Shown piece by piece: positions 1 to 64,000 of a DNA stretch of 64,000 nucleotides. Positions within the stretch are counted from its first letter, which is position 1. Each line of letters opens with the position of its first letter. Origin of the DNA: a virus; the IMG/VR virus record IMGVR_UViG_3300036772_000367, positions 32,001 through 96,000 of that record, one strand, 5' to 3'. Made by a program: the position numbers and the translations under genes. The notes beneath the pieces are model-generated. The model made no database searches, was not told the origin of the DNA, and saw only the letters and a list, made by a program, of their open reading frames with translations.

Positions 1-2
1 CC

Positions 3-434
3 AACCCGCCGGGTCAGCACCACGAGGCACGGGTGGTCGGTGATCTGAACCCCGACAATTTCTCCACGGAATGGGGGACCATCGAGGTCGGCGGCGGTAC
101 GTACGCCATGCCCGGCTGGGACCTGATGTTGGACAACTTCGTGAAGGAGTTCAAGGACGAGGCTGTGATGCCCACTCTCGGTCTGCTCGTCGTGACCGAC
201 GGTGAGATGGCCGACCTGTCCCAGTTCGCCGCGAAGATCGGCGGTGTCGGTGACACCGTGAAGGTGGTCATGGCCGTGCACGGATATGGTGCCGACCACG
301 ACCGTGCGGTGACCTCCTACCGCGCCGTGGAGAAGGCGCATCCCGACGCTCTGCGGGTCCTCCAGGTGGTGCCGAACACGAGCCCCGATGTGGTGGCTGA
401 TGCCATGCTGACCCTTCTGGGTCTGAACGGCTGA
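3..434 (+). CDS. vWA-like domain protein, C-terminal part (runs in from left edge)
   Basis: Frame is open from base 3; GGGTYAMP and LLVVTDGE resemble the vWA MIDAS T and D motifs. Confidence 0.6.
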   Translation, partial: NPPGQHHEARVVGDLNPDNFSTEWGTIEVGGGTYAMPGWDLMLDNFVKEFKDEAVMPTLGLLVVTDGEMADLSQFAAKIGGVGDTVKVVMAVHGYGADHDRAVTSYRAVEKAHPDALRVLQVVPNTSPDVVADAMLTLLGLNG

Positions 435-501
435 ACCACGGTCGATCACCACATCACAATGCCGCTGTCTCGCTGAAAGCCAGCGGTCAAGAAAAATCGA
501 A

Positions 502-648
502 GTGACAACAAAACACAAGGTCGAAGTGATCCACGCTCCGGACTATTGGCGAGCTATCTGTACGTGCGGTTGGAAGGGCAAGGTTCGGCGTCATGCTGCT
601 AAGGTGCATGAAGATGCTCTTAACCATGGCAAGGAAAACTGGAAGTAA
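502..648 (+). CDS. small putative Zn-binding protein (48 aa, not in ORF track)
   Basis: GTG..TAA: MTTKHKVEVIHAPDYWRAICTCGWKGK...ALNHGKENWK; H..CxCGW..H pattern. Confidence 0.55.
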   Translation: MTTKHKVEVIHAPDYWRAICTCGWKGKVRRHAAKVHEDALNHGKENWK

Positions 649-686
649 TAAACAACCCCGCCACACATTGTGGCGGGGTTGTTTAT
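648..686. terminator. perfect 18-bp inverted repeat, probable terminator
   Basis: ATAAACAACCCCGCCACA-cat-TGTGGCGGGGTTGTTTAT directly after a stop codon. Confidence 0.75.
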
Positions 687-703
687 ATGAGAGGATGTAT
701 TCC

Positions 704-1024
704 ATGCGCAAGATCGCTACGAACGTCACCGCGACCGAGAACTGCACCAATGCGGAGATTGCCATCTCAGGTTTCCTCACCGTGGTGCTGGTCGAGCAGG
801 TAGCCAAGAACCCCGACGAGTACGAGATCGTCCTGGACGACCGCCTGAAGGGCACCAAGACAGAGATCCCGTTCGACTGCATGGGGTCCTTCACCGAGGC
901 GGTGGCTGCCGCCGGTCGTGCCCTGCTTCAAGCCGCTCAGGATGCGAAGCTGGACGACATGGACGGAGTACTTGCCAGCGAGATGGCGAAGTCCTTCGAA
1001 CGGACTGGCTCTACCGAAGTGTAG
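704..1024 (+). CDS. hypothetical protein
   Basis: ATG at 704 after GAGAGGA; GC3-rich codons. Confidence 0.7.
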   Translation: MRKIATNVTATENCTNAEIAISGFLTVVLVEQVAKNPDEYEIVLDDRLKGTKTEIPFDCMGSFTEAVAAAGRALLQAAQDAKLDDMDGVLASEMAKSFERTGSTEV

Positions 1025-1099
1025 TGAGAAACCTTGCTATGAGCCTTGTCTCCTGGTAACGTCAGTCTTGTCAGTCACCCGACCGCACTGGAGGTCAGA

Positions 1100-1321
1100 A
1101 TGCCCGGTTCGATCCCTGATCGTGGCATGGAAGCACTGGTCCAGGTTGCTGGATCGATGAGCGACTTCGATGCTCGTATCTTGGTGGAAATCGGAGGCAT
1201 CCAGTACTGCCTGGGCTCACTGGGGAGCACCGACCTGGTCGAGTTGGCCAGCTATTTCCGCGACGCGGGGAATGCGATCGATCTTTTGTTTCTTGAAGCC
1301 AAGGTCGACGGCAGTCTGTGA
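1100..1321 (+). CDS. hypothetical protein
   Basis: GGAGG RBS then ATG at 1100. Confidence 0.6.
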   Translation: MPGSIPDRGMEALVQVAGSMSDFDARILVEIGGIQYCLGSLGSTDLVELASYFRDAGNAIDLLFLEAKVDGSL

Positions 1322-1500
1322 CCGACAACCATCAACACAATTACATCGGAGGTCTCTTGAGCATCAAGATCGAGCGTCGGCTGCGATGGGGCGCTCTGTT
1401 CATCGCCATCATGGTCTTGGAAGTGGCGTCGAAGCAATTGACCAAGATTCTCACCAAGGAGATGCGCGACGCCAAGGGTGCTCGTTGCAAGCACTCGTGA
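1318..1500 (+). CDS. small membrane protein
   Basis: GTGA overlap with upstream gene; one hydrophobic segment (WGALFIAIMVLEV). Confidence 0.45.
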   Translation: MTDNHQHNYIGGLLSIKIERRLRWGALFIAIMVLEVASKQLTKILTKEMRDAKGARCKHS

Positions 1501-1546
1501 CGATCGTTTGATCCACAACCAATACAACCGCACCGGAGGTTTTACC

Positions 1547-1846
1547 ATGAACACCTACACCGTCAAGATCACGGGCGACGCACGCTCCATGATGCCGCCC
1601 CACTTCCTGAGCACCGTCGAGGAGACCCGGCTGTCCGCTTCGACGGCGGAAGACCTGGAGCAGGTGATTCGGGCACTCGTCGCTGGCTACCAGGCTGGCA
1701 TGAACCTGCACCTGCCGTTGGAGGACTTCGTGCTGAAGCTGGACGAGAACGGCAACGGCGCCGGCAGCGTCAGGAGCGACAACTGGGAGATCCCCTTCCA
1801 GGTCACCCGCGTGGTTCCGGCCGAGCCGGAGTCGGAGACCGTCTGA
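1547..1846 (+). CDS. hypothetical protein
   Basis: GGAGG RBS, strong GC3 bias, followed by a terminator. Confidence 0.75.
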   Translation: MNTYTVKITGDARSMMPPHFLSTVEETRLSASTAEDLEQVIRALVAGYQAGMNLHLPLEDFVLKLDENGNGAGSVRSDNWEIPFQVTRVVPAEPESETV

Positions 1847-1848
1847 CC

Positions 1849-1888
1849 AAACGAGGGACGTGCGCATCGTCGCACGTCCCTCGTTTTT
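1849..1888 (+). terminator. intrinsic terminator
   Basis: AAACGAGGGACGTGCG-catcgt-CGCACGTCCCTCGTTT followed by T run. Confidence 0.85.
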
Positions 1889-1912
1889 GTGATCGCACTG
1901 GAGGTTTTCGAT

Positions 1913-2455
1913 ATGACCCATGTACGGCGGGAGACTGCGCCCGCACCGACCCCTGACGAGGTCCAGGATGTCCTGGAGAACTCGGGGGCCGGTCAGTATG
2001 CGCTGGCTGTCACGGAGCTGGCTACGAGGATCTGGTGGGACCGAGGCGGTGTTGGTAACCCCTACGACATCGCCAACAGCGATCCGACCCCGCGCATCTT
2101 CCCGGACCGGCTGAAGGTTCTGCTGGAGGAGATGGTGCACGCCCGTACCTTGCTGCCGGTGTCGGAGAAGTGGAATTATCAGGCACGGAGCGCGATGGTG
2201 CCGAATCCCCAACATGGAGCCACCTACTACGGCTTGACCGAGCAGGTGATTGCTGCATGTGAGGTTGGTGAGAAGCGCATGATACGACGCGATGAAGCAA
2301 TCGCCCTGGTCCGACAGGTGCGCGAGTACTACTCCGAGGTACTCAAAGATGTTGTCACGACGCCGTCGGGTGACATCTCACTGTTGATGAGCATCGAGCA
2401 GTTCCGACACTTCTTTGATCTTCCCGATCCCGAGGCCGATGACCACGATGGCTGA
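1913..2455 (+). CDS. hypothetical protein
   Basis: GGAGG RBS, ATG at 1913; 180 aa. Confidence 0.7.
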   Translation: MTHVRRETAPAPTPDEVQDVLENSGAGQYALAVTELATRIWWDRGGVGNPYDIANSDPTPRIFPDRLKVLLEEMVHARTLLPVSEKWNYQARSAMVPNPQHGATYYGLTEQVIAACEVGEKRMIRRDEAIALVRQVREYYSEVLKDVVTTPSGDISLLMSIEQFRHFFDLPDPEADDHDG

Positions 2456-2681
2456 TGAGGATGACATTCAGTTTCTGGCACCGGCTGTTGCCTCGGCACA
2501 GATCGCGGCCGAGCCGCAGATCGTGTCTCTATCTGTCACGGGAGCCACCAGTGACAGACTCGGCTCCTTCTTGGATGTGGTCGAGCATATCGCCCATGCC
2601 ATGAATCTGAATGTCATCCTTGATGTGCCTGGCTACACTCGTGCATTCTATGGCTGGGAGTGCGACATCTGGAATGGCTGA
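2448..2681 (+). CDS. hypothetical protein
   Basis: 8-nt overlaps with both neighbours. Confidence 0.6.
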   Translation: MADEDDIQFLAPAVASAQIAAEPQIVSLSVTGATSDRLGSFLDVVEHIAHAMNLNVILDVPGYTRAFYGWECDIWNG

Positions 2682-2946
2682 CAACGAGAATCGTTATGTC
2701 GATCATATTGCACTCTCCGTGACCTTCACGATGGAGGGACGCGATCTTGACAGCATGTTCGAGAACGCAAAAGTGGAGGCAGCGGCAGTGTTCAATCGCC
2801 CCATTGACCGCCTGTACATTATCAGCCATACTCCTGTGCGACCCGCTACGGCGACGAAATTCCGTGCCCACTTGGATGAGCCTTCCTTTGTGGAGACGTG
2901 GAAAGTTGACGTAACTATTGGCGTGAAACCTGAAGGGGAAGAATGA
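2674..2946 (+). CDS. hypothetical protein
   Basis: overlapping-gene chain. Confidence 0.6.
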   Translation: MADNENRYVDHIALSVTFTMEGRDLDSMFENAKVEAAAVFNRPIDRLYIISHTPVRPATATKFRAHLDEPSFVETWKVDVTIGVKPEGEE

Positions 2947-3272
2947 TGGCTGGACAGCATCGCAGGAATGTCGAAGACCCTGCCGTCGCGATCGGTACTC
3001 TTGCACAGGGAATGGTCACCACGGCCGGGCTCGCGTTGTCCGTCTGGTTGCTGTTGAGTAACTACCAGGCTGCGAATCACGGTTTGTACTTCCTCTATAC
3101 CGTGATTGCGGCGGGGGGTCCTATTCTTGCATTCTTTCTCGGGCGGAAGTTGAAGGGATGGATTTCGGCCTATGAAACGGCACCCCGAGCTGAAGAGAGT
3201 TTTGGATTCTTTGGGGAGCGAATTCAGAGTGAAGTCTACGAAGAACACGCGATATCTGCTCTACGCTCCTAA
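2943..3272 (+). CDS. membrane protein (2 TM)
   Basis: ATGA overlap; two hydrophobic segments. Confidence 0.55.
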   Translation: MMAGQHRRNVEDPAVAIGTLAQGMVTTAGLALSVWLLLSNYQAANHGLYFLYTVIAAGGPILAFFLGRKLKGWISAYETAPRAEESFGFFGERIQSEVYEEHAISALRS

Positions 3273-3372
3273 TGGAGAGTCTTATACAACCCATGCGTCA
3301 ACGGATCCACATAGTAAACGTAATTTAGTCGCCTGGATTCGTCGCAATGGATTACCCAACTTTACAGCTTGA
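3172..3372 (+). CDS. HicA-like small basic protein
   Basis: 66 aa; ...YLLYAPNGESYTTHAS.D..SKRNLVAWIRRNG resembles actinophage HicA-like proteins. Confidence 0.5.
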   Translation: MKRHPELKRVLDSLGSEFRVKSTKNTRYLLYAPNGESYTTHASTDPHSKRNLVAWIRRNGLPNFTA

Positions 3373-3383
3373 AGGAGATCGCA

Positions 3384-3758
3384 GTGACAACGGTAGCGTC
3401 CTGGAAGGACACGCCGGATTACGACGCACTCGTCGAGGAGATCGGTGATCCTCTCGAATGTGTTCGCGATCTTGATCAATTACTCGCCAGCACACAGGTG
3501 ACCTGGAACCAGTTCTTCGCGGAGCAGTTGGATACCAGCTTCCCGCCGCCGGTCGACGTCGAGCAGCTTTTGGCCCAGTACCCCAATCCGCTCTGGCCGA
3601 CCGTGCAGAGCATCTGGGACGAGTTGTGGCCACCACCGGAACCCCCGATCGATCTGGGCTTCCTCTCGTTGCCTCTGGAGCTTCAGGAGCACGCCACCCA
3701 GATACTGAACATGGCCAAGGACACGCTGCTCGCGTTGCCGTCAGAAGTTACCTCATAA
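3384..3758 (+). CDS. hypothetical acidic Pro-rich protein
   Basis: AAGGAG RBS, GTG at 3384. Confidence 0.6.
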   Translation: MTTVASWKDTPDYDALVEEIGDPLECVRDLDQLLASTQVTWNQFFAEQLDTSFPPPVDVEQLLAQYPNPLWPTVQSIWDELWPPPEPPIDLGFLSLPLELQEHATQILNMAKDTLLALPSEVTS

Positions 3759-3778
3759 CCACTTGCACTGGAGAGTTC

Positions 3779-4126
3779 GTGAGTTATCAACAAGTAGCCC
3801 AAGCCCTGAAGGACGGCGCCGATCCAGCCATGTTGTGCCTGACGTGCCCATGGGATCGCTTCTGTGTGCAGTCACCCACAATGACCCAGGCCGAGTTGGA
3901 AGCCAAGATGGATGAGGCTTCCCGGCAGGACGAGGAGCAGGCTCGTACCGCTGAGCTGGAGGGCAAGAGGGTGGGGCTGCCGGTTCGCCTGTTGCTCACC
4001 GCCGCGACGATGACGCCCCATGTCACCAAGGCCGAAATGTGCCCGGTGCTGGCCCTAGGTCTGCGGCTGCCCGAGGGCCAGCAGATCGCGGGAGTGCTCA
4101 AGCAGTACATGCAGACGTCTCACTGA
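3779..4126 (+). CDS. Cys-containing hypothetical protein
   Basis: GGAGAG RBS; CLTCPWDRFC...CP. Confidence 0.65.
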   Translation: MSYQQVAQALKDGADPAMLCLTCPWDRFCVQSPTMTQAELEAKMDEASRQDEEQARTAELEGKRVGLPVRLLLTAATMTPHVTKAEMCPVLALGLRLPEGQQIAGVLKQYMQTSH

Positions 4127-4144
4127 CAAAAAGAAAGAGGATTG

Positions 4145-4405
4145 ATGTCGGCTATTGACGACACGGTCGTATTGTTGCTACACGCGCGGGACAAGATCGA
4201 GCAAACCGGTCAGATGATCGAGGCATTCCGGCGAGAACTGGACGAGGCTGGTGCCCTACTCGTTCAGGCCGGAGGTGAGTACTACGGGACATTCGCACAA
4301 GGGCTCGTATTGGCGTTGGACACGGCCGAGCAGGCTAAGCAGTCCGCTGGAATTGTGGCTAAGGGAATTACTGATGAGGTCGCACGACTCCAGATGCCTC
4401 GATGA
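4145..4405 (+). CDS. small helical hypothetical protein
   Basis: AAAGAGG RBS; amphipathic helical pattern. Confidence 0.6.
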   Translation: MSAIDDTVVLLLHARDKIEQTGQMIEAFRRELDEAGALLVQAGGEYYGTFAQGLVLALDTAEQAKQSAGIVAKGITDEVARLQMPR

Positions 4406-4419
4406 GGAGGGGGAAAACT

Positions 4420-4620
4420 ATGAGTGACCGCGACTACTGAGTGAAGACAATGGCTGCCATGATGCGCGCACGACAATACGGTCATCCGTGTCGTGTTAAG
4501 AATCATGGCAGCCATTGTGAGGTTTCTCAGCGGCGACTTCTCCGAACCCGTGCACACGAAAAGATCCAGTGGCGAAAGGATATCGACAATGCAGTTCGTG
4601 GCGTTCACCGAGATGAATGA
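4420..4620 (+). pseudogene. small ORF with an in-frame TGA at codon 7 (4438-4440)
   Basis: Strong RBS GAGGAGG; MSDRDY*VKTMAAMMRARQYGHPCRVK... Confidence 0.4.
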
Positions 4621-4945
4621 GTCGGAGGGTGAAGACTGGCGCTTCTGGCTTCAGCGCGATGGCAACGAGGAGAAGCTGAAGCAACTGAAGGCTCAGCTCG
4701 ATGAATACGATAAAGAGCATGAAGAATACGAACTGGATATGACTCCTACTGAAAAGTGGGAAGTCGACGTGTTGGTGAAGCACACCACTGGTGGTTATAT
4801 GCCCTTCGAGAATAAGTGCGTGGGGATTCTTCAGCTTCCTGAGCTTGTTCAGGATCATCCACTGGAAGCCTACTACGGTGGCAAGATCAGGAAATGCTTT
4901 GAGGTCTCTGTCGTAGATGATGGAGAGACGGATGCCAATGTCTAG
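4589..4945 (+). CDS. hypothetical protein
   Basis: AAAGGA RBS; MQFVAFTEMNESEGEDWRFWLQ. Confidence 0.65.
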   Translation: MQFVAFTEMNESEGEDWRFWLQRDGNEEKLKQLKAQLDEYDKEHEEYELDMTPTEKWEVDVLVKHTTGGYMPFENKCVGILQLPELVQDHPLEAYYGGKIRKCFEVSVVDDGETDANV

Positions 4946-5183
4946 TCCTGAGGTTGAACGTAGGCTGCTCTGTGAGAGGTTGGGTGCCTGGTACTCCGGT
5001 CGCGAGGATGGAGACTACTGGGAGGTCGGCCCATACCGCATTCGACGTACATTGAAGGATAAGGACAATGTAGAGCGAGCTGTCTTCTTCGGTGGGCACC
5101 GTGTGGAGACATGTGTGGATTTCTTGGAGGCTCTGGAGTACGTGGATCAGCAGATTAATATGAAGGAAGGACATGTCGGCTAG
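4932..5183 (+). CDS. hypothetical protein
   Basis: GGAGAG RBS; overlap chain. Confidence 0.55.
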   Translation: MPMSSPEVERRLLCERLGAWYSGREDGDYWEVGPYRIRRTLKDKDNVERAVFFGGHRVETCVDFLEALEYVDQQINMKEGHVG

Positions 5184-5370
5184 GTATTGGCGCGATACGA
5201 ATTCGAAGCACGTCATCTATCGAACGAATGACGATGGAAGCGTGGATGTTCGTATGAGAAGTAATGGCTGGAGAATTAAGAAGTCGAAGATATACAAGTT
5301 GGCAATTAATCTGATTTCTGACACAACCATGCGAGAAGTCAACAGCAGCGAGTGGAACAAACCAGAGTAA
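5173..5370 (+). CDS. hypothetical protein
   Basis: AAGGAAGG RBS. Confidence 0.55.
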   Translation: MSARYWRDTNSKHVIYRTNDDGSVDVRMRSNGWRIKKSKIYKLAINLISDTTMREVNSSEWNKPE

Positions 5371-5383
5371 AGGATGTATCAAT

Positions 5384-5833
5384 ATGGATGTAGGTGAGGC
5401 CGAACACATTCTGAATCTGGAGGGCACCGGCTACTTTAGTCGAGCTTCGTGCACGGGGTGCGACTTCGTCATGAGAGGCCATGCCGACGACATCCAGCGT
5501 GCCTTCGACCGACAACACGAGGTGGAGCAGCCCTTCGTCGCCCCACCTCGTGTCGCGCTGCCGGAGGCCGCCGAGGATCCCACCCTAGCCAAGATCGAGC
5601 AGCGCATCATCATCCTGCTCACCCACCGAGTGGACTTCCAGACCTCTTCGGCCCTCTACGTGGCCCTGGGGCTCGCCGAGGCGCGCAGCTACCTGTTGGG
5701 TGACCACAGCGACCCGAGGGGCTATGTCAGCGTCCTGATGGCCCGCATTACCCACATGAGCAAGCACCAGCGCGAGAAGCTCCGTCACCCTACGCGCACG
5801 CGGGTCGAGCAGCATCAGTTGATGGAGGGGTAA
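5384..5833 (+). CDS. hypothetical protein with N-terminal H..CxxC..H
   Basis: AAAGGA RBS; 149 aa. Confidence 0.6.
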   Translation: MDVGEAEHILNLEGTGYFSRASCTGCDFVMRGHADDIQRAFDRQHEVEQPFVAPPRVALPEAAEDPTLAKIEQRIIILLTHRVDFQTSSALYVALGLAEARSYLLGDHSDPRGYVSVLMARITHMSKHQREKLRHPTRTRVEQHQLMEG

Positions 5834-6111
5834 TGATAATTTGTATACGCGAGGTGCGAGGCGATGATCGTCTTGCTTCTCCTTGTGTGGAATGTGGGCA
5901 CACTACTGTGGTGCATCCGGGGAAGGTGTCTAATCCTTCCATTGTGGCGTGTGTGATTTGTATGCTCATGCGTCTCCGAGACCCTCAACGTTTTGATGCA
6001 GCCACATCATGGGATGAGATTGAAGGGGCACAAGAGTTCGATCCCATCGATCCCCATCCAGGACAGCCGAATTGGCCCATGCCGGGATGGGCGCGACCGG
6101 AGGATCGATGA
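5833..6111 (+). CDS. Cys/His-rich hypothetical protein
   Basis: TAATG overlap; CVECGH...H...CVIC. Confidence 0.55.
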   Translation: MIICIREVRGDDRLASPCVECGHTTVVHPGKVSNPSIVACVICMLMRLRDPQRFDAATSWDEIEGAQEFDPIDPHPGQPNWPMPGWARPEDR

Positions 6112-6352
6112 GTACTCCACACTTCCAGACCGGTGGGACAGCGGCGATCGCCGAGCGCTCGTGTGAGGCTTGTCAAGTAGACGACCATGGGCGATGCCAG
6201 CGGTATCAGGGCAGCCAACGTGATAATGACCTATGGCATGGGATCCGCAGGATAATGCTTCTTTCGGCGAGCCGTATTATCCCTGGTGTTCTTGTTATGA
6301 ATATCTGCATGAGCAGCAATACCCAGAATACTACGATGGAGAGCTGGAATAA
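6108..6352 (+). pseudogene. Zn-binding ORF apparently frameshifted near 6230
   Basis: The 0 frame gives CEACQVDDHGRC; the -1 frame continues MAWDPQ...PWCSCY and stops at 6352, abutting the next ATG. Confidence 0.45.
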
Positions 6353-6880
6353 ATGTTCGGCCCACTTTGTGGTAGCACTCACCCTACTGGTACCACGTGT
6401 GTGAAACTTCCTGACGGCCATAAATGGTGTCTGGGATGGCATGATGGTGCCATGATCTATTGGGATAATCCGCACTACATACCGGTACCGTCGAAGGTGC
6501 GCGAACGCAGTACTCCCCAAAAGACTTTGACGAAGATGGCTGCTCGCGTTGACCCCTCAACGTCGGTGACAGCCCGAGAGATGGCTGTGAAGGGTGCGGA
6601 ACGCGCGGAGGCGATGTGGACACCGGAACAGCGCCGCGAGGTCTTTGACGCCATCCTGGCGGTCGCCCGAAACCTGAAGCGATTTACTGCTGATGATGTA
6701 TGGCGGCACTTGGACAACACCGTGCCGATAACGATGGGACTGGCCGCTGTTCTACGACGTGCTGTCGCAGCGGGACATATCCAGCCTACCTCGGACTTCG
6801 CCTATTCCACCCGACAGGATCGCACTGATCACGATTACGGTCGGCATCTACGTATATGGCAGTCCACTGACGTGACCTGA
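6353..6880 (+). CDS. putative winged-helix DNA-binding protein
   Basis: C-terminal FTADDVW...GLAAVLRRAVAAGHI...RIWQS pattern common in phage wHTH proteins. Confidence 0.5.
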   Translation: MFGPLCGSTHPTGTTCVKLPDGHKWCLGWHDGAMIYWDNPHYIPVPSKVRERSTPQKTLTKMAARVDPSTSVTAREMAVKGAERAEAMWTPEQRREVFDAILAVARNLKRFTADDVWRHLDNTVPITMGLAAVLRRAVAAGHIQPTSDFAYSTRQDRTDHDYGRHLRIWQSTDVT

Positions 6881-6883
6881 TGC

Positions 6884-6920
6884 CTGTGCCAAGCCTGGAC
6901 TCTCCCGCACAAGAGATAGA
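6884..6920 (+). promoter_or_regulatory. putative phage late promoter motif
   Basis: CTGTG-N21-CAAGAGATAGA at the start of the structural operon. Confidence 0.55.
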
Positions 6921-6975
6921 AGGAGAGCCGACATTCACCGATGGTGAGCGCGGAAGAATCCAGGAAGGCCGGAGA

Positions 6976-8475
6976 ATGCCTGATAGCACCGACGTGCAAC
7001 GGCTGCTGGTGGAGGCAGCGAAGGCACCCACATTGCAGGAGACCCAGCGTCTGGTGACGGCTGCGGAGGATCTACGCAGTCAGTTGTACGCCGAGGCCGC
7101 AGCAGTACGTGACGTTGAGCTGGGCAATGCCCTGGTACTCGACCATCTACGACCGGTTGCCACCTACGAGCGACACAGCACTGCTACCGACTGGATCGGC
7201 GACCTGGTCACCAATTCCGATGCTCGGACCGCTTCTGCACAAGCTCAGGCCCGGGGCACCGTCTGGTTCAACAAGCTGGCCGCTGTGGTTGTGGCCGATG
7301 AGGACGAGTTCGTTCAGCAGGCCCTTGGCATGGCTCAGCGCATCGCGGGCCCCCATGGTGAGCAGGCCCCGGTCGTGAAGCAAGCCTTCCTGGATCACGT
7401 CGTTGCTCTACGACAGCATGATGCCATGTTGCATGAGGCCATCAATCCAGCTACATTTCCCAGCAATCTCAATGGCACCTATGAAGGAATGCCTGAGGGA
7501 TATACCACATCGGAACGCGCACCGGTCATCGAGCAGTTGGAAGCGAATGATGGCCCGAACGCGTCACAGAATGTTGTGCCCGTGAATGATCCGGGGCTGG
7601 GACAAGTAGACACTCAAGTCGAGCGTATCAACAATACCGATCTCGGCGGCCAGAACCAGCCCACCACCAACACGGCTGACCTTGGTCAGGACAAGCAAGC
7701 ATCTCGTCGGACAGTGCACAAGGAGAGCGGTATGCAGCAGGCACAGTGCCCGACCTGCGGACACGGTCGTGTGGCCGTGCGGCAGGCTCCGTTGCCCAGC
7801 ATCGAACAGATCATCCGCCAGGGTGTGTCGGGGCTGGACCAGATCGACCAGACCGTGGATCCCCACGACAACGGTGCGGCGCCCACCCCGTATCCTGCGG
7901 ACGTTGCTTTTCCCTGGACCATGCAGGAAGGCGCACAACAGCAGACCATCAATCAGGCCGAGCAGCAGATCGCGCAGCGTGAGCAGCAAAAGGGTGCCTC
8001 CCGGCGCATGTCCAAGCAGGAGGCCGCCAACTACGCCGCCCAGGAGGCGTACCGACAGGTGATGGCCGGTTACGACGCTTCTGGTTGGGCTGGCGACATG
8101 GGCGCCACACCGCCCGGTCCAGGCCAGCAGGATGGTGGCCCTGGTGCCGGCCCGGCGGTGAACCTGGGCTTCCCCGATCCGGTGTATGGCGAGGGCGGCG
8201 ACAACGGCAATCAGCCGATGCGGCCTTACGGCCAGGACGAGGCGAACGACTACACCAACAACCAGGGCATGAACTACACCCCTGGTCAGCCCACCCAGTA
8301 CGACACCCCCATCCAGACCTCCAATGCTCCGGCTGGTGGTGGCGCACCGGGCTTCCCGAATCCCCCGATCAACAACGGTGCCCAGCAGAAGAAGTCCTCG
8401 GTGGATACCGACCCCGAGCTTCAGAAGGCCCTGGCTTTCGTGCGGCAGCGTCGGGCTTTCCTGGAAGCCAGCTAA
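6976..8475 (+). CDS. head-associated/internal protein with Q/P/G-rich low-complexity linkers
   Basis: ATG at 6976 after GGAG; several basic-x-Ala motifs (RTA, HEA, KQA, RVA, RQA). Confidence 0.7.
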   Translation: MPDSTDVQRLLVEAAKAPTLQETQRLVTAAEDLRSQLYAEAAAVRDVELGNALVLDHLRPVATYERHSTATDWIGDLVTNSDARTASAQAQARGTVWFNKLAAVVVADEDEFVQQALGMAQRIAGPHGEQAPVVKQAFLDHVVALRQHDAMLHEAINPATFPSNLNGTYEGMPEGYTTSERAPVIEQLEANDGPNASQNVVPVNDPGLGQVDTQVERINNTDLGGQNQPTTNTADLGQDKQASRRTVHKESGMQQAQCPTCGHGRVAVRQAPLPSIEQIIRQGVSGLDQIDQTVDPHDNGAAPTPYPADVAFPWTMQEGAQQQTINQAEQQIAQREQQKGASRRMSKQEAANYAAQEAYRQVMAGYDASGWAGDMGATPPGPGQQDGGPGAGPAVNLGFPDPVYGEGGDNGNQPMRPYGQDEANDYTNNQGMNYTPGQPTQYDTPIQTSNAPAGGGAPGFPNPPINNGAQQKKSSVDTDPELQKALAFVRQRRAFLEAS

Positions 8476-9024
8476 GTGGCAACGCACTGGGTCTTCCAGA
8501 TTCCACAGCGCCATGTTGAGCGAGAACTAGTCGCCGCTCATGGTGATGGCTTCGCCACGTTCGCCGAAGGCGTGGCGAAGGGGCTCGGCACCAAGACCTT
8601 CCTGATCTGGCAGACAGTCGTGGTCATCCTCTGGATCACGCTGAACCTTGTCGGTCTCACCGTCTGGCACTGGGATCCCTATCCTTTTATCTTGCTTAAT
8701 CTTGGTTTCTCGACCCAGGCAGCGTACGCGGCACCCTTTATCATGTTTGTAGGCAATCGCCAGGAGAAGCGGGCGAAGATTCGGGCTGACATCGAGTTCG
8801 AGAATGATCTGCGCAATCGTGTATATATCACGGCCCTCTGCCATAAGTTGGGTGTGTCAGTAGAGGAATTGGAGAACGTGGTGCAGCAGGAGTTGACGTC
8901 GGTACGGGATCAAGAGGTCCAGGCCGACATGACAGCTCAGCCTCGGCACAAAGCCATCGTGGACTCCGCCAGCACCGACATTCAAAGCGCTGTCCAGGAG
9001 AAGACGGATAATGGGGCGACCTAA
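8476..9024 (+). CDS. DUF1003-family membrane protein
   Basis: WDPYPFILLNLGFSTQAAYAAPFIM signature. Confidence 0.85.
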   Translation: MATHWVFQIPQRHVERELVAAHGDGFATFAEGVAKGLGTKTFLIWQTVVVILWITLNLVGLTVWHWDPYPFILLNLGFSTQAAYAAPFIMFVGNRQEKRAKIRADIEFENDLRNRVYITALCHKLGVSVEELENVVQQELTSVRDQEVQADMTAQPRHKAIVDSASTDIQSAVQEKTDNGAT

Positions 9025-9190
9025 AAAGCCTCCTAAAAAGATCAAACGCCTGGAAAAACCAGCTACGACGGAGTATCAGCGGGAACAAGCAAATGAAATA
9101 GGCGGAGTGCGCGTTAGCAAGGCTGAGGCGCGGCGGCGAGAGAAAGATAAGAAGAAGAAAGATGATGATGCGGACACCGAAAAGGGATAG
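9011..9190 (+). CDS. small highly charged protein (59 aa, not in ORF track)
   Basis: MGRPKKPPKKIKR...KDKKKKDDD; AT-hook-like GRPK. Confidence 0.55.
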   Translation: MGRPKKPPKKIKRLEKPATTEYQREQANEIGGVRVSKAEARRREKDKKKKDDDADTEKG

Positions 9191-9194
9191 GTAA

Positions 9195-9566
9195 ATGAAC
9201 TTCCTGGCAGCGGCGATTCACTTGGCTGATGGTCTGTCCAGCGACATGAGCATGGATCCCGCCATGCAGGATGCCGCCCTACCCACGACCCGCACCTGGA
9301 CACAACCGGAGCCAGAGACCGACGAGCTGGATCCCGCCGCGCCGGGAGGTCCGTCACCGTACAACGGGGTCGAACCCTTTGGTCATCCAGTCACCACCGA
9401 TCAGGAGTGGCTCGATCCCAATGGCCGCAAGCCCCGTCGGTACGAGACGATGCCGCACATCAAGGGACCGGACGAGGACGTGGCCACCCTGCACGCTGCC
9501 ACGTTGCACTCAGCTCGGCGCAACTCCTACGAGGACAAGGCGGTGCGCTATGCCCGACGTAGCTGA
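9195..9566 (+). CDS. hypothetical head-module protein
   Basis: 123 aa, GC3-rich. Confidence 0.7.
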   Translation: MNFLAAAIHLADGLSSDMSMDPAMQDAALPTTRTWTQPEPETDELDPAAPGGPSPYNGVEPFGHPVTTDQEWLDPNGRKPRRYETMPHIKGPDEDVATLHAATLHSARRNSYEDKAVRYARRS

Positions 9567-9759
9567 GTCCGTTTCCGAGGAAGTCTGGGTTGCGACGCAA
9601 CAAAGGATCGCTGAAATCCTACGGACTCATCAGTTTGATGAAAGTCGCCTCGATGGTTACTGCTTCTGCGGTAATCCGATGGGTGATCAGGACGAACATC
9701 AAGCTGACGCTCTGATCCAGGATGGCATCGTCCCGCTGGAGAGGTCGTCCCATGGCTGA
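9550..9759 (+). CDS. small Cys/His protein
   Basis: H...YCFCG...HQA pattern. Confidence 0.5.
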   Translation: MPDVAESVSEEVWVATQQRIAEILRTHQFDESRLDGYCFCGNPMGDQDEHQADALIQDGIVPLERSSHG

Positions 9760-9967
9760 TGCGATAGGCGTCCGCAGGCTGACGAGGGACAACTTCCATG
9801 CTGTCGGTCGGTGGGCTCAGTCCGACGACTACTGGCCCCTGCACGCACCACGACCGGCTTTGTTCTGGTGGTCCGCACCACACGCAGTTCGTCGAGCCCA
9901 TCTCGGTGACATCATCGTTAAATGCGGCACATATGTGCTCATCCTTCATAGGAGGACCCGTGACTGA
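9752..9967 (+). CDS. hypothetical protein
   Basis: GGAGAGG RBS; overlap chain. Confidence 0.5.
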   Translation: MADAIGVRRLTRDNFHAVGRWAQSDDYWPLHAPRPALFWWSAPHAVRRAHLGDIIVKCGTYVLILHRRTRD

Positions 9968-11795
9968 TCTCTGGGTGGAGGCGTCGCGGGACGTCGAAGC
10001 CGAAGTGTTCGCGACCCGTATGGCGTACGCCAAGGTGGCGTCGGCATCCCTCTGGCCCTTCTTGGCCAGTGCCCAGAGTGACGGGGAGTTCAACCACCGG
10101 CTGGCGTTGTCCTACGAGACCCTCGCGGCCCGGGTTGAACCGGAACTCGTGGACTCCCTGGTGGCCTCCCTGCGGGAGGATTACCAGTCACTGCGGCCGT
10201 CCACAGCAGCGTCCACAGGAGTAGGGCCACTGACGCCCGGCAGTACGCCCCACAGCCCCCAGTTCACGGTGACGTCCTCGTCGAACGTGACTCTCACCGA
10301 TCCCGTGATGCAGATGTGGCATGTGGGTTCGCAGAAATGGGTGCAGATCGTCGCAGCCGCCCAAGAATCTCCGCAGAACCCCAATTACATTCCAGCCCTG
10401 GAGGCCGGACCGGAAACTGGAGAAACAGGAACATTCCCACAAGAAGTGAATGGACCTGATCCCTGGAATCCCATTAACGGCAATCTGCCCTTGCCTCCCA
10501 GTAATGTCATCCCGCCGGCCAATCGTTTCCCGGCACAGCCACAGCAGTGGTCAGTGCCACCCAACGCCGGTTGGGTAGAGAACCCCATGCAGTTCGGGCC
10601 GTACCGGTCTGCCCAGCTCAGCACCCATGCGGACGCCAACACTAACCCAGTTCAGCAGATGCAGTCGGGGCCCCTCTCGTACACTGACGAGGGAGTAGAG
10701 ACGGGGACCGGGCAGAACCCGTATTACTTCGGCCAGGGTGATGAGGGACTCCAGAGCCAGGATGGTGGATTCCCGCCGGATCCTTCTCTGGCCGAGCCCA
10801 ACGAGCGGGTGGACATGTACCAGAATGCCCAGCCGAATGCCCAGTACATGGGCTATGAGCAGGGGTACATGGCTGCTCTCCACCAGGCCAATCAGTACAT
10901 CCACCCGGCCGAGGGTGGTGGGTTCAACGTCGTGCAGAAGGGCACTGGCAAGGTGTTGAGCCACCACGACTCCCAGGAGGACGCCGAGGCCAGCTTCCGG
11001 GCGATGGAGTGGCACAAGCACCAGGGTGTCCAGCAGGCGCCGGTCCAGTTCTTCGATGCGACCCTGCACCGCACCGCTGACCAGGGTATGGACAGCGGAA
11101 ACCAGATGGCCGGTAACCCGTACATGACCTCGGGTAATCAGCTCGCCCCGGCCAATCCAGTGCAGGCACCGCCAGCGATGCAGCAGGGTGGCCCGGGAGC
11201 CGAGGCGATGCCACCGATGGGCGCAGGAGGTCCTACACCGGGTCAGAACTCTCCCGGTGGTATGGGGCCCTCCGATCCTGGTGGGAGCGACGTAGCAGCC
11301 AAGACAGGGGTCGCTATCACCCATCTGAGTGCCGGACCCCCACCACGAGGTGGCTGGCTGCCCCGCGTCACGGCCCGGCAGTACCTGCGGCAGGTAGAAG
11401 CCGATGAGTACCGGGGTCGCCCCACCCGGGAGGACCCTACGGGTGCTGGTGACGACTACACGGCCAGGACGTGGGAGAACCAGCTCAACCAGAGCCCACG
11501 TCAGGACACCGAGGACCGTGGTGCCAACACACCGCAGCGTCCGCAGGAGCCGATCCCGACGATCTCCTCGTCGGATCGGCAACCAGCCCAGAACGATGAT
11601 GAAATGGACGAAAGGGACAGAGAGCGAGAGGCATCCCTGAACGTCTACAGTGGAATAGGACAAAACGGACCACCCTATCTGACCAGGGATTCGTGGCAGA
11701 CTTCCCCCCAGGGCGGCGCGGCGCAAAACTCGCTTTTGAAGATCATCAATGCTTCGGTTTCTCGCGCATTGGTTCAGACCAGAGGGGCACGTTGA
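9960..11795 (+). CDS. modular head/internal protein
   Basis: AGGAGG RBS then GTG at 9960 (MTDLWVEASRD); helical N-domain plus small modules separated by RSA/HQA/RTA/REA. Confidence 0.75.
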   Translation: MTDLWVEASRDVEAEVFATRMAYAKVASASLWPFLASAQSDGEFNHRLALSYETLAARVEPELVDSLVASLREDYQSLRPSTAASTGVGPLTPGSTPHSPQFTVTSSSNVTLTDPVMQMWHVGSQKWVQIVAAAQESPQNPNYIPALEAGPETGETGTFPQEVNGPDPWNPINGNLPLPPSNVIPPANRFPAQPQQWSVPPNAGWVENPMQFGPYRSAQLSTHADANTNPVQQMQSGPLSYTDEGVETGTGQNPYYFGQGDEGLQSQDGGFPPDPSLAEPNERVDMYQNAQPNAQYMGYEQGYMAALHQANQYIHPAEGGGFNVVQKGTGKVLSHHDSQEDAEASFRAMEWHKHQGVQQAPVQFFDATLHRTADQGMDSGNQMAGNPYMTSGNQLAPANPVQAPPAMQQGGPGAEAMPPMGAGGPTPGQNSPGGMGPSDPGGSDVAAKTGVAITHLSAGPPPRGGWLPRVTARQYLRQVEADEYRGRPTREDPTGAGDDYTARTWENQLNQSPRQDTEDRGANTPQRPQEPIPTISSSDRQPAQNDDEMDERDREREASLNVYSGIGQNGPPYLTRDSWQTSPQGGAAQNSLLKIINASVSRALVQTRGAR

Positions 11796-12487
11796 TGTCC
11801 GCTCTCTCACTTCCTCCACCGACCCCCATCCTGTGTCTGGGATGTGGTGCCACCGGTTCGGTGGATCGAGTCACAGCCCACCTGCAATGCCAGTGTGGCT
11901 CGACCGACCTGGACCTGTACACCGCGTCGCCCGAGCAGCAGGCCCACATTGCCGCCCTACGTCCTCCCCAGCGTCCTGGCTCGGTTTCTAAGCCAGTTCC
12001 CTTCGCTCAGTGGATGACAGGCCGTGTGGCGATCAATGAAGGGCCACAGCAGCAGCGTCGGTCTCCCGTCGGTACCGAGATTCCCGGCTGGAACGAGTAC
12101 GCCGGACCCAAAGCGTCCCCGAACTCGATGCAGAACGGCATCGGCACCCCGTACGTCTGCCCGGTGTGTCATGGCACCGGCTTTGACCTCCAGGACGGCG
12201 GCACATGCCGGATGTGTGGTGGCGCGAAGATCATCACGCCGAACGCGGACGAACACCAGGAAGTACCGGCGGTAGCTCGGCATGACTATCCGTCCAATCA
12301 GACACAGGTGCCCTTCCTGGGTAAGCGCAAGTCAAAGAAGACCACCACGAACAACACCACGACGAAGCAGAACTCCAATCCGCTGGCGACGCTCGTGGCC
12401 ACCATCCAGCACAGTAATCCAGGACTGTCCCGTGCCGCAGCGCTAGATCTGGCGCAACGCACGCTGCACTATGCGGGGAGCCGCTGA
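11795..12487 (+). CDS. Zn-ribbon protein with DnaJ-type CxxCxGxG
   Basis: CLGCG...CQCG and CPVCHGTG...CRMCGG. Confidence 0.65.
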   Translation: MSALSLPPPTPILCLGCGATGSVDRVTAHLQCQCGSTDLDLYTASPEQQAHIAALRPPQRPGSVSKPVPFAQWMTGRVAINEGPQQQRRSPVGTEIPGWNEYAGPKASPNSMQNGIGTPYVCPVCHGTGFDLQDGGTCRMCGGAKIITPNADEHQEVPAVARHDYPSNQTQVPFLGKRKSKKTTTNNTTTKQNSNPLATLVATIQHSNPGLSRAAALDLAQRTLHYAGSR

Positions 12488-12490
12488 CCC

Positions 12491-13039
12491 ATGAGCATTC
12501 TGCGTGAGGGACGCTTGGCCACCTATATCGGCGAGGGTGATGACTTCGGTGCGCAAGTCGAGGTGCTCTCACTGGAGAACCGCGCGGCGTGGGGGAGATT
12601 CGTGACCGGCGCACGCACCGGAGAGATCGAGCTGATCGAGGACCTCGATCTCACGCCGGCCGAGCCACGCTCACGTTATGCCAGGCTCGACCCTGTTGTG
12701 GTTCCCGTTTCACCCGTGAGCGCCCCTGTGGTGGTCATAGCGGCCCGGGATGACCTGGACGACTCCTTGGACGTTGGGTTGCCCTTGCGGGTGGGTGTAG
12801 CTCAGGTACAGCACACGCAAGGCACTCTGGGTGTACTGACCATGCTGGCCACTCGGGGGGATCTCCAACGGTTGTCCACTGTCGTGGACGAGGCGTTCAT
12901 GGTGGTGGCCAACCGCATCCGCCAGGATCCCAATGTCCGCACCGTCATCGCACAGCTCGACGACGAGGATGCCGAGAACCTGGTGCAGATGGCATCGTTG
13001 ACGTTGTTGCACTCGGCCTTCGGAGAGCAGCGACAGTGA
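12491..13039 (+). CDS. hypothetical protein
   Basis: 182 aa in operon. Confidence 0.7.
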   Translation: MSILREGRLATYIGEGDDFGAQVEVLSLENRAAWGRFVTGARTGEIELIEDLDLTPAEPRSRYARLDPVVVPVSPVSAPVVVIAARDDLDDSLDVGLPLRVGVAQVQHTQGTLGVLTMLATRGDLQRLSTVVDEAFMVVANRIRQDPNVRTVIAQLDDEDAENLVQMASLTLLHSAFGEQRQ

Positions 13040-13710
13040 CGTTGATGCTGCATGTCGCCACGTCAGTCGAGGATCACGTCGACCGACTGGTAGCGGGGAC
13101 CGATCTGGAAGGCAATGAGAGTATGCGTAAGCACATTGCCAAGGTCGTCGCGACTGTGCCTGAGCAGCATCTGGCGACATTGGGCAGCATCTCTATCAAG
13201 CCAGACAAGGACCCTAATACGCGCGGTCGATACCGGAGCCGTGGCTATTCGGCCCGTACCAAGCAACCCGTTCCCGCATCTATCACCTTCACGCCGCATG
13301 TGGTGAACGATGAGAAGGGGTACCACTCAGAGATTCGCGACTCTGAGAAGAAAGGTTGGCTGCGACGGACAGGTTTGCCAGGCGTGCAGGCGACCTTGCA
13401 TCATGAAGTAGGTCATCATCTCTATGATGCTATGAATCAAAAGCAGCATGATGCCATGTGGACTGAGGTTGGGGCACAACCAGAGTTCAAGCCACCCAAT
13501 ACTCGTAGTGCCCAACCCATTGGTCCGCGCTTCATTCGTAGTAATCGATCCAATATGGTCAATCAAGTCGGTGTATATGGCGCATACAATGAACGTGAAG
13601 CTGCATCTGAACTGTATGCGCAGCATCACGGGAAGTATCCCACTGAGGCATCACACATTGCATTTCGCCATATGACGGGAGGGACCGATGAAGATCCCGG
13701 GGCCTCGTGA
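13036..13710 (+). CDS. zincin-like metallopeptidase (HExxH)
   Basis: LHHEVGHH plus downstream YGAYNEREAASELY. Confidence 0.75.
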   Translation: MTLMLHVATSVEDHVDRLVAGTDLEGNESMRKHIAKVVATVPEQHLATLGSISIKPDKDPNTRGRYRSRGYSARTKQPVPASITFTPHVVNDEKGYHSEIRDSEKKGWLRRTGLPGVQATLHHEVGHHLYDAMNQKQHDAMWTEVGAQPEFKPPNTRSAQPIGPRFIRSNRSNMVNQVGVYGAYNEREAASELYAQHHGKYPTEASHIAFRHMTGGTDEDPGAS

Positions 13711-15877
13711 AGTCGGTGCGGTACTCGCTGGAGTATTGAGCGAACCGCCCTCGCTTGCTCGTGATCGTGCGCTGGCCATCCTGAGTGGAGAGGCACACAC
13801 GGCAGCCACTATCCCAGCCGGTTGGGAAGGCGCGCAGGGACCGTTCCGTAGTGACTACAACGAGCCGCATGTCTACGCTCGTGACATTCATTCCGGCGCC
13901 GGTAACTGTGTCTGCGGTGCTGGATTGCAAGAGCGAGTTCATCTCCAAGCAGCTCCGGGTGTAGAGATACCTGACAGAATGCGCACCACAGCATTCCCTA
14001 CGAGGGAGTGCGATAACTGCGGCGGTAGGATGTCACCTCGGTGGCCACGTACCAGACTCGATGATGGACGAATGGTGTGCCCCATGTGCGCTCAGAACGG
14101 GCCGCGTACCGCTGTGATCATGCCTAAGGAGTGGCTGAATTGGGCACGACAGCCGCGACTCGCGGGCCTCTCTCCTCACGATCGTGAATGGCATCACGGG
14201 TGGGATCTGGGATATGACCACGGTCGTGCCAGCGAGCCAGATCTCAGTGAGAGGGATCGAGCGTTTCACCGCTCGGCGCACAAAGAGCAGTTCTCCCAGG
14301 GATACTCTCATGGACTGCATTCCGGTCTGGATCAGACGACATCTTCGTCCACCACATCCGTGGTCGCCGTGCGGGATGACGGACAACTGCGGGTGCTGGC
14401 TCATGACTCTGGTTCGGTGGAGGTCATCTACCACTGCTTCGCAGGAGAGACGCGCTATCTCACCAAGGAGGGCACGAAGACCTTCGCTGAGACTGCGGGC
14501 ACCGTTCAAGAAGTGTTGACCTCTGCGGGTATTGCCAATGACCGTGGTCGGTGGGCGGAAGCCATCATCCATAGCTTCGGTCCGCAGCCAGTCATGACAG
14601 TGCGACTACGTCGCAACAAGGTTGTTAAAACCATTCGCGCCACACATAACCACGAATGGAACATTTTGGGTCGTAATAAGGCCCATCGTGTGGTGACCAC
14701 TCAGGATCTGAAGCCTGGTATGCGGATGGCCCACCTGCGAGCGCGGGGATACTTCTATGAGCCTGAGCATGAGGCTATTCGCATGGGCTTCGTCTTCGGT
14801 GATGGCGCTATTCTGCAACGTCCCCAACAGACATATGGTGTGGCAGTTCTCTGGGGGCCGAAGCGAGATCTGGCCAAATACTTTGATGAAGTATGTACGA
14901 CCGCCCCCCGGGAACGCACCACGATCAATGATGTACCGGGACTGGCATACACCTCCGGCATGGTGGGCTACACCAAAACACTGCCCCCGTTGACGGCACC
15001 ACTGGAGTACCTGCACGGCTGGTTGATGGGATACTTCGCCGCTGACGGCTCGGTCACTAAGACCAACATCAGCATGACGTCTTCAGTGCTGGAGAACCTT
15101 CAGCACGTGCGGGATGTAGCTATCCTATTGGGTATCGGTACTTATTCCATTACCTCGAAGTGGCGCACTGGGTTTGGTGTGACCTCGCAGATCCACACAC
15201 TCGGTTTTTCGGGTAAGGACATGGGTACGTCATTCTTCTTGCGGCATGACCATCAGGATGCCTACGACCTGCGTGACGAACGAGGCACCAATGACCGTGA
15301 GCGTTTCGGGTGGACAGTCGATGCCATTGAGGACACTGGTGAGGTCACCCCCGTCTACTGCGCTCGCGTACCGGAGACCGGCACCTTCGTGCTGGAAGAC
15401 AACATCTGGACCCGAAACTGTCCCTTCTGTGGTTCTGGTCAGGTGATCGCGCGTTCGGATGGCACTGTCATGTGCGAGTTCTGCAACTCTTCCTTCACCG
15501 TGCAGGTGCAGCCGGAGTTCTCGGCGTTCCCCCAGACCGTCGATGGTCAGCCGGTACAGATTCCTGGTCTGCCACCCGACTCCAACCAGGACGCGGGTGG
15601 TCTGCCTCCTGATGAGGGTGCACCAGGCGACCCCACGGCCGAGGACAACGTGCCGAACGATGCTGAGGAGAACGGCCCGCCCGAGGACGGCGACAACACC
15701 GAGGACGAGCCCATCGACTCCGGCGGCAATCCCTTGTTTAACAAGCACTCCTACCGCACCGCTTCGGGTCATGCCCTGTCCGAACTGGAGTATGTTCGTC
15801 ATCTTGCCTTGAAGATCACTCCCGACCGGAAGAATGTGCTCGCACGTATCCGGTTGGAGAGAGCAGCAGGTGACTGA
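13688..15877 (+). CDS. modular Zn-ribbon head protein containing an intein
   Basis: Several CxxC pairs; spliced extein junction reads IYH-CPFCGSGQV. Confidence 0.8.
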   Translation: MKIPGPREVGAVLAGVLSEPPSLARDRALAILSGEAHTAATIPAGWEGAQGPFRSDYNEPHVYARDIHSGAGNCVCGAGLQERVHLQAAPGVEIPDRMRTTAFPTRECDNCGGRMSPRWPRTRLDDGRMVCPMCAQNGPRTAVIMPKEWLNWARQPRLAGLSPHDREWHHGWDLGYDHGRASEPDLSERDRAFHRSAHKEQFSQGYSHGLHSGLDQTTSSSTTSVVAVRDDGQLRVLAHDSGSVEVIYHCFAGETRYLTKEGTKTFAETAGTVQEVLTSAGIANDRGRWAEAIIHSFGPQPVMTVRLRRNKVVKTIRATHNHEWNILGRNKAHRVVTTQDLKPGMRMAHLRARGYFYEPEHEAIRMGFVFGDGAILQRPQQTYGVAVLWGPKRDLAKYFDEVCTTAPRERTTINDVPGLAYTSGMVGYTKTLPPLTAPLEYLHGWLMGYFAADGSVTKTNISMTSSVLENLQHVRDVAILLGIGTYSITSKWRTGFGVTSQIHTLGFSGKDMGTSFFLRHDHQDAYDLRDERGTNDRERFGWTVDAIEDTGEVTPVYCARVPETGTFVLEDNIWTRNCPFCGSGQVIARSDGTVMCEFCNSSFTVQVQPEFSAFPQTVDGQPVQIPGLPPDSNQDAGGLPPDEGAPGDPTAEDNVPNDAEENGPPEDGDNTEDEPIDSGGNPLFNKHSYRTASGHALSELEYVRHLALKITPDRKNVLARIRLERAAGD
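14435..15418 (+). mobile_element. intein with LAGLIDADG homing endonuclease (328 aa)
   Basis: Starts CFAGETRYLT; block B ATHNHEW; MGFVFGDG and LMGYFAADG; ends VYC...FVLEDNIWTRN followed by Cys. Confidence 0.9.
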
Positions 15878-16161
15878 TGTTCGGTGCACACCGTCATGTC
15901 CCGATGATCGACGTGGTCTTCAGCGCACGACCTGATCTGACCGGACAGACCGTCTATCGACACGTGGAGTACAACAACACGGCGGTGGTGTTCGGGAGTT
16001 GGGTGAACCGTCCAGATGGCACTGTGGCGTTCCGGTTCTGGCCGGCGGATTTCCGGCCGGTGGGGTGGCGGGACCGGGTGTGGATGTGGTGGACCGGTTC
16101 ACCCACACCACGTGGCAGATGGGCCTATCCGATCAAGCCTGAACCACCACGGGAGGAATGA
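15877..16161 (+). CDS. hypothetical protein
   Basis: TGATG coupling. Confidence 0.55.
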   Translation: MFGAHRHVPMIDVVFSARPDLTGQTVYRHVEYNNTAVVFGSWVNRPDGTVAFRFWPADFRPVGWRDRVWMWWTGSPTPRGRWAYPIKPEPPREE

Positions 16162-16164
16162 TCT

Positions 16165-19100
16165 GTGACCGACCCAGGATTTCAGGTCAATGACCGACGT
16201 CGCACCACGAGGACGTCGGGCCTTGTCGTGGGCGGCTCCGTGGACGACGCCAAGGAATATGCCCGTCGCATGGGTCGGATGCCGCGCGAGGGCGTCACCT
16301 ACACCGGCATGGGTGATACCAACCCCTACTCACGCCAGTTCTCCCGCAACCGCTCCGAGGAGCAGGTTGTCGAGGAGATGCGCCTGAACCGGCGGGTCGC
16401 CTCACGTCGTACCGCGACGGCTGGTGGGACCACTGGGATTCCTGGTGGCGGGATGGCAGGGAATAACGTCAGCTTCGCTACGGGTCGACCACGTGACCCG
16501 ATGTTTTACTGGCGGCAATCGAACATTCCTTATGACGTCACCAAAGACGACGAGCTCAAGAAGATTCGTGAGTTTTGCAATACGCCAGAAGCTCCGATCT
16601 GGATGGGCGACTATTCATTCAAGCCCATCAGTGAGGTGCAGTCGGGTGATGAGGTAATTGGTTGGCAGTACAACACTGGTCCGAGTGGTGGTCAGCGTAA
16701 GAAGCTTGTGCGTACCAAGGTGCTCGCTGTGAAGCGTCGCGTCGCACCCCAGGTCGTGCGTATCACGATGGAGTCAGGCAAGGTCATTCGTTGTACCCCC
16801 GATCATCAGTGGGCGAATTACTCGTACTCACCCACTCAGAGGGAGGTACTCGATCGTCGTATCATGAAGGCGACGGGACAACCGCGCAATAAGCCGATTG
16901 CGTGGAAACAACCTGAGTACAGGGCTGCACAAGTGGGCGGTTATCTCACGTCTTTCATTGAACCCACGCCCGAGTTGACGGATGACAAGCAACGCATGGC
17001 TGCCATGTGGCTAGCGGGATTGTATGACGGCGAAGGCTGCGGCAATGAGCTAGGACAAAGCGCGACCCACAATCCAGCAGTATGTCAGCGTATCAAGGAT
17101 TCATTGGAAACACTGGGTCTGCCGTGGACTCAACAACCGAATGCTATCTACATTCGAGAAGCTGGACAAGGATATCGTTGGGGTGCACACCAGGATATGG
17201 TGAACTTCCTCAACTGGACTGAGCCGACCCGCAAGACCACCAAGCAGAATGATGCTGCGATCCTGGTGCGCCCTAGTGGTGGCAAGGACCGTGTCGTGTC
17301 CATCGAGTCCGAGGGCCCTGGTGAAGTCGTCTCCATGCAGACGGAGACGGGCAATTACGTGGCATGGGGCTATGCCTCAAAGAACTGTAGACTGTTATAC
17401 CTGACTCACCCGGTGATCGCGGCGTGTACCGACATCTTCACCAAGTTTCCATTGCAAGGCATGGAGCTGGAATGCAAGGACGACCAGCTCAAGGATTTCT
17501 ACGAGACATTGTTTTTCGACCAACTCGACTACCCCAACTACCTGAAGGACCTGGGCCGCGAGTACTGGTTGGTCGGTGAGGCATGGCCACTCGGGTCGTT
17601 CAACGAGATCCTGGGTGTCTGGGAGGACGAGGAGCTTCTCAATCCCGATGACGTTCAGGTGGAACGGTCACCGTTCTTGCGCGACCCGCGCTTCCTGATC
17701 AAGCTGCCGGAGACGCTGCGGCGTGTGCTGCAACAGCGCTCGCCTGCGTGGGAATACGACAAGCTGATGAGGGCGTACCCCGAGCTGGCTGCCTATGCCG
17801 GGGACGATGCTCTGATGCCAGTGAGCAACATCCTGCTGAAGCAGTTGCGTTTCAAGGGCGACACGTTCCACAAGCGCGGCATTCCTATCCTCATGCGCGG
17901 CTTTCGGGCCATCGTGCAGGAAGAGATGCTGAACACCGCGCTGGATGCCATCGCCGACCGCTTGTATACCCCGCTGATCCTGGCCAAGTTGGGTGCATCC
18001 GCTACAGACCTGGGTACCGACATGCCCTGGGTGCCCACCCAGCTCGACCTGGAGAACTTCGAAGAGGCTGTCGATGCCGCCCTGGCCGGAGACTTCCGGG
18101 TCATCACCCATCACTTCGCCACCGACATGGCGCCCGTTTTCGGTCGAGAGAACATGCCTGACCTCTCTGCCGACTTCGATCGCGTGCTTGATCGCATCCT
18201 CATGGTATATGGCATTTCTCGCACGATGCTCAACGGCGCAGAACAAGGCGAAACCTATGCGGCCGACGCTCTGAATCGGGATATGGTCAGCCAGACTCTG
18301 GCTGACTACCAGGCTCTGATCAAGGACTTCTTCCGTGATCGCGCCCTGGTAGTAGCCGAAGCACAGGAACATTTTGACTATGACGTACGCGGTGGCAAGC
18401 GCTACGTGAAGATGGAAGAAGTCATTGTTCCGGACGAGGAAACCGGCGAAGAGAAAATCATCGAACAGCCAGCCCTGTTGGTGCCCGAGCTGACGTTCAA
18501 GACCATGACTCTGGCCGATCAGCAAGAGGAACGCCAGTTCATGGAGGCATTGAACCAAGCAGGCGTGCCGGTGCCCTACACGCGGCGGCTCACGGGAACC
18601 GGTTTGGACTTCGACGACATCATTGAGCAGCGGCAGTCCGAACAGGTCGCGTTGGCCGTGGCCGAGCAGGAGACGCGCCGGGAGACCTTCAAGGCCCTGC
18701 GTGATGCTGGGCTGCCTATCCCCGCCGACCTGGCGCAGGACTTCCAGCCGAAGTCCATCCCAGCTGGACAGCCAGCGATGCCCGAGGCGCTGCCTGGCCA
18801 GGATGCGGCCATCCCCACGTTGGGTGCCCTACCTCCCGATCTGCCGGCCCTGGCGCCCAGCATGGAGGATCAACAGCAGACCGACGAGGAAGACGCCAGT
18901 GGGCCACCTGGGGCGGCGAATCCACTAGGCCAGGTCATCATGATGCCGAATGCCAACATGCCCCAGCCGGGAGACCAACGGCCGCCGGAGTCCGACGAAC
19001 AGCGTGGCCGGATGCCTAAGCCCGCGAAGCGCAAGGATGAGCTGGATCCCTACGATCAGTTCCGCGCGCGGCATTTCGGTCAGGTGAAGCAGGCAGCGCG

Positions 19101-19251
19101 AGAGTATTTCACAGCGCCTGACAATTCCGAAGAAGTCTCGCCCTCGCAGTACTATCCTTCGGGGAGGTTCGGCGATCCGCGTCATATCGGAATGCGTGCC
19201 TATGTGGATGTGCCCGAGGAATATCGTGTGCCAGACGAAGACGCATCGTGA
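16165..19251 (+). CDS. portal protein containing an intein
   Basis: Position and length; motifs GREYWLVGEA, RGIPILMRGF, DRLYTPLILAKLG resemble Bxz1-type portals (recall). Confidence 0.8.
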   Translation: MTDPGFQVNDRRRTTRTSGLVVGGSVDDAKEYARRMGRMPREGVTYTGMGDTNPYSRQFSRNRSEEQVVEEMRLNRRVASRRTATAGGTTGIPGGGMAGNNVSFATGRPRDPMFYWRQSNIPYDVTKDDELKKIREFCNTPEAPIWMGDYSFKPISEVQSGDEVIGWQYNTGPSGGQRKKLVRTKVLAVKRRVAPQVVRITMESGKVIRCTPDHQWANYSYSPTQREVLDRRIMKATGQPRNKPIAWKQPEYRAAQVGGYLTSFIEPTPELTDDKQRMAAMWLAGLYDGEGCGNELGQSATHNPAVCQRIKDSLETLGLPWTQQPNAIYIREAGQGYRWGAHQDMVNFLNWTEPTRKTTKQNDAAILVRPSGGKDRVVSIESEGPGEVVSMQTETGNYVAWGYASKNCRLLYLTHPVIAACTDIFTKFPLQGMELECKDDQLKDFYETLFFDQLDYPNYLKDLGREYWLVGEAWPLGSFNEILGVWEDEELLNPDDVQVERSPFLRDPRFLIKLPETLRRVLQQRSPAWEYDKLMRAYPELAAYAGDDALMPVSNILLKQLRFKGDTFHKRGIPILMRGFRAIVQEEMLNTALDAIADRLYTPLILAKLGASATDLGTDMPWVPTQLDLENFEEAVDAALAGDFRVITHHFATDMAPVFGRENMPDLSADFDRVLDRILMVYGISRTMLNGAEQGETYAADALNRDMVSQTLADYQALIKDFFRDRALVVAEAQEHFDYDVRGGKRYVKMEEVIVPDEETGEEKIIEQPALLVPELTFKTMTLADQQEERQFMEALNQAGVPVPYTRRLTGTGLDFDDIIEQRQSEQVALAVAEQETRRETFKALRDAGLPIPADLAQDFQPKSIPAGQPAMPEALPGQDAAIPTLGALPPDLPALAPSMEDQQQTDEEDASGPPGAANPLGQVIMMPNANMPQPGDQRPPESDEQRGRMPKPAKRKDELDPYDQFRARHFGQVKQAAREYFTAPDNSEEVSPSQYYPSGRFGDPRHIGMRAYVDVPEEYRVPDEDAS
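16576..17385 (+). mobile_element. intein (270 aa) with one clear LAGLIDADG motif
   Basis: Starts CNTPEAPIWMGD...ISEVQSGDEV; block B CTPDHQW; WLAGLYDGEG; ends YVAWGYASKN followed by Cys. Confidence 0.9.
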
Positions 19252-19260
19252 GGATATGAC

Positions 19261-19635
19261 ATGTCGCATTTGGTGAAGACCTTGGTTAAAGGACTGGAGT
19301 TGCCGGATGGCAACCTCTATCCCAATATCAATACGACGGTGACGCTTACCGATGAGCAGTTCGCCACTCTCAACGCCAGTGACTTTGTGTCCGACCTACA
19401 AGACCTTGGTGTGGCTTTCACCGCTATCACGGTCACTGCCTCCCCCTTCACCTATACCGTGGCGGCCTCGGGTACTCTCCTGATTAATCCCAGCGGAGCA
19501 ACGATCTCGGCGTTGACCTGGAACACACTCACGGTGCCCCCTGCCACTGCCCTGCTTCCTGTGTTGGCCAACGATGTACTGGTCGTGACTTACACAGGTG
19601 GCACTCCGTTGATGAACATTCGTAATCAGAGCTGA
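19261..19635 (+). CDS. virion accessory protein (paralogue 1)
   Basis: N-terminus homologous to the next gene. Confidence 0.7.
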   Translation: MSHLVKTLVKGLELPDGNLYPNINTTVTLTDEQFATLNASDFVSDLQDLGVAFTAITVTASPFTYTVAASGTLLINPSGATISALTWNTLTVPPATALLPVLANDVLVVTYTGGTPLMNIRNQS

Positions 19636-19637
19636 GC

Positions 19638-20069
19638 ATGGCACATATTGTCAAGACGTTGGTTCCCGGTATTTCGCTGACGGACGGTAAGTTTTATCCG
19701 TCGGCGAATGCTGTAGTCACTCTGACGGACGCTCAGTATGCGCAATTGTCGCCGAGCGTATTCTACGACAACATCTTGTTGGATTTGGGTACCGGTACGA
19801 CCGTCAGCACGGTACCAGTTGGTCTTCCAACGACATCAACGCAGGGTTCAGGAACACTATCTACTGGCAACGTGGCGGCAGCGGGGACCGTAGTGACCCC
19901 CATGACACAATGGACGATGGTGCATAATCTGGGGTTTTATCCAGCAGCGTTGTGCTGTCTCGATACGCAAGGAAATATCATGTGGCCCAGCTCAATCGAC
20001 TGGCCAGATCTCAACACGATGACGGCTGGTTGGTCACAGCTAGAATCTGGTTCGTGGAAGGTGTCCTGA
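19638..20069 (+). CDS. virion accessory protein (paralogue 2)
   Basis: Shared N-domain; C-terminal W.MVHNLGFYP beta domain typical of phage fibre accessory proteins. Confidence 0.7.
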   Translation: MAHIVKTLVPGISLTDGKFYPSANAVVTLTDAQYAQLSPSVFYDNILLDLGTGTTVSTVPVGLPTTSTQGSGTLSTGNVAAAGTVVTPMTQWTMVHNLGFYPAALCCLDTQGNIMWPSSIDWPDLNTMTAGWSQLESGSWKVS

Positions 20070-20070
20070 C

Positions 20071-21180
20071 ATGATGAAGTTTGATGGACCAGTCAACTAC
20101 AATAATCAGAGTCTAGTGCAGGCTTTGGCTGAACTATTGTCGGTAGATCCGTCCACGCCCATAGAGGGCCGCTTCTGGTACGACACGACGAACCACTTGT
20201 ACAAGTGGTTCAACGGTTCGACGAATATCAACCCGCTGGCTCGTACGAGTCACTCGGGGACGCAGACGTCGGCGACGATCTCGGATCTGGCTGCCGTGGT
20301 GCAAGCGTACCGGCTATCTCAGTTCGCCGCGCCGAACGCCAGCGTGCCGATGGGTGCGCAACAGTTCTCCGGGCTGGCCACTGCCAACGCATCCGGGCAG
20401 GCAGTGGAGTACGCCCAGTTCCAGACGGCGCTCGCTGCTGTCCAGTCAGGGATGGACTTCAAGCAGCACGTCAGCATCATCGCGTTGGCGAACGTAACGA
20501 CATCGAGCCCCGGCGCCACGATCAACGGTCGGACGATGGTGGCCGGCGATCGTGTACTGCTGGCAGCGCAGACGACGACGTCTCAGAACGGCCTGTGGAC
20601 GTGGAGCGGTGCCGCCAGTGCGCTCACACGGCCCGCTGACGCCCCGACAGGTGCGACGGCTGCCGTGGTGGCCGGCACGATCGTGGAGGGCTACAACGCC
20701 ACGGTCAGGACTCTGTACATGCAGACGTCTCTGGGAACCGGTACGAACGGCGCGATCGTGGTGGACACGGATGCGCAGACGTGGACGCAGCCGTTCACCG
20801 GCACCACATATACGGCGGGCAACGGTCTGCAATTGATCGGATCAGTGTTCTCGGCACTGTTGCAGTCCGGCTCGCTGCTGTTGTCATCGGGATCCGGACT
20901 GGCGGTGGACAGTTCGAAGGTCCTTCAAAAGGTAACCGGAGTTGTGCCGACAGCCACGTCAGGAATCTTCACGATCTCGGGTAGCACGGTGACGATCAAT
21001 CACGGTCTGAACAACCAGGATGCTGATTTGTCATTGCGGTTCGGCAGTTCGCCGGGCGCAGGAAACACGACCGGTTCCAAATTGTATGTCGATCACGCAC
21101 CGGTCGACGCGAACAATTTGACGTTCACCTTGTCCGCTGCTCCGGCTGCGAACCAGTATCGCGTGATGGTCAGCGGCTGA
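20071..21180 (+). CDS. head/tail fibre-like structural protein
   Basis: T/S/G/A-rich; GDRVLLAAQTTTSQNGLW and TINHGLN motifs. Confidence 0.7.
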   Translation: MMKFDGPVNYNNQSLVQALAELLSVDPSTPIEGRFWYDTTNHLYKWFNGSTNINPLARTSHSGTQTSATISDLAAVVQAYRLSQFAAPNASVPMGAQQFSGLATANASGQAVEYAQFQTALAAVQSGMDFKQHVSIIALANVTTSSPGATINGRTMVAGDRVLLAAQTTTSQNGLWTWSGAASALTRPADAPTGATAAVVAGTIVEGYNATVRTLYMQTSLGTGTNGAIVVDTDAQTWTQPFTGTTYTAGNGLQLIGSVFSALLQSGSLLLSSGSGLAVDSSKVLQKVTGVVPTATSGIFTISGSTVTINHGLNNQDADLSLRFGSSPGAGNTTGSKLYVDHAPVDANNLTFTLSAAPAANQYRVMVSG

Positions 21181-23387
21181 TGGGTGGCCCTTTGTGGCGG
21201 CAACCTGTGCGGTTGGACGCTGATCCCACCGCCTTGTCCTCGATCGCGACGAAGAACTATACGGATGGCCTGGGTGCCAGATGGGTGCCGGTCGCCGGTC
21301 GAGCGACAGTGGCGAATGAGAACACCAATTTCGCCAATGCAGGTTTGCAGTGGGCTACAGCCGCCCGGTACGGCCGCACGGTGCATCGGGTGATGGTGGG
21401 TGGCGCGAAGCAGATCCGACTGGAGTACGCGAACTGGGGCTGCCAGAACGGTGACTCGACCGCCGCTGTGGGCGGAACGTTGTCGTTGAGCGCGCGACCA
21501 TTTGAGGTGGCAAACCCCAATTCGGTGCAGTTTCGGGCGTCGATCGAGTATCCGGCGGGTGTATGGCGACAGACGGCTGGCAGCACGGCGTGGTCTTCGG
21601 CGACCGCCTATGCGATCGGGGACCAGGTCACCTCCAATGGCTCGACGTGGGTGTCGATCCAGGCCGGCACGAATCAGACCCCGGCCAGTGGTTCGGTTTT
21701 CTGGCAACAGTCACTGCGATACCTGGTGCACTGGGATGGCGAGGACACGACTCGCGCGGTGATATGTGCGGGTGGGACGATGGTGCAGTCGGTGCCGATA
21801 GCCGTTCCCACATTGCGATCCGGCACCTATCTTGCGGTGAACTCGATGGTGCTGACGGGATCAGCAACGAACAAGTTCACGGTTGGTGACATCTCCCGGT
21901 CGAAGGACTTCGCAGTCGACTACGCCACAACACCGCCGACCGCTGGTTCCGCGACAGACCCGGTTGATTCGGGGGTGACGACACAGACCTCGGCAACAGC
22001 CGGCACGCCAATCCCGATGCCGTTGATGGTGTCGGGGATCGCGTCGTCCAACACGGCGGTCGCGGTGATTGGTGACTCGATCGTGTACGGCTTGCAAGAC
22101 ACCGACACGGCGTGGGGTTTCCAGCGCGGTTATGCGGCGGCGGCGATGGAGGACACTCAGACATCCTGGCTGCGGGCTGCACAGTCTGGTTCGGAGGCAA
22201 GCCAGTATTTACCAGCGAATTCACCACTGCGGCTGTCGGTGATCAGTCGGTGTACGGCGGCATTCGTGAATCTCGGGGTCAACGACATCACTGACCAAGC
22301 CGGTGTGACGGCTACGGTGCAGGCGAATCTGGTGGCCTTGTGGACGGCGCTGGATCAGCTCGGCTTGCAAGTATGGCAGTCCACGATCATGCCTTCTACC
22401 ACGTCGACTGATAGTTGGGCCACCAAAGCGAACCAGACAGTGCAGGGCGCATTCGACACGAGCCGACAGGCGATTAACTCGTGGCTGCGTACCGGGGCGA
22501 CCTGGACGATCCTGGGGCAGTCCATTTCGATGGGTAACCCATTGCATCCACTGACCGGTGTGGTGGATCTGTCCTTGTGGACGGAAGACCCTACCGATTC
22601 GTCGCGGTGGCTATCGAATGGCACCGCGAGCTACTGGACGTTGGACGGTACGCATCCGTCCCCGGCGGCGTATGCATCGCTGGCCAGCCAGTTGATGCTC
22701 TTCGTGCGAAAGATGGCGTCCCTAGGCAGCCCCTACCCGTTTGCTGGGGCCCAGGTGGATGCGGTGCCAGCGCTGTTCTTCAACGGCCTGGTGTCTCTAG
22801 GTGGTGCGCAAGACGGATTCGTCTACGGTGACCTGCTGTCGTCGATGCCCCGCAAGGACGCCATATCGATGCTGGACACGGCGAAGTCGGGGAACTCGAA
22901 CGTGCTGACGACGCAGGCAGCCTCCACCACGAGGACGTACTACACCTGGTTGGGGACGCCGGGGATTCCACAAAAGGTGTCGACCATCAAGATTTGTCTG
23001 GGTTCGACGACATCGGCGTCAGCAACCAATGCCACGGCAGTCACGGTGGGTCTCTATGTGGGTCCATCGAATGTATCTCTGACCCAGGTTGCGACGGGGA
23101 CGGTCAGCACTCCGACGACAACCGGCGAAAAAGATGTGGCGTTGTCGAACTCGGTCACCATCAAGAATGGCCAGTACGCAGTGGTGATGGTGGCGGTCAC
23201 CCTCGGTGTGACGGCAGGTCAGGTGCTGTGCGCGAATGTCGCCGGATCCACTTTTGCTGGTGTCGCTACTCCAGCCGGACAGACCAGCTCCGGCTATGCG
23301 TTGCCGTCCGGTGCACTGCCGACTGGCACAATCAGTCTGGGTGGCTATCAACCCTTGCAGCAGAAGTTCTGGGCGGCACTCGCATAG
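21180..23387 (+). CDS. SGNH/GDSL hydrolase with carbohydrate-binding module, probably virion-associated
   Basis: IGDSI, SGS, LGVND and DGTHP blocks; CBM5/12-like AWSSATAYAIGDQVTSNGSTW. Confidence 0.8.
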   Translation: MGGPLWRQPVRLDADPTALSSIATKNYTDGLGARWVPVAGRATVANENTNFANAGLQWATAARYGRTVHRVMVGGAKQIRLEYANWGCQNGDSTAAVGGTLSLSARPFEVANPNSVQFRASIEYPAGVWRQTAGSTAWSSATAYAIGDQVTSNGSTWVSIQAGTNQTPASGSVFWQQSLRYLVHWDGEDTTRAVICAGGTMVQSVPIAVPTLRSGTYLAVNSMVLTGSATNKFTVGDISRSKDFAVDYATTPPTAGSATDPVDSGVTTQTSATAGTPIPMPLMVSGIASSNTAVAVIGDSIVYGLQDTDTAWGFQRGYAAAAMEDTQTSWLRAAQSGSEASQYLPANSPLRLSVISRCTAAFVNLGVNDITDQAGVTATVQANLVALWTALDQLGLQVWQSTIMPSTTSTDSWATKANQTVQGAFDTSRQAINSWLRTGATWTILGQSISMGNPLHPLTGVVDLSLWTEDPTDSSRWLSNGTASYWTLDGTHPSPAAYASLASQLMLFVRKMASLGSPYPFAGAQVDAVPALFFNGLVSLGGAQDGFVYGDLLSSMPRKDAISMLDTAKSGNSNVLTTQAASTTRTYYTWLGTPGIPQKVSTIKICLGSTTSASATNATAVTVGLYVGPSNVSLTQVATGTVSTPTTTGEKDVALSNSVTIKNGQYAVVMVAVTLGVTAGQVLCANVAGSTFAGVATPAGQTSSGYALPSGALPTGTISLGGYQPLQQKFWAALA

Positions 23388-23392
23388 CTGTT

Positions 23393-23433
23393 CTGTCCTG
23401 CGTGGCGCAGAGAGCGCCTCTGGTAAGGAGTGA
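23393..23433 (+). promoter_or_regulatory. putative late promoter motif (degenerate spacing)
   Basis: CTGTCCTGCG...TAAGGAGTGA upstream of 23445. Confidence 0.4.
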
Positions 23434-23444
23434 AGGAGGCAATC

Positions 23445-23978
23445 ATGGGGCTGGGATATCGTCACGCAAGTTTGCACGAAACAATGGCAGTACGCAGGCT
23501 AGCCATGGATACGTCGGTCTTCCACGTGTTCAAGGAAGGCCAGCAGGTGATGACCATTGACGGTGTGCCCGGCACCGTGACGGCCGTGCAGGATGGTCCG
23601 GTCGCGGGCAACGAGAACTACGACGTCACCCTGATCAATGGTCTGGGCGGCGGTCAGTACACGGCCAGCCAGCTCACCTCGATGGGTACTCCTACGGTGG
23701 CCTCGGAACACCACCTGGCGTCGGATGACTACGAGGAGCTGCGAGACATCCTCGTACAACGTCCTCCGATCGAACGAGAAGCTACGGCAGGGCGTCCCAA
23801 CGAGGATGAGCCGCATGACTCTACGTCTCTGACGGATCCCTTCGCCTGGGCGCCGGACGAGGAGGACTTCCAGGCCCCCGATCTGTCTCGGCAGCTTCCT
23901 CAAGGCGGCTACCACCAGCCCAACTCAGGTCCGGTACAGATGCCTGCCTACGTCGATCCGGAATGGAAGAATCACTAA
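23445..23978 (+). CDS. head-module protein with SH3-like beta domain
   Basis: AAGGAGG RBS; FKEGQQVMTIDGVPGTV...YDVTL; RHA/RLA/HLA/REA motifs. Confidence 0.65.
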   Translation: MGLGYRHASLHETMAVRRLAMDTSVFHVFKEGQQVMTIDGVPGTVTAVQDGPVAGNENYDVTLINGLGGGQYTASQLTSMGTPTVASEHHLASDDYEELRDILVQRPPIEREATAGRPNEDEPHDSTSLTDPFAWAPDEEDFQAPDLSRQLPQGGYHQPNSGPVQMPAYVDPEWKNH

Positions 23979-24184
23979 TGAAGTATTGGTCATCCTTTAC
24001 GACCAATCAGCTTCATGAGGGTCGCATAGGATATGAAGCATATGGCGCCTATACAAATATGAAGACTTTCGACGGCCGCGACATGCCTCCGTGGGACAAG
24101 TTGCCTGATCGGACGCAGAATGCCTGGACAACCGCTGCGCAGGCACTCAAAGAGCAGTTCGCTCCCGACCCGGTAGACGAGTAG
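23978..24184 (+). CDS. small phage protein
   Basis: GRIGYEAY...MPPWDKL...QNAWTTAA pattern; lower GC. Confidence 0.6.
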   Translation: MKYWSSFTTNQLHEGRIGYEAYGAYTNMKTFDGRDMPPWDKLPDRTQNAWTTAAQALKEQFAPDPVDE

Positions 24185-24186
24185 GA

Positions 24187-27100
24187 GTGGTTGTGTGGCA
24201 TCCGTCCGATCGGCTCTACGCCACCGCTGAGGTCGCTGAGGGCGATCGCAACCCCAGCGGGGTGAAGCCGTTGACCTCGGATCTGCCCGAGCAACAGTTC
24301 GAGGGTGATGGCGGGCCGCCACCGTGCCCCTACTGTGGCCACCCCGAGTTCAAGGAGTTGCCGTCCAACGGCCGGGCCGATCGCGCCCAATGTGCCCAGT
24401 GTGGTGGCATGGTCTACTCGGTCAACGGCAGTCAGTGGCAACCTGAGCTGATCGGTGATCCTTCCAATCACCCCTCCAGCGCAGCGGACCCCGCGTCCGG
24501 TGGTGTGGGTGGTGCGGCGAACTCCGAGGTCCTGATGAACCAGGGACCTGTGCGGACGCACGACGATTCTCAGCTCCGCAACTCGTTGAGTTCACTGGTG
24601 AAGACGGCCGACGATGATCAGTGTCCGCGTTGCTCCGGCGACATGACCGACACAGCGCCGGATCGTTGCTTGGACTGTGGCTATACCCAACCGACTCGTG
24701 TCTCGGACAATCCTCCGCAACATTCTGGACAACGTGTCGCCCTACTGCATACCGCATTGTCCTGGGATGAGATTGGGGATCGGCATCCCCACGTCTACGG
24801 CGACTCCGAGATCCATGGGGATGCCGCTGACGGGGCAGATGGCCCAGGCATCGGATCGGCCGCCAATTACCTAGCCCACGAGACACCAGAGGATCCGGAT
24901 GGGGAAGGGCACTCCGAACACGAGCTGGAGTTCCGCGCGAGGACGGTGCACCCGCGCCACATCGACTACAGCCCCAGCGGTTCGGATGACTACCGGGTGA
25001 AGCGCGCCCGTGAGGGCTATCAGACCCAGCCGGAGATGATGCCGCCGCTGGTGTTGGTCAAGCGCCACAACGTATATCAGGTGGCCGATGGTCACCACCG
25101 GGCCGAGGCCGCTGCTTCGCTGAACCAGCCGGTGCGGGCCTACATCGCGGACTCTCCCTATCCCGATACACCTTTCCGGGACGGCGAGATCGGTCCCTTC
25201 CACCACGCCGAGCCGATCGAGGCCGAACACCACACGGCAGCGAAACCACGACCAAGCAAGAGCTTTCCCAATGGAAAGCGTCACGGCATCGAGATTACTG
25301 ACGGTGCCTACCCAGACGAGTCAGGCATTGTTCAGTGTGACAACTGCGGTAAATACCACTCTGCTACGTACGACCATGAAGGCCAGCACCACGAGGGGCC
25401 CATCCATGCGGTGACGTGCCCGCAGGATGGCATGACCGACTACTACACCAACGAGCGCCTGGAGCCACGCGAGGCGGCACTGAACGATGAGGTTCCCTGG
25501 TGTGCGCACCTTTACCACGGCAACTGCACCTATCCCGGTGACAAGCTGCCCAACGGCACCATCCTGGGCATCCCGCAGGATCGTGGTCCGTGCCCATGGA
25601 AGCACTCGGCGTTCCAGCAGGCCGCGTGTCCCATCTCAGCGCCAGGACCGATGGCTGTCATGACGGTGACAGCCGAGTCGCATACTGCTGATGGCGACTA
25701 TCGAATGCAGCACCAAGCGCCCGATGCCGACTACGGGGCCCCGCTGCATGATGTCGAAGAGATGATGCCCGACTTCTATACGCACCCGCATTACTACAAC
25801 ACTGGTCAGGAACATTTCTGGGATTCCGCTAACAAGATCATAAAGGCGCGCGGGAACCCAGAGAAGAAGGTTCAGATCTATCGGTCGCTGCCGGCCGACT
25901 ACGCGCACGAAGGTTTCCACACGGGCGATTGGGTCACCACATCGAAGGACTATGCCCGTGAGCATGGTAAGGCCACTGAGGACAAAGGATCAGAGCACGA
26001 CTGGCCGATCATCTCCACCAGGGTGCCAGCGAAGCACCTGCACACCGAGGGAGACGTCCACGAGTGGGCCTACAACGGCCCGGAGAAGCCCTTCGGCCAC
26101 ACGGTGAGCTTCCCGGGCGGTCGTGAGCAACAGATCCGGCAGCGTGCCGATGGCACCGTGCAACGGGTCAAGCATCGTCCTGTCGACCCGTTGAATGCCC
26201 AAGGGTACAGCTTCAGTCATCACATGCTGAACGAGAACTCGGATAACCCGGCGCATCAAGTGACGGCGTATGGCCCCGACGAGAACTATGCGGGGCACCA
26301 CCGAGTCGATGCGCAGGGCACCGTCGAGTCCCACGTCGAGCCCGAACATGAGCATATGGCAGATCCGCTGCGTGAGCGGATGGCCAATGAAGTCACCAAG
26401 CGCATGGCGTCACTGCATGTTGGTATCGAGGAAATGCAGCGGATTGCCATTTTTGACGGGGAAGAACAGTGGCATCTCACTGCGGTGACCGCTGGTGCGC
26501 ACGACAGCGATACAGAAATGAAGGGCTTCGGTCTCGATCCCCTGCATGAGGACGATGACTACGCCACTCTGCATCACAAATTCTCGCAGCACTATCGCAT
26601 TCTCGATCATGTTTATGCCAGCGGCAACGAAGCGCATCCAGACGACGTGGATGCTGCTGATGCCATTGATCGGCATCATCGTGACCATGATGTCCCGCCC
26701 ATCACGGATTCCACCTACGGTGATGCGCTACCGCATCAGATGGCGTCGGTGGCTGCCCAAATGATGGTCAACAAGCGTGCAGATCACAGAAGACTCGATC
26801 ATCCTACTGTGACCATGGAGCGAATTCCAGCGAAAGATCATGCGTCTGGGGATTTCAAACAAGGCAGTGTACTGGGTGACTATCAACACGACATCTCACA
26901 CATTCGGTTGGATCCTTATGTTTTGGCCAATGCTGAGATCAACCGCGAAGAGCACGCACCTCAGTCTGATGCACGTGGCTGGCACGTACCTGCTGGAAAT
27001 GCCAATCCGTGGCAGACCACTATCTCTCACGAGGGTGGGCACCACAGGGAAATGAGCCTGACGTCACAGCAACGTGCTTCTATGTTTCGCGACATTTCCC

Positions 27101-30100
27101 ATACTATTCCTGGAGTGACTCCATACACGGAGAAGCGGGCTACTGAACACGGATTGAATAAATGGCATAACGCGAACTATGCCCACCTCATCAATCACGT
27201 CGGGACGTATGCCGCAAAGAATTACCGCGAACTTGCAGCTGAGTTGTATTCTGAACATAGACATGCCGACAATCCATCGCTTGCTGCTCAGACAGCGGGC
27301 CGTCATCTGGAGGGGCGATTTGACGACGATAACAATGAACAGCGCGGATTTGCAGGAGAGTTTGGCGAAGCTAGTTCATATGGAGCCCAGCGCCGAACGG
27401 GATCAGGCCATCGCGAAGGTCATCTCACAGTTGGAGGAGTGCAGGCAGAAGGGTCTCTAACTTTCTGCACTGATACTGAGGAAATGCAGCGGGTCGCCGC
27501 GCTCGACAAAGAGGGACAGTGGCATCTGACGGCGTCCTGGGCAGACGTCAAGGACAAGGCGAAGCTGATCCGCGCGGGTGGTGGTGTCCGTATCGCCGTG
27601 GCATCGATGGATGGCATTGGCGGAGAAGTCCAGGGTGAGCACCATGTCTACGAGACACTGCTGACCTTCGTGCCCGGCTCGTACAAAGTGGGTTCCTGGC
27701 AGTGCGGCTGCAAGTGGGCTGCCTATGCTTGGGGCCGCTCGCCAGCGTATCGACGGTTCGAAGGCCGGATGTGCTCCCATGCCCTGGCCATGCAGTACGA
27801 GGCCCAGGCCCGAGGGATGTTCGGCCGCACTGTCCAGGAGGACCGGGAGCGTCCACACTGGCTCAAGCCGCACTCGCCGGTCGTAGTGCAGTACGAGCGA
27901 CCGAGTGAGAAGCACCCGCAGGGCATCGACCTGACGCGTCGTGCGGTGCCGCCGGGCAACATGCGCACGACGTTCGGGTCCAAGGAGGCAGCGATGGAAC
28001 CAGCACAACTGATCGCGCTGGCCGTGCTGACGATGTGCGACCACGATCCGGTGCGTGCCATCCCCTCCCTGGGGCTGTACGGCTTCGACCACCGCACTGC
28101 GCAACTGTTGATCAAGCAGGCGACCGAACACGAGGACGCGGAAAGTCTGAGCGTGCCGCCGTTGCGCTTGGAGCAGCTGCACCCCGAACCGATGCGGTCT
28201 ACTGCGTCGAAGCGATGCCCTGAGTGCAGTGCCTCGGTTTCCAGCAGTGCGCTGACGTGCCCCGAGTGCGGTGCGAACCTTGCCGATGTTCCCGAACTCC
28301 ATGAGGCTTCATGGCAGGACGAGGAGCAGCGCTGTCCGCACTGTGGTGGCTACCTGGGCCCGACCGCGTTCAAGGCGGGGCGCTGCCCGCACTGCGGCCA
28401 TGCACTGTCGCACCGGGAAGGTGCCTACGAGCCGGGCCTGCACAACACGCAGGATGCCCGGATGAACACCGAGGCCCCTGACTGGGGCACAGACCACCTC
28501 GTGCCCTGCGACCAGTGTCGTGGACAAGGCTGCGGTCACTGCGGCGGCACGGGCAACGTGGTGCAGATGAACGGGGTCACTGGCTCGCCTGTGCCTGACC
28601 AGTCCGAGGGTGCCGGCGACGTCATGCGTCAGGACGGCTTGGCGTGGGGTGATCCCATCTCGATGGGTGCCGTGTTGGCAGCACATGAAGATGACCCAAC
28701 TTACTTGCGCTTTGGCTCGTGGCCGAAGGACGAGCGATCGCGAAACAATATCACGGGGTTCCCTGAAGAAGGCGTGAGCGTCTACGATCTCGACCACCGT
28801 GGTGAGCCGAAGGATCCGGACGCCAACTTTGGTCGCTTGCATGAGCACCACGAGCATTGTGATCCGGACTGCGATTTGGACTCGTGGAACGAGGACTACG
28901 GTAACGACACCCTGGAGGAAATGCGGGGACGAGTGCATCGTGCCGAGAGGACTCGCTACAACGGCAACGAGAACCACAGCGATACCGGACATCTGGTCAA
29001 GGGCGAGATGGCGGGCATTGGCCATGACGGCGAGCCGCTGCTGAAGAATGTGCGCCGAGTCGGCGACTGGATCGATCATCGCCATCTGTTTTTCCCGCAG
29101 GCGGAGAGGCACCGACTGGCTCGTGATCCCTATGACGAGGACTACGAAGAGCCCAAGCTGAACAAACGTAGCGCAAAGAAGCAGGAGAGCCACGCGCCTT
29201 CGGTCGCGGGCGTGGCGCTCAAGGCGGCCGACACGGGTCGAGTACTGATGCTGCAACGTGGCCTAGAGGACAAGAAGGATCCTGCTGCTGGTACGTGGGA
29301 ATTCCCCGGCGGCCACATTGAGCCGGGCGACAAGACGTCTCTGCATGGTGCGATGCGGGAGTGGGAAGAGGAAGTCGGTCAACCGTTCCCGGACGGTGGT
29401 GTGGTCCACCACGTCTGGACGTCGCCGAATGGTGTCTACCAGGGTCACGTCGTGGTGATCCCCGCCGAGCGTGACCTGACGATGCACGACGGCCGCGTGA
29501 TGACCAATCCTGATGATCCACATGGTGATCATGCCGAGCAGGCTGCCTGGTGGCAGGTCGAGCACGCACGCAAGAACCCCGCACTGCGGCCCGAGGTGAA
29601 GCAGAATACGCCATGGAAGCAGCTTGCCAACGCAGGAATGCAGAAGGAAGCTGACTACGCCGCGAATGATGCACTCAGTGGCGGCGGTCCCGAGGTGCAC
29701 ACGCCTACCGACGCACCGCAGCACTCTAACTCCACAAACCCGGCCAGCACCGGCTACGCGACGTCCTGGGATCCGAACGGGTGGAACGGCGAGGAACCCT
29801 TCGGCGGTCGTGATGACGTGCCCATGGCGGGCTACTCGGCATCCTTGGCACCCATCATCGAACCCCGATACTCCTACCAGCCGCCGCAGGCCGTAGCGAG
29901 TGTCCTGGGCCAATGGGGGCAGGGACAGACACCCGTGGTGTTCGAGCGTGCCGCCAGGACGCTGGCCACTCTGCACGACGAGCCAGAACCTGCGCTGCCC
30001 TCCACCGATGGTGGTGACGAGCGCATGAAGCCGATCAACCACCTGCATCACGGCATCCCACACAATGACCAGGGCACAATGCCGTACGGCTATGACGATC

Positions 30101-30555
30101 TGAGCGAATTCCGCGAGGATCACCCCGAAGTGCCGACGCGCTATACCAACAACCCCTTCGACCCCTACTACGGCGACTCCAACGACACCGGCCAGGATTC
30201 CATTGGTGACACTGAGGATTCCCTCTCGCCCAACTCCGTCACGGCCGCTGGACACGCGACCACTCATGATGCGTCGGTGGCCGACATTGTCGCCCAGTTC
30301 CAGGCCACTGCCGCCGCAGGCCAGCTGATGACCTCAGGTGGTGCGCCCACTAACGACGGCATGAACATCGCCGCCGCCGCACAAGCACACCTGCGTAAGT
30401 CAGCGTTGAAGGACTTCAACTTCCATGAGCAGCAGGAGTTGATCAACGAGGGGGCGCGTGACCGAACACGGGCACGCAACATGGGAGACTTGCGCATCGA
30501 GGGAACGCACTACGAAATGCTTCCTGACGATGAAGACGCCAACTTGTTCGTCTGA
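24187..30555 (+). CDS. 2122-aa polyvalent protein: Zn ribbons, ParB/Srx, two ART-like modules, zincin peptidase, SWIM finger, Nudix
   Basis: PPLVLV...VADGHHR (about 25.0-25.15 kb); IYR...GDWVTTS...HEW (about 25.7-26.1 kb); HEGGHH (27028); CGC...CSH (about 27.7 kb); YLRFG...GVSVY...DGEPLL (about 28.7-29.1 kb); GGHIEPGD...REWEEEVG (about 29.3-29.4 kb). Confidence 0.85.
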   Translation: MVVWHPSDRLYATAEVAEGDRNPSGVKPLTSDLPEQQFEGDGGPPPCPYCGHPEFKELPSNGRADRAQCAQCGGMVYSVNGSQWQPELIGDPSNHPSSAADPASGGVGGAANSEVLMNQGPVRTHDDSQLRNSLSSLVKTADDDQCPRCSGDMTDTAPDRCLDCGYTQPTRVSDNPPQHSGQRVALLHTALSWDEIGDRHPHVYGDSEIHGDAADGADGPGIGSAANYLAHETPEDPDGEGHSEHELEFRARTVHPRHIDYSPSGSDDYRVKRAREGYQTQPEMMPPLVLVKRHNVYQVADGHHRAEAAASLNQPVRAYIADSPYPDTPFRDGEIGPFHHAEPIEAEHHTAAKPRPSKSFPNGKRHGIEITDGAYPDESGIVQCDNCGKYHSATYDHEGQHHEGPIHAVTCPQDGMTDYYTNERLEPREAALNDEVPWCAHLYHGNCTYPGDKLPNGTILGIPQDRGPCPWKHSAFQQAACPISAPGPMAVMTVTAESHTADGDYRMQHQAPDADYGAPLHDVEEMMPDFYTHPHYYNTGQEHFWDSANKIIKARGNPEKKVQIYRSLPADYAHEGFHTGDWVTTSKDYAREHGKATEDKGSEHDWPIISTRVPAKHLHTEGDVHEWAYNGPEKPFGHTVSFPGGREQQIRQRADGTVQRVKHRPVDPLNAQGYSFSHHMLNENSDNPAHQVTAYGPDENYAGHHRVDAQGTVESHVEPEHEHMADPLRERMANEVTKRMASLHVGIEEMQRIAIFDGEEQWHLTAVTAGAHDSDTEMKGFGLDPLHEDDDYATLHHKFSQHYRILDHVYASGNEAHPDDVDAADAIDRHHRDHDVPPITDSTYGDALPHQMASVAAQMMVNKRADHRRLDHPTVTMERIPAKDHASGDFKQGSVLGDYQHDISHIRLDPYVLANAEINREEHAPQSDARGWHVPAGNANPWQTTISHEGGHHREMSLTSQQRASMFRDISHTIPGVTPYTEKRATEHGLNKWHNANYAHLINHVGTYAAKNYRELAAELYSEHRHADNPSLAAQTAGRHLEGRFDDDNNEQRGFAGEFGEASSYGAQRRTGSGHREGHLTVGGVQAEGSLTFCTDTEEMQRVAALDKEGQWHLTASWADVKDKAKLIRAGGGVRIAVASMDGIGGEVQGEHHVYETLLTFVPGSYKVGSWQCGCKWAAYAWGRSPAYRRFEGRMCSHALAMQYEAQARGMFGRTVQEDRERPHWLKPHSPVVVQYERPSEKHPQGIDLTRRAVPPGNMRTTFGSKEAAMEPAQLIALAVLTMCDHDPVRAIPSLGLYGFDHRTAQLLIKQATEHEDAESLSVPPLRLEQLHPEPMRSTASKRCPECSASVSSSALTCPECGANLADVPELHEASWQDEEQRCPHCGGYLGPTAFKAGRCPHCGHALSHREGAYEPGLHNTQDARMNTEAPDWGTDHLVPCDQCRGQGCGHCGGTGNVVQMNGVTGSPVPDQSEGAGDVMRQDGLAWGDPISMGAVLAAHEDDPTYLRFGSWPKDERSRNNITGFPEEGVSVYDLDHRGEPKDPDANFGRLHEHHEHCDPDCDLDSWNEDYGNDTLEEMRGRVHRAERTRYNGNENHSDTGHLVKGEMAGIGHDGEPLLKNVRRVGDWIDHRHLFFPQAERHRLARDPYDEDYEEPKLNKRSAKKQESHAPSVAGVALKAADTGRVLMLQRGLEDKKDPAAGTWEFPGGHIEPGDKTSLHGAMREWEEEVGQPFPDGGVVHHVWTSPNGVYQGHVVVIPAERDLTMHDGRVMTNPDDPHGDHAEQAAWWQVEHARKNPALRPEVKQNTPWKQLANAGMQKEADYAANDALSGGGPEVHTPTDAPQHSNSTNPASTGYATSWDPNGWNGEEPFGGRDDVPMAGYSASLAPIIEPRYSYQPPQAVASVLGQWGQGQTPVVFERAARTLATLHDEPEPALPSTDGGDERMKPINHLHHGIPHNDQGTMPYGYDDLSEFREDHPEVPTRYTNNPFDPYYGDSNDTGQDSIGDTEDSLSPNSVTAAGHATTHDASVADIVAQFQATAAAGQLMTSGGAPTNDGMNIAAAAQAHLRKSALKDFNFHEQQELINEGARDRTRARNMGDLRIEGTHYEMLPDDEDANLFV
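26428..27534 (+). repeat. 57-bp imperfect direct repeats (26428-26484, 27478-27534) bracketing the peptidase module
   Basis: EEMQRIAIFDGEEQWHLTA vs EEMQRVAALDKEGQWHLTA; shared GAGGAAATGCAGCGG and ACAGTGGCATCT. Confidence 0.85.
27320..27460 (+). CDS. nested out-of-frame 46-aa ORF (peptidase partner candidate)
   Basis: GGAGGGG RBS at 27309; LQESLAKLVHMEPSAERDQAIAKV resembles the N-terminus of gene 13688. Confidence 0.5.
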   Translation: MTTITMNSADLQESLAKLVHMEPSAERDQAIAKVISQLEECRQKGL

Positions 30556-30566
30556 GAGGACCCTTC

Positions 30567-31859
30567 ATGCCGACAGTACCGAATCCGCCGACAGGGGCAA
30601 CCGCGACAGCGGGAAATACTCAGGCGACGGTGACTTATACGGCTCCGGCCAATAATGGCGGGGCTACCATCACTGGCTACACCGCGACGTCTACTCCCGG
30701 TAGCTTCACCGCTTCGGTCTCGGGGGCCACGGCCACGCCCATCACGGTGACTGGTCTGACCAACGGTCAGGCGTACACCTTCACCGTGCACGCCACGAAC
30801 TCCGTGGGTAACTCCACCGAGTCCACTGCGTCCAACGCGGTCACCCCGGCCACAGTGCCCAGCGCTCCGCAGACTCCTTCGGCAACAGCAGCCAATCAAC
30901 GAGCCACGGTCTCCTTCACCGCGCCTGCCTCTACTGGAGGCGCCAGCATCACCGGCTATACGGTGACCGCGACCGACACCACAACGTCGGGCAACGGTGG
31001 CCAGACCGCTACCGGTACCACCAGTCCCATCCTGGTCACCGGTTTGACCAACGGGGACAACTACACCTTCACCGTGCACGCCACGAACGTGGCGGGTAAC
31101 TCGGTGGAATCCTCGGCCACCTCGGCGGTCAGTCCGCATACGACAGTGCCTGACCCACCCACCAACGTCACAGGTGGCTCGGGAATCGAGCAGGTGGCCG
31201 TGTCGTTCTCGTCGCCCGCGAACAATGGCGGGCACGCCATTACCAGCTATACCGTCACGGCCACCGATACCATCATCTCGGGCAACGGTGGACAGATCGC
31301 CTCCGGAGCTTCCAGCCCCATCACCGTAATCGGTCTGACGCCCGGGGACGCGTACACCTTCACCGTCCATGCCACCAACGTGACGGGTAATTCGGTGGAG
31401 TCGACTGCATCGGCCGTGAGTGTCCCCCAAGGACCGTCCAGCCCACAGGTCGCTCCCCCACCGTTCACGAATGGAACGTCCTATACAGTCACTAAGCCGA
31501 TCAACATCACGCAGCTCACCGATGAGATGACGACGGCCGCTGGTCAGGCTGTGCTGTTGTCTCCCCAGGTTTCAGCAACGTCGCCACAGCAACCTGGTGG
31601 GCCGGTGTTGAACTTCAGTATGAGTGATCCTGGCACGCTATGGGTGTCCCCTTCCACTATCTCCTCTACTGTTGTGAACAACACCATTGCGGCGCATGTG
31701 GCCAATCCTAACTATGGTTTGCCTGCTTCGGTGCAGGCATATAATGTCGTTCTGGCGCAGGTGCAGAGTAATTATGCTCTTGATCTGACTTCTAGCCAGA
31801 TGCAAACGGCGCTCAAGGGGCTGTTGCTGAATGTAGCGGCTCTGGTGACCCCTCACTAA
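30567..31859 (+). CDS. fibronectin type III repeat virion protein
   Basis: Three repeats of P..P....ATA.....V.F.AP..NGG..IT.YTVT...GLTNG..YTFTVHATN..G.S.ES. Confidence 0.9.
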   Translation: MPTVPNPPTGATATAGNTQATVTYTAPANNGGATITGYTATSTPGSFTASVSGATATPITVTGLTNGQAYTFTVHATNSVGNSTESTASNAVTPATVPSAPQTPSATAANQRATVSFTAPASTGGASITGYTVTATDTTTSGNGGQTATGTTSPILVTGLTNGDNYTFTVHATNVAGNSVESSATSAVSPHTTVPDPPTNVTGGSGIEQVAVSFSSPANNGGHAITSYTVTATDTIISGNGGQIASGASSPITVIGLTPGDAYTFTVHATNVTGNSVESTASAVSVPQGPSSPQVAPPPFTNGTSYTVTKPINITQLTDEMTTAAGQAVLLSPQVSATSPQQPGGPVLNFSMSDPGTLWVSPSTISSTVVNNTIAAHVANPNYGLPASVQAYNVVLAQVQSNYALDLTSSQMQTALKGLLLNVAALVTPH

Positions 31860-31881
31860 AAAGTCACGCACGTAGGAATGC

Positions 31882-31916
31882 CTGTCTTTGCTCCGGAGGC
31901 TCCTATCAAGAGATGA
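31882..31916 (+). promoter_or_regulatory. putative late promoter motif
   Basis: CTGTC-N20-CAAGAGATGA. Confidence 0.65.
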
Positions 31917-31982
31917 CGAGATATAATCTCGATTACTTGATGGGAGCCTCCGTCATGCCTGCAAATATTATCGAGGGGTAGT

Positions 31983-32384
31983 ATGGCGGCTACCAGGCGA
32001 CTAAATACGCGTGCCATCGCAAGTTGGATACTCTGGGCACTCCAATTCATATTTGCTGTGTTGCATATATTTCCGTCGCTGGCATACCGCGCTGGATTGA
32101 AAGGGGCGACAACCCAAGTGGTCGCCTACATTAATGAACTCGGGCCGATCTGGGTTATTGCCTTTGGATTCAGTGCAGGCGGTCTCTTTCTGTCGTTGCT
32201 ACTTCAACGAGGGAGGCATCTCTGGCACCTGGTGGCCGGTGCGGTGTTCATGGGCTATACCACGGCGTTGTTTGTGGGAGCGCTAGGAGAGTCACCACAT
32301 GGCCCTGTCACGTACCCCGTGTTGGCAGTCCTACCGATCGTTGGGAACTTTTTACTGGCGCTGTCGTACGGTGGTGACAGATGA
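31983..32384 (+). CDS. 4-TM membrane protein (holin-like candidate)
   Basis: Four hydrophobic segments. Confidence 0.6.
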   Translation: MAATRRLNTRAIASWILWALQFIFAVLHIFPSLAYRAGLKGATTQVVAYINELGPIWVIAFGFSAGGLFLSLLLQRGRHLWHLVAGAVFMGYTTALFVGALGESPHGPVTYPVLAVLPIVGNFLLALSYGGDR

Positions 32385-32767
32385 ATCTTGGACAACTCGG
32401 CGAGCTAGCTTCACTACTGACGACTTTCATCTTTGCCATCGGTGGTCTCTTTACGATTCGGCAGCGTCGTCGTTCACGAGAAGTTACCGAACTGCGTGGA
32501 CTACGAGATTTCAATGTCGCCGCGATGGGGTATATTTATTCGCTGGAGATGGCCATACAGGAAATTCAGCACAAGTATCCCATACGTGTCAAAGTGGAAA
32601 AGCCAGATATTCTCACTCAGAGTTATGTCGAGAAGCGGGCCGAGTCCACTCAGAACACGGAGCTTCAGCAGATGAAGGACATTATGGCGTTACTGCAAAT
32701 GAGTGCCCCCAAACCAGTGATCAGTGGTGAAAATGAATCAATCACCCAACAAACCCCCCACCCCTAA
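32381..32767 (+). CDS. single-TM membrane protein
   Basis: N-terminal TM then RQRRRSR. Confidence 0.6.
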   Translation: MNLGQLGELASLLTTFIFAIGGLFTIRQRRRSREVTELRGLRDFNVAAMGYIYSLEMAIQEIQHKYPIRVKVEKPDILTQSYVEKRAESTQNTELQQMKDIMALLQMSAPKPVISGENESITQQTPHP

Positions 32768-33725
32768 TCGTCATCGTTCATGGAACTGGGTATTTATTGT
32801 TCTCATCGTACTGGTTGCTCTGGGTGTTGTTGCTGCTCCCTACCTCCTAGGACGGCAAGCCCAGCAAGCTAGTGCGGCCGAGCAACAGGCCAATAATCAG
32901 TTGGGCCCTGCGCAAACACAGGCTTCGCTAGGTCAGAATCTCGCCAATAAGATCAGCGTGGCGTGTACGAACAAGGCACTTCTGGCACAGCTCCAAGCGC
33001 TTGGAGCGTGCCAGACGGCCAATCAGATACATGCGGTCCCGGGTCCGACGGGGCCTCCTGGTCAGAATGGCCAACCGGGACAGCCAGGGGCTGCCGGTTC
33101 AACAGGCCGAGGGATCACGAACACCTTCATCTCTGATAGCCATCTATTCGTGGTGTACACCGATGGCACCACGAAGGACCTCGGTCAGGTGGTGGGCGCT
33201 CAGGGTCCTGCCGGTCAGCAGGGCATCAGCATCGTCAACACCGCACTCGGTGGTACATCAGGCACGCACCTGATCATCACCTATAGCGACAATAACTCTG
33301 TCGACGTGGGCAACGTCGTGGGTTCCCAGGGTGCCCCAGGAACTCCTGGGGCGGTAGGGCCTTCCGGCCCGACTGGAATCCCTGGTGCGTCCGGCACGAA
33401 CGGCGCAGCGGGCAACAGTGTCAGTTCCGTGACGATCAACGCTCAGAGTCATCTCATCGTGGCTTTTACGGATGGCAGTACTCAGGATGCCGGCTTGGTG
33501 CCCGCAGGACCACAGGGGCCTCCTGGAGTCCAGGGAGCCCAAGGTGTCGGTGTGCAGTCCATCGTCTTGGATACAGGAGGATCCACCGGCTGCGAGTTCA
33601 CCTTTACCTTGGTGAACCCCGCGAACGGAAGCCTGAGTACTCAACATGTTGCCATAAACAACGTGCTGGTATGCGTGGGCGCCGGAGCGCCCACGACAAC
33701 CTCGCCACCACCGACGACGGGATAG
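32733..33725 (+). CDS. membrane-anchored collagen-like protein
   Basis: N-terminal TM; several Gly-X-Y runs; three repeated HL.V.YTDG...D.G modules. Confidence 0.75.
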   Translation: MNQSPNKPPTPNRHRSWNWVFIVLIVLVALGVVAAPYLLGRQAQQASAAEQQANNQLGPAQTQASLGQNLANKISVACTNKALLAQLQALGACQTANQIHAVPGPTGPPGQNGQPGQPGAAGSTGRGITNTFISDSHLFVVYTDGTTKDLGQVVGAQGPAGQQGISIVNTALGGTSGTHLIITYSDNNSVDVGNVVGSQGAPGTPGAVGPSGPTGIPGASGTNGAAGNSVSSVTINAQSHLIVAFTDGSTQDAGLVPAGPQGPPGVQGAQGVGVQSIVLDTGGSTGCEFTFTLVNPANGSLSTQHVAINNVLVCVGAGAPTTTSPPPTTG

Positions 33726-33728
33726 CTA

Positions 33729-33926
33729 TTGGCTCGACAACGAATCTTGCTGCGCTACGTCGATGATGACCATTGCGATCTCCTCCGCAATGGACGGCAA
33801 TTGCTTGCCGATATTACATGGCAGACCGCGAAACAATGGTTGCGTAAGAATGTGACTCCGCAGGACAACATTCTTCGAGAAGAAAGTGACGGCTATCGCG
33901 TGCCGGTGAAACTGTCAAGATTGTAA
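33729..33926 (+). CDS. hypothetical protein
   Basis: 65 aa filling the gap between genes. Confidence 0.55.
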   Translation: MARQRILLRYVDDDHCDLLRNGRQLLADITWQTAKQWLRKNVTPQDNILREESDGYRVPVKLSRL

Positions 33927-33946
33927 TGAGCACGCGCAAGAGATGA
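33912..33946 (+). promoter_or_regulatory. putative late promoter motif
   Basis: CTGTC-N20-CAAGAGATGA upstream of the protease gene. Confidence 0.65.
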
Positions 33947-33970
33947 AGTCGAACGATTCCGAGGTGGGCT

Positions 33971-36463
33971 GTGCTGCGGAAGACCGCTGTCTTTGATGTC
34001 CTGGATGTCATCCAGGCGCATGATATTGCGCGACAGACTCCTCTAGGGCCGATCAGTCGCATCGGTCATCGACATGTCTTTGATTTCGAGCCTCGGTATG
34101 GCTACCTCTATGTTCGTAGCCGGATGATTTCCTCGCGGTGCAATGATAACTTCGATGAGTTCCCCGCCGAGGAAATCAAGAAAGCCTACGCCACGTTCGT
34201 CGGCAAGCCAGTCTTCGTCAACCACAATAACGATGATCACCGTCGGATGCGTGGTCTGATCATCGATGCCGTGCTGCACGAAGATCGTAACCCAGATGGC
34301 TCCCCAGACACCTGGGTCGAGGGCCTGATGGAGATCGATGGCCTGCGGTATCCCAAGTTGGCCAAAGCACTCATCAAACGGCACATCGAGCGCACCTCCA
34401 TGGGTGTGGACGTTGAGTACTCCATCTGTTCGAAGTGTGGCAACAAGGCCACCACACCACTGGAGTACTGCCGCCACGTGCCGGGCATGAAGGGCAAGCG
34501 CATCTACTCCTTCACCAAGTCTGGTGCCAGGGTCAGCGAACTGATCCGGGAGAAGTGCTACGGGCTGGGGTTCTTCGAGAACTCCCTGTTGGTCGAGCCA
34601 CCAGCAGATCCAACTGCCCTCTTTTTGGACAAGCCCATCCTCGGTCCTGGACTGGAGCACCTGGCCATGACGGCATCGGACCGTTACCTTCAGCGTATTG
34701 CCTCCGTCGCGGCATCCTTTCGTCTGGTAGCTGGGATGCGCTGCGTGGCATGTCGGGGTCTGAACACCGTGGCCGACCTAGAGGGGCACCACGAGTGCTT
34801 CGACTGTTCGGCGGCTTGGAACTCGCGTACCGCTTCTCTGGAAGTGGAAGCGGCTCCGCGTTACGCCGATCCTGCCCAACATCCTTGGTTCCAGCAGCAC
34901 CCGCTGAATCACCAGAACATCGTGGATCATTGGCATCAGGCCACTCCCGACGAGCGTACCCAAGGAATGCATTGGTATTCTGATGCGCATATTATCGGGC
35001 AGGCTCTCGGTGAGCACCATGAAAAATCGCATGGTCTTGTGCACCCGCAGGGTGCATCACATCTTGGTGCGGGCATTCTTGCGACCTACTCGCCTCAGAT
35101 GGGTTGGGCAGGCAATATGCACAATGCCGCCCGAGTGTTGCACGGCAACAAGGGCATCGGTGGACCTAATTCCGGCATGATGGCCAGTACCCATCAACGC
35201 GTCGCAGCCGACCGCATTCTCAACGGTGAGAACTACATGGATGTGCTCAAGGGTCCGAAGATCCAGGACTTCGCGCACCTGATCGAGCATGGTGGGGACG
35301 CTGATCCTGATCATCCTCATGTCGTGGTAGATCGTCATGCACTCTCGGTTGCCGCTGGTCATCGGCTCACTGATGAGCAATACGGTAAGGCTCCTACTTC
35401 GCAGCGGCACTACTACGGCCATGCCGTGCAGCAGTACCATCACGCTGCCCGTGAACTGTCCAACGAGGAGTCCAGCCCCGTCGCTGGGCATCAGGTGCAG
35501 GCCACTACCTGGCTGGTCCGTCAGCGCCTCAATCAGGCCGAAGAAAAGGCTCATGCCCAAACAGGAGCCGACACACGATTGGACCGAGGACGCGATCGTG
35601 CTCGGGGCAATGCGGAAAAGAAGTGGGAGGACTGGCGCACGGAGAACCTGCCTGATCTCCAACACAAGGGACCAGGCACCGGCTATGTCGCGCGACGGCG
35701 CAGTGTGGCCTATGGCGAGACGAAGGCCCCGGCCGACGTAGACACCCTACGCGAGGAAGCTTGTCCGGTTTGCGGTGAGGAGAACGCCTACGACGGCACC
35801 GAGTGCAAGGTCTGCGGTTTTGTCGCGCCACCCAAGGAATTCCAGGATCCTGACCTGGAGATGGCCAAGCGCGTCGACCTGCGCAAGGACGTGTCCGATT
35901 TGAATGGTGCCGACGTCTCCGATCTCAACGAGGATCTCAACGACGTTGACAAGGACGGACTTGACGACGAAACCGGGGAACCGGTCGACGGTACTGGCCC
36001 TGGCGACGTGCAGCCGACGTTGGTGTGCAACAACTGCGGCACCGAGTTCGAGGCAGGCGAGCCCATCACGACCGACACACGTGATCCGCAGGCTGGTGAC
36101 GCGGGACTCGGCCCCGACGAAGGTGACGTCTGCCCGGCCTGTGGCAAGGGCATCTTGGAAGCTCCCAACGATCTGGACGTCTCTCCACAGGACGACCAGA
36201 ATCGCTCCGAGCCCGAGGACCCTGACCCGTCTGCTCAGCAAACACCTCCTTTCTCGCGCGATCGCGGCGAAGAAGATGAGGATGAGAACGAGCAGAATGG
36301 GCAACCAGACAACGACGAGGACCCCGACGCCCAGGAACGCAACTTCGTGCCGACTGACGAGGATGGGGATCCTGATGATGATGGCGACAATGACGAAGAC
36401 GCCATTCCTCCGCGTAAGCGCAAAGGCACGCCTGCTCGCCAGGACCGGAACCCCTTCAAGTGA
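33971..36463 (+). CDS. prohead (capsid maturation) protease fused to an internal cargo domain and an acidic Zn-ribbon tail
   Basis: FVGKPVFVNH...TSMG...FENSLLVEPPAD (HK97/assemblin-type His, Ser, Glu); lies upstream of scaffold and MCP. Confidence 0.85.
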   Translation: MLRKTAVFDVLDVIQAHDIARQTPLGPISRIGHRHVFDFEPRYGYLYVRSRMISSRCNDNFDEFPAEEIKKAYATFVGKPVFVNHNNDDHRRMRGLIIDAVLHEDRNPDGSPDTWVEGLMEIDGLRYPKLAKALIKRHIERTSMGVDVEYSICSKCGNKATTPLEYCRHVPGMKGKRIYSFTKSGARVSELIREKCYGLGFFENSLLVEPPADPTALFLDKPILGPGLEHLAMTASDRYLQRIASVAASFRLVAGMRCVACRGLNTVADLEGHHECFDCSAAWNSRTASLEVEAAPRYADPAQHPWFQQHPLNHQNIVDHWHQATPDERTQGMHWYSDAHIIGQALGEHHEKSHGLVHPQGASHLGAGILATYSPQMGWAGNMHNAARVLHGNKGIGGPNSGMMASTHQRVAADRILNGENYMDVLKGPKIQDFAHLIEHGGDADPDHPHVVVDRHALSVAAGHRLTDEQYGKAPTSQRHYYGHAVQQYHHAARELSNEESSPVAGHQVQATTWLVRQRLNQAEEKAHAQTGADTRLDRGRDRARGNAEKKWEDWRTENLPDLQHKGPGTGYVARRRSVAYGETKAPADVDTLREEACPVCGEENAYDGTECKVCGFVAPPKEFQDPDLEMAKRVDLRKDVSDLNGADVSDLNEDLNDVDKDGLDDETGEPVDGTGPGDVQPTLVCNNCGTEFEAGEPITTDTRDPQAGDAGLGPDEGDVCPACGKGILEAPNDLDVSPQDDQNRSEPEDPDPSAQQTPPFSRDRGEEDEDENEQNGQPDNDEDPDAQERNFVPTDEDGDPDDDGDNDEDAIPPRKRKGTPARQDRNPFK

Positions 36464-36467
36464 TAGA
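36432..36467 (+). promoter_or_regulatory. putative late promoter motif
   Basis: CTGCT-N20-CAAGTGATAGA upstream of the scaffold gene. Confidence 0.5.
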
Positions 36468-36502
36468 GATCCATCCATTCATGGTGAAGGAGTAGATTAG
36501 CC

Positions 36503-37366
36503 ATGCGTCCAGCCCTGGCTGCTCTCGCCGAGCAGCAACAGCTCATCGAAAATCTTCGCCGTCAGGCTCACATCCTGAACAAGGCGTCGGTCAAGCAGGA
36601 AGGCCAGATCACCAGTCTGGCTCGCGGCCTGCAAACACTGGCCGCGCTGGCAGGAGTAGATCGGCACGTGGCGGCTGCCATGCTCGGCCGCAAGGTGGCG
36701 GACATCCAGAACCCAGCCCAGCCGGTTCCCGAGCCTCCGGCTCAGCCTTCGCCGCAGGGCACGGAGGACGCCAAGACGCCCGAGGCGTTCGCTGATGTGA
36801 CCGCTCCTGGTCTGGCCCCTGGCACCACAAACGACGTCGCGGCCGATGCCACCACCACGGCCTACACGCCTGGCATGGATATCGGTGCCCCGGCGTTCAA
36901 GAACCTCATCGATGTCACCGCACCGGTCGAGGGCACTCAGAATCCTCGTCCGTTGGAGGAGACCAAGACCCTCACCGACGTGCGCGTGGGCAATCCGATG
37001 AACCCTCAGGTGGCTTTCCCGCTGCGGGGCGACTTCGCCAATGCTCAGCGCACGAGTTCGGCGCGAACCTACGCCTGTTTGCGTCTGGCCCGGTTGCAGA
37101 TCGCAGCTGGATTGGTCGAGGGCCAGACCGACATCGAGATCGCGACCGGACTGGAGAAGAACGCGGAGTTGTCCCTGAACTCCATCGAGGCCGAGATCGG
37201 TACGTTGGAGCGCGTTCGTACCGCAGCTCGTCGTCAAGGATCTGCCGCTTCGCGCCGGTTGGTTCCCCGTACCGCTGCCCAGCGGTCCGCACCTTCCCTT
37301 CAGGCCGTGGCTTCCCATCAGGTAGCTGCATCGGTGGGTGACAGCGACGAGGATCTGTTCCTGTGA
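36503..37366 (+). CDS. putative scaffolding protein
   Basis: Between protease and capsid genes; coiled-coil and Pro-rich; ends DEDLFL. Confidence 0.6.
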   Translation: MRPALAALAEQQQLIENLRRQAHILNKASVKQEGQITSLARGLQTLAALAGVDRHVAAAMLGRKVADIQNPAQPVPEPPAQPSPQGTEDAKTPEAFADVTAPGLAPGTTNDVAADATTTAYTPGMDIGAPAFKNLIDVTAPVEGTQNPRPLEETKTLTDVRVGNPMNPQVAFPLRGDFANAQRTSSARTYACLRLARLQIAAGLVEGQTDIEIATGLEKNAELSLNSIEAEIGTLERVRTAARRQGSAASRRLVPRTAAQRSAPSLQAVASHQVAASVGDSDEDLFL

Positions 37367-37390
37367 CCTGGTCGTCTGATCGGGGGCGAT

Positions 37391-37759
37391 ATGTACGTCA
37401 GTCGTAAAGAGTTTCACTCCGCTCTCGCCGCTGTGTGGGAACAATTGGAACAGTTCGAAAGCGCCCTGAAACAACAACTGGAGAAGGAAATGACCGACTT
37501 CACTACTGCACTGTCCGACCTGGATTCGGCTCTGTCTTCTCTGGAGGGTGATGTCACGAACCTCCAGCAGCAGATCGCGGCCGGCAACCAGGCGGCTACT
37601 GCCGCTGCCGCTACCCAACTGGAGCAGCGAGTCGCCGGTATCCGTACGTTCCTGGCTGGTCCGCCGGCAACGCCGACCCCGACTCCGACAATCGGAGGCA
37701 CCACGACCACCGCTGCGTCGGACACGGGTACGACAACGACAACTCCGGCTTCCTCCTGA
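37391..37759 (+). CDS. small coiled-coil protein (alternative start 37490)
   Basis: Heptad pattern; Thr-rich tail. Confidence 0.6.
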   Translation: MYVSRKEFHSALAAVWEQLEQFESALKQQLEKEMTDFTTALSDLDSALSSLEGDVTNLQQQIAAGNQAATAAAATQLEQRVAGIRTFLAGPPATPTPTPTIGGTTTTAASDTGTTTTTPASS

Positions 37760-37778
37760 TCTATCACTAGCAATCCTC

Positions 37779-37816
37779 AACGGACCTCGGGCCTTGTGCT
37801 CGGGGTCCGTTGCTTT
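37779..37816 (+). terminator. stem-loop terminator
   Basis: AACGGACCTCGGGC-cttgt-GCTCGGGGTCCGTT then T-rich sequence. Confidence 0.7.
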
Positions 37817-37842
37817 GTTCTGTTCTTCTGGTGACAGTAATC

Positions 37843-37879
37843 CTGTCCAGGAATAGCGTTCTCCGTCACTAAGGGCTGT
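37843..37879 (+). promoter_or_regulatory. putative late promoter motif
   Basis: CTGTC-N22-TAAGGGCTGT upstream of the capsid genes. Confidence 0.55.
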
Positions 37880-37935
37880 AGAGAGGGAATCAGTCATGAC
37901 CCTCCGGTAAGGAACCCAACAACACGGAGGACTCC

Positions 37936-38469
37936 ATGCTCCGAGTTTCCCTCCAGAACGCTTACATCAAGCGGACCATCCGGCCGACGTACGCGTTCAC
38001 CCAGGCAACACCGAAGTCGATGTACCTGGACCCGAACTGGAACAAGTCGGTCGACATCTACCCAGGCATGGCCTTGATGAAGACCTCTGGTGAGAACGTC
38101 ACGCTCCTGGGTGGCAGCACCACCACGGCCATCCCGGTTGGTCTGTCGGCGTTTTACTGCGCTCCGACGTTCGGTATCGATGAGATCACCGAGCAGGGCG
38201 TGAATGCCTGTGCCTACTGGCACATGGCATCCGACGCTGAGTTCCAGATCTTGGCCCCTGCGTTCGACACATCGTTGAGTTGGACGGATCCCGGTGACGG
38301 CACGATCGTCAAGGTCACTGCGTACACCGCAGGGCCCAAGCGTGGTCAGTTGTGCCCCTTGGGCACGTCGGACGGCACCAATCTGCCGTCCACCATCGCC
38401 ATCGCGCGGCTGCTGGAAGTCAACTCGGCATCGCAGATCACCATCGGTGGTCTGACGGGCACCGTCTGA
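37936..38469 (+). CDS. capsid accessory/decoration protein
   Basis: GGAGG RBS; immediately upstream of MCP; strong codon bias. Confidence 0.65.
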   Translation: MLRVSLQNAYIKRTIRPTYAFTQATPKSMYLDPNWNKSVDIYPGMALMKTSGENVTLLGGSTTTAIPVGLSAFYCAPTFGIDEITEQGVNACAYWHMASDAEFQILAPAFDTSLSWTDPGDGTIVKVTAYTAGPKRGQLCPLGTSDGTNLPSTIAIARLLEVNSASQITIGGLTGTV

Positions 38470-38503
38470 TCCTGACCCCTACGAGAATCCCAAGGAATCA
38501 CGC

Positions 38504-39586
38504 ATGAACCAGGCTCTCGTTCATTCCGGGGTCAATGGTCAACTGTCGCGGCAGGCAGCGTATGCGCCTCCGCAGCAGCAGGTGAGTTACGCGCCACCGC
38601 AGCCCAACTACCCGGCCATGCCGAGCAATCTGTTGCGCAAGGCAGCCACGAAGTCCGACGACTACGTCGATCGGATTCTGCAACGCCGCGAGTCGGGCCA
38701 GAAGTTGGCGCACGCTGACAAGGTCCAGAAGATGGCTCTGATCCTCTCCGATGAGGTCAGTGGCATCAAGCGGCTCGGCGTGGGCATGATCGGCCCGATC
38801 CAGCTCAAGTTGCGCTATCAGGGTATTACGCGCAACGTGCTGATCGAGGACCCGGTCACCCCCGGTACTCCGGTCGAGTACGACGTGTGGGACGACCTGG
38901 GCCAGGCGTACATCATGTCCGGCCACGAGGGTGAAGTTCGGATCACCCCGTTCGAGGGCAAGCGCGTTCCGGTGCGGTTCTTCCGTATCGCCTCGCGGCC
39001 CGCGATCCGCAAGGAAGACCTGTTCTACCTCCGCATCAACGCGGTCGAGCAGGCCCAGGACGAAACCAAACAGGCGATCCTCAAGCAGGAGGACTCCCGC
39101 TTGATGGTGATCCTCCAAGCCGCCGTGAACGACTACGCCACCCGGCCCGACCACATCGTCACGCCGAACCACAACGTCATCGAGACCAGTGGTTACTACA
39201 CACCGGCGTCGCTGTACACCGCCGTCGCGCAGACCGACATGCACGAGTTGCAGTCCGCGCGGATCATGGTCAACCCCTACGACTACCGGGATTTCTTCCG
39301 GTGGGACATCAACACCACCGGTTGGGCCTTCAAGGACCGGGTTGTCGCGGGCGAGACCATCACCACCTTCGGTGAGTTCCAGTTCCAGCGCAGCATCATC
39401 GTCCCCCAGAAGACGATGTACCTGACGCCGGAGCCGAACTTCCTCGGTGTGTTCCCGGTGCTGTACTCGTTGGACGTCGAGGAAAACCACAATGTTGAAG
39501 CATTCTGGAAAGGATGGGTCTTCGACGAAATGGTTTCCATGGCAATCCTCAACCCCAGAGGGATTGCAACTGTGTCGAAGCCATAA
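38504..39586 (+). CDS. major capsid protein
   Basis: MIGPIQLKLRYQGITRNVL...AILKQEDSRL...KGWVFDEMVSMAILNPRG matches Bxz1/BRock-type MCP (recall); very high GC3. Confidence 0.9.
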   Translation: MNQALVHSGVNGQLSRQAAYAPPQQQVSYAPPQPNYPAMPSNLLRKAATKSDDYVDRILQRRESGQKLAHADKVQKMALILSDEVSGIKRLGVGMIGPIQLKLRYQGITRNVLIEDPVTPGTPVEYDVWDDLGQAYIMSGHEGEVRITPFEGKRVPVRFFRIASRPAIRKEDLFYLRINAVEQAQDETKQAILKQEDSRLMVILQAAVNDYATRPDHIVTPNHNVIETSGYYTPASLYTAVAQTDMHELQSARIMVNPYDYRDFFRWDINTTGWAFKDRVVAGETITTFGEFQFQRSIIVPQKTMYLTPEPNFLGVFPVLYSLDVEENHNVEAFWKGWVFDEMVSMAILNPRGIATVSKP

Positions 39587-39623
39587 CAATTTAGGATCGG
39601 ATTGGTAACGGTACTAGGTAGCA

Positions 39624-39660
39624 ACAGCCCCCTCACCAGCACATATGGTGAGGGGGCTGT
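39624..39660 (+). terminator. stem-loop terminator after MCP
   Basis: ACAGCCCCCTCACCA-gcacata-TGGTGAGGGGGCTGT. Confidence 0.8.
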
Positions 39661-39725
39661 CGTATGCTCGGAGAGAACCACACTGTGAGAGTGTTTTTGG
39701 AAGGGCTGGGTTATTGAACGCATAG

Positions 39726-39755
39726 TTGCGAGCAGAGATTGGGTGTACTTACACT
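39726..39755 (+). promoter_or_regulatory. sigma70-type promoter for a leaderless nuclease mRNA
   Basis: TTGCGA-N18-TACACT, 6 nt before ATG 39762; no RBS. Confidence 0.65.
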
Positions 39756-39761
39756 GCGGGT

Positions 39762-40928
39762 ATGGCTACCATCGCCGCAGAGACCCGAGCACGAGTCATG
39801 GAGCGTCACCAGGCCGGTGACGTGCCCTCACGTATCTGTCATGTCCTGCACCTCTCGCCCTCCACGGTGGCCCGCGTGCTGCGTGAAGTGGGTGTGCTGA
39901 CCGTGGAGCACAAGACCACTGTCGAGGCCCGGCAGCTTCGAGCTGAGCAGGCACCTCAGGTGCGGCGCCTCGCTGAGAAGGGGATCAGCCCAACGCAGAT
40001 CTGTAAAGAGCTGCATCTGGGCTATGACACACTCCGACAGATCGCTCGTGAGCATGAGATTGATCTACCGAAGGGGAGGGTCGGTGCACCTACCCAGAAG
40101 GCCCGACTCATGCCTCGCATACGAGAGCTTGTTGGTAAGGGTCTGTCACAATCTGAGATTTCTGAGGCTGTGGTTGTCCCACTTCCCACTATCAGTCGAT
40201 GGCTTCGGCAAGAAGAGATTCATCTTGGTCGCATAGACCGACACCCCGATCGCTCAGCTAACTTTGGTGCGACCTCGGAAGAACGGAGTGCGAGGGGAAG
40301 TCGAGGAGGACACGCCTCAGCGGACAAACTCGTTACCGTTGCTTGCAAATATTGTGGAGAAGAATTCACCCAAGGACGCAGTGGTTCTGGCAGAACTAGT
40401 CGTGATAGATATTGTTCACGTGAACATGCCTACGCGTACCGTCGGGAAAACTCTGGCAAGATGACCGTTTATACATGTGAATATTGTTCGACCGAATTCC
40501 AGTGGTGGACGAATCAACCACGAAAATTTTGTAGTCGAGAACATTTCTTGAAGGCGAATAAGCAAGTACCGAAGTATGGGTTTGAAGGACAAATCCTCGA
40601 TTCCGGCTACGAAGCCGCCTTCGTCGGAATGTGCTCAGTCTTGGGTATTCCCTTTGAGTTCTTTGATCGTGACGAGTGCGTGGAGTGGCAACCGGGGAGC
40701 TTGTATGGTCCTGATTTTCGTGTACTGATTGCAGGGAAGCCCGTCTTTGTCGATACGAAGGGACAAGACCGAGGATCTCACAAGTGGAAAGCTTTTCGCG
40801 AGCAGCGCGGTAGGTTGGCTATCCTGCATCGAGATGATTTGGCTATCCTTATGAAGATTTCGTCGTCCACGGACTGGCTGAATCATATCCGTGACATTGC
40901 GGTTGTCCAACAAGCAGAGCAAGAGTAA
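39762..40928 (+). CDS. free-standing endonuclease: three HTH repeats, two CxxC...(Y/F)CS fingers, PD-(D/E)xK domain
   Basis: SGYEAAF...YGPDF...FVDTKG; lower GC than flanking genes. Confidence 0.75.
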   Translation: MATIAAETRARVMERHQAGDVPSRICHVLHLSPSTVARVLREVGVLTVEHKTTVEARQLRAEQAPQVRRLAEKGISPTQICKELHLGYDTLRQIAREHEIDLPKGRVGAPTQKARLMPRIRELVGKGLSQSEISEAVVVPLPTISRWLRQEEIHLGRIDRHPDRSANFGATSEERSARGSRGGHASADKLVTVACKYCGEEFTQGRSGSGRTSRDRYCSREHAYAYRRENSGKMTVYTCEYCSTEFQWWTNQPRKFCSREHFLKANKQVPKYGFEGQILDSGYEAAFVGMCSVLGIPFEFFDRDECVEWQPGSLYGPDFRVLIAGKPVFVDTKGQDRGSHKWKAFREQRGRLAILHRDDLAILMKISSSTDWLNHIRDIAVVQQAEQE

Positions 40929-40931
40929 CTC

Positions 40932-40968
40932 CTGTCCTTTGCGACCTCACTCCGCCAGCAAGAGGTGA
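40932..40968 (+). promoter_or_regulatory. putative late promoter motif
   Basis: CTGTC-N22-CAAGAGGTGA. Confidence 0.65.
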
Positions 40969-40987
40969 GAGTCGGGTTCTCAGAGGA

Positions 40988-41563
40988 GTGACAATGCTGA
41001 CTACTACATCCGAACCGATTATGATTCGGAATCTACACGCTGGACCTACCGTCTTTACGTACGGCAAGAATGCGGAAGACTTTGTGGAATGGGCTGGTCG
41101 GGGCGACCAGATGGGCAACGACATCCAGGCGGTGCCCGCTAACCTCCTGAACCTGGTGCAGTTCCGCCGGTCGCTGACGCGCGGCATCTTTGAGATCGTG
41201 GATGAACCCGATCTGGTGCTCCAGACCAACAACCTGCACCGGACGGAGTGGGAGAACCGCCAGGAGCAACAACAGCTCGCGGCAGCCGAGTCGATGGACG
41301 AGGTGCAGGACAACGACCTGCTGATGCTGACCTGCATCGCACCGGCCCAGAAGAACAGCATCAAGCAGTGTGAGACCTCGGTGCCGGTGCGCGCCAAGGA
41401 GCAGGACGACGCTCCCCCGCTGTGCGGTGAGCACAAGCACCTGTCTACGCAATTCGTGCTGGAGTACACCGGTCGCATGAACGGTGCCGAGCCGGAGAAG
41501 GCATGGAAGAAGGTCACCCTGGCGGCTCGGACTCGCCAGGCTGCTCAGAAAAAGGGAGAGTAA
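40988..41563 (+). CDS. conserved structural-region protein
   Basis: GAGGA RBS; C...C...PPLC..H. Confidence 0.7.
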   Translation: MTMLTTTSEPIMIRNLHAGPTVFTYGKNAEDFVEWAGRGDQMGNDIQAVPANLLNLVQFRRSLTRGIFEIVDEPDLVLQTNNLHRTEWENRQEQQQLAAAESMDEVQDNDLLMLTCIAPAQKNSIKQCETSVPVRAKEQDDAPPLCGEHKHLSTQFVLEYTGRMNGAEPEKAWKKVTLAARTRQAAQKKGE

Positions 41564-42061
41564 ATGACTGAGACGAAGCGGCCTGAGTTCGATGTGGACC
41601 AGAGCACGCTGTTCAAGACCACCGGGTACGTCGAAGACCCCGCCTGGGTGCCGTCGCCCTTCGATCAGTTCGGCACCGTCCAGACGGCAGGTACCGCAGG
41701 CGACGACGTGCATGGCGATGTCCGGGAGGTCTCGGCGGCTTTCCAGATCGGCCGTGTCCGTGACCTGATGCACGCGGCGCGGGCCCTCGATCCCGACGAC
41801 CCGACTCCGGCCGACAACGTGGTGCTGCCCGGCCAGGACCACCGCGACGAGTCCACGGCTCGCGAGGAGGTCTTCCGACTGGCTCGCCGGCATATCGCCG
41901 AGCCCGTTGAGCTGGGCATGACTGAGGCCCGTCGGCGTGCGGCCGAAACGGAATCCGACGCTGAGGTGGAAACGGAATCCGACGGGGAGAAGTCCGAGGA
42001 CGAGAGGCAGGAAAATCCCGATCGGACGGCGGCAGCGGGATGGACCAACCAAAACGGCTGA
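41564..42061 (+). CDS. acidic hypothetical protein
   Basis: GGGAG RBS; abuts the upstream stop. Confidence 0.7.
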   Translation: MTETKRPEFDVDQSTLFKTTGYVEDPAWVPSPFDQFGTVQTAGTAGDDVHGDVREVSAAFQIGRVRDLMHAARALDPDDPTPADNVVLPGQDHRDESTAREEVFRLARRHIAEPVELGMTEARRRAAETESDAEVETESDGEKSEDERQENPDRTAAAGWTNQNG

Positions 42062-42075
42062 CGTTCTGATTTCAC

Positions 42076-42110
42076 GACGAGCCAGGTGAGTCATTCTTGC
42101 CTGGCTCGTC
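42076..42110 (+). terminator. stem-loop terminator
   Basis: GACGAGCCAGGTGAG-tcatt-CTTGCCTGGCTCGTC. Confidence 0.7.
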
Positions 42111-42112
42111 TC

Positions 42113-42149
42113 CTGTCTTCGTTCTTTCTGCTGCCTGAGTAAGTAATGA
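42113..42149 (+). promoter_or_regulatory. putative late promoter motif
   Basis: CTGTC-N22-TAAGTAATGA. Confidence 0.6.
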
Positions 42150-42171
42150 AGGTACGAATGGAAGGAACCCT

Positions 42172-42843
42172 GTGACTACTGCCAGTAAGACTCCGAACTT
42201 GGGTCTGATGTACCCAGTGGGTTCTGACACGTTCGACATCACGGACTTCGAGAACACCTTCACCATCATCGATCAGAATCCCGGTACGTTGACTGTCGCC
42301 AATCAGGCGTCGCGACCCACTGGTTGGGGTGCCAATCAGCATGGTCGCCGGGTGATGCAGGCCGATCAGGGTATCGAGTGGTGGTGGAACCAGCCCAGTT
42401 CCATCGTGGCCGGAGTGTGGACACGGGTGGCACCCAAGGGCTGGCTGGGAGGCACCTACCACGGTGGCTCGGTCAGTTGTAACGACACGTCTACCCCGGG
42501 TGTGCTAGTGGCATCGGTGAACCTCCTGGTACCCGGCGGCCGACCTGTGCAGGTGTTCTATTCATTTCTGTACGCCACCAACACCAACAATAGTGACGGT
42601 CAGGCTCTCGTGCAGTATTACGAGAACGGCACTTTCGTCAACAACAAAACACACAATGGTACGGGCTACAATGGTGGAGATCCCTCGAACCCACCGAGTT
42701 CCGGCATGATGTACTACCTGCGTAACATCGCGCCGACCACGCAGCAGAACGTGACATTCAGCATTTATGTGACGGGGATCGCAGGTCGTCCCATCGGACA
42801 AACAACACTATGGAATACGACTCTCGATATTTACGAGGTCTGA
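42172..42843 (+). CDS. virion structural protein (fibre-like N-terminus)
   Basis: TPNLGLMYP motif; beta-rich C-terminus. Confidence 0.65.
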   Translation: MTTASKTPNLGLMYPVGSDTFDITDFENTFTIIDQNPGTLTVANQASRPTGWGANQHGRRVMQADQGIEWWWNQPSSIVAGVWTRVAPKGWLGGTYHGGSVSCNDTSTPGVLVASVNLLVPGGRPVQVFYSFLYATNTNNSDGQALVQYYENGTFVNNKTHNGTGYNGGDPSNPPSSGMMYYLRNIAPTTQQNVTFSIYVTGIAGRPIGQTTLWNTTLDIYEV

Positions 42844-42849
42844 TACGTC

Positions 42850-43722
42850 ATGACGACAGCCGGGAATCCCGTTCGACAGTATGTGAGTCAGTATTCCAAT
42901 GACGCGCTGACTCTGAATATTCACATCGCGGGTGTGTTGGCCGATCCCGACAACAGCGCGGTCACCGTCACCATGCTGGATGAAAGCACGAATGCCACCG
43001 TCTTCACCGAGGCCGCTACACGCGTGGGAGCGGGTCAATATGATGTCGTGCTCACCTCGGCACAGTCGGCTACGCCGGACAACTACACGGTCACCTGGGA
43101 ATACTCCATTCAGGGTCGAGGTCAATTTTTCCAGACCTACATCTTGATCGGGCAGGCCGACCCCAACTACGACAACCTCACGCTGGACATGAAGAACCTC
43201 GTGGAGAGCGTCTGGTTCCGGTTCGCCGATCTGTTCGACTCCCCCGAGGGCGGTCCGAACCTCCAGACCTACTTCCAGACCAACTGGACCCGGGGTCGTG
43301 TCGCGCAGCTGTTGGGCGTGGCGTTCGGCTACATCAACACGATCCAGCAACCCTTCCAGACCTGGTCTATGGACGGTACGACGGGCCCCATCTTCCCGGT
43401 GGCTCAGTGGGGTTCGCTGCTGAGTCAGGCACTACTGGTGGAATGTCTCAAACACCTACGCCGGTCCTACACCGAGCAGCCGGACTTCCAGGGCGGTGCG
43501 GTTACCCGCCTGGACCGACAGCAGTACTGGGACCGCTGGGGTCAGATCTTGCAAGAGGAGCAAGCCACCCTCAAGCAGCAGCGCGACGTACTGAAGATCA
43601 GCTCCATGAGTCTGTCTCAACCAATGGTTCTGGTGAGCGGTGGAGTGTTTGGCAAATATGGGCCAACGAGATATGCAGGAAGTGCCGCAGCCCGTCCTAG
43701 GCTATGGGCTCGGTTTTATTAA
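42850..43722 (+). CDS. head-to-tail adaptor (neck) protein
   Basis: Synteny; FADLFDSPEGGP, RRSYTEQP, RLDRQQYWDRW. Confidence 0.65.
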   Translation: MTTAGNPVRQYVSQYSNDALTLNIHIAGVLADPDNSAVTVTMLDESTNATVFTEAATRVGAGQYDVVLTSAQSATPDNYTVTWEYSIQGRGQFFQTYILIGQADPNYDNLTLDMKNLVESVWFRFADLFDSPEGGPNLQTYFQTNWTRGRVAQLLGVAFGYINTIQQPFQTWSMDGTTGPIFPVAQWGSLLSQALLVECLKHLRRSYTEQPDFQGGAVTRLDRQQYWDRWGQILQEEQATLKQQRDVLKISSMSLSQPMVLVSGGVFGKYGPTRYAGSAAARPRLWARFY

Positions 43723-43734
43723 TCACTAGGAAAG

Positions 43735-43769
43735 CTGTCATTTCACGTAGCTCTCCCTCTAAGAGATGA
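43735..43769 (+). promoter_or_regulatory. putative late promoter motif
   Basis: CTGTC-N20-TAAGAGATGA. Confidence 0.65.
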
Positions 43770-43799
43770 CCACGGTCGTCGGTGAGGGAGAGCTATGTC

Positions 43800-44033
43800 A
43801 TGACCACTCCAGAATTGCCCGTCCGCATCTGCGTCGGGTGTGGACAATCCGATGATCACCCACGCCATGTCGTCGTGGATCCCCAACATGGTGATGAGCT
43901 GCCCTGGCACATGGACTGCCACTCCCACGTGGGGTGTGAGACCTGCCAGGCGTCCGTGTCCGGCTCCAACGGAGCCCAGGGCCATGTACTGCGCCAACAC
44001 ATCGTCACAACGGCGCAGGGAGGCGCACAGTGA
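43800..44033 (+). CDS. small Zn-binding protein
   Basis: CVGCGQSDDHPRH...HMDC...CETC. Confidence 0.7.
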   Translation: MTTPELPVRICVGCGQSDDHPRHVVVDPQHGDELPWHMDCHSHVGCETCQASVSGSNGAQGHVLRQHIVTTAQGGAQ

Positions 44034-44425
44034 GCAATCTCGTCCAGGTCGAAGCCAACCACCTGTTGGATGCTTCCCTGGGGACCGCCGCGTACACCGC
44101 GCCGACGTCACCGGTTCAGCTGGCTCTGGTGACCACGGCTGGCTCCAACACGGCCGCCGGCACCGAGGTCGTCAACGCGGGTGGCTCCTCCTACAGCCGT
44201 CAGAACATCACATTCAACTCGGCGTCGGCGGGGAGCACTTCGAACTCGGCCATCATCAACTTCACCAACATGCCGGCCACGACGACTGTGGGCGTGGAGA
44301 TTTGGGATTCTGCCACCGGTACGCATGTGCGCCGGTACTTCGGGAACCTGACCGCCTCCAAGACCACCGCGCTGGGTGACACGCTGTCGTTCGCATCCGG
44401 AGCTATCACCGCCACGCTGTCCTGA
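44030..44425 (+). CDS. virion structural protein
   Basis: LAL.T.......GTEV..GSYSRQ.I.F...GDTLSF..G.I pattern common in phage structural genes. Confidence 0.75.
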   Translation: MSNLVQVEANHLLDASLGTAAYTAPTSPVQLALVTTAGSNTAAGTEVVNAGGSSYSRQNITFNSASAGSTSNSAIINFTNMPATTTVGVEIWDSATGTHVRRYFGNLTASKTTALGDTLSFASGAITATLS

Positions 44426-44437
44426 GAAGGGAACCGA

Positions 44438-46849
44438 ATGGCGACATTTGTTGCCAAAACAGACTGGGTGCATCCGAAGTCTGGCGGTACTTCCTTTTCC
44501 GTGACCCTGTCGCACACCGCTACCGCTGGCAACAAACTGGTGTTTTTCAGCGGTGGCGGTGCTATCTCCACTCCCACGGGTTTTACTGAACTCACCACCT
44601 ATGGGGGCGGTACGGAGGACGTTTCCATCTGGGACAAGACCGCTGCGGGCGGTGAGACGTCAGTTTCGGTGTCTCTCAATGGCTCCGGAGACAATGTCGG
44701 TGGAACCATCCTGGAGTTCGGGCCTGGCTTGACCTTCTCAGCGTGGTCCAACAATGGCACTGGCAACGTCGCCCAGCAATCCAACGACTACCAGATCTTG
44801 CCTTCGTCGGCGGTGTCGTTGTCCTCCGGCAACGGCGTGTTGGTCTCTATCCACACGGCCGCCACCTCGGTGGCCTGGTCGTTGGCCAACTCCATGCGCT
44901 CCTACGGACCACTGGGTTCGCTGATCAGCGTGGGTGGCAACGTGGATGCCAGTGGCACCGAGTTCTTCAACTACGGCATCGGCATCGCTGATGTCACGTC
45001 CACCGGTTCCTACCCGGCCACCGCAGCGGCGGGCCACTACACGGCGACGACGAACTACACGCCTGGCTCAGGGCGATGCTATGCGGCCCAGGTGCTCTAC
45101 ACCGACACGTCGGGTGTCGCCACCGTGGCTCCGTCGACCAAGACAGCGCAGGAGAACTCCCTGCCGGGGACCGTCTACCAGAACTGGTTTCTGGGTGACA
45201 ACGGCACCGACTCCACGACAGCCGCGTACACGGACTTTTGTTCGTATAACCCCGGCGACACTGTCAATTTCAAGGTGAATTCTTCTAACAATCCATTCCG
45301 AGTGGAGATCTATCGTCTAGGGTTCTATTCCTATGAGACATTCGGCGCTCGCAATGTGTTGGGTAATCAGGCTGGCTACATCACCGGCACCGCGATGGTC
45401 CAGCCGACACCCACCACTGATTCCACGCTGGGGTCGGTCTCGTGTGGTTGGACGACGAATGCCACCTGGGCGATCCCCTCGACCGCACAATCTGGTGTGT
45501 ACTACTACTTCGTGCGTCGTACGGATGTGACCACGCATGTTGCCTCAGGGCACTTCGTGGTCAAGGCAGCCTCGGTGACCAACAAGATGGTGGTGGTCAT
45601 CCCCGATCAGACCCATCAGGCGTACAACCGCTGGGGTGCCATCACGGACACTGGCACCACCATGACCGGCCGCAGTCTATATGCCTCCGGTGCCGACGGC
45701 GGCACGTGGGTGTTCACCGACCGGGCCTACGCGGTGAGCTTCGATCGGCCCTATGGTCTGCAAGCCGACCGCGACGTGACGTATCTGTTCGACTCCACCA
45801 TGTCCTTCATCTCTTTCGCCGAGGCGCAGGGCTACGAGATGTGCTATGTCAGCGACATGGATCTGCACGCCAGCCCCACGATCTGTCAGGGTGCGGCGAT
45901 GGTGGTGCTGGCTGGTCACCAGGAATATTGGACGACGAATACGTACAACGCGATGTACAACATCGTGAACAATTATGGCATCAATGTCGTGAACCTCTCT
46001 GCGAACACGGCATTGTGGCATACGCGGTTCGCGTCGGCCGACACAAACTACCGCACCATGATCTGTTACAAGGAATCCGGCACCCTGGATGTTGGGCCCA
46101 ATGGTGCGCTGCCGGGCACCGGATATGATCCGGTATCCTACACGGGAACATGGCGTGACACTCGGCAGCTCTCGGGCACCGTCAACAATGTTGACATCCG
46201 GCGCGAAAATTTCTTGGGTCAGATCTTTGTGATATCGGGTCACTTCTCCGGTCAGGCGGTCATCGACGCGGCCCACAAGACAAGCCCGATCTGGCGCAAC
46301 TCGGCCGGAGTCCAGGCGCTGACCACGGGGCAGACTTACACGTGCCCCATCACCTCGATCGGTGATGAGACTGACTATCCGGATGGCTCCTCCGGGCAAC
46401 CGGCCAACATGGTGATGTTGTTCTCCCAACCAGGCGTGACGTCGAGCTTGGGTGCGAACGCGGCAGGCACTTTGTACAGCAGCAGCGTGACAGTCACGCT
46501 GGGATGGACACTGGCACAGACCTCGGGCGGATCACTGATCTTCTCCACCGGCAACTGGCGTGGTCACAACCCGATCTCCCGCTGGCGTACCGCTTCCACT
46601 GCCCCCTCCACCGGAGGCATAGATCTGAACTGGCAGAACGCCCTGCTCTGCATCTTGTACGACATGGGACAGACGCCCGTCACGCTCACTGCGATGCAAC
46701 CGGGCACAGACACGGCTGTCACCGATCCCGCGATGGGTGGCATGGGGCAAGGCAAGACCACTGTAGGCAAAGCTTATGGATTGCTGGAGCCCACCCCCAA
46801 AGTGGCCTTTATGTACAGCCAGGCCGTCAATCGTTCGGCAACATACTGA
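44438..46849 (+). CDS. virion protein with N,N-dimethylformamidase beta-subunit-like domain
   Basis: YNPGDTVNFKV, EIYRLGFY, QAYNRWG, VSFDRPY, GHQEYWT, SANTALW. Confidence 0.75.
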   Translation: MATFVAKTDWVHPKSGGTSFSVTLSHTATAGNKLVFFSGGGAISTPTGFTELTTYGGGTEDVSIWDKTAAGGETSVSVSLNGSGDNVGGTILEFGPGLTFSAWSNNGTGNVAQQSNDYQILPSSAVSLSSGNGVLVSIHTAATSVAWSLANSMRSYGPLGSLISVGGNVDASGTEFFNYGIGIADVTSTGSYPATAAAGHYTATTNYTPGSGRCYAAQVLYTDTSGVATVAPSTKTAQENSLPGTVYQNWFLGDNGTDSTTAAYTDFCSYNPGDTVNFKVNSSNNPFRVEIYRLGFYSYETFGARNVLGNQAGYITGTAMVQPTPTTDSTLGSVSCGWTTNATWAIPSTAQSGVYYYFVRRTDVTTHVASGHFVVKAASVTNKMVVVIPDQTHQAYNRWGAITDTGTTMTGRSLYASGADGGTWVFTDRAYAVSFDRPYGLQADRDVTYLFDSTMSFISFAEAQGYEMCYVSDMDLHASPTICQGAAMVVLAGHQEYWTTNTYNAMYNIVNNYGINVVNLSANTALWHTRFASADTNYRTMICYKESGTLDVGPNGALPGTGYDPVSYTGTWRDTRQLSGTVNNVDIRRENFLGQIFVISGHFSGQAVIDAAHKTSPIWRNSAGVQALTTGQTYTCPITSIGDETDYPDGSSGQPANMVMLFSQPGVTSSLGANAAGTLYSSSVTVTLGWTLAQTSGGSLIFSTGNWRGHNPISRWRTASTAPSTGGIDLNWQNALLCILYDMGQTPVTLTAMQPGTDTAVTDPAMGGMGQGKTTVGKAYGLLEPTPKVAFMYSQAVNRSATY

Positions 46850-46860
46850 AAGGCAGTGAC

Positions 46861-47328
46861 ATGGGTGCGTATGTTGTCCACAATCAAGGGGCTATTCCAG
46901 CGCTGACTGCCTCCACGACCAAGACGTTGGTTTATATCAACCCTGCTGTGGTGGATATCGTTATTAACGAGATTAGTATTTCCTTTGACTCACCTTCGGC
47001 GGCTACGGCGATCGAAGTGGATCTGTATCGAACAACCAACGCGACGAGTGCGGCCGGTCCTTCCTTCACTCCGGTAAAGACGACCAAGCCTGGTAGTGGT
47101 GGTACTGCTGCACAGTCCACTGCCTTGATCAACCTCACAGTGGAACCCACTGCCATAGAAGTGGTGCGCACCTACTTCATTTCTCCCGCTTCGGGTTTGA
47201 TGGTATTGCAGTTCCCCTTGGGCAAGGAGCCTGCTGCGCTAGGGGGCGGTCAACCCATTGGCCTACGGGTGGTCACTCCAGCAGGAGTGACACCCCATGC
47301 GTTGGCGTATCTCGACTTTTCTGAGTAG
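46861..47328 (+). CDS. virion beta-sandwich protein
   Basis: ATG at 46861 after AAAGG; in structural operon. Confidence 0.65.
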   Translation: MGAYVVHNQGAIPALTASTTKTLVYINPAVVDIVINEISISFDSPSAATAIEVDLYRTTNATSAAGPSFTPVKTTKPGSGGTAAQSTALINLTVEPTAIEVVRTYFISPASGLMVLQFPLGKEPAALGGGQPIGLRVVTPAGVTPHALAYLDFSE

Positions 47329-47354
47329 TGATCTTCTGACATAGGTGATCTGAC

Positions 47355-48911
47355 ATGGCACGGTTGGCGAGGTCGTTCCCCGGCTTCATCGTGCTACGGG
47401 GCCCGATCGCGACGACGCCGTCTTGGACCACGTGGCAGGGTGCCGCCGCGTTTGCCCCTGCCCTGACCTTGACAACAGCCGGCACCTTGATCTTGGCGTC
47501 ATCGGCCGCCACCCTGTCGGTCACGGCTGGGTTGTCCGCTGATGGCGGGGCAATCAGTCAGGCTGTTGTCACCTTGACGCCGACGGCCAGTTTGTCCAGC
47601 GCGGCCATCGACGTTGTTCCCGGAGCGGTCTCTCTGTCCGGCACAGCGGGGTTGAATGCCGCCGGCAGCTATATTGCCCAGGGCAGCGTCACGATGTCGG
47701 CCACGGCGAGCCTGGGTACCGTTGCGGTCCAGACTGGCTTCGGTCAGGCATCGTTGGCACCGGTTGCGTCCCTCGTGGTGGGTACACAGACGGTGTGGCA
47801 GGCCAGCGCCACGTTGGCTCCCGTTTCTGTTCTGGTCGCCGGAGCGGCCCAGACGAGCTTCCCTACGGTAGATCTGACTCCCTCGGCCGGGATGACGGTG
47901 GCGGCGACACGGATCGTGTTGCCGGGAGTCGCGCTGGCACCCCTGGCTGCTCTGACCACCGCGACACCGATGGCGATCTATCAGGGCGCTGTGTCCTTCA
48001 GCCCTGCCATGTCGTTGACCCTGGCATCCGGATCGAACTTCACCGGCAATGTCATTATGTCCGGGACCGGCGCGCTCACTATCGTTGGTCCGAAGGCGAT
48101 CTATCAGGCTATTATCGCGCTGGTTCCGATGGCGACCTTCACGGTGGCCAGTCTGATCCTGCCCTCTGGCGTGCTCCTGGCTCCCGTCATATCTCTGACG
48201 GCGGCGGCCGACATCCAGCTCAACGTCGGCCAGGTCCAGCCCTACTACATCAGGCAACGCCAGGACTGGGCTATCCAACAGGAACGTCAGCGTCACGCTG
48301 AGGCCATCTACTGGATCGGCGAGATGGTGTGCCTTATTTTGATGTGGCACGAGATTGATTTTCAGAAAGGTCTCGTGCAGCGCTGCCATACTTGTTACAA
48401 CACCACGGACACTATCACCAATCGCATCACTGCGGTATACAACCAACCGACGCGTAATGAATGCCCTGATTGTTTCGGTACAACCTTCGAAGGTGGCTAC
48501 CGAGCCCGCATTGTGCGACCTGCGATCCTGACCGATGTGGACGAGACCGAACGCCAGGACCGCAAGGGTTCCATGCATCCGAGTTCTCTGAACGTAGAGA
48601 CCGTCTGGGACTTCCGGTCTCGGGCGGGAGACTATCTACTGCGCGCGGACGGATCACGCTGGCGGCTCTCCGATCCCCAGCGCACCACGTTGCGCACCGG
48701 CTTCTACCATCCGGCGCAGTCCACTAGCTCCATCACGTACGGCAATATCCGCGCGCAGTACGAGGAAGAGACCACGGTGGCCTACCTCTTGCCACCCACC
48801 GATGTTTCCACTCTGAGCACATTGTTGCAGCAACAGGTGTTCTTCCCGCCGAACTTTTCCAGCTTCGAGATCATCCGGGCACCTCTCATTCCGACTGCCC
48901 TGCAAGACTAG
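47355..48911 (+). CDS. head-closure/stopper-like protein with N-terminal Ala/Thr/Val repeats
   Basis: About 24-aa repeats then RCHTC...CPDCFGTTFEGGY. Confidence 0.65.
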   Translation: MARLARSFPGFIVLRGPIATTPSWTTWQGAAAFAPALTLTTAGTLILASSAATLSVTAGLSADGGAISQAVVTLTPTASLSSAAIDVVPGAVSLSGTAGLNAAGSYIAQGSVTMSATASLGTVAVQTGFGQASLAPVASLVVGTQTVWQASATLAPVSVLVAGAAQTSFPTVDLTPSAGMTVAATRIVLPGVALAPLAALTTATPMAIYQGAVSFSPAMSLTLASGSNFTGNVIMSGTGALTIVGPKAIYQAIIALVPMATFTVASLILPSGVLLAPVISLTAAADIQLNVGQVQPYYIRQRQDWAIQQERQRHAEAIYWIGEMVCLILMWHEIDFQKGLVQRCHTCYNTTDTITNRITAVYNQPTRNECPDCFGTTFEGGYRARIVRPAILTDVDETERQDRKGSMHPSSLNVETVWDFRSRAGDYLLRADGSRWRLSDPQRTTLRTGFYHPAQSTSSITYGNIRAQYEEETTVAYLLPPTDVSTLSTLLQQQVFFPPNFSSFEIIRAPLIPTALQD

Positions 48912-48919
48912 GAGGGGCG

Positions 48920-49648
48920 ATGCCGCAACTTCTCGCCCCGCAGATGCGTTTCGCCGCCGGGGCTCCGGACCGGCTGGTGATGTTGGCCGACGTCAGCCGG
49001 GAGGAGTCCTACTACCTGGCGACCGAAGCGGTCTACATCGCCCGGCAGACGATGCCCCGCGTCACGGGTGTCACCGCGTCCCGACTGGCCACCATCGTGG
49101 CCGAGGGTTACTTCGGCATCTACTTCCCGGACGCCACTACCTGGTTCCTGGAGGCGGGCACGCGGGCCTTCACCATGAGGTCGCTAGCCGGCAAGACCAT
49201 CCCGATGTGGGTGTCCGATACAGATGGTCAGCTCCGGCGGGACAACCCGAAGATCCGTATCCACACCACGGAGGATGGCCGTCTCCAGGTTCTGATCTTC
49301 CGTCGTGCCGCGCGCCTGGGTCAGCGCAAGGTCGTTCGACGGAAGGATCCGGTCACCGGTCAGCTGACCCTCCGCACGACGGTGGCGTCCTACCCTGGAG
49401 CGCCAGGTCGGATTAACCGTCGTCAGCCTGCCGCTCCGTGGAATGCGTCTGGGACGCAGGGTGGTCAGATCGCCGGAGGGAATGTCGGTGTTCGCTGGCG
49501 GCATCCTGGCATCCAAGCAATGCAGTTTCTCAACGGTGCGCTGGCGCGGACGGCTTTCGAGGCGGGGTTGCCGATCACCACGGTCTACGCGGTGGATGGC
49601 GCCAGTTGGCAGTCCTTCTTGAGCTTCCGCCTACGAGGAGTGCAGTAA
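48920..49648 (+). CDS. neck/tail completion protein
   Basis: GGAGGGG RBS; basic; RWRHPG motif; synteny. Confidence 0.55.
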   Translation: MPQLLAPQMRFAAGAPDRLVMLADVSREESYYLATEAVYIARQTMPRVTGVTASRLATIVAEGYFGIYFPDATTWFLEAGTRAFTMRSLAGKTIPMWVSDTDGQLRRDNPKIRIHTTEDGRLQVLIFRRAARLGQRKVVRRKDPVTGQLTLRTTVASYPGAPGRINRRQPAAPWNASGTQGGQIAGGNVGVRWRHPGIQAMQFLNGALARTAFEAGLPITTVYAVDGASWQSFLSFRLRGVQ

Positions 49649-49650
49649 TC

Positions 49651-50265
49651 ATGTACCTAACACCTCTGAAGACCGCTGTGGTGGAAGCACTCCGTGACAC
49701 CTTTAATGGCAGTTATCCGAACTCCGACTTTCAGAACATCAACATCAGTGTGGAATATCCCGTACTGAAGTCGCAGTATCCCAATCTCTGGGTGACGTAC
49801 GAAGATACCGCTGAGTTGAGCATTGCCAGTATTGGACACCTGGAAGTCAGCTTCAATACCCAGACTAGAACTTATACTCAGGTGAACCGGTGGCGCTTCC
49901 AGGGGAGCATCACCATTACTATTGCGGCTTTGTCCTCTCTGGAACGCGATCGGCTCTATGACGAAGTCGTGCGTACCTTCGCCTTCGGTGGACAGAATGA
50001 TTCTTTGAATGTCTTTCGACAGAAGATCGAACAGAACGACTTTGTCGGTATGAACTTCAATTTCGACGATCTTCAGCCCACCGGAGACACCGCCGCGATG
50101 GGAACACCGTGGCAGACCGATGAAATGATTTACGAGAAGTCACTCACTATCGACTTGATCGGTGAGTTTGTGGGAGACCCACGTACCCAACAGTTGGTGG
50201 CTCTGTCGAAGTTCGACATCATCGGGACGCCTGAGGCACCAGATGGTATGCAGTTGGCCGGTTAA
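49651..50265 (+). CDS. tail terminator-like protein
   Basis: Directly upstream of sheath; ISVEYP...YP, SSLERDRL. Confidence 0.6.
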   Translation: MYLTPLKTAVVEALRDTFNGSYPNSDFQNINISVEYPVLKSQYPNLWVTYEDTAELSIASIGHLEVSFNTQTRTYTQVNRWRFQGSITITIAALSSLERDRLYDEVVRTFAFGGQNDSLNVFRQKIEQNDFVGMNFNFDDLQPTGDTAAMGTPWQTDEMIYEKSLTIDLIGEFVGDPRTQQLVALSKFDIIGTPEAPDGMQLAG

Positions 50266-50267
50266 TC

Positions 50268-50303
50268 CTGTCCCTGCTGTGCTTGACCCGGATCAAGAAC
50301 TGA
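50268..50303 (+). promoter_or_regulatory. putative late promoter motif
   Basis: CTGTC-N21-CAAGAACTGA upstream of the sheath gene. Confidence 0.6.
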
Positions 50304-50361
50304 GGAAGGGAGACGAGTCCCTTCGGGTGATCGTTGTTGGTGGCCGAAGGAGCTGAGTCAC

Positions 50362-51891
50362 ATCCCGAACTTCACTCAATACGTGCCGCCCAATGTGTAT
50401 ATCAATACTGCCTCGACACCTGTGGTGGCGCCGATCGGTGTCAACCCCACGGTCATTTGTCTCATCGGTGCGGGTGTTGGCTATAACACTTTTCAGGACA
50501 TTGTCACCTTCAGTGGATCAACACCGGTCACCCTGACGAAGAGTGGCATCAATGCTTCATCCATTGTGGTGACGGGATACATTCCCGATCCCAATGCCAG
50601 CAACCAGGCGCTGCCACACACCTTCTTGCCGGACATCACCGGTGGTTCCCCACAGACCAGGGACTATTCGGTCAACCAGACCGGCTCCGGGGCCAGCAGC
50701 GTCACCACGCTGACCAAGGAGGGGTCGGGCACGATCAGCACGACTTATCCGCAAGCAACGGTGTCCTACCAGTACACCGACGCCAGCTACTACGGATTGC
50801 ACTTCTTTTCCGACTACACCAGTTTCACCAACGCCTACGGTCCCGCGTTGGATCCCACCACCGGAGCTCTCGTCAGTCCTCTGTCGCTGGCTGCCCAGGT
50901 CGCCATGCAGAACGGCGCGAACCAGCTCTACGCCATCGCGCTGGAGGGTGGCTCCAACACTCTTCAACAGCAGTTCGCCGATGCCTATGCGCTGTTGTCG
51001 TCTACGAATACCGATGCCAACATCATCGTGCCGCTGTGGAATGAGGTTACCGATCCCACGCAGCTCGCCGGGATGCTCGCCACGCTCAAGGCATTCGTGG
51101 AGGGAGATGCGACCAATCAGGGCATTCTGCGGATGGCATTCGTCGGGTTCGACGAGGCTTACGCACCGGCAATATCGGACCTGGCGACGCTGGCGGTGAA
51201 CGTGGCCTCCGAACGAGTCGTGATGGCGTGGCCGAACCAGTTGAACTTCTTCAACGGAGTGACCTCCCAGACACAGATCTTGGACGGCTTCTATCTGGCC
51301 ACGGCCTATGCGGGGCTGCTGTCCGCGCTACCGCCGCAGATGCCGTTGACCCAGAAGTATCCCCAGGGCTTCTCGGGTGTGCCTATAGCGATCAGCCAGA
51401 CTCTGACTACGACAGCGAAGAACCAGCTCTCCAGCTCCGGCGTCACCGTCTGCAATACCGATCGACGGGGTCGTCTGGTTGTTCGACATGGTCTCACCAC
51501 AGATTATGTCGGCGGAGTGCTCGCTCGCGAGATCAGTCTGGTGCGGGCCGAGGACGCCCTGTTCAACTTGGTCGACCAGAACTTGCTCACCGCTCAACTC
51601 ATTGGTCAGCCGATCATCACCAACACGGTGACCAGCACCAACACCACTCTGTTGCAGGTACGGTCCATTGTGACCGGCGCGCTGGATACGGCGACGACGT
51701 CCGCGCTGATCAATGGCTACAACAACGTCGTGGTGACGGAACAGCAACCACCGTCGGGCGACCCCACTATTATCCAGGTGCAGTTCGCCTACTTGCCGCC
51801 GTGGCCGTTGAACTACGTCCTGGTGTCATTCAGCGTCGACACGACGACCGGTCAGACGAACCTGACGGCCTCGGGAAACACCACGGGCTGA
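50362..51891 (+). CDS. tail sheath protein (possible ATC start at 50362; first canonical start GTG 50383)
   Basis: YVPPNVY N-motif; LVVRHGLTT...REISLVR...PLNYVLV C-motifs of contractile sheaths. Confidence 0.85.
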   Translation: MPNFTQYVPPNVYINTASTPVVAPIGVNPTVICLIGAGVGYNTFQDIVTFSGSTPVTLTKSGINASSIVVTGYIPDPNASNQALPHTFLPDITGGSPQTRDYSVNQTGSGASSVTTLTKEGSGTISTTYPQATVSYQYTDASYYGLHFFSDYTSFTNAYGPALDPTTGALVSPLSLAAQVAMQNGANQLYAIALEGGSNTLQQQFADAYALLSSTNTDANIIVPLWNEVTDPTQLAGMLATLKAFVEGDATNQGILRMAFVGFDEAYAPAISDLATLAVNVASERVVMAWPNQLNFFNGVTSQTQILDGFYLATAYAGLLSALPPQMPLTQKYPQGFSGVPIAISQTLTTTAKNQLSSSGVTVCNTDRRGRLVVRHGLTTDYVGGVLAREISLVRAEDALFNLVDQNLLTAQLIGQPIITNTVTSTNTTLLQVRSIVTGALDTATTSALINGYNNVVVTEQQPPSGDPTIIQVQFAYLPPWPLNYVLVSFSVDTTTGQTNLTASGNTTG

Positions 51892-51896
51892 TGATG

Positions 51897-52748
51897 TTAC
51901 TCGACGTGCTTCCACGACTTACGTCGCACGATAGCGCTGACGTTTGCGGCAGACATGCCGTACGCGTGAGCGATGTCGTCGGTCAGATCACCGGAGGCGT
52001 ATCGAGCACGGATAATGCGGATGTCGTTGTCAATGAGACGACTACCACCACCTTGTCGACGAACATGAGGGGCTTCGATCTCGTCCAGGTGCTGCCAGGT
52101 CTGACCTCTGATCGCATAGCCCAAAACAGCGATCTGGACATTATGGTGAGCTGCGATGGAAGCTTGGGTCTCGCCTGCTTTGGATCGAGTCCGAGCATCC
52201 AATACGATGGCATCAGTCAGGACGGCCGAGTCATTGGCTTCGCCACGCTGATTGGTCTTCCCTCTAGCTCGGCCGCGCTTGCTTTTGTCTCGCATGTTGT
52301 CAGCATGGGTTCCGTTCTCCAGATGACTGGGACGACAACAGGGTGGGTTGTCGCACTTGTGTCGGGCATGGTCTGGGATCGCTCCGCCCTGACTCAGCAT
52401 CAAAGCCATACGGTGGGCTCCGATGGTGGACTTACCATCAGGATTCTTCCGGTCATTGAAGATACGGAACAATCCGTACTCCTCGCCTTGAACGGGTCGT
52501 CGTCCGGCGGTCCACTCCCAACACGAGTCGTCGTCGTCAATGATGTTGACCTTCGACCAGAATCGAACTTCCAGTTCTGTCAGCTCTTGAGGACAGCTCT
52601 GGAACAGGAGGGCCTTGCGTTCGGCCACCTTAGCTCGAAGATCTTTGAGTGTGTTCCACACCTCGGTGATCTGACTTTCGAGCGCCCTGATCGGTTCCCA
52701 GCCTTCGTTCCAATCGGCGAGGGTCCGTACTTTGTCGTCGTATTCCAC
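51897..52748 (-). CDS. free-standing HNH homing endonuclease with two C-terminal HTH repeats
   Basis: RFWSKV...CWEW...YG...AHR...RHKCDNPPCCRPSHLENGTHADNMRD; GTG start at 52748. Confidence 0.9.
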   Translation of the reverse strand: MEYDDKVRTLADWNEGWEPIRALESQITEVWNTLKDLRAKVAERKALLFQSCPQELTELEVRFWSKVNIIDDDDSCWEWTAGRRPVQGEEYGLFRIFNDRKNPDGKSTIGAHRMALMLSQGGAIPDHARHKCDNPPCCRPSHLENGTHADNMRDKSKRGRARGKTNQRGEANDSAVLTDAIVLDARTRSKAGETQASIAAHHNVQIAVLGYAIRGQTWQHLDEIEAPHVRRQGGGSRLIDNDIRIIRARYASGDLTDDIAHAYGMSAANVSAIVRRKSWKHVE

Positions 52749-52754
52749 GGCGGC

Positions 52755-52763
52755 AGTATAGCA
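52755..52763 (-). promoter_or_regulatory. extended -10 promoter for leaderless HNH mRNA
   Basis: TGCTATACT on the minus strand, 6 nt before GTG. Confidence 0.7.
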
Positions 52764-52865
52764 GGTAGTGAAACCTCTTCGTTGGGTGCCTCGGAACCGC
52801 ACCAAAATGATCTTGAAGAGATCATCTTCGATGAGCGTTTTCCCTGCTGGGGTGGTGGTTAACTC

Positions 52866-53360
52866 ATGCCGAACACACAGGTTCGTGTCGTGGGATCTTA
52901 GTCCGGATTTAGCACTTTTAGCTACCAAGGACACCCTATTGCGTTCCTGGAGGGTGTAGAAGATTCCGGTCAGCGGGCCTTCTCCGACGCAGGTCAGGGC
53001 TACCAGTTCATCCACCCGTTGGGTTTCACGCACCCGATCGAGATCGCGACCTCGCGTGTGCTCGCGGGTGGCACGCTGAACCTGACCATCCGGGAATTGT
53101 GGAACACCTTCATCTGGGAGCAGCTGTTCGGTCTGGCGGGGACGCACAACATCGTGGACGTGTTCGCCGCCCTCGCTGCGAACCCCGCTTATGTCACCTG
53201 TCAGACGGTGATTCAGCCACCCGGTGGTGCTGCTCCTCGTGGAAAGAACTTCCACAATTGCGTGGTGGTTGACATTGCCGACAACGACACCATCACCGTG
53301 GGGGCGCTGGCGGTGACCAAGGGAATCGTCGTGGCATATACCCACTCATCGGCGCTCTGA
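52866..53360 (+). CDS. tail tube protein with an in-frame TAG at codon 12 (52899-52901)
   Basis: GGTGG RBS; MPNTQVRVVGS*SGFSTFSYQGHPIAFLEGVEDSGQ continues in frame into ORF 53019-53360; lies between sheath and chaperone. Confidence 0.85.
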
Positions 53361-53399
53361 TGATCATGCATCAGCGCTGATTACAGAAAGGGTCATTAC

Positions 53400-53951
53400 A
53401 TGACCGCATTCAGTGCTGATGAAGCCCTGGTGGGTCCGACGTCCCGATCGTCGGACCCACCAGGCGTCTGGGATGCCCCAGAGCAGGAGACAACCACTCC
53501 TACGACTCCTGTGCGGGACGACCCGGTCAAGGACGATACCGATGATCTGACGCCGCGCGAGTTCAACCCTCGGGCCAGAGAACCGTTCATCGGATTGCTG
53601 TACCTGGGATCGCTGGACCGAGAGGTGACACTGTACGGCCACAAGTTCCTGTTGGTCACGCCCACTAATGCGGAGCGCATCCAGATGGGGTTGATCACCA
53701 AGGACTGGCGCGACACTGCGACCGAGGAAGTTGCCCTGGGTCAGGCGCTCGTGGCGGCCTTCCTGCACAAGGTCGACGGCCAACCGCTGCCAGAACCGAT
53801 CAGCCCAGATCCGAAGGACACCGCACTACGCGGCCGGTTCAATTGGGTGGGGGAAAACCTGCGGCGGCAGGTGATCACCGCGTTGTTCCAGGAGTGCATG
53901 ATCCTGGACACCCAAGTCGATATCGCGTTGGAGGCTATGGGAAAAGCGTAG
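53400..53951 (+). CDS. tail assembly chaperone
   Basis: Between tube and tape measure; ends at a slippery site. Confidence 0.8.
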   Translation: MTAFSADEALVGPTSRSSDPPGVWDAPEQETTTPTTPVRDDPVKDDTDDLTPREFNPRAREPFIGLLYLGSLDREVTLYGHKFLLVTPTNAERIQMGLITKDWRDTATEEVALGQALVAAFLHKVDGQPLPEPISPDPKDTALRGRFNWVGENLRRQVITALFQECMILDTQVDIALEAMGKA

Positions 53952-54355
53952 CGCCAGCCGGAGTGGACCCGTGGCTGAAGACAGAGTTGCGGTTGGCGGA
54001 ACGACAGGGACTGCTCACGGGACGTTACTTGTCGCCGATTCAGGTGCAGGGGATTCAAGTCCTCCGGCTGTTGGACGAGGTGGAGAAGCAGCAAACGAAG
54101 TTCGATCTGTTGCGGACGGCCTTGGTGGCGGCGGGAGCCCCTCCTCAGGACATGTGGCCCGAGTTCAAGGAGCTGTTCGGTGACGCCACGGTGGAGATGG
54201 ACGATCCGGCCGCTGACGATCCGAACGCGACGTATGACTACCGTGACGTGGAGTGGAAGGGCATCAGCGATGCTGCGCAGGAATACGAGGATCTGATGGT
54301 GAAGGTTGCTGCGCTCCACACGGGACGCATCAATGGTGAGTCCCTGACGAAGTAG
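53939..54355 (+). CDS. tail assembly chaperone -1 frameshift extension
   Basis: G GGA AAA at 53939-53945; the -1 frame is open to 54355. Confidence 0.8.
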   Translation, partial: GKSVAPAGVDPWLKTELRLAERQGLLTGRYLSPIQVQGIQVLRLLDEVEKQQTKFDLLRTALVAAGAPPQDMWPEFKELFGDATVEMDDPAADDPNATYDYRDVEWKGISDAAQEYEDLMVKVAALHTGRINGESLTK

Positions 54356-54360
54356 GAATC

Positions 54361-56913
54361 ATGCCTCGGGAAAACGCACGCAAGACCGAAAACGCGTGGA
54401 AGCTTCGGGATGAGGAAGCAGCGCGCAACCAAGCGCAAGCTGCTGGTCAACCGAATCCCGCTGATGTGCGTTTCGGTGGCACTTCACAGATGCGGACCAT
54501 GAAGGTTCAGATCGTGGGTGCCGATAGTGCTTTCGTCGAGGACTTGAAGCGTGCGTTGGGAATCTCGGATAATTCAGGAACCATGGGCATCCATGCGAGT
54601 ATCGGTGGTGGCTTCGGAGAACTGCATACTCAACTTCAGTCCGTCATCACAGATCAACAGGCGATTTCCCAAGCCACCAAGCAGGTAGCGCAAGATCTTT
54701 CGTTGGCCGTGAACATGGTCACGAATTATCAAGCCACTATCGCTCGGCAAATGGGCACTTATATCTCGGATATGAGTAATCTGCGTCAGCAAGAAACCCA
54801 GCACATGCAGAACCTCGTCAGCATGATGACCAACGCGGTAGCTCAGATGCAGGGCGCCCCCGGTGGAGGGGGCGCCGTTCCGACGTCACCAACTCTTCCT
54901 GTCCCTCCTCCATCTCCTGGTGCACCACCACCCACCCCGTTGCCACCACCTCCTCCCAGGGGCGCAGGTGGTGGAGGTGGAGGCCCGACACCCCCTCTGC
55001 CACCTCGTCGTCCACGGACGCCTCCCACCCCATCCGGTGGTGGTACCACGATGAGTCAACTTCGTCAGCAGGCCGCACGGGGATATCGGAGTTGGGCGAG
55101 TGGTCATGGGTCAGCCGGTCAGACTATCGCCTCCACGGCCACGAATATAGGAAGTCGACTGCTACGGGCGAATCCCGTCACAGGAATTCCTCTCGCAACA
55201 GGGCAAATAATAAATGATGCAGCTATCTGGGTCACCAATCAACGTCAGGCCAATGCGCAGTATCAGTCGATCTATGACAATGGAAATTTCTCGGCAGGAG
55301 GAGCACTCTCTCAACTGGGTAGTTTCATTACTGGTGGTGCGACCAACGACACCTCCGGCTTCGGTCAACGAATGGCTGAAGAAGGCTTCGTCTTGTCCCA
55401 ACGGTTCTCTGGCGGGATGACAGAAGGTCAGGCGCGACAAGCTTTTCAGGGTGTTTCTCAACTCGGTTACGCTGGAGGTCAACGAGACAACGCATTGCAG
55501 TTTGTCTCAGACAACTACAAGCAGATGGGCATGGACATCGCCCAGTCTATTCAACTTGTTCAGTCGGCTGCGCAGAATGGTAATCAATCTCTCGCCGGAT
55601 TGGCCCAGCAACTTCAGGCGGTGTCTTCGCAAGCAGCCGCTACCGGTCAGAACGCGGGCGCGTTGCGACAACAGTTTTCGAATTACTACTCCCAGGGTTT
55701 GCAGTCGGGCCTGGGTGCAGGGTCTGGTTCTGTGGCGCAAGTGCTTACGTCGACTACTTCGGGTACCAGTCGTGACTTGACGAACGTCAACTACAGTTCG
55801 CTACTGTCCAACCCGGTCCTCATGCAGACCCTGGCGGCCCAGCGGGGGATGACTTTGGGACAGATGGAATCCCAGGTGGCCCAAGGCAATACCGGAGCCT
55901 TCACTCAAGCTTTGGGACAGCGCACCAATCAAGTATTGACAGGTTCTATGAACCAAACTCTGCGGACTCTGTTCAGTCAACAGGTGCAGCAAGCCGGTGG
56001 CTATCAACGAGTTGCACAGACACCTGGTTCGCAATACAACATTGCCGTCCAGCTCATGCAGAGTCGAGACTGGAATGTCATGGAAGCTCGGGCGGCCATG
56101 GGCACCCTGGGTATCGACACGTCCAAAATGAATGATGAGCAGATTGCCGAATATTACGTGTCGACCCTCTCCAGCGGCGGTGTTCAGGCTGCCGGCAGAG
56201 CACAACAGAGCAAACTCGGAACCCTCACACCACAGGAACGTGCTGCTGCGGGGGGTGGTAGCCCTAATATTGGTGGATCGTCTTATCTCAATAAGATGGC
56301 CCAGGACCGGGCTCAGAATACCCCCAGTGTGTTGGATTGGGCCAGTCAGCTCTTCGGTGGTGACAGCACAGAGAACAATGCTAAGAATGCCAAATCGCTT
56401 GCGCAGGCGTATCAGGGTTACGAGTCGCAGCAGGGCAACAGCAACCCGGCCATCGAATCGATGATCTCGTCACTGGGTACCACCGGTTCCTCTCAACTCC
56501 GTGTGCAGACACCCCAGGGTGACCGGGTGGTGTCCATGCAGGATGCGATCAAGTACTACTCCGACCAGATCTCCACTGGCTCGGCTGTCGTGGTGGGAGG
56601 CGCCCAGAACGGCAAGACTCTGGGAGAGGCCACCGGCACCGTCATCGCGGGCTACCAGTCACCCCGTCCGGGTGGTTCGGCCAAGAACGGCCCCGCCAAC
56701 ATCGGCCAGTCCTGGGCGGACTACCAGAAGGCCAACCCGAGCCAGCAGCAGGGTGCGGCGGCGGCCACCGGCACACAGACCAACGGCACCGTCACGGTAA
56801 GTCCGAGCCCCACGCTGATGCAGATGTTCAACTGGTCTTCCACGGGAGGCGTCAACATCGCGGGCTCCACGGCCCAAGGTGTGACACCCGCGATTCCGGG
56901 AGGCAACTATTGA
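54361..56913 (+). CDS. tape measure protein
   Basis: Follows the chaperones; A/Q/G/S-rich helical, 850 aa. Confidence 0.75.
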   Translation: MPRENARKTENAWKLRDEEAARNQAQAAGQPNPADVRFGGTSQMRTMKVQIVGADSAFVEDLKRALGISDNSGTMGIHASIGGGFGELHTQLQSVITDQQAISQATKQVAQDLSLAVNMVTNYQATIARQMGTYISDMSNLRQQETQHMQNLVSMMTNAVAQMQGAPGGGGAVPTSPTLPVPPPSPGAPPPTPLPPPPPRGAGGGGGGPTPPLPPRRPRTPPTPSGGGTTMSQLRQQAARGYRSWASGHGSAGQTIASTATNIGSRLLRANPVTGIPLATGQIINDAAIWVTNQRQANAQYQSIYDNGNFSAGGALSQLGSFITGGATNDTSGFGQRMAEEGFVLSQRFSGGMTEGQARQAFQGVSQLGYAGGQRDNALQFVSDNYKQMGMDIAQSIQLVQSAAQNGNQSLAGLAQQLQAVSSQAAATGQNAGALRQQFSNYYSQGLQSGLGAGSGSVAQVLTSTTSGTSRDLTNVNYSSLLSNPVLMQTLAAQRGMTLGQMESQVAQGNTGAFTQALGQRTNQVLTGSMNQTLRTLFSQQVQQAGGYQRVAQTPGSQYNIAVQLMQSRDWNVMEARAAMGTLGIDTSKMNDEQIAEYYVSTLSSGGVQAAGRAQQSKLGTLTPQERAAAGGGSPNIGGSSYLNKMAQDRAQNTPSVLDWASQLFGGDSTENNAKNAKSLAQAYQGYESQQGNSNPAIESMISSLGTTGSSQLRVQTPQGDRVVSMQDAIKYYSDQISTGSAVVVGGAQNGKTLGEATGTVIAGYQSPRPGGSAKNGPANIGQSWADYQKANPSQQQGAAAATGTQTNGTVTVSPSPTLMQMFNWSSTGGVNIAGSTAQGVTPAIPGGNY

Positions 56914-57644
56914 CCGGCATCGCTTCGCTGGGTGGATTGTCTTTTCGGGTCAACCCCAGCCAGATCACCGTCGACTACTCCGTGGACACCTGTGTCATCA
57001 ACACGGTGGGTGGCCGCGTCGTGCAGGTCTATGGCACCACACTGGGCGACATGACCGTGCAGGGCCTGTACGGGGTCGACCGCGCGACACCGCAGGAGTC
57101 TTGGGAGATCGCGGAAACTTTCCAAGGACAAATCGCTCAGTTGATCAACCAGCAGGGTGCGCGGCCCTCCATCGCACAACTCAGTGGAACCGACCCCACA
57201 CCGATGCTGCCGCCTTTGCGTTTTACCTATTCCGATCCTAAGCATACGTGGGATTACAATGTCTATATCAAGTCATTCAAGGACATCAACAATCCTGAAG
57301 CGACTATCGAGCATGTCACAGGGAAATACTCCTATGGCTATTCTCTGATACTGTTCATTGTGCAGGATAATACCGGACAGCTTGCGCAGGTGGCGCAGGA
57401 TCAGTTCATCAGTCGACTATCTGATGGGCTTGGCTGGCAGCGCACTGCGTACAACGGACAGATGACGATTGCCGACCTCCAGAACTACTTGACGAAGAAC
57501 AGCCCGGACGGGACGATCCATGGATTGATCTTGCAGGAGTTCAACCAGGCGTCTCAGGGACAGCTCCCCACGGCCGGGTCGGCCACCAACCCAGTGCCCG
57601 GTGGCGCGGGCACCGTGAACAGCTTGGGCACATCAGGAGGCTGA
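56910..57644 (+). CDS. baseplate/tail tube initiator-like protein
   Basis: FRVNPSQI...NTVGGRVVQ...MTVQG. Confidence 0.6.
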   Translation: MTGIASLGGLSFRVNPSQITVDYSVDTCVINTVGGRVVQVYGTTLGDMTVQGLYGVDRATPQESWEIAETFQGQIAQLINQQGARPSIAQLSGTDPTPMLPPLRFTYSDPKHTWDYNVYIKSFKDINNPEATIEHVTGKYSYGYSLILFIVQDNTGQLAQVAQDQFISRLSDGLGWQRTAYNGQMTIADLQNYLTKNSPDGTIHGLILQEFNQASQGQLPTAGSATNPVPGGAGTVNSLGTSGG

Positions 57645-57645
57645 G

Positions 57646-57846
57646 ATGGCGACATCCGATCTGTGGGGGACTGACACCCCCATCTCTATGCCCGAACCCA
57701 TCGTCCCCAGTCAGCCGGTTCTGGTGGACATGGGAGGGTTCGGCTTCACCCAGACCGGCATCGCACACAACATCACGCGTGCAGGTCTGGAGGTTTACAC
57801 CACCCCCTCGTTCTTGCCGTCTCCATCGCTGGAATCTGACCGGTGA
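57646..57846 (+). CDS. small hypothetical protein
   Basis: AGGAGG RBS. Confidence 0.55.
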   Translation: MATSDLWGTDTPISMPEPIVPSQPVLVDMGGFGFTQTGIAHNITRAGLEVYTTPSFLPSPSLESDR

Positions 57847-58460
57847 GTGGCACCACGGGAACGAGTGGGCCGAATAGCAATGCAGCCTTCGCGTTCACAG
57901 CGGGCGGCTCTGGATATTACTTCCAGAGCCGCTGTCGAGGCATCACCCATGGTTATGAGGTCGTGGCATCGGAATCGCACGCTCGCACCACTCGTGCGTT
58001 CTATCCGCGCCAGCGAGCGCTGGCCCAGTTCACACTCACACTGGAACTGAAGGGGTACGCAGACTACAAGGCTTTCATGGACTTCATGCGCAGCTACCTC
58101 CAGAACTTCGCCGCCAACACCGCCACGGGAGCCATGAGCGTGGGGGTACCGCAGCGCAATTTCCTGCGCTACGGCGTGCCAGTCGGTGGCATCTCCGATG
58201 GAGATCACATCGGGTCGATGGTCTTTGCACCCACGATCGTCTTCGAGTCCATCTATGATCCGCTGGATACAGCTATTTTCACTACCACGACCGACACTTC
58301 TCAGGTGGACCTGGGGACTTCCCAGAGTGACAATGCCGCGACGTTTTTCTATCCGGTTACCGCACCCACCAACGACCCCAACGCCACGGGAGAGTCTCTC
58401 TACGACGCACCACCTCCGGTGACCCAACCCGGTGGGCCCAGTAGTAAGCGGGCGGTGTGA
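57843..58460 (+). CDS. baseplate/minor tail protein
   Basis: Synteny; 205 aa. Confidence 0.6.
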   Translation: MSGTTGTSGPNSNAAFAFTAGGSGYYFQSRCRGITHGYEVVASESHARTTRAFYPRQRALAQFTLTLELKGYADYKAFMDFMRSYLQNFAANTATGAMSVGVPQRNFLRYGVPVGGISDGDHIGSMVFAPTIVFESIYDPLDTAIFTTTTDTSQVDLGTSQSDNAATFFYPVTAPTNDPNATGESLYDAPPPVTQPGGPSSKRAV

Positions 58461-58466
58461 ACTGGA

Positions 58467-61136
58467 ATGCCCACATTTGTTTATGCCCCGAGCGTCACGG
58501 CCCATGTGGAGGTCACCAATAAACAGGGTCAGGCTGAGATCGTTGACATCTCTAATGATCTGACCGCAGGGCAAATGAATCTTCGCACCAATGGTGTGCA
58601 TTTGTTTCAATTCAAGCTCCAGAATTCTCAGCGCAAATATGACGGTCTGATCCGGCCGATGGATCGCATCGTCATATCGATGTCCCGGATCGGTGCCCCA
58701 CTTCGAGTGTTTTCTGGGTACATGAACAACGGGCCGATCTTTTCGGTGTGGCCGCGCGTGCTCAATATGACTGCCTCGTGCACCATCAAGAAGCTTCAGT
58801 TCTGGTACTGGGACTCCTCATCGAACGCCGCTCAGACTCTTATCACGAGCTGGCAACAGCTCCAGGCCAATCAGTCCACCCAGACGAAGGCCAACCAGGG
58901 CAACCAACCGAACGCGGCGGACGGCGGCATCCGCGACATGGTCATCCAGCTGCTGACCGAGGTCGTGGGCTGGCCCCAGGAGAAGATCCACATCGGGGCT
59001 ATCCCCACTCGATGGTTCGACTTCGCTACGTCGGTGGGCGACGAGATCATCAAGGCGGCCGACGAATCGGCCCTCATCGGCACGCTGGGCGGCTCGGCCT
59101 CGGTGGGTGGCTCAACTCTCACCGCGAACGGTTCGCTGCCGCCAGGGACGTACGCAGGCGTTGCGTTGAACCAGGATCAGGCCAACAACGCGGCGACCAT
59201 CTTCAACGTCGCTGTCTCCCGTGGTCTGACGTCCCATGACGCCGCGCTGGGCATCGGTTGTGCCATGCAGGAGTCCTCGCTGGTGAACCTCCACAGCGGT
59301 TCGGCTGACTCGGTGGGTCTGTTCCAACAACGGCCGTCTCAGGGCTGGGGCACCGTTGCGCAGATCGAGGACCCGCAGTACTCGGCCGGGAAATTCTTCG
59401 ACGCCTTGATCAAGGTCCCTAATTACGAGACACTGCCGTTCACAGTAGTGATCCAGGATGTCCAGCGTTCAGGGAATCCGAATGCTTATGCGCAGTGGGA
59501 GAATCTTGCCAACGCGTGCGTACAGGTCTTGCAGAAGAACAACACGAGCAGTACCAACGCAGGCATTCTGACACAGGGTTCGACGACCATCGGCTCCGGC
59601 GGTGCGACGGGAGAGAACATCGCTTCAGTGTCCTACAATCTTATCAAAAGCCATCCTCCCGGTTACATTCGTTATCGAGAAGGTGGCGACTCCGCCTACA
59701 ACGATCCGGATCCTCGGATTCTGGATTGCTCTAGTTTTGTAGATTGGGTCTTTTATCACACCACGGGTCGACCGTTGAATCCTTCCGGGCAACGCTCGGT
59801 GGCCGCATCTATCGGGCCGCAGTGCATCAACATCGACCAGGCCGCTGCCAAGAACATCAAGGGCGCCCTGCTGTTCCTCGGCGGTGTCGGTGCCGAGACG
59901 CATGTGGAAGTGTCCTTGGGCAATGGCTACACAGCCGCCGCGCACACCGACCAGGTCCCGCTCGCTCAACAGGTAGATGTTGGTCAGGCGGGGAACTTCA
60001 CCCACGGTGGTCTGCTGCCAGGTATCAACTACTCGAACTCGGCGACCACGGCAGTCGCCGCAAATCTCATCCAGGCCGTGGAGCACTATAAGGCCAGTAC
60101 GTCCGACCCCAACCAGTTCGGACCTAACGCTCCAGCCAGTTCCGTCAACCCCACCAACCAGACCGGAGCCAACACGGGAGACCCCTTCAACGCACTGATC
60201 AATGTCTACACGTGGGGCTTCAACCCCAGCAACGACGCGGATATTTTCGCTGGCCCACGCGCGATGATGAACGACGAGCCGATCCTGCCCTATATCTCGA
60301 ACCTATTGGGCGCGTCGATGCGTTCCTGGTGCTCGGCCCCCAACGGAGACTTCATGGCCTGGTTCCCGGACTATTTCAACATCTGGGGCATCAGTGCGGT
60401 CATGAATGTGCGGGCGATCGAGCTGATGGACTTCACGGTCGACTGGTCGGATCAGCAGATCGTTACTCATCAGTATGTTGTCGGTGTCCCCCAAGGAATG
60501 TTCGACACGGCATCAGGCTCTGTGTCGGCCTACGACCCAACCGGCGGCCAGGGACAACTCTACTGGGAGCTGACCACCCAGGGCGTTGCTACGATGGACT
60601 TCCCGCAGATCTTCCGAGCTATCTTCGGTCAGGATGCCACGACCGACTTCGTGAACAATTACTTGTCGCGCTTCGGTGGCCGTCCGAACATGGTCACCAT
60701 CCCGACCATCTCTCAGGGACGACCAGAGTTTTTCATGGCGCTGTATCTGTTCATGCAGCGGTGGGCCAATCAGTTCCAGGCTAATGTGCCCATGACCTTC
60801 ATGCCCGAGTTGTGGCCCGGCATGATTCTTCGCTTGCCGGAATTTAACTTCCAGGCGTATATCAGCGAGGTGCAACACAACTTTCAGTTCGGGCCAGACG
60901 GTGGTTTTTCCACCACGGCATCCATCAGTGCCCCAGCTCGTATCAACGATCAAGCCAGCATGTTCGGTCTGCTGCCACTGGGTGGTCAGGTCTACGCTCA
61001 GCCCATCACACCCAACGCACCCCAGACGCCGCCCTCCAATACCACCGGAGCACCACCGTTGCCGTTGCCGACCGCGACGGCCCCTCCGACGAGCTTGCCT
61101 GGCCTATTGAACACCCTGACGGGAGGTAACCCGTGA
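58467..61136 (+). CDS. baseplate hub with lysozyme-like and NlpC/P60 cell-wall hydrolase domains
   Basis: AMQESSL...SVGLFQQRPSQGWG; LDCSSFV...HVEVSLG; C-terminal FMPELWPGM...YISEVQH. Confidence 0.85.
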   Translation: MPTFVYAPSVTAHVEVTNKQGQAEIVDISNDLTAGQMNLRTNGVHLFQFKLQNSQRKYDGLIRPMDRIVISMSRIGAPLRVFSGYMNNGPIFSVWPRVLNMTASCTIKKLQFWYWDSSSNAAQTLITSWQQLQANQSTQTKANQGNQPNAADGGIRDMVIQLLTEVVGWPQEKIHIGAIPTRWFDFATSVGDEIIKAADESALIGTLGGSASVGGSTLTANGSLPPGTYAGVALNQDQANNAATIFNVAVSRGLTSHDAALGIGCAMQESSLVNLHSGSADSVGLFQQRPSQGWGTVAQIEDPQYSAGKFFDALIKVPNYETLPFTVVIQDVQRSGNPNAYAQWENLANACVQVLQKNNTSSTNAGILTQGSTTIGSGGATGENIASVSYNLIKSHPPGYIRYREGGDSAYNDPDPRILDCSSFVDWVFYHTTGRPLNPSGQRSVAASIGPQCINIDQAAAKNIKGALLFLGGVGAETHVEVSLGNGYTAAAHTDQVPLAQQVDVGQAGNFTHGGLLPGINYSNSATTAVAANLIQAVEHYKASTSDPNQFGPNAPASSVNPTNQTGANTGDPFNALINVYTWGFNPSNDADIFAGPRAMMNDEPILPYISNLLGASMRSWCSAPNGDFMAWFPDYFNIWGISAVMNVRAIELMDFTVDWSDQQIVTHQYVVGVPQGMFDTASGSVSAYDPTGGQGQLYWELTTQGVATMDFPQIFRAIFGQDATTDFVNNYLSRFGGRPNMVTIPTISQGRPEFFMALYLFMQRWANQFQANVPMTFMPELWPGMILRLPEFNFQAYISEVQHNFQFGPDGGFSTTASISAPARINDQASMFGLLPLGGQVYAQPITPNAPQTPPSNTTGAPPLPLPTATAPPTSLPGLLNTLTGGNP

Positions 61137-61921
61137 TGAATACCAACGGGTTGTCTCAGCCAACCTATCCAGGGAGCGCTAGCCGGGGCTTCGCGTGGAA
61201 GCAGGTGTTGGTGCAGGGGGTCGACGGCAATGTAGCTGTCGTGCAGGACTCGGTCACCAAGAAGACTTTCAACGTCTCCATCACTAACATGCCTGCCAAG
61301 GGCGTCCCACCCGCACCAGGCGAAATGTGGTTGGTGAGTCGTCAGTATGCGGTGTGGGCCTTCGTATTGTGTCTCAATGCTCCCACGGCGTTGCAAATAT
61401 CCAATATCCAGAATCTGACGTCGGATTTGGCTACGCTCACTACGGCTACTCAACGTCCTCAGCTATTGTCTACTTTGTACAGTACGGCTAGCGTGCAGTA
61501 TATGGAGCAGGGCGCAGCCATTGCTTCAATCACCAATCAGACGTCGTACAGCACCATGCTGACTACTGGCTCGCCGGGCGCCCCCAACGGCTTAGTGTTC
61601 ATCGCACCACCTAGCGGTATTGTGCGATTGAGTTGGGGCGGGAATTTTCGCGTCGACACAGCCGCCATTGTGGTATATATCGGGTTGCTCGTCGCAAGTG
61701 GCGCCGTAATTGGATCAGGAACCCCTCTCTTGGGTATCGCGGACTTCGAGGCTATTCAAACGACTGCGACCAACATTGTTGTCCCTGGTGCACGCACGCG
61801 TTACATTAACGGACTGGTCTCAGGTGGCTTCTACAATGCCTATATTCAATGGCGTACGAGTGGCAACGGGACAGGTGAGGCGAATGGAGTGTGGGCCGAC
61901 GCGGTGCCCTCACCGCAATGA
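61133..61921 (+). CDS. baseplate spike-like/minor tail protein
   Basis: N-terminal OB-like PAPGEMWLV. Confidence 0.55.
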   Translation: MMNTNGLSQPTYPGSASRGFAWKQVLVQGVDGNVAVVQDSVTKKTFNVSITNMPAKGVPPAPGEMWLVSRQYAVWAFVLCLNAPTALQISNIQNLTSDLATLTTATQRPQLLSTLYSTASVQYMEQGAAIASITNQTSYSTMLTTGSPGAPNGLVFIAPPSGIVRLSWGGNFRVDTAAIVVYIGLLVASGAVIGSGTPLLGIADFEAIQTTATNIVVPGARTRYINGLVSGGFYNAYIQWRTSGNGTGEANGVWADAVPSPQ

Positions 61922-61923
61922 TC

Positions 61924-61958
61924 CTGTCCTGAGCATTCCAGTTAATGCTAAGGGCTGA
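61924..61958 (+). promoter_or_regulatory. putative late promoter motif
   Basis: CTGTC-N20-TAAGGGCTGA. Confidence 0.65.
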
Positions 61959-61963
61959 AGGAG

Positions 61964-62404
61964 GTGGACGTGGAGACTTTTGCTCTGGTGCACGGAGATC
62001 TGATGGTGGACAGTTCCGGTCAACTGTTGACTTACTCGGGTCCTAATCGTATTCGCCAGGATCTTCAATTGGCGCTCTCAGAGGAGTACGGAGCAGACCA
62101 TTTCCACCCGAAGTGGGGATCTATCGTCAAGAGCTACATCGGCAATCCCATCACACCCAGCCTTGAGCTGCTTGTTCAAGCCGAAGTAAATCGGGTAGTG
62201 CAGAACTACATAACTCTTCAACAATCCTCGGTACTGCGTAGCACTACTTTTGATATTGCCGGAGTATTTGATACCTCGGATGTCGTACAAAGTGTAGGGC
62301 CACTGCGCGTGTCGACCGCTTACGACACGATTTACATCTCTGCCACTTTGACTACCGTGGATCGTCAGACAATCACCATTACCCAGCAGGTGAGCAATGC
62401 CTAG
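61964..62404 (+). CDS. baseplate wedge subunit (gp25-like)
   Basis: GDL...IRQDLQLAL.E.YG...FHPKWGS. Confidence 0.75.
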   Translation: MDVETFALVHGDLMVDSSGQLLTYSGPNRIRQDLQLALSEEYGADHFHPKWGSIVKSYIGNPITPSLELLVQAEVNRVVQNYITLQQSSVLRSTTFDIAGVFDTSDVVQSVGPLRVSTAYDTIYISATLTTVDRQTITITQQVSNA

Positions 62405-64000
62405 TGCTGCGGATATTGCTAGCAACATGATTGCGGCACTCCAGGTGTCTATTCCAAACTTGGACACCTCGATCGGCACACCGTTGCGTCATGTACTGGA
62501 CTCGCTCAGCGAACAGATCGCTGAGGCGTACACAGATGGTTATCTGATCAACTACCAGTACGACATCGACTCCAAGGTCGGTGGTGACCTGGATGACTTC
62601 TGTTCGCTGTTCGGGATTACACGTATTCCCGCGCAGCGGGCCACGGGCGTCGTGACCTTCAGCCGACCGAGTGACGCGAACACACTGGCCACGATCGTGA
62701 CGATCCCGCCGGGCTCGCAAGAGATCGCGATGACCAACCCGATCGTCTACTGCCAGACCACGGTGTCGGCCATCATGAACGTCAATGACTCCACGGCGAA
62801 TGTGCCTGTGCAAGCCGTGGTAGCGGGTTCTCAGGGTAATGTGCCGGCTGGGCTGCTCAACACGATCGCCTCGGCGCTCAGTGGTATCACCTCCTGCACC
62901 AACACCAGCGCTCTCACCGGAGGTCAGGACCGGGAGTCCGACACAGACCTGCGGACGCGCTTCAAGCAGACTGTGTTTCGTTCCCTGGCGGGCACCTCGG
63001 CCATGTATCAGGCCATTGCACAGTCCGTTCCGCAGAACCCCACTACGGCTTCGACGTTCGCGGTGAAATTCACCAACATCATTGGCTCCTCGAAGCGTTG
63101 GCAAGAACAACTTCAGGTTGTCAGTGGCACAGCCACCAGTACGGTGACGAATGCGGCCTACATCTTTCCCGACAACGTCTTCTGCGCGGTAGATCTATCC
63201 TCGGGCGTTTTCCTCAACCAAGAAACAGATTTCAGCTTTGCCCCCACCAATCCCACGGATGGGATCAGCAACGCTAGTGCGGTGCTGACATCCTTGAGTT
63301 CCACCACGATGCCAGATGGACTATACGATCTGGACTTCGAGTATGTACCGCAGGCATCACGCAATGATCCCGGCAATACAAGGTTCGGCCAGGGTGGTAT
63401 TAATAATCGCATTGACGTCTGGTGCAACGGTAGTATTCCACAGTCGGCGACGCAGAATGTGGTCTTCTCGACGGCACTGACGTTCTCGACGTTGTCGACG
63501 AGTCCGTACTACAACGTCAAGTACAGCATCGGTAAGACGGGATCACAGACGCCGACGGCTGGGCAAATCTTCGTTCCCCTGAGTTATGGGCCCATTCTCA
63601 ATGTCCCTTTGACACTAACGATAGGCGGCACTGTCTACAATTATCTTACAGATTACTTCGCGGTGCATCGCACTGACTGTTTCGGCTACACCATGAACAG
63701 CACCTTCGGTCTTGCGTGGACCACTACCTCCGGCCGCATCCCGGCCAACGGCTCCATCATCACGCTGACCTACACCTACAACCAGGTGCCGTCTTTGGTT
63801 CAGCAATCGATGGAACAGTGGCGGCTGGTGGGCACCGATGCCAAGGCGCACGCGGGCAAAACCATCCCTCTGTTGTTCAATTTCGCCATCGTGTTCGATC
63901 AACGTTTCGACTCGACAGCGGTGACGACGAGCATCAACGATGCCCTAGCTGCTTATCTCAGTACCATTGGGTTCGATGCGACCCTCAGGGTGGCTGGAGT
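62397..64000 (+). CDS. baseplate J-like protein (runs off right edge; not in ORF track)
   Basis: MPSAADIAS...GGDLDDFCSLFGITRIPAQRATGVVTF...GSQGNVPAG...GGQDRESDTDLRTR. Confidence 0.9.
   Translation, partial: MPSAADIASNMIAALQVSIPNLDTSIGTPLRHVLDSLSEQIAEAYTDGYLINYQYDIDSKVGGDLDDFCSLFGITRIPAQRATGVVTFSRPSDANTLATIVTIPPGSQEIAMTNPIVYCQTTVSAIMNVNDSTANVPVQAVVAGSQGNVPAGLLNTIASALSGITSCTNTSALTGGQDRESDTDLRTRFKQTVFRSLAGTSAMYQAIAQSVPQNPTTASTFAVKFTNIIGSSKRWQEQLQVVSGTATSTVTNAAYIFPDNVFCAVDLSSGVFLNQETDFSFAPTNPTDGISNASAVLTSLSSTTMPDGLYDLDFEYVPQASRNDPGNTRFGQGGINNRIDVWCNGSIPQSATQNVVFSTALTFSTLSTSPYYNVKYSIGKTGSQTPTAGQIFVPLSYGPILNVPLTLTIGGTVYNYLTDYFAVHRTDCFGYTMNSTFGLAWTTTSGRIPANGSIITLTYTYNQVPSLVQQSMEQWRLVGTDAKAHAGKTIPLLFNFAIVFDQRFDSTAVTTSINDALAAYLSTIGFDATLRVAG

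Follow-up and report, generated by a model that had tools for sequence, protein, structure and literature searches.

Lys/Arg/His-x-Ala as the most likely cut site of a herpesvirus-like head protease in an actinobacterial myovirus

Sequence analysis of the head-gene block of a 155-kb phage genome pointed to Lys/Arg/His-x-Ala as, most likely, the cut site of a herpesvirus-like head protease. The genome is that of an actinobacterial myovirus, kin to the mycobacteriophages Myrna and Bxz1, and the window (the whole stretch of DNA analysed, 64,000 nucleotides) carries all the features described below on its forward strand. An Ala-specific prohead protease probably processes the capsid protein, the scaffold and the polyvalent cargo proteins of this phage.

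Enrichment of the motif in the head-gene block

The proteins encoded at 6880-39586 contained 78 occurrences of [KRH][TEQVSL]A against approximately 42 expected (z 5.6-5.9), and the excess survived shuffling inside segments of 30 or 15 residues (z 5.6 and 5.0, respectively). Five order-permuted controls of the motif showed no excess in the same block. Outside it, the counts were 49 against 47.6 in the upstream genome (ratio 1.03) and 89 against 76.2 in the downstream genome (1.17). A sharper form, [KRH]-x-A-[ASG], was found 35 times in the block (12.2 expected) and 41 times in the remaining genome (40.4 expected). The initial annotation had judged the motif, by eye, to be much less evident in tail genes, and the counts bore this out: the tail set contained 30 occurrences (22-23 expected) with an 803-aa protein included and approximately 21 (20 expected) without it, while the early genes contained 5 (8 expected) and no excess. 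Every tetrapeptide quoted in that annotation was present in the gene named for it (ten in the giant 2122-aa protein, and among the others RKTA and SRTA in the protease and those in the portal, scaffold and leader of the major capsid protein, MCP). As the observed count is about twice the expectation, roughly one listed occurrence in two is background, and lone sites are therefore untrustworthy unless conserved.

That the motif punctuates the head-module proteins proved true of part of the block. The excess was concentrated in 6880-8475, 9798-11795, 13036-13710, 13688-15877, 23430-23978, the 2122-aa giant and 36503-37366, whereas 20071-21180, 21180-23387 and 30567-31859 showed none; in the portal it was seen with the four-residue form only. 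The proposed middle-residue class [TEQVSL] was enriched but too narrow, as Ile and Met also occur, and MCP leaders also have Lys and Phe. The signal was stronger where the Ala was followed by a small residue, and the P1' position was loose (S, A, G, K, D and even P). Class conservation of the sites in a relative, L022, was 35%, compared with 19% in pooled controls.

An artefact of composition, post-hoc motif choice, paralogous repeats or a DNA-level recombination joint is a highly improbable source of the excess. The residue classes were picked after the data had been seen, and one pair of sites (EEMQR[IV]A at residues 752 and 1102 of the giant) lies within a direct repeat; against this, the excess survives local shuffling, the permuted controls and the remaining genome are flat, two cultured phages replicate it out of sample, and the motif re-emerges from an unbiased k-mer search. 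Variation within the residue class is seen at each of the three positions, which argues for selection on the protein and not on a DNA word. The comparisons support a motif that behaves as a short linear signal under selection, both in head-assembly proteins and in giant modular ones.

The two cultured phages were Myrna (cluster C2) and the Bxz1-type C1 phage JayJay. Myrna gp87-99 contained 56 occurrences of the motif against 25.4 expected, and the four-residue form was counted 24 times in Myrna (5.6 expected) and 25 times in JayJay (6.1 expected). These phages share with the present one a homologous MCP, cement protein, portal and protease domain, as well as the SWIM and C-terminal domains of the giant, but their cargo modules are mostly unrelated to those of the present giant, and the replication rests on largely non-homologous proteins. 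JayJay gp94, gp102 and gp103 are annotated as 'hypothetical protein' and Myrna gp97 is noted as 'tape measure'; the two records have no annotation of the protease or of the motif. The searchable literature yielded no protein-level data for Cluster C phages or for the present phage.

Protease, scaffold-like and capsid proteins

The 830-aa protein encoded at 33971-36463 comprises a protease domain (residues ~40-225), a variable linker, a Zn ribbon, DUF7178 (Pfam; residues ~300-560) and an acidic tail with Zn ribbons. It matched PHROG 18299 'head maturation protease' (E 1.4e-21); it gave no match to Pfam peptidase models at E<=0.05 and none in a PDB sequence search. The AF2 model had a mean pLDDT of 75.5, and VIA-align of model residues 41-225 gave Z 9.7 to the VZV protease (rmsd 2.6 A over 114 aa), followed by Z 9.0, 7.8 and 7.5 to the PRV, HSV-2 and HCMV proteases, with a Foldseek probability of up to 0.97. 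The assemblin fold supports the earlier interpretation. H85 (nt 34223-34225) and S143 in the T-S-M-G motif (nt 34397-34399) were invariant in 60 homologues. The modelled fold and the conserved His and Ser together mark the N-terminal ~225 residues as an assemblin-fold, probable serine prohead protease. H169, a potential third catalytic residue, may instead bind Zn as part of an inserted CCCH knuckle. The gene lies between the portal and MCP genes and adjoins the scaffold-like gene; the order portal (16165), protease (33971), scaffold-like (36503), cement (37936) and MCP (38504) is identical in the relatives L022 and L023.

The linker behind the protease domain (34658-34834) contains three candidate self-release sites, H230-L-A232↓M, R242-I-A244↓S and R286-T-A288↓S (the arrow marks the predicted cut), with pLDDT below 50 at residues 237-250. 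Across 120 protease homologues, this hypervariable linker contained 156 copies of [KRH]xA[ASG] against 26 expected. An unbiased k-mer count of the same linkers found RTAS 50 times against 0.5 expected, and the motif is repeated in this fast-evolving linker. Two conserved copies lie within folded domains, P-K-L-A at 129-131 in the protease and H-Q-A at 322-324 in DUF7178, and are probably structural.

The scaffold-like protein (287 aa, 36503-37366) has 7 sites against 2.2 expected, clustered toward its C-terminus. Those at K64-V-A66↓D (nt 36692-36700), R239-T-A241↓A (37217-37225), R256-T-A258↓A (37268-37276) and R261-S-A263↓P (37283-37291) are conserved, with [RK]xA kept at these positions in five to six relatives. 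In Myrna gp97 and JayJay gp103, the counterpart of this C-terminal part forms one chain with the protease, and the fused proteins have sites ~20 aa from the C-terminus. The RKVA, VRTA and PRTA motifs attributed earlier to a scaffold are all present in 36503-37366, while the gene at 37936-38469, considered as a scaffold, was rejected as such. It encodes a cement protein (Pfam Phage_cement_3, E 1e-37) without motif excess and is homologous to Myrna gp98, a minor capsid protein (PMC7150772).

The MCP (360 aa, 38504-39586; PHROG 2522, E 4.5e-101) is 60.8% identical to Myrna gp99 from residue 37 onward. Its leader contains R16-Q-A18↓A (nt 38549-38557) and R45-K-A47↓A (nt 38636-38644), the latter directly ahead of the conserved T-K-S-D-D-Y-V body. 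The leader motif that had been pointed out in this one protein recurs in approximately 120 MCP homologues, where G-L-x-x-[RK]-x-A-[KR]-K-SDDYV is conserved ahead of the body and longer leaders have two copies. The portal (1028 aa, 16165-19251; PHROG 2833, E 2e-137) has R77-V-A79↓S and R82-T-A84↓T (nt 16393-16416) within a non-conserved N-terminal extension, and the Myrna and JayJay portals likewise have [KR]xA sites in their own, unrelated N-terminal extensions.

Giant polyvalent protein and proteins upstream of the portal

The giant (2122 aa, 24187-30555) contains 18 sites against 10.5 expected and joins several unrelated enzymatic and binding domains in one chain: an N-terminal Zn ribbon, a zincin-like HExxH module (residues ~906-1048), a SWIM-like domain (1097-1216), further Zn ribbons, a NUDIX domain (1674-1806) and a conserved C-terminal domain (2020-2122). 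The NUDIX domain and Zn ribbons were assigned with Pfam, and modules were further delimited by block alignment with L022. Its 120 homologues range from 1167 to 3105 aa and contain GNAT, Arr-ms, ParB, intein, ART-PolyVal and other Pfam domains in differing sets. Two features, the location of the gene between head genes and the conservation of both terminal domains, hint that the giant may be packaged in the virion and delivered to the host.

The earlier claim that the motif marks module boundaries was supported, most clearly on both sides of the NUDIX module (29167-29652). This module is flanked by R1661-S-A1663↓K (nt 29167-29175) and K1820-E-A1822↓D (nt 29644-29652), which L022 keeps as KQA↓S and KVA↓S. 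Of the 94 anchored homologues, 70 carry K-T-A↓[AS] after the end of the NUDIX domain, and the sequences next to it fall into 36 different classes. Approximately 10 aa upstream of the domain lies an A↓[AKSG]K junction, which in many homologues reads H-L-G-A↓K, with no basic residue at P3. Three further sites of the giant are conserved in L022. R1102-V-A1104↓A (27490-27498) stands directly 5' of the SWIM-like domain (KVA↓R in L022), and 55 of 107 homologues have [KRH]xA where the site is projected to lie. H1372-E-A1374↓S (28300-28308) lies behind a Zn ribbon; LHEAS here is LHVAS in L022, where a large insertion immediately follows. K2071-S-A2073↓L (30397-30405) belongs to the conserved C-terminal domain and may have a structural role instead of being cut. 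K-[STQA]-A-L-K-D-F is kept in at least 81 of 101 homologues, and JayJay gp102 has RTA↓G near the matching position.

Copies of this kind bear on whether the motif is selected but left uncut, as a docking or capsid-targeting peptide for scaffold, portal or protease, or as a favoured element of domain-end linkers. Conservation and enrichment alone show selection and not hydrolysis, and some conserved copies, perhaps K-S-A-L-K-D-F among them, lie within folded domains. Such a signal would not be expected as several tandem copies in hypervariable linkers, at both ends of a cargo module or just ahead of a mature-looking MCP body, and the overall layout matches the way in which release and maturation sites are arranged in protease-scaffold precursors; we consider an uncut signal unlikely. 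Cleavage by the prohead protease is preferred.

Upstream of the portal, motif excess was found in the proteins encoded at 6880-8475 (7 observed, 2.3 expected), 9798-11795 (6 and 2.2), 13036-13710 (zincin-like; 4 and 1.2) and 13688-15877 (7 and 3.2). Myrna gp87 and JayJay gp94, which occupy the same position, had 20 against 6.0 and 16 against 5.6. On sequence grounds these motif-rich proteins are candidates for further substrates or cargo. The zincin-like protein at 13036-13710, as a stand-alone paralogue of the giant's module, gives the window two HExxH modules, either of which could be the cutter, as could a host protease; Iyer, Burroughs, Anand, de Souza and Aravind (2017) proposed zincin-like peptidases as the processors of polyvalent proteins and favour them in this role (PMC5512222). 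Only 13 of 120 giants have the zincin module, and a search of stretches of Myrna and JayJay, where the motif excess is even stronger, did not reveal it; the motif also occurs on the classical prohead-protease substrates (MCP leader, scaffold and the protease's own linker). Another cutter is unlikely, and the prohead protease is the favoured enzyme.

Proposed processing and comparison with known systems

In the proposed mechanism, the protease would recognise [K/R/H]-x-Ala followed preferably by Ser, Ala or Gly, with an optimum of R/K-T-A↓S, and would cut after the Ala inside the procapsid. A cut in its own linker would separate the protease from DUF7178; in the scaffold-like protein, cuts would fall behind the N-terminal coiled coil and close to the C-terminus; and removal of the short MCP leader would leave a mature N-terminus predicted at A48. 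The portal N-terminal extension might also be cut. In the giants, cuts at module junctions would release individual pieces, for example a NUDIX enzyme of ~160 aa, which by analogy with T4 and phiKZ-like phages may be packaged and then delivered to the host. As the joint is a generic tripeptide, modules would be exchangeable between phages with processing kept.

Assemblin cuts Ala↓Ser. The herpesvirus precursors pUL26 and pUL26.5 have release (R) and maturation (M) sites with the consensus (V/L/I)-x-Ala↓Ser. The present system resembles them in the protease fold, in the Ala at the predicted P1 and in a small, often Ser, residue at P1'. At the sequence level, candidate sites closely follow the protease domain and also lie 20-45 residues before the end of the scaffold, as in the herpesvirus precursors. 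Protease and scaffold are likewise one polypeptide in Myrna and JayJay. It differs in that P3 is basic and not aliphatic, protease (33971-36463) and scaffold (36503-37366) are separate genes with DUF7178 and Zn ribbons inserted, and many non-scaffold proteins bear the candidate site.

The multi-substrate prohead proteases T4 gp21 ([LI]-x-Glu) and phiKZ gp175 / SPN3US gp245 (A-x-Glu) are alike in using one head protease and a three-residue rule on capsid, core or scaffold and internal or ejected proteins, the counterparts of which are candidate substrates here. In SPN3US, propeptides contain several motif copies (PMC10052503). The present motif ends in Ala and not Glu at P1, the candidate substrates are giant chains of swappable modules with internal junctions whereas those of T4 and phiKZ have mainly N-terminal propeptides, and host range and lineage differ (actinobacterial, with a T=16 Myrna-type capsid).

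Polyvalent proteins were predicted by Iyer et al. (2017) to be packaged and proteolytically processed, and the rare assemblin-like peptidases noted there should act as in virion assembly (PMC5512222). The giants are similar in being multi-domain products of late genes with NUDIX, GNAT, ART/Arr, ParB, zincin and Zn-ribbon domains in changing sets. No cleavage motif was named in that study (PMC5512222), whereas here a junction motif is common to the MCP, the scaffold and the protease linker, and the assemblin-like protease is encoded by a neighbouring gene and not as a C-terminal domain of a polyvalent protein.

Occurrence of the basic-x-Ala motif

The initial annotation had described a basic-x-Ala motif, [KRH][TEQVSL]A, as recurring in the head proteins, and this observation was confirmed, with every quoted tetrapeptide found in the window proteins. 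The head block (25 proteins, 6880-39586) contained 78 copies against 42.2 expected (z 5.7), while the tail genes, where the motif had been judged much less evident, contained 30 against 22.8, with 9 of the 30 coming from one protein, and the early genes contained 5 against 8.2. The rest of the genome contained 49 copies against 47.6 expected upstream (10,048 aa) and 89 against 76.2 downstream (16,926 aa). The excess held for the head block overall but not for 20071-21180, 21180-23387, and 30567-31859, and chance alone accounts for about half of the individual occurrences.

The reading of this excess as a statistical artefact was contradicted by the controls and by replication in the mycobacteriophages Myrna (C2) and JayJay (C1, Bxz1-type), and an origin in composition was ruled out by global and local shuffles, order permutations, and whole-genome controls. 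The excess persisted when shuffling was confined to windows of 30 residues (z 5.6) and 15 residues (z 5.0), and none of five order permutations of the motif residue classes was enriched in the head block, with X-B-A depleted. When the tri- and dipeptides of the window alone were ranked without bias, the motif did not stand out; the signal is spread across many [KRH]-x-A variants. Nearly every [KRH]-[T,E,Q,V,S,L,I,M]-A combination in the head block was about two-fold over expectation, with the turn-forming D, G, and N depleted at the middle position and Ser, Ala, and Leu preferred after the motif Ala. The four-residue form [KRH][TEQVSLIM]A[ASG] occurred 35 times against 12.2 expected in the head block, and in the other three parts of the genome the observed and expected counts were 13 and 13.5, 8 and 6.7, and 20 and 20.2; its reverse occurred 12 times against 11.9. 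P1' (the residue after Ala) is loose, and P3 (the basic position) is sometimes non-basic. An 803-aa protein (44438-46849) with a DMFA2_C (dimethylformamidase beta-subunit-like) domain contained 9 [KRH]xA sites against 1.9 expected, and was left out of the substrates because 8 of the 9 were not conserved in its homologue from the relative L023.

For replication, the motif was fixed before any further genome was examined. Myrna gp87-gp99 contained 56 copies against 25.4 expected (z 6.1), the excess lying mainly in gp87, gp96, and gp97, with observed/expected ratios of 1.26 for the early genes and 1.06 for gp102-113, and JayJay gp94, gp102, and gp103 together contained 39 against 18.2. The four-residue form was 4.1- to 4.25-fold enriched (24 against 5.6 in Myrna and 25 against 6.1 in JayJay, z 7.7 each). 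The replication is largely independent of homology, since the only blocks common to these proteins and those of the window are short (the protease domain, the SWIM-like domain, and the C-terminal domain). Among 120 homologues of the giant 2122-aa protein, the four-residue form occurred 744 times against 317 expected and its reverse 314 times against 317. The Streptomyces relatives of about 150 kb (L003-L006) have a small SWIM/C-terminal protein in place of the giant, and their motif excess was weaker, though it could be seen in the protease protein, the scaffold, and this small protein.

Protease protein and structural head proteins

The 830-aa protease-containing protein (33971-36463, + strand) matched PHROG 18299, 'head maturation protease' (E 1.4e-21), and no Pfam peptidase model. 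Its AF2 model showed a confident domain at residues 40-225, and with VIA-align residues 41-225 of the model superposed on the varicella-zoster virus (VZV) protease (Z 9.7, rmsd 2.6 A, 114 aa) and on the PRV (Z 9.0), HSV-2 (7.8), and HCMV (7.5) proteases. The fold match came from VIA-align; Foldseek with the whole 830-aa model gave only weak E-values. H85 and S143 were invariant in 60 homologues. The protein's N-terminus, M-L-x-K-[FY/T]-A (33971-33988, aa 1-6), was nearly invariant (K in 114 and A in 113 of 120 homologues) and could serve for recognition at the N-terminus or be a cut site after only six residues.

Behind the protease domain, the linker had pLDDT below 50 at 237-250, a stretch holding R-I-A|S, and was followed by a Zn ribbon, then R-T-A|S at 286-288, and then the confident helical DUF7178 domain at 300-560. 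The linker varied in length and sequence among 120 homologues, yet [KRH]xA[ASG] was found in it 156 times where 26 were expected, and copies often stood in tandem, as in G-L-E-H-L-A|R-T-A|S. In an unbiased k-mer count of these linkers, RTA, TAS, and RTAS ranked beside the aligned Zn-ribbon words, with RTAS occurring 50 times in 43 sequences against 0.5 expected. Conserved motif copies clearly inside folded domains were also found (P-K-L-A in the protease and H-Q-A in DUF7178). The best structural matches of the all-helical DUF7178 (34871-35650) were 8-oxoguanine/AlkA-type DNA glycosylases, at Z 7.8-6.5, a weak score for a helical fold. Chromosomal contigs of Lentzea, Amycolatopsis, Actinophytocola, and Umezawaea also encode DUF7178 without the protease (DUF7178 loci L007, L009-L017, L020, and L021).

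The major capsid protein (MCP, 38504-39586, + strand) began with G-L-x-[GP]-[RK]-[VTI]-A-[KR]-K in about 120 homologues, immediately ahead of the conserved S-D-D-Y-V body. Where the leader was longer, as in the window phage, it had a second [RK]-x-A; the Myrna and JayJay leaders read G-R-F-A|K. Cleavage at these sites would give mature N-termini at Lys16 of Myrna gp99 and Ala48 of the window MCP. No cleavage data were given in the Myrna capsid paper (PMC7150772), and the searchable literature yielded nothing usable on experimentally determined N-termini or the virion proteome of Cluster C phages. The scaffold-like protein (36503-37366, + strand) retained [RK]-x-A|D ahead of I-x-N-P-A-Q-P in six relatives, and two or three [RK]-x-A sites lay 25-45 residues before its C-terminal end. 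The C-terminal part of the scaffold was fused to the protease in Myrna gp97 and JayJay gp103, with R-T-A|S/G about 20 residues from the end. The portals of the window phage (16165-19251, + strand), Myrna, and JayJay had unrelated N-terminal extensions, each with [KR]-x-A sites.

The giant protein and the predicted cleavage rule

Alignment of the giant protein (24187-30555, + strand) with that of the relative L022 showed conserved blocks with unrelated sequence between them. The motif had been proposed to mark the module boundaries; five sites were kept in L022 at block edges. These were site 1102 before the SWIM-like domain, site 1372 behind a Zn ribbon (at the place of a large insertion in L022), sites 1661 and 1820 on either side of the NUDIX domain, and site 2071 in the C-terminal domain. 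Compared with L022, 35% of the motif sites stayed in the motif classes against 19% for pooled control patterns. The end of the NUDIX domain was followed by K-T-A|[AS] in 70 of 94 anchored homologues, against 4 to 23 of 94 for control patterns, and then by 36 different sequence classes; on its N-terminal side, homology began at an A|[AKSG]-K junction. The less probable alternative that the motif is an uncut docking or linker signal fits poorly with a cargo module bracketed by such sites and with the tandem copies in the protease linkers.

Herpesvirus assemblin has two (V/L/I)-x-Ala|Ser cut sites, a release site behind the protease and a maturation site close to the C-terminus of the scaffold, and the layout of candidate sites in the window phage is parallel. 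The proteases of T4 (gp21) and phiKZ/SPN3US act on many head proteins by x-x-Glu rules. Prohead proteases with several substrates and short motifs are established for T4, phiKZ, and SPN3US, with A-X-E as the rule of SPN3US gp245 (PMC10052503). Packaging and processing have also been predicted for polyvalent proteins, in a description that notes rare assemblin-like peptidases (PMC5512222). The putative novelty lies in a defined basic-x-Ala|small rule for a large actinophage lineage, its apparent use at inner junctions between swappable modules, and its resemblance to herpesvirus in the Ala|Ser rule and the layout of R and M sites. The Cluster C head protease is unannotated in the Myrna and JayJay records, as the Myrna protease-scaffold fusion gp97 was labelled 'tape measure' and JayJay gp94, gp102, and gp103 'hypothetical protein'.

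Judged from sequence, an Ala-specific prohead protease processing capsid, scaffold, and cargo proteins at the motif is probably the best explanation, and by analogy the fragments may be packaged in the capsid and injected. The rule would give a concrete, testable cleavage specificity for the head protease of Cluster C mycobacteriophages (>200 sequenced), predict which pieces of giant 'hypothetical' proteins are free enzymes in virions, tie phage protease-scaffold specificity (Ala at P1) and site layout to herpesvirus assemblin, and offer a mechanism for free module swapping in polyvalent cargo proteins. A broader and rather doubtful reading is that phage and herpesvirus assemblins inherited the K/R-x-Ala|Ser joint from their common ancestor as a universal plug-in connector, such that any enzyme so flanked, between the conserved N- and C-terminal giant domains, would enter the capsid, be released there by cleavage, and then be injected. 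The phage family of Cluster C mycobacteriophages and Streptomyces phage-plasmids of about 150 kb would then carry an exchangeable, capsid-delivered counter-defence cocktail (NUDIX, GNAT, ADP-ribosyltransferase-like, ParB, and glycosylase-like).

A different cutter, the zincin-like module, was suggested by the proposal of Iyer et al. (PMC5512222) that such a peptidase is the processor. It was rejected as the general cutter, since no more than 13 of the 120 giants carry it and it was not found in the searched stretches of Myrna and JayJay. The window has two paralogous HExxH modules of this type, a separate gene (13036-13710) and a part of the giant (26902-27330, aa ~906-1048), with 31% identity over 143 aa.

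Gene neighbourhood and relatives

The window covers bases 32001-96000 of a single contig of 155,226 bp, with nearly all genes on the + strand. Between the scaffold-like protein and the MCP lie a coiled-coil protein (37391-37759) and a cement protein (37936-38469, + strand; Pfam Phage_cement_3) homologous to Myrna gp98, a minor capsid protein (PMC7150772), and the tail genes, including sheath, chaperone, and baseplate genes, start at about 42 kb. The MCP shares 60.8% of its residues with Myrna gp99 and about 60% with its counterparts in C1 (Bxz1-type) mycobacteriophages, with weaker relatives in Gordonia and Rhodococcus phages and closer ones (80-93%) in metagenomic contigs of about 150 kb. Myrna and the Bxz1-type phages are cultured on M. 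smegmatis mc2 155. The protease protein also had relatives on separate contigs of about 150-157 kb in many Streptomyces and Kitasatospora assemblies (e.g. L003-L006), one of which, NZ_CP191269.1 (151,251 bp), was deposited as the complete plasmid 'plasmid pRLB1-9.1', which suggests a phage-plasmid or carrier-state lifestyle for these relatives.

An HNH/DNA-binding endonuclease-like gene (39726-40928; PHROG 1271 and 14913) was inserted directly 3' of the MCP gene and was absent at that place in L022 and L023. Upstream of the portal, a 729-aa protein (13688-15877) had a LAGLIDADG_3 match (aa 442-490) and Zn-ribbon-like matches, and may contain an intein or homing-endonuclease module; intein Pfam domains were present in several giant homologues.

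Follow-up and report, generated by a model that had tools for sequence, protein, structure and literature searches.

Two lethal factor-like zinc protease domains, each adjoined by a small helical hairpin reading frame, in the genome of an uncultured soil phage

The 155-kb genome of an uncultured soil phage, of which a window of 64,000 nucleotides was analysed here, encodes two zinc protease domains that resemble anthrax lethal factor, and directly 3' of each lies an open reading frame (ORF) for a helical hairpin of 40 residues. According to a search of the whole genome, there are only two copies of the protease module and two hairpins, adjoining each other in both cases, and the pairing is kept in about 20 related phages, the sequences compared all being derived from metagenomes. 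Since peptidase homologues in other genomes likewise adjoin the peptide, which is present throughout a clade, a two-part cassette is well supported, and we think it very probable that module and hairpin form a real, functionally coupled unit. The reading that we favor in full, with a probability of about 0.45, is that the hairpin binds the peptidase as its cognate partner and has a latency or inhibitor role.

The two zincin modules and their hairpins

The features discussed below are collected in Table 1. The GTG start of gene A overlaps the stop codon of the upstream gene by 4 nt, and a gene of 168 to 175 aa lies immediately 5' of every gene A orthologue, of which eight were found. Searches of Pfam, PHROG and PDB sequences gave no match for gene A or the module (none at E <= 0.1 for gene A in Pfam), and the protein did not fall within the Pfam ATLF or Peptidase_M34 profiles; because no Pfam family or PDB sequence matched, we refer to gene A as "M34-like" and not as an M34 member. 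Its AlphaFold2 model (pLDDT 89) consists of an alpha/beta N-terminal subdomain, an active-site helix and a helical C-terminal subdomain, in agreement with the zincins of the lethal factor and Pro-Pro endopeptidase (PPEP) type. In a wide VIA-align search, the catalytic domain of lethal factor (1yqy) was the top fold match (Z 9.0, rmsd 4.0 Å over 154 aligned residues), followed by PPEP-3 (Z 7.2) and PPEP-2 (Z 6.6), and the remaining high-ranking rows were all zincins, while Foldseek alone returned weak matches (best E 0.03). The closest ESM Atlas cluster is annotated as "Pro-Pro endopeptidase family protein" (score 0.96).

The HExxH motif is HEVGH in gene A, where it sits in predicted helix 116-132 of the model, and HEGGH in the second module. 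No variation is seen in this motif, nor in Tyr181 and Glu188, in two alignments, one of 12 and one of 22 sequences; Glu192 of gene A (13609-13611) is likewise invariant. Judging from these residues and the model, both modules are predicted to be zinc endopeptidase domains with an intact catalytic site, of the lethal factor/Pro-Pro endopeptidase type. The preliminary description had proposed that gene A and part of the polyprotein are paralogous, and BLASTP bears this out, aligning gene A to the polyprotein around 26900-27330 with 31% identity over 143 aa (E 6e-15). Among the other polyprotein domains, the NUDIX domain and zinc ribbons were identified by Pfam, and the ParB C-terminal domain and again NUDIX by PHROG.

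Table 1. Features of the two module-hairpin cassettes and their surroundings (positions in the window)
Feature	Position	Strand	Basis
Upstream gene, 182 aa	12491..13039	+	No Pfam or PHROG match
Gene A, predicted stand-alone zincin metallopeptidase domain, lethal factor/Pro-Pro endopeptidase-like, 224 aa	13036..13710	+	AlphaFold2, VIA-align, ESM Atlas
HEVGH of gene A, predicted zinc-binding and catalytic motif (His123, Glu124, His127)	13402..13416	+	Invariant in 22 diverse members
Tyr181 to Glu188 of gene A, predicted oxyanion-hole Tyr and third zinc ligand (Y-x6-E)	13576..13599	+	Invariant columns
Shine-Dalgarno GGGAGGG of gene B, within the last codons of gene A (HMTGG)	13677..13683	+	Sequence
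Gene B, 729 aa: hairpin, zinc ribbon (CxxCG.RMSPRWPRTR), LAGLIDADG intein, C-terminal zinc ribbon	13688..15877	+	Pfam LAGLIDADG_3
Hairpin-coding start of gene B, aa 1-40	13688..13807	+	Window-free hairpin HMM, E 1.4e-11; alignment
His-Thr-Ala right after the gene B hairpin, candidate processing site	13796..13804	+	H-[TAV]-A-[AS] in 4/6 B orthologues
Polyvalent-type head-cargo polyprotein, 2122 aa: ParB-like, zincin module, SWIM-like/PHROG 30974, zinc ribbons, NUDIX	24187..30555	+	Pfam, PHROG
HLTA of first EEMQR.A..D.E.QWHLTA junction motif, upstream of module unit	26473..26484	+	Translation, motif scan
Second zincin module, in polyprotein (HEGGH at 27028-27042)	26659..27342	+	BLASTP E 6e-15 vs gene A; module HMM E 3e-59
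Shine-Dalgarno GGAGGGG of nested ORF, codons for LEG of the module C-terminal RHLEG	27309..27315	+	Sequence
Nested +1-frame ORF, putative hairpin micro-protein over Gly-rich linker	27320..27460	+	Window-free HMM E 8.6e-4
HLTA of second EEMQR.A..D.E.QWHLTA junction motif, just past nested ORF and linker	27523..27534	+	Translation, motif scan

Equivalent start signals had been claimed for the two sites, and both indeed have the same arrangement of a Shine-Dalgarno (SD) sequence, 4 nt, a start codon and the +1 frame. Gene B begins with an ATG at 13688 and overlaps gene A by 23 nt, with the SD placed inside the last codons of A in all orthologues, whereas in the polyprotein the nested ORF comprises 46 aa from a TTG at 27320 or 41 aa from an in-frame ATG at 27335 and stops at 27458-27460. 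Gene B lies just 5' of the portal gene and carries an intein (14435-15418) whose limits were set by comparison with intein-less orthologues in two related loci (L001, L003); for protein B, the ESM Atlas search reached a best score of 0.81 and did not point to any useful relative.

The resemblance of the two peptides, also asserted in the preliminary description, is beyond chance, since a hidden Markov model (HMM) that was built solely from seven hairpins of other contigs and run on all 4094 six-frame segments of the genome ranked the N terminus of gene B first and the nested ORF second (E values in Table 1), the next segment having an E of 0.26. The two hairpins are 21% identical to each other, as expected for two separate cognate pairs. 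In P0045, a natural chain that contains both hairpin and module (pTM 0.53 for the whole model), the hairpin is modelled as a helix at residues 6-18, a loop and a helix at 23-40, with pLDDT 93-97, followed by a disordered linker. We describe the hairpin as a predicted amphipathic helix-loop-helix of about 40 residues. Its P-S-x-x-R-D-x-A loop motif, for which the PDB matches were designed helical repeat proteins only, probably represents a helix N-cap and the hairpin loop, and not a zinc-binding or inhibitory motif; the hairpin profile as a whole gave chance matches or designed helical repeats in Pfam and PDB. A MAFFT alignment had suggested that the hairpin duplicates the N-terminal helices of the module itself, which we rejected on the basis of hhalign (E 0.33 over 12 columns).

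Similar nested ORFs of 44 to 45 aa, each with an SD and ATG, are found in the polyproteins of L011, L018, L021 and L010, so that a nested hairpin ORF of 44 to 46 aa with SD and start codon is kept in five polyproteins. Between L011 and L018, the single pair of relatives used for a test of synonymous constraint, third positions of the polyprotein frame differ at 6 of 45 sites in the nested ORF and at 130 of 400 in the flanks (Fisher p 0.0096). The nested ORF is thus a conserved alternative-frame ORF with reduced synonymous change in one pair, as is looked for in functional overlapping genes, and from their sequences these ORFs look like real genes.

Distribution among related phages

The module profile matches 516 representative proteins, mostly at the C terminus of proteins of 400 to 700 aa or inside proteins of more than 1000 aa; multi-domain relatives of the polyprotein occur at 1400 to 2700 aa, and in a distant relative, P0040, a Phage_min_cap2 (MuF-like) domain is fused to the module. 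No match to the module was found by tblastn in 50,697 cultured-phage records, nor one to the region by megablast, and a metagenome scan with the module alignment returned no contigs beyond those already in the set.

Linkage of the peptide to peptidase homologues in other genomes was the consequence on which the earlier proposal of a pair depended, and it was observed: in 39 other loci (315 kb), all 18 hairpin matches adjoin a module, as do the hairpins of the second and third genes (g2, g3) of L049. The hairpin comes as a free gene of 43 to 52 aa (L016, L029, L030), as a nested ORF, or as the start of the next protein, which is large and unrelated (gene B, L012, L015, L017, L049 g2/g3). On the module tree, it accompanies 20 of 21 members of one clade vs none of nine in the other, with a split support of 96/91, and within the clade its format changes at least five times, the polyprotein and multi-gene forms interconverting.

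Possible functions of the hairpin

We propose that the zincin modules constitute a family carried by phage head-cargo proteins of polyvalent or MuF type, one clade of which travels as a cassette in which the module is followed by a hairpin that would be expressed from its own SD and start codon at the module's last codons. Whether supplied as a free micro-protein, as a nested-ORF micro-protein or as a flexible N-terminal tag of the next protein, the hairpin would bind the adjacent peptidase as its cognate partner. Most likely, it would keep the peptidase latent in the producing cell, in the manner of a pro-peptide or an immunity factor acting in trans; a fused hairpin would hold the next protein on the peptidase, from which a cut in the disordered linker, at a site of the H-x-A type, may free it while the head matures or once ejection has taken place. 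Inhibition of the peptidase by the peptide, in a toxin-immunity-like fashion, is plausible and agrees with the pattern of a MuF toxin followed by a small ORF (PMC5576092).

Several observations fit this latency reading less well. An immunity protein fused to a large unrelated protein would be unusual and fits docking better; the modules of the sister clade and the last module of L049 do without a hairpin, so it is not needed for module folding or activity in general; the nested ORF of L010 is exceptional in lying about 170 nt upstream of the module instead of after it; and the conserved loop motif appears to be a generic helix cap.

Docking is the first alternative to consider, and we deem it possible, if rather unlikely. 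Here, two consecutive cargo proteins would be joined non-covalently, the C-terminal module of the first binding the hairpin at the N terminus of the second, so that split polyproteins are still assembled and packaged together, as with the docking domains of PKS/NRPS; a hairpin that is free or nested would serve as a cap or regulator of modules left unoccupied, and the hairpin would have nothing to do with the peptidase activity. In 12 of the 20 cases in which a tree-placed module has a hairpin, the latter forms the N terminus of the next protein and is followed by a disordered linker. L049 presents a train of three tandem paralogous genes, each ending in a module, of which the second and third begin with a hairpin directly after the preceding module, and the interconversion of polyprotein and multi-gene forms also suits a joint. 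A docking or tether role explains the N-terminally fused hairpins at least as well as inhibition does. However, the free hairpins and the five nested ORFs have no cargo, so a pure connector role leaves them unexplained, and the strict conservation of the catalytic residues implies that the module is not merely a scaffold.

According to another explanation, which we regard as improbable, the hairpin is a leader, a recognition element that recruits the protein behind it to the peptidase and is then cut off by this enzyme, for instance in the Pro-rich loop or at H-x-A, in a maturation step and not an inhibition. The Pro-Pro endopeptidase-like fold and the Pro-rich hairpin loops (EPPS, DPTP, PPTP) speak for it, but many loops are without Pro-Pro. 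The AHTA motif reported in the preliminary description is present at 13793-13804, where it includes His37-Thr38-Ala39 of gene B, and 4 of 6 B orthologues have H-[TAV]-A-[AS] after the hairpin; as a strictly conserved cleavage motif it was rejected, since the orthologues show HAAA, HVAS (twice), MASA or nothing at this position. Also on the side of a leader, the polyproteins of the window (5 observed vs 0.88 expected, p 0.001) and of L010 (p 0.005) show an enrichment of H[LVIT]?TA. L011 and L018 have FHVTASWADV at the position of the second HLTA junction motif. Taken together, the sequences hint weakly at cleavage at HTA in gene B. Against a leader, free hairpins leave nothing to mature, and the separate head maturation protease encoded by the phage (phrog_18299, 33971-36463) could make the junction cuts.

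It is very unlikely that the two do not interact at all. In that case, the hairpin would mark the start of a unit or address a protein to the capsid in a generic way, or the nested ORFs would be relics left to decay after gene fusions, and adjacency would reflect gene order. Many downstream genes do start with MTT[KR]xP, even after modules without a hairpin, and coevolution is inseparable from plain linkage on the present data; yet the 155-kb genome and the 315 kb of related loci contain no hairpin away from a module, the length, start signals and sequence of the nested ORFs are maintained across polyproteins whose modules share only about 30% identity, with synonymous change reduced, and the pairing survives at least five changes of gene architecture on the tree. 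A programmed +1 frameshift at the module end, which would make the hairpin a C-terminal extension of the peptidase, is hardly credible, although 15 of the 19 hairpins use the +1 frame and an SD-like sequence lies just upstream, as in prfB. Every hairpin ORF has a conserved ATG, GTG or TTG 4 to 9 nt past the SD, four hairpins use the +2 frame, a conserved slippery or shift site was not observed, and the free forms use ordinary stop-start overlaps.

Returning to the hairpin as a cognate partner, we tentatively suggest that the out-of-frame 46-residue hairpin is a trans-acting pro-peptide, serving as a latency switch, or an orthogonal docking plug for the zincin module just upstream of it, and that such pairs, of which this genome would have two that are mutually specific, could act as portable connectors or switches for splitting, fusing and reshuffling cargo. 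Cargo of the polyvalent or MuF type is injected with the phage DNA and is thought to disarm the host, and a conserved micro-protein would bear on the control of its peptidase or on assembly. If the pairs are specific, small orthogonal parts for docking or protease inhibition could be derived from them. The nested ORFs of 44 to 46 aa are also a clear case of apparently real genes missed by the standard annotation of giant phage ORFs.

Relation to known systems

Among enzymes, the closest likeness is to lethal factor and PPEP-1, -2 and -3 (MEROPS M34-type), in which HExxH lies on the active-site helix and an oxyanion-hole Tyr is followed seven residues on by the third-ligand Glu; the Y-x6-E spacing of PPEP-3 (Tyr190/Glu197) and PPEP-1 (Tyr178/Glu185) is the same as in gene A (PMC12828418). 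In contrast, the sequence profiles of these M34-type zincins show no detectable similarity to the phage modules, the distance from HExxH to Tyr is about 54 residues in the phage zincin and about 33 in PPEP-3, and the phage modules belong to virion-cargo proteins, whereas lethal factor and the PPEPs are secreted bacterial enzymes.

The embedding of a complete small gene has a precedent in phage lambda, where Rz1 lies wholly inside Rz in the +1 frame. The nested ORF shares with it its own start signals, the +1 frame and a proposed joint action with the product of the larger gene, but here the host gene is a polyprotein gene of 6.4 kb, the overlap falls on a disordered linker and the function is unrelated to lysis.

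Zincin-like metallopeptidases (MPTases) of polyvalent proteins from phages and conjugative elements were linked to lethal factor by HHpred in the study of Iyer, Burroughs, Anand, de Souza and Aravind (2017; PMC5512222), which, in the portion considered here, proposed for them either polyprotein autoprocessing or an effector role. Like our modules, these are zincins with HExxH and Glu that lie within or at the end of giant phage proteins with ParB-like, ART and NUDIX domains, and the zincin of the window polyprotein is indeed found inside a multi-domain cargo protein with ParB-like and NUDIX domains and zinc ribbons. Unlike them, the window copies match neither Pfam MPTase-PolyVal nor another Pfam family (E <= 0.1), and the zincin of gene A and the polyprotein may represent another clade of that set or a new one. 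Neither a small dedicated partner gene nor a nested second-frame ORF is mentioned in the same portion of PMC5512222.

The MuF polymorphic toxins of temperate phages, which have downstream immunity ORFs (Jamet et al. 2017; PMC5576092), likewise consist of a variable C-terminal effector on a head-associated protein, as in P0040, and resemble the cassette in having a small ORF right after the effector, whether free or nested. They differ in that gene A and the window polyprotein have no MuF or Phage_min_cap2 domain according to Pfam, and in that the hairpin has only about 40 aa and is also fused to the next structural protein or nested out of frame in a polyprotein. We regard the cassette as a known kind of arrangement, a polyvalent or MuF effector with a small downstream ORF, in a variant form.

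Two copies of a peptidase-hairpin cassette in the head-gene region

All sequences considered here are metagenome-derived. The 155,226-bp IMG/VR source record, of which the window (G+C about 59%) covers bases 32001 to 96000, is complete according to CheckV, and no cultured phage genome matched by DNA or by module protein. Gene A, encoding a zincin metallopeptidase, the following gene B, and the gene for the head-cargo polyprotein are located in the head-gene region of this phage, as listed in the table. Among the neighboring genes, the decoration protein and esterase pair is reminiscent of capsid-decorating esterases, and the head maturation protease domain belongs to an 830-aa multidomain protein. 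Inteins are found in two neighboring head genes, gene B and the portal gene, the intein being missing from the gene B protein of the related locus L001 and the insert from the L003 portal, which is 90% identical.

Features of the head-gene region (positions in the window)
Feature	Position	Details
DUF1003 membrane-protein gene	8476-9024	Among head genes; Pfam E 2.6e-29
Gene A	13036-13710	
A/B junction	GGGAGGG 13677-13683; ATG 13688	Spacer ACCG; +1 frame
Gene B	13688-15877	
Gene B intein	14435-15418	328-aa LAGLIDADG; aa 250-577
Small ORF		Between gene B and portal gene
Portal gene	16165-19251	Intein-containing; phrog_2833
Portal insert	About 16580-17385	~269 aa; about aa 139-407
Head decoration protein, then GDSL esterase	20071-23387	phrog_2647; esterase 735 aa with CBM5/12 domain
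Polyprotein	24187-30555	2122 aa; module at about aa 825-1052
Polyprotein junction	GGAGGGG 27309-27315; TTG 27320	Spacer CGAT; +1 frame
Nested ORF of polyprotein	In-frame ATG 27335; stop 27458-27460	
EEMQR.A..D.E.QWHLTA junction motif, two copies	HLTA 26473-26484 and 27523-27534	Bracketing the module unit
Head maturation protease	33971-36463	phrog_18299; downstream of polyprotein

The preliminary description had noted that gene A parallels a part of the polyprotein, and BLASTP confirmed this likeness around polyprotein residues 906 to 1050 (E 6e-15; 143 residues aligned at 31% identity); the genome has no third copy of the module. The downstream layout is the same in both, with a Shine-Dalgarno sequence at the equivalent position, as had been described, then 4 nt and a start codon in the +1 frame. 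The reported resemblance between the first residues of gene B and the nested ORF is also real, since a hairpin profile built from seven homologous peptides, all from other contigs, scored the gene B N terminus best (E 1.4e-11) among all 4094 six-frame genome segments, followed by the nested ORF (E 8.6e-4), with no other segment better than E 0.26. The two hairpins share only 21% identity, which would be expected of partners dedicated to separate modules.

Pfam and PHROG searches of the module gave no match, whereas a profile search (E <= 0.001) collected 516 representative proteins, in which it usually occupies the C terminus of 400- to 700-aa proteins or lies inside proteins of more than 1000 aa; in P0040, one of these proteins, it is fused to Phage_min_cap2 (MuF/SPP1 gp7-like). 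Gly107, His123, Glu124, Gly126, His127, Tyr181, Glu188, and Glu192 are invariant in 22 diverse members. AlphaFold2 modeled gene A with confidence (pLDDT 89, pTM 0.87), and an exhaustive structural search placed the anthrax lethal factor catalytic domain 1yqy at the top (Z 9.0, rmsd 4.0 Å, 154 residues), followed by the lethal factor N-terminal homologue, PPEP-3 (Z 7.2), and PPEP-2 (Z 6.6), all other high-ranking matches being zincins. Foldseek alone gave a weak result; independently, the nearest ESM Atlas cluster is named "Pro-Pro endopeptidase family protein" (score 0.96). We conclude that gene A and the polyprotein module probably both act as zinc endopeptidases, with an architecture like that of lethal factor and the PPEPs.

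The hairpin and its linkage to the module

Nineteen hairpins align easily, with the consensus M-T-x-x-x-P-x-x-x-x-L-x-x-x-L-x-x-L-x-x-x-P-x-S/T-x-x-x-x-x-A-x-x-K-x-x-x-Q-x-x-x-L. P0045 is a natural protein with a hairpin at its start and a module at its end; its AlphaFold2 model shows helices at 6-18 and 23-40 (pLDDT 93 to 97) and then a disordered linker. In the PDB, the hairpin profile resembles only sequences of helical repeat proteins designed de novo, whose loops include NPSSEEVNEAL, so the motif P-S-x-x-[RE]-[DV]-x-A is best read as a proline plus N-cap helix-loop-helix connection and not as a metal-binding motif.

The proposed linkage of peptide and peptidase holds in other genomes, which we examined in about 40 loci out of the family of 516 representatives: all 18 hairpin matches in 39 nonredundant loci (315 kb) adjoin a module. 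Eight orthologues of gene A were found, and in 7/7 with readable DNA, gene B overlaps gene A by 23 to 29 nt in the +1 frame and opens with the hairpin. The polyproteins of L011, L018, and L021 carry a nested +1 ORF of 44 to 45 aa, with Shine-Dalgarno and ATG, exactly at the module end, while in that of L010 the nested ORF lies ~170 nt upstream of the module. A free ORF of 43 to 52 aa follows the C-terminal module in L016, L029, and L030, and in L012, L015, and L017 the next, larger gene opens with the hairpin. L049 presents three consecutive paralogous module-ending proteins after a 1257-aa portal gene (L049:5498-9704), the second and third beginning with a hairpin and the first with a ParB-like domain; in each paralogue the zincin module is accompanied by a long helix and an SH3-like domain with KVGPKGYIHGW. 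In a maximum-likelihood tree of 30 modules, a clade of 21 is separated from a clade of 9 (split support 96/91), the hairpin being present with 20/21 modules of the former and 0/9 of the latter; at least five switches among the free, nested, and fused formats occur within the 21-module clade.

Other genes were also seen downstream of modules. In several phages the module is followed by a conserved protein that has no Pfam match and bears the motif HPLG..GLW.....QLPAYIQN; it is fused to a hairpin (L015:3468-4556), comes after a free hairpin (L029:2967-3947), or is without one (L026:3049-3414). The hairpin-less lineage has a different small acidic ORF of 59 to 62 aa after the module, MT(T)K..P...NL[RQ]KIA..KK (L033:384-572, L048:2432-2611), and MTT[KR]xP is the start of many genes downstream of modules.

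The nested ORFs keep a length of 44 to 46 aa, a start codon, a Shine-Dalgarno sequence and the helical pattern across polyproteins whose modules are only ~30% identical; the frame-0 sequence over them, by contrast, is a Gly/Ala-rich linker with little conservation. Between L011 and L018, frame-0 third positions differ at 6/45 sites inside the nested ORF and at 130/400 in the flanks (Fisher p 0.0096), a deficit that, in this single close pair, is the signature expected of dual coding. A programmed frameshift joining module and hairpin is unnecessary, because every hairpin copy has its own start codon and four copies lie in the +2 frame.

Possible roles of the pairing and of the HTA motif

These genomic observations require some functional connection between module and hairpin, the nature of which we infer. 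We favor the view that the hairpin binds its cognate module and would hold the peptidase in a latent state, acting in trans as a pro-peptide or immunity factor; this would explain the free and nested hairpins, which come without cargo. [quoted passage not shown] The hairpin is often joined to the next protein by a flexible linker; a docking role would account for this at least as well, and the train of module proteins in L049 fits it especially well. Latency and docking are not mutually exclusive.

Cleavage at an HTA motif after the hairpin had also been suggested. AHTAA is indeed present directly after the hairpin in gene B, but the orthologues have RHAAA, VHVAS, LHVAS, RMASA, or nothing at this site, so HTA itself is not conserved among those compared. 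The pattern H[LVIT]?TA, chosen post hoc, has five occurrences in the polyprotein of the window, where shuffling predicts 0.88 (p 0.001), and, with the same post hoc choice, five in that of L010 (p 0.005); it is absent from L012. H(x)TA contexts such as HTASW are recurrent and lie at domain junctions, two of them being the copies of EEMQR.A..D.E.QWHLTA on either side of the module unit; the observation of these contexts and of the junction motif covers the window polyprotein and those of L010 and L011. H(x)TA is a plausible candidate processing site for head cargo, for which the head maturation protease would be as good a candidate cutter as the zincin.

Relation to known systems

The module has the same Tyr-x6-Glu spacing (Tyr181/Glu188) as PPEP-3 (Tyr190/Glu197) and PPEP-1 (Tyr178/Glu185), in which these residues are the oxyanion-hole Tyr and the third zinc ligand (PMC12828418). 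By sequence profile the module copies lie outside both M34 and the Pfam polyvalent-protein MPTase family. In Iyer et al. 2017 (PMC5512222), the zincin MPTase is the commonest domain of polyvalent proteins; HHpred connected it with lethal factor, and autoprocessing of the polyvalent protein was proposed as its role. The window polyprotein is a polyvalent protein in their sense. Our literature search found no description of the hairpin partner, its three formats, or its second-frame nesting. What is new here, relative to these systems, is a specific, clade-wide hairpin microprotein partner of the module, its three interchangeable coding formats, and its occurrence as an ORF nested out of frame in the linkers of polyproteins.

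Follow-up and report, generated by a model that had tools for sequence, protein, structure and literature searches.

Within a 64,000-nucleotide stretch (the window) of a 155-kb, actinophage-like virus record, a segment in the middle of one giant polyvalent-type gene is, with good probability, a two-gene cassette composed of a zincin metallopeptidase domain and a small partner gene, the latter lying wholly inside the giant gene and one base out of register with it (Table 1). This reading is built upon the anatomy of the segment, the homology of the small gene to separate genes in other loci, the selection acting upon the nested frame, and the existence of relatives in which the same site is empty.

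The giant protein is arranged in the order Zn ribbons, ParB-like region, zincin, SWIM region, double Zn ribbon, and NUDIX. Matches were obtained to Pfam NUDIX (E 2e-14), Pfam DZR, and the PHROG ParB C-terminal domain (E 2e-35), and a total of 76 related giant proteins were found. The presence of NUDIX, ParB C-terminal-like, zincin, SWIM, and Zn ribbon regions in a single 2122-aa ORF is the defining organization of a polyvalent protein. The gene belongs to the head module, where it follows the portal gene (16165-19251) and the decoration-protein genes, a position that suggests virion packaging of the protein and its co-delivery with DNA.

Table 1. Features of the giant gene and of the second zincin locus in the window
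Feature	Coordinates	Strand	Details
Polyvalent virion-type protein gene	24187..30555	+	From ORF list and translation; 2122 codons
Repeat copy 1	26428..26484	+	aa 748-766; ends WHLTA; GC 0.53
Zincin metallopeptidase module (predicted activity)	26485..27318	+	aa 767-1044; HEGGH at 27028-27042; conserved Glu pair in a later helix
Shine-Dalgarno-like GGAGGGG	27309..27315	+	4 nt upstream of TTG 27320
Giant-frame linker	27319..27477	+	aa 1045-1097; reads through the partner gene; Gly/Ala/Arg/Glu-rich
Nested partner gene	27320..27460	+	TTG start, 46 codons, TAA stop; +1 relative to the giant ORF
Repeat copy 2	27478..27534	+	aa 1098-1116; start of SWIM region; GC 0.65
Free-standing zincin paralogue, 224 aa	13036..13710	+	31% identity to module, E 6e-15; branches with P0124 in the zincin tree
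Gene overlapping the 3' end of the free-standing zincin gene	13688..15877	+	729-aa protein; Zn ribbons, LAGLIDADG intein-like insert

Judged by its motif, a conserved later-helix Glu, and its modeled fold, the module is a gluzincin-type zincin metallopeptidase of predicted activity, equivalent to the MPTase of polyvalent proteins. The HEGGH motif (aa 948-952 of the giant protein) falls in helix 175-190 of the module model, and the H, E, and H of HExxH are invariant in a 26-sequence alignment (A5). Together, this alignment and the model nominate the invariant E249 and the nearly invariant E253 of the module, both in helix 247-260, as candidates for the third metal ligand. The AF2 model (pLDDT 89.5, pTM 0.88) aligned by VIA-align to the catalytic domain of anthrax lethal factor (1yqy_A; Z 8.1, rmsd 6.4, 179 residues aligned) and to PPEP-2 (Z 7.0), with the top matches listed being almost all of the zincin fold, while Foldseek against the PDB returned weak matches (best E 0.06) that were consistently lethal factor and PPEP. 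Sequence searches of the zincin against Pfam, PHROG, and PADLOC yielded no matches, nor did tblastn searches of cultured phages and plasmids with the module; a search of PDB sequences using both the single sequence and a profile gave myroilysin as its best match (E 0.018), confined to the HExxH helix. The module has a GC content of 0.53 (GC3 0.52) compared to 0.62 (GC3 0.72) for the remainder of the giant gene, and GC climbs sharply at repeat copy 2.

Directly after the peptidase, we confirmed the arrangement proposed in the earlier note, namely a GGAGGGG ribosome binding site followed by a 46-aa ORF in a different frame, which is a complete ORF with its own start codon. In the model of its product (pLDDT 75), helices span residues 8-19 and 25-43, and the partner is thus predicted to be a helical hairpin of ~45 residues. 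Throughout the overlap, the giant frame has a GC3 of just 0.36-0.37, whereas the nested frame has a coding-like pattern (0.51/0.36/0.74); giant-frame GC3 is similarly 0.32-0.42 in all of the loci that keep the nested gene. Standard annotation would miss this gene. Pfam, PHROG, PADLOC, and Atlas matched no family to the partner (an ESM Atlas search with a partner sequence had an uninformative best score of 0.79), and its role is therefore read from gene order alone.

The relatives of the zincin reveal the layout from which this arrangement could have arisen. Most of the 50 representative hits terminate no more than a few residues from query position ~278, equivalent to window nucleotide ~27318. 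Thus, the zincin is a C-terminal domain in most relatives, stopping exactly where the nested ORF starts in the window. The gene that follows a C-terminal zincin is either a 43-52-codon partner homologue (loci L011, L012, L013, and L015) or a longer protein having the partner domain as its N-terminus (L010, L014, and L016), with partner profile E-values of 8e-14 to 1e-5; one or the other was present after every C-terminal zincin gene examined. Among the giant genes with an internal zincin, six of seven retain the +1-frame ORF (the window, L005, L006, L007, L009, and L017). These internal ORFs start with ATG or TTG and then two Thr codons, are 43-48 codons long, and align without gaps (alignments A3, A4, and A6), and a purine-rich, Shine-Dalgarno-like stretch precedes the ATG in most of the other loci. 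The window copy is the most divergent, with 23-42% identity to the other partner sequences. The nested gene has been lost in the nearest zincin relatives (P0006 and P0007), and L008 has only a 23-codon remnant, so the partner is dispensable in some contexts and could be decaying in the window virus. Profile searches for the partner returned two hits among proteins of 23-84 aa, the only free-standing family members found among the small proteins of a 5.8-billion-protein collection, and one among longer proteins; it should be noted that counts from annotated proteins provide no basis for estimating the size of the family. A search for related loci using alignment A2 returned just one viral and two metagenome loci.

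The window also encodes a second, free-standing zincin, which ends a few residues past the point matching the nested ORF start in the giant gene. The first ~40 residues of the gene overlapping its 3' end are a probable divergent partner domain, since this N-terminus aligns with that of its L016 counterpart (E 2e-4), which in turn matches the partner profile (E 1.4e-5). The link is a weak one because it runs solely through the L016 intermediate: the nested peptide gave no significant BLASTP match to the 729-aa protein, and the leave-one-out partner profile misses this N-terminus.

The earlier note had regarded the main frame opposite the nested ORF as filler and had named conservation of the nested frame as one of the points upon which its proposal would stand or fall. 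Both expectations held. Mean pairwise identity among the overlapping loci is 0.47 in the nested frame versus 0.33 in the giant frame, the latter being close to the value of the third, unused frame (0.32), and, by nested codon position (1/2/3), the nucleotide variability is 0.43/0.36/0.47. When the giant-frame protein was held fixed and its codons were reshuffled, nested-frame identity fell to 0.213 ± 0.021, none of 2000 replicates reached the observed value, and 89% of the replicates gained a nested-frame stop in at least one of five sequences. The giant frame itself is slightly above its own recoding expectation (0.333 observed versus 0.259 ± 0.022) and is therefore not wholly unconstrained. 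When the window was split into 1646 six-frame pieces, a leave-one-out profile built from 11 other loci matched only the nested ORF (25.2 bits, E 1e-6), the runner-up scoring 5.3 bits. From these comparisons, which cover six overlapping and non-independent loci, we conclude that purifying selection acts upon the embedded frame and that the giant-frame sequence is largely a shadow of the small gene.

Three other explanations of the open frame were weighed against this one. The frame could be a compositional shadow that encodes nothing, as Gly, Glu, Ala, and Asp codons with G at position 1 would mimic coding GC3, giant-frame GC1 in the overlap is indeed 0.74-0.88, and open alternative frames are common in GC-rich DNA. 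However, the amino acid homology of the nested ORF to free-standing genes, the recoding result, and the leave-one-out profile match all argue against it, and the giant-frame linker motifs can in turn be explained as shadows cast by conserved residues of the nested frame, which leaves it with a negligible probability. Programmed +1 ribosomal frameshifting is very improbable as well. It would yield a truncated product consisting of the zincin and a helical tail alongside the full-length protein, and it draws some support from the GGAGGGG located just upstream, as the +1 shift site of prfB likewise has a Shine-Dalgarno-like sequence just upstream, and from a nested-frame stop that lies ~45 codons on in every locus. 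Yet no slippery sequence is common to the 30-nt upstream stretches of the five loci compared, which differ from one another, while a start codon at the same point is conserved throughout the loci, and after C-terminal zincin genes the ORF is free-standing with its own start in varying relative frames. A more serious alternative, though still an unlikely one, is that the ORF of the window virus is a non-functional fossil of the partner that arrived with the cassette, has stayed open by luck, and is no longer translated. The TTG start, the extreme divergence of this copy, and the absence of the ORF beside the sister zincins P0006 and P0007 would fit such a fossil, but the ORF extends over its full length without a stop and retains the conserved second helix. 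Moreover, it scores 25 bits against a profile made from other loci, its Shine-Dalgarno sequence is at ideal spacing, and the overlap persists across deep divergence within the internal-zincin group. We therefore favor a nested partner gene under selection.

The cassette of the window virus sits between a ParB-C-like module and the SWIM region, with the SWIM boundary motif at both of its sides. As the earlier note had described, a lower-GC zincin module is enclosed by direct repeats with starts 1050 nt (350 codons) apart and thus in frame. The best-matching 64-mers (26421-26484 and 27471-27534) agree at 47 of 64 positions (73% identity), which makes them the most similar such pair in the entire giant gene (20 codon shuffles gave 36-38 matches); their longest perfect identity is 15 nt. 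At the protein level, 14 of 19 residues are common to both copies and both end in WHLTA. A WHLTA-type motif normally opens the SWIM region and occurs once in ~50 related proteins of at least 900 aa, being doubled in the window protein only. Relatives with a single motif and no peptidase, the check suggested beforehand, were readily found: in eight, the same left flank is joined straight to the motif and SWIM region. Copy 2 is probably the resident copy, as judged by sequence comparison. It outscores copy 1 against the single motif of 49 of 68 relatives, it matches P0010 at 14 of 19 residues versus 10 of 19 for copy 1, and PHROG matches begin there. Copy 1 is continuous with the left-flank module, as in the peptidase-less relatives. 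A similar short motif before the P0008 zincin raised the idea that copy 1 is the zincin's own N-terminus, which we rejected because the other internal zincins lack the motif and because of this continuity. The GC difference between the 57-nt copies involves too few sites to mark either as foreign, and flanking repeats are not a general property of the cassette, being absent from five other loci.

How the repeats originated has at least two plausible answers. Direct insertion of the cassette could have duplicated a 57-64-nt target, such that two initially identical copies have since diverged and could mediate a precise excision in frame. The repeat-insert-repeat layout, the in-frame spacing, the foreign GC of the insert, and the empty-site relatives all speak for such an event. 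A deletion through the repeats would, arithmetically, be in frame. The uniqueness of the arrangement argues for a recent event, however, and this is difficult to reconcile with copies that have only 73% identity and perfect matches no longer than 15 nt; moreover, the cassette already lies directly before the motif and SWIM region in P0093 and P0095 and lacks flanking repeats in five other loci. We consider target duplication rather doubtful. A somewhat better than even case can be made for two parental layouts that were combined by a single illegitimate join and a single homologous crossover. The outcome would be identical, except that the copies would have differed from the outset, and P0093 and P0095 show the layout with the cassette before the motif. 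Given the layout of these two, the repeats may represent one boundary motif from each parent instead of a duplicated target, and the cassette was probably already read through when it arrived in the giant gene.

The earlier note had also proposed that a two-gene cassette was captured in frame, leaving its partner nested. This part is supported, but the capture was not made by insertion at this site, because all 10 internal zincins form one group in the zincin tree (support 97/91). By the same topology, the in-frame capture is old, and a single old fusion of zincin and partner is the simplest reading. In the ancestral layout, which is still common, the zincin would have been the last domain of a head-module protein, in some cases MuF-like, with the small partner gene next in line and translationally coupled to it. 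The zincin stop codon may then have been lost in one lineage, such that the frame ran through the partner one base out of register and created a floppy Gly/Ala/Arg/Glu linker joining the zincin to the next domain. The partner would have stayed a separate gene with its own Shine-Dalgarno sequence and start codon, presumably translated from the internal TTG in the window virus, and the fused cassette could subsequently have moved among giant genes as a unit. We infer that the partner may bind the zincin, either as an immunity-like inhibitor or as a chaperone, until packaging or injection. As a note of caution, access to the internal start would tend to be blocked by ribosomes that are reading the giant frame. 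It is only tentatively that we suggest that polyvalent proteins grow by swallowing effector-plus-antidote cassettes and that the nested 46-residue protein is a dedicated zincin inhibitor made from the same mRNA.

The segment documents a route to domain gain in giant phage effector proteins, in which a stop is lost and the frame continues through the next small gene, so that no dedicated linker is needed. It also defines a previously undescribed zincin-partner pair with ~50 zincin representatives. Linkers of giant virion proteins can hide real, conserved genes that are skipped by gene callers, and it is therefore advisable to inspect the +1 frame after C-terminal-type domains that lie inside giant virion genes. 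If the partner is an inhibitor, it would bear upon how the peptidase domains of injected proteins stay inactive until delivery, an open question in the polyvalent-protein literature. On this tentative reading, it would hold the zincin silent within the capsid or the cell that produces the phage, and effector and inhibitor would be locked by their overlap into an inseparable module that can be shuffled between giant genes, as a form of reverse overprinting with an old gene embedded and a new frame serving as linker.

In the survey of polyvalent proteins from phages and conjugative elements by Iyer, Burroughs, Anand, de Souza, and Aravind (2017; PMC5512222), the zincin MPTase is the commonest polyvalent-protein domain. 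The window protein resembles the proteins described there as a giant virion-module phage protein combining an MPTase with ParB-like, NUDIX, and Zn-ribbon domains, in the distant similarity of its MPTase to the lethal factor peptidase fold, and in the extreme domain shuffling among its relatives. It differs from them in having an MPTase with a conserved out-of-frame partner and a following linker that is partner read-through; a term search of that paper returned no mention of frameshifting, and genes nested in linkers were likewise not found in it. MuF polymorphic toxins are head-module proteins with a variable C-terminal enzymatic domain and a small downstream putative immunity ORF, and 20% of their C-terminal domains are metallopeptidases (Jamet et al. 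2017; PMC5576092). Loci with a C-terminal zincin (L011-L015) have the same domain-then-small-ORF layout, with an ORF of <150 aa directly following the enzymatic domain in L011, L012, L013, and L015. Phage_Mu_F (PF04233) matches weakly in two of 26 zincin family members (best E 2e-4) and faintly in a gene upstream in L012, whereas the giant protein of the window has no Phage_Mu_F hit. Unlike the MuF toxins, the window pair is internal rather than terminal, the small gene is wholly overlapped by the large one, and toxicity and immunity are only putative roles for the zincin family. Embedded out-of-frame gene pairs are also known from phages, such as Rz/Rz1 of lambda and E within D of phiX174, and overprinting has been reviewed (PMC8227390). 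The window pair is similar in that a small gene, complete with a start codon of its own, is enclosed in the +1 frame of a larger one and both frames stay open. Classically, it is the embedded gene that arises later. In the window pair, the small gene would instead be the older of the two, and the stretch of the large gene that covers it would be the new frame, made by stop-codon loss and read-through.

The virus record, of which the window covers bases 32001-96000, is 155,226 bp long and complete per CheckV. Because its portal protein is ~40% identical to the portals of the ~155-kb cluster-C-like Mycobacterium phages, the virus is probably a large actinobacteriophage. Its head-morphogenesis region includes a polyvalent-type giant ORF of 2122 codons, in which a NUDIX domain was matched in Pfam (E 2e-14) and a ParB-C-like region in PHROG (E 2e-35), and which further encodes Zn ribbons, a double Zn ribbon, and a SWIM-type region. 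This is the same domain architecture as that of the polyvalent proteins of Iyer et al. 2017 (PMC5512222), in whose survey the zincin-like MPTase was the most frequent domain. Also encoded in the window are a GDSL lipase-type protein, located between a decoration-like protein gene and the polyvalent gene, and a protein with a prohead-protease-like N-terminus. The closest backbone relative of the giant protein is P0010 (3088 aa, from a 73-kb contig), with 70-84% identity in many modules. Compared with residues 499-1097 of the window's protein, P0010 retains no more than the initial 38 residues of the ParB-C-like module, followed by an unrelated stretch of ~40 residues and then the SWIM region, a further case in which modules have been lost or gained at linkers.

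Coordinates of the features discussed, in the window and in the DNA loci of relatives (L numbers)
Sequence	Feature	Position	Strand
Window	Free-standing zincin paralogue, 224 aa (31% identity, E 6e-15 to the giant-gene module)	13036-13710	
Window	Gene for a 729-aa protein, overlapping the 3' end of the free-standing zincin gene	13688-15877	
Window	Portal protein gene	16165-19251	
Window	735-aa protein, GDSL lipase and CBM_5_12 domains	21180-23387	
Window	Polyvalent-type giant ORF	24187-30555	+
Window	Repeat copy 1	26421-26484	
Window	Start of boundary motif, copy 1	26428-26445	
Window	Identical 15 nt, copy 1	26430-26444	
Window	GGAGGGG	27309-27315	
Window	Nested ORF	27320-27460	+
Window	Repeat copy 2	27471-27534	
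Window	Start of boundary motif, copy 2	27478-27495	
Window	Identical 15 nt, copy 2	27480-27494	
Window	830-aa protein, prohead-protease-like N-terminus and DUF7178	33971-36463	
L008 (P0006)	Junction within partner	5405-5501	
L010	~330-aa protein, fused to partner	2842-3933	
L012	~330-aa protein, separate from partner	3430-4410	
L014	Partner-domain protein	3152-4420	

Within the giant gene, two direct repeats of 64 nt (47 matches, 73% identity) are spaced 1050 nt, or 350 codons, apart. They constitute the top 64-mer pair of the gene, with codon shuffles (n=20) yielding only 36-38 matches, and 14 of the 19 encoded residues are common to both copies, each of which ends in WHLTA. The GC content between the copies is 0.53 and GC3 0.52, as compared to 0.62 and 0.72 in the remainder of the gene, and GC increases abruptly at copy 2. 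The intervening segment contains HEGGH, and its structural model, derived from a 26-sequence alignment (A5), is confident (pLDDT 89.5, pTM 0.88). Nearly all of the structural neighbors listed have a zincin fold, the highest-scoring being the lethal factor catalytic domain (Z 8.1), followed by Pro-Pro endopeptidases (Z 7.0 and 6.9). The GGAGGGG sequence lies 4 nt upstream of a TTG codon that opens a 46-codon ORF in the +1 frame, ending in TAA. Thus, each feature described in the earlier note, namely a lower-GC zincin module between direct repeats together with a Shine-Dalgarno (SD) sequence and an out-of-frame 46-codon ORF, was found. The repeat copies also share 15 identical nt (GAGGAAATGCAGCGG) in which an SD-like GAGG is followed, 2 nt on, by a giant-frame ATG; Met occurs at the same position in the related proteins P0093 and P0095. 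This arrangement could be due to chance or could serve as a weak internal start for the downstream polyprotein parts. In several proteins (the window's, P0009, P0010, and P0093), the boundary motif starts with Arg-x-Ala, which fits the basic-x-Ala pattern proposed as a protease cleavage site and is absent from many relatives.

A search with residues 640-1260 of the giant protein identified 76 related giant proteins, all of which matched in the SWIM region and none of which matched the peptidase at this position. Of the related proteins with lengths of 900 aa or more, ~50 have a single WHLTA-type motif, situated right where the SWIM region begins, while a double motif occurs only in the window's protein; in one further protein, the loose five-residue pattern is matched a second time, probably by chance. 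The earlier note had suggested looking for homologues with a single motif and no peptidase at the site, and eight such proteins were found (P0006, P0007, P0009, P0011, P0012, P0017, P0018, and P0020), in which the left flank (query 492-766) continues directly into the motif and SWIM region. Judged by these comparisons, the zincin module is an addition at this site in the window's giant gene.

An internal zincin is present in ten proteins, seven of which could be examined at the DNA level. In six of these seven giant genes, a +1-frame ORF of 43-48 codons follows immediately upon the zincin end: the window, L005 (P0008), L006 (P0029), L007 (P0086), L009 (P0085-like), and L017 (P0093). In all six ORFs, two Thr codons follow the start codon, which is TTG in the window and ATG in the other five; upstream of most of them lies a purine-rich SD-like stretch. 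The ORFs align without gaps both with each other and with free-standing partner genes. The encoded partner is predicted to form a helical hairpin (helices 8-19 and 25-43, pLDDT 75). Frame conservation and recoding were assessed in five of the six overlapping loci. Across the overlap, the nested frame had a mean pairwise identity of 0.47, as compared to 0.33 for the giant frame and 0.32 for the unused one, and nucleotide variability was lowest at nested position 2, which coincides with giant-frame position 3, the reverse of what is expected under giant-frame selection alone. When synonymous codons were redrawn with the giant-frame proteins held fixed, nested identity was 0.213 +/- 0.021 (maximum 0.286) versus the observed 0.47, and at least one sequence gained a nested-frame stop in 89% of replicates. 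In the converse test, with the nested protein held fixed, giant-frame identity was 0.259 +/- 0.022 versus 0.333 observed; this much smaller excess may stem from weak constraint or from remaining shared ancestry. Wherever the nested gene is kept, giant-frame GC3 within the overlap is 0.32-0.42, as compared to 0.72-0.88 elsewhere in the same genes. Furthermore, when the 1646 six-frame pieces of the window were searched with a profile of eleven partners from other loci, the nested ORF was the only one matched (25.2 bits, E 1e-6), the next best piece scoring 5.3 bits. The conservation of the nested frame that dual coding implies was therefore borne out, and seemingly conserved giant-frame "filler" motifs, such as Arg-Glu-Gly, can be read as shadows of the partner's conserved second helix.

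An exhaustive HMMER search with the zincin module returned 50 representatives, in most of which the zincin is the last domain, with the stop 2-6 residues past a conserved Gly-x-His-Leu-Glu-Gly end. This stop position corresponds to approximately nt 27318 of the window, the exact point where the nested ORF begins. In all seven C-terminal-zincin loci for which DNA was fetched (L010-L016), the next gene starts at, or just across, the zincin-gene stop codon, and it matches the profile of the nested ORFs (E 8e-14 to 1.4e-5); it is a 43-52-codon ORF in L011, L012, L013, and L015 and a longer protein opening with the same ~43 residues in L010, L014, and L016. The window itself carries a free-standing zincin paralogue. 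The N-terminus of the gene overlapping its 3' end is a probable partner-family member, linked only through its L016 counterpart, as direct BLASTP and the partner profile gave no significant match. This 729-aa protein has a LAGLIDADG_3 match (aa 442-490), also present in the L016 counterpart, within an intein-like stretch (Cys at the start, His/Asn-Cys type end) that sits in a Zn-ribbon host protein just upstream of the portal gene. Among the relatives, Gly-Pro-Lys-Gly-Tyr-Ile-His-Gly-Trp-Ile recurs in the N-terminal parts of C-terminal-zincin proteins (P0084, P0091, and P0092) and in the L014 partner-domain protein, while a conserved ~330-aa protein follows the partner in L010 and L012. The latter had no match in Pfam or PHROG and may be a head-assembly protein.

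Maximum-likelihood analysis of 37 zincin cores placed all ten internal zincins together on one side of a branch (support 97/91), and the partner register is +1 in all six overlapping loci, whereas the relative frame varies in free-standing pairs. Because the internal zincins group together and share a uniform register, the simplest reading is one old stop-codon loss, after which the fused cassette would have moved among giant genes. The in-frame capture of a cassette put forward in the earlier note is supported, but its fusion is not tied to this insertion, being old and shared among giant genes. The window's zincin groups with those of P0006 and P0007 (support 98/94), the closest to it, and both of these have lost the nested gene. 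In the P0006 locus, the junction to the next module falls within the partner, leaving a 23-codon remnant, and giant-frame GC3 is normal there (0.64). The partner can therefore be lost, which is the main reason that we regard its function in this virus as, at best, fairly likely.

The uninterrupted sites also bear upon the origin of the repeats. In P0093 and P0095, the cassette, including the nested gene, lies directly before the boundary motif and SWIM region. A single illegitimate join between two parental layouts, one with the left flank and motif and the other with the cassette and motif, plus a homologous crossover further along, would yield the window's layout, and the motif copies would then be orthologous sequences that had diverged before joining. 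Alternatively, the repeats could be a fresh target duplication, but the copies are only 73% identical, none of the relatives has a double motif, and no flanking repeats were found around the cassette in the five other loci inspected. For these reasons the two-parent join fits better, and both repeats probably stem from the parents' boundary motifs and not from a target duplication. For 49 of 68 relatives, copy 2 scores better than copy 1 against the single motif present; it also matches P0010 at 14/19 residues (copy 1, 10/19) and has a resident-like GC content; as this comparison rests on 19 codons, it is only suggestive that copy 2 is the resident copy. Deletion between the copies would stay in frame and restore the common architecture, although their longest perfect match is just 15 nt.

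In the relatives, the C-terminal enzymatic domain of a head-module protein, some of them MuF-like, is followed by a tiny, putatively translationally coupled gene. By analogy, the partner, which was not recognized by any library searched, would most likely inhibit the zincin or act as its chaperone. As for the peptidase, processing of the polyvalent protein and attack on host proteins are both possible roles, as discussed by Iyer et al. (PMC5512222). Embedded phage genes, polyvalent proteins, and MuF-type effectors with a small ORF are all known kinds, which the feature in the window combines as a new variation.
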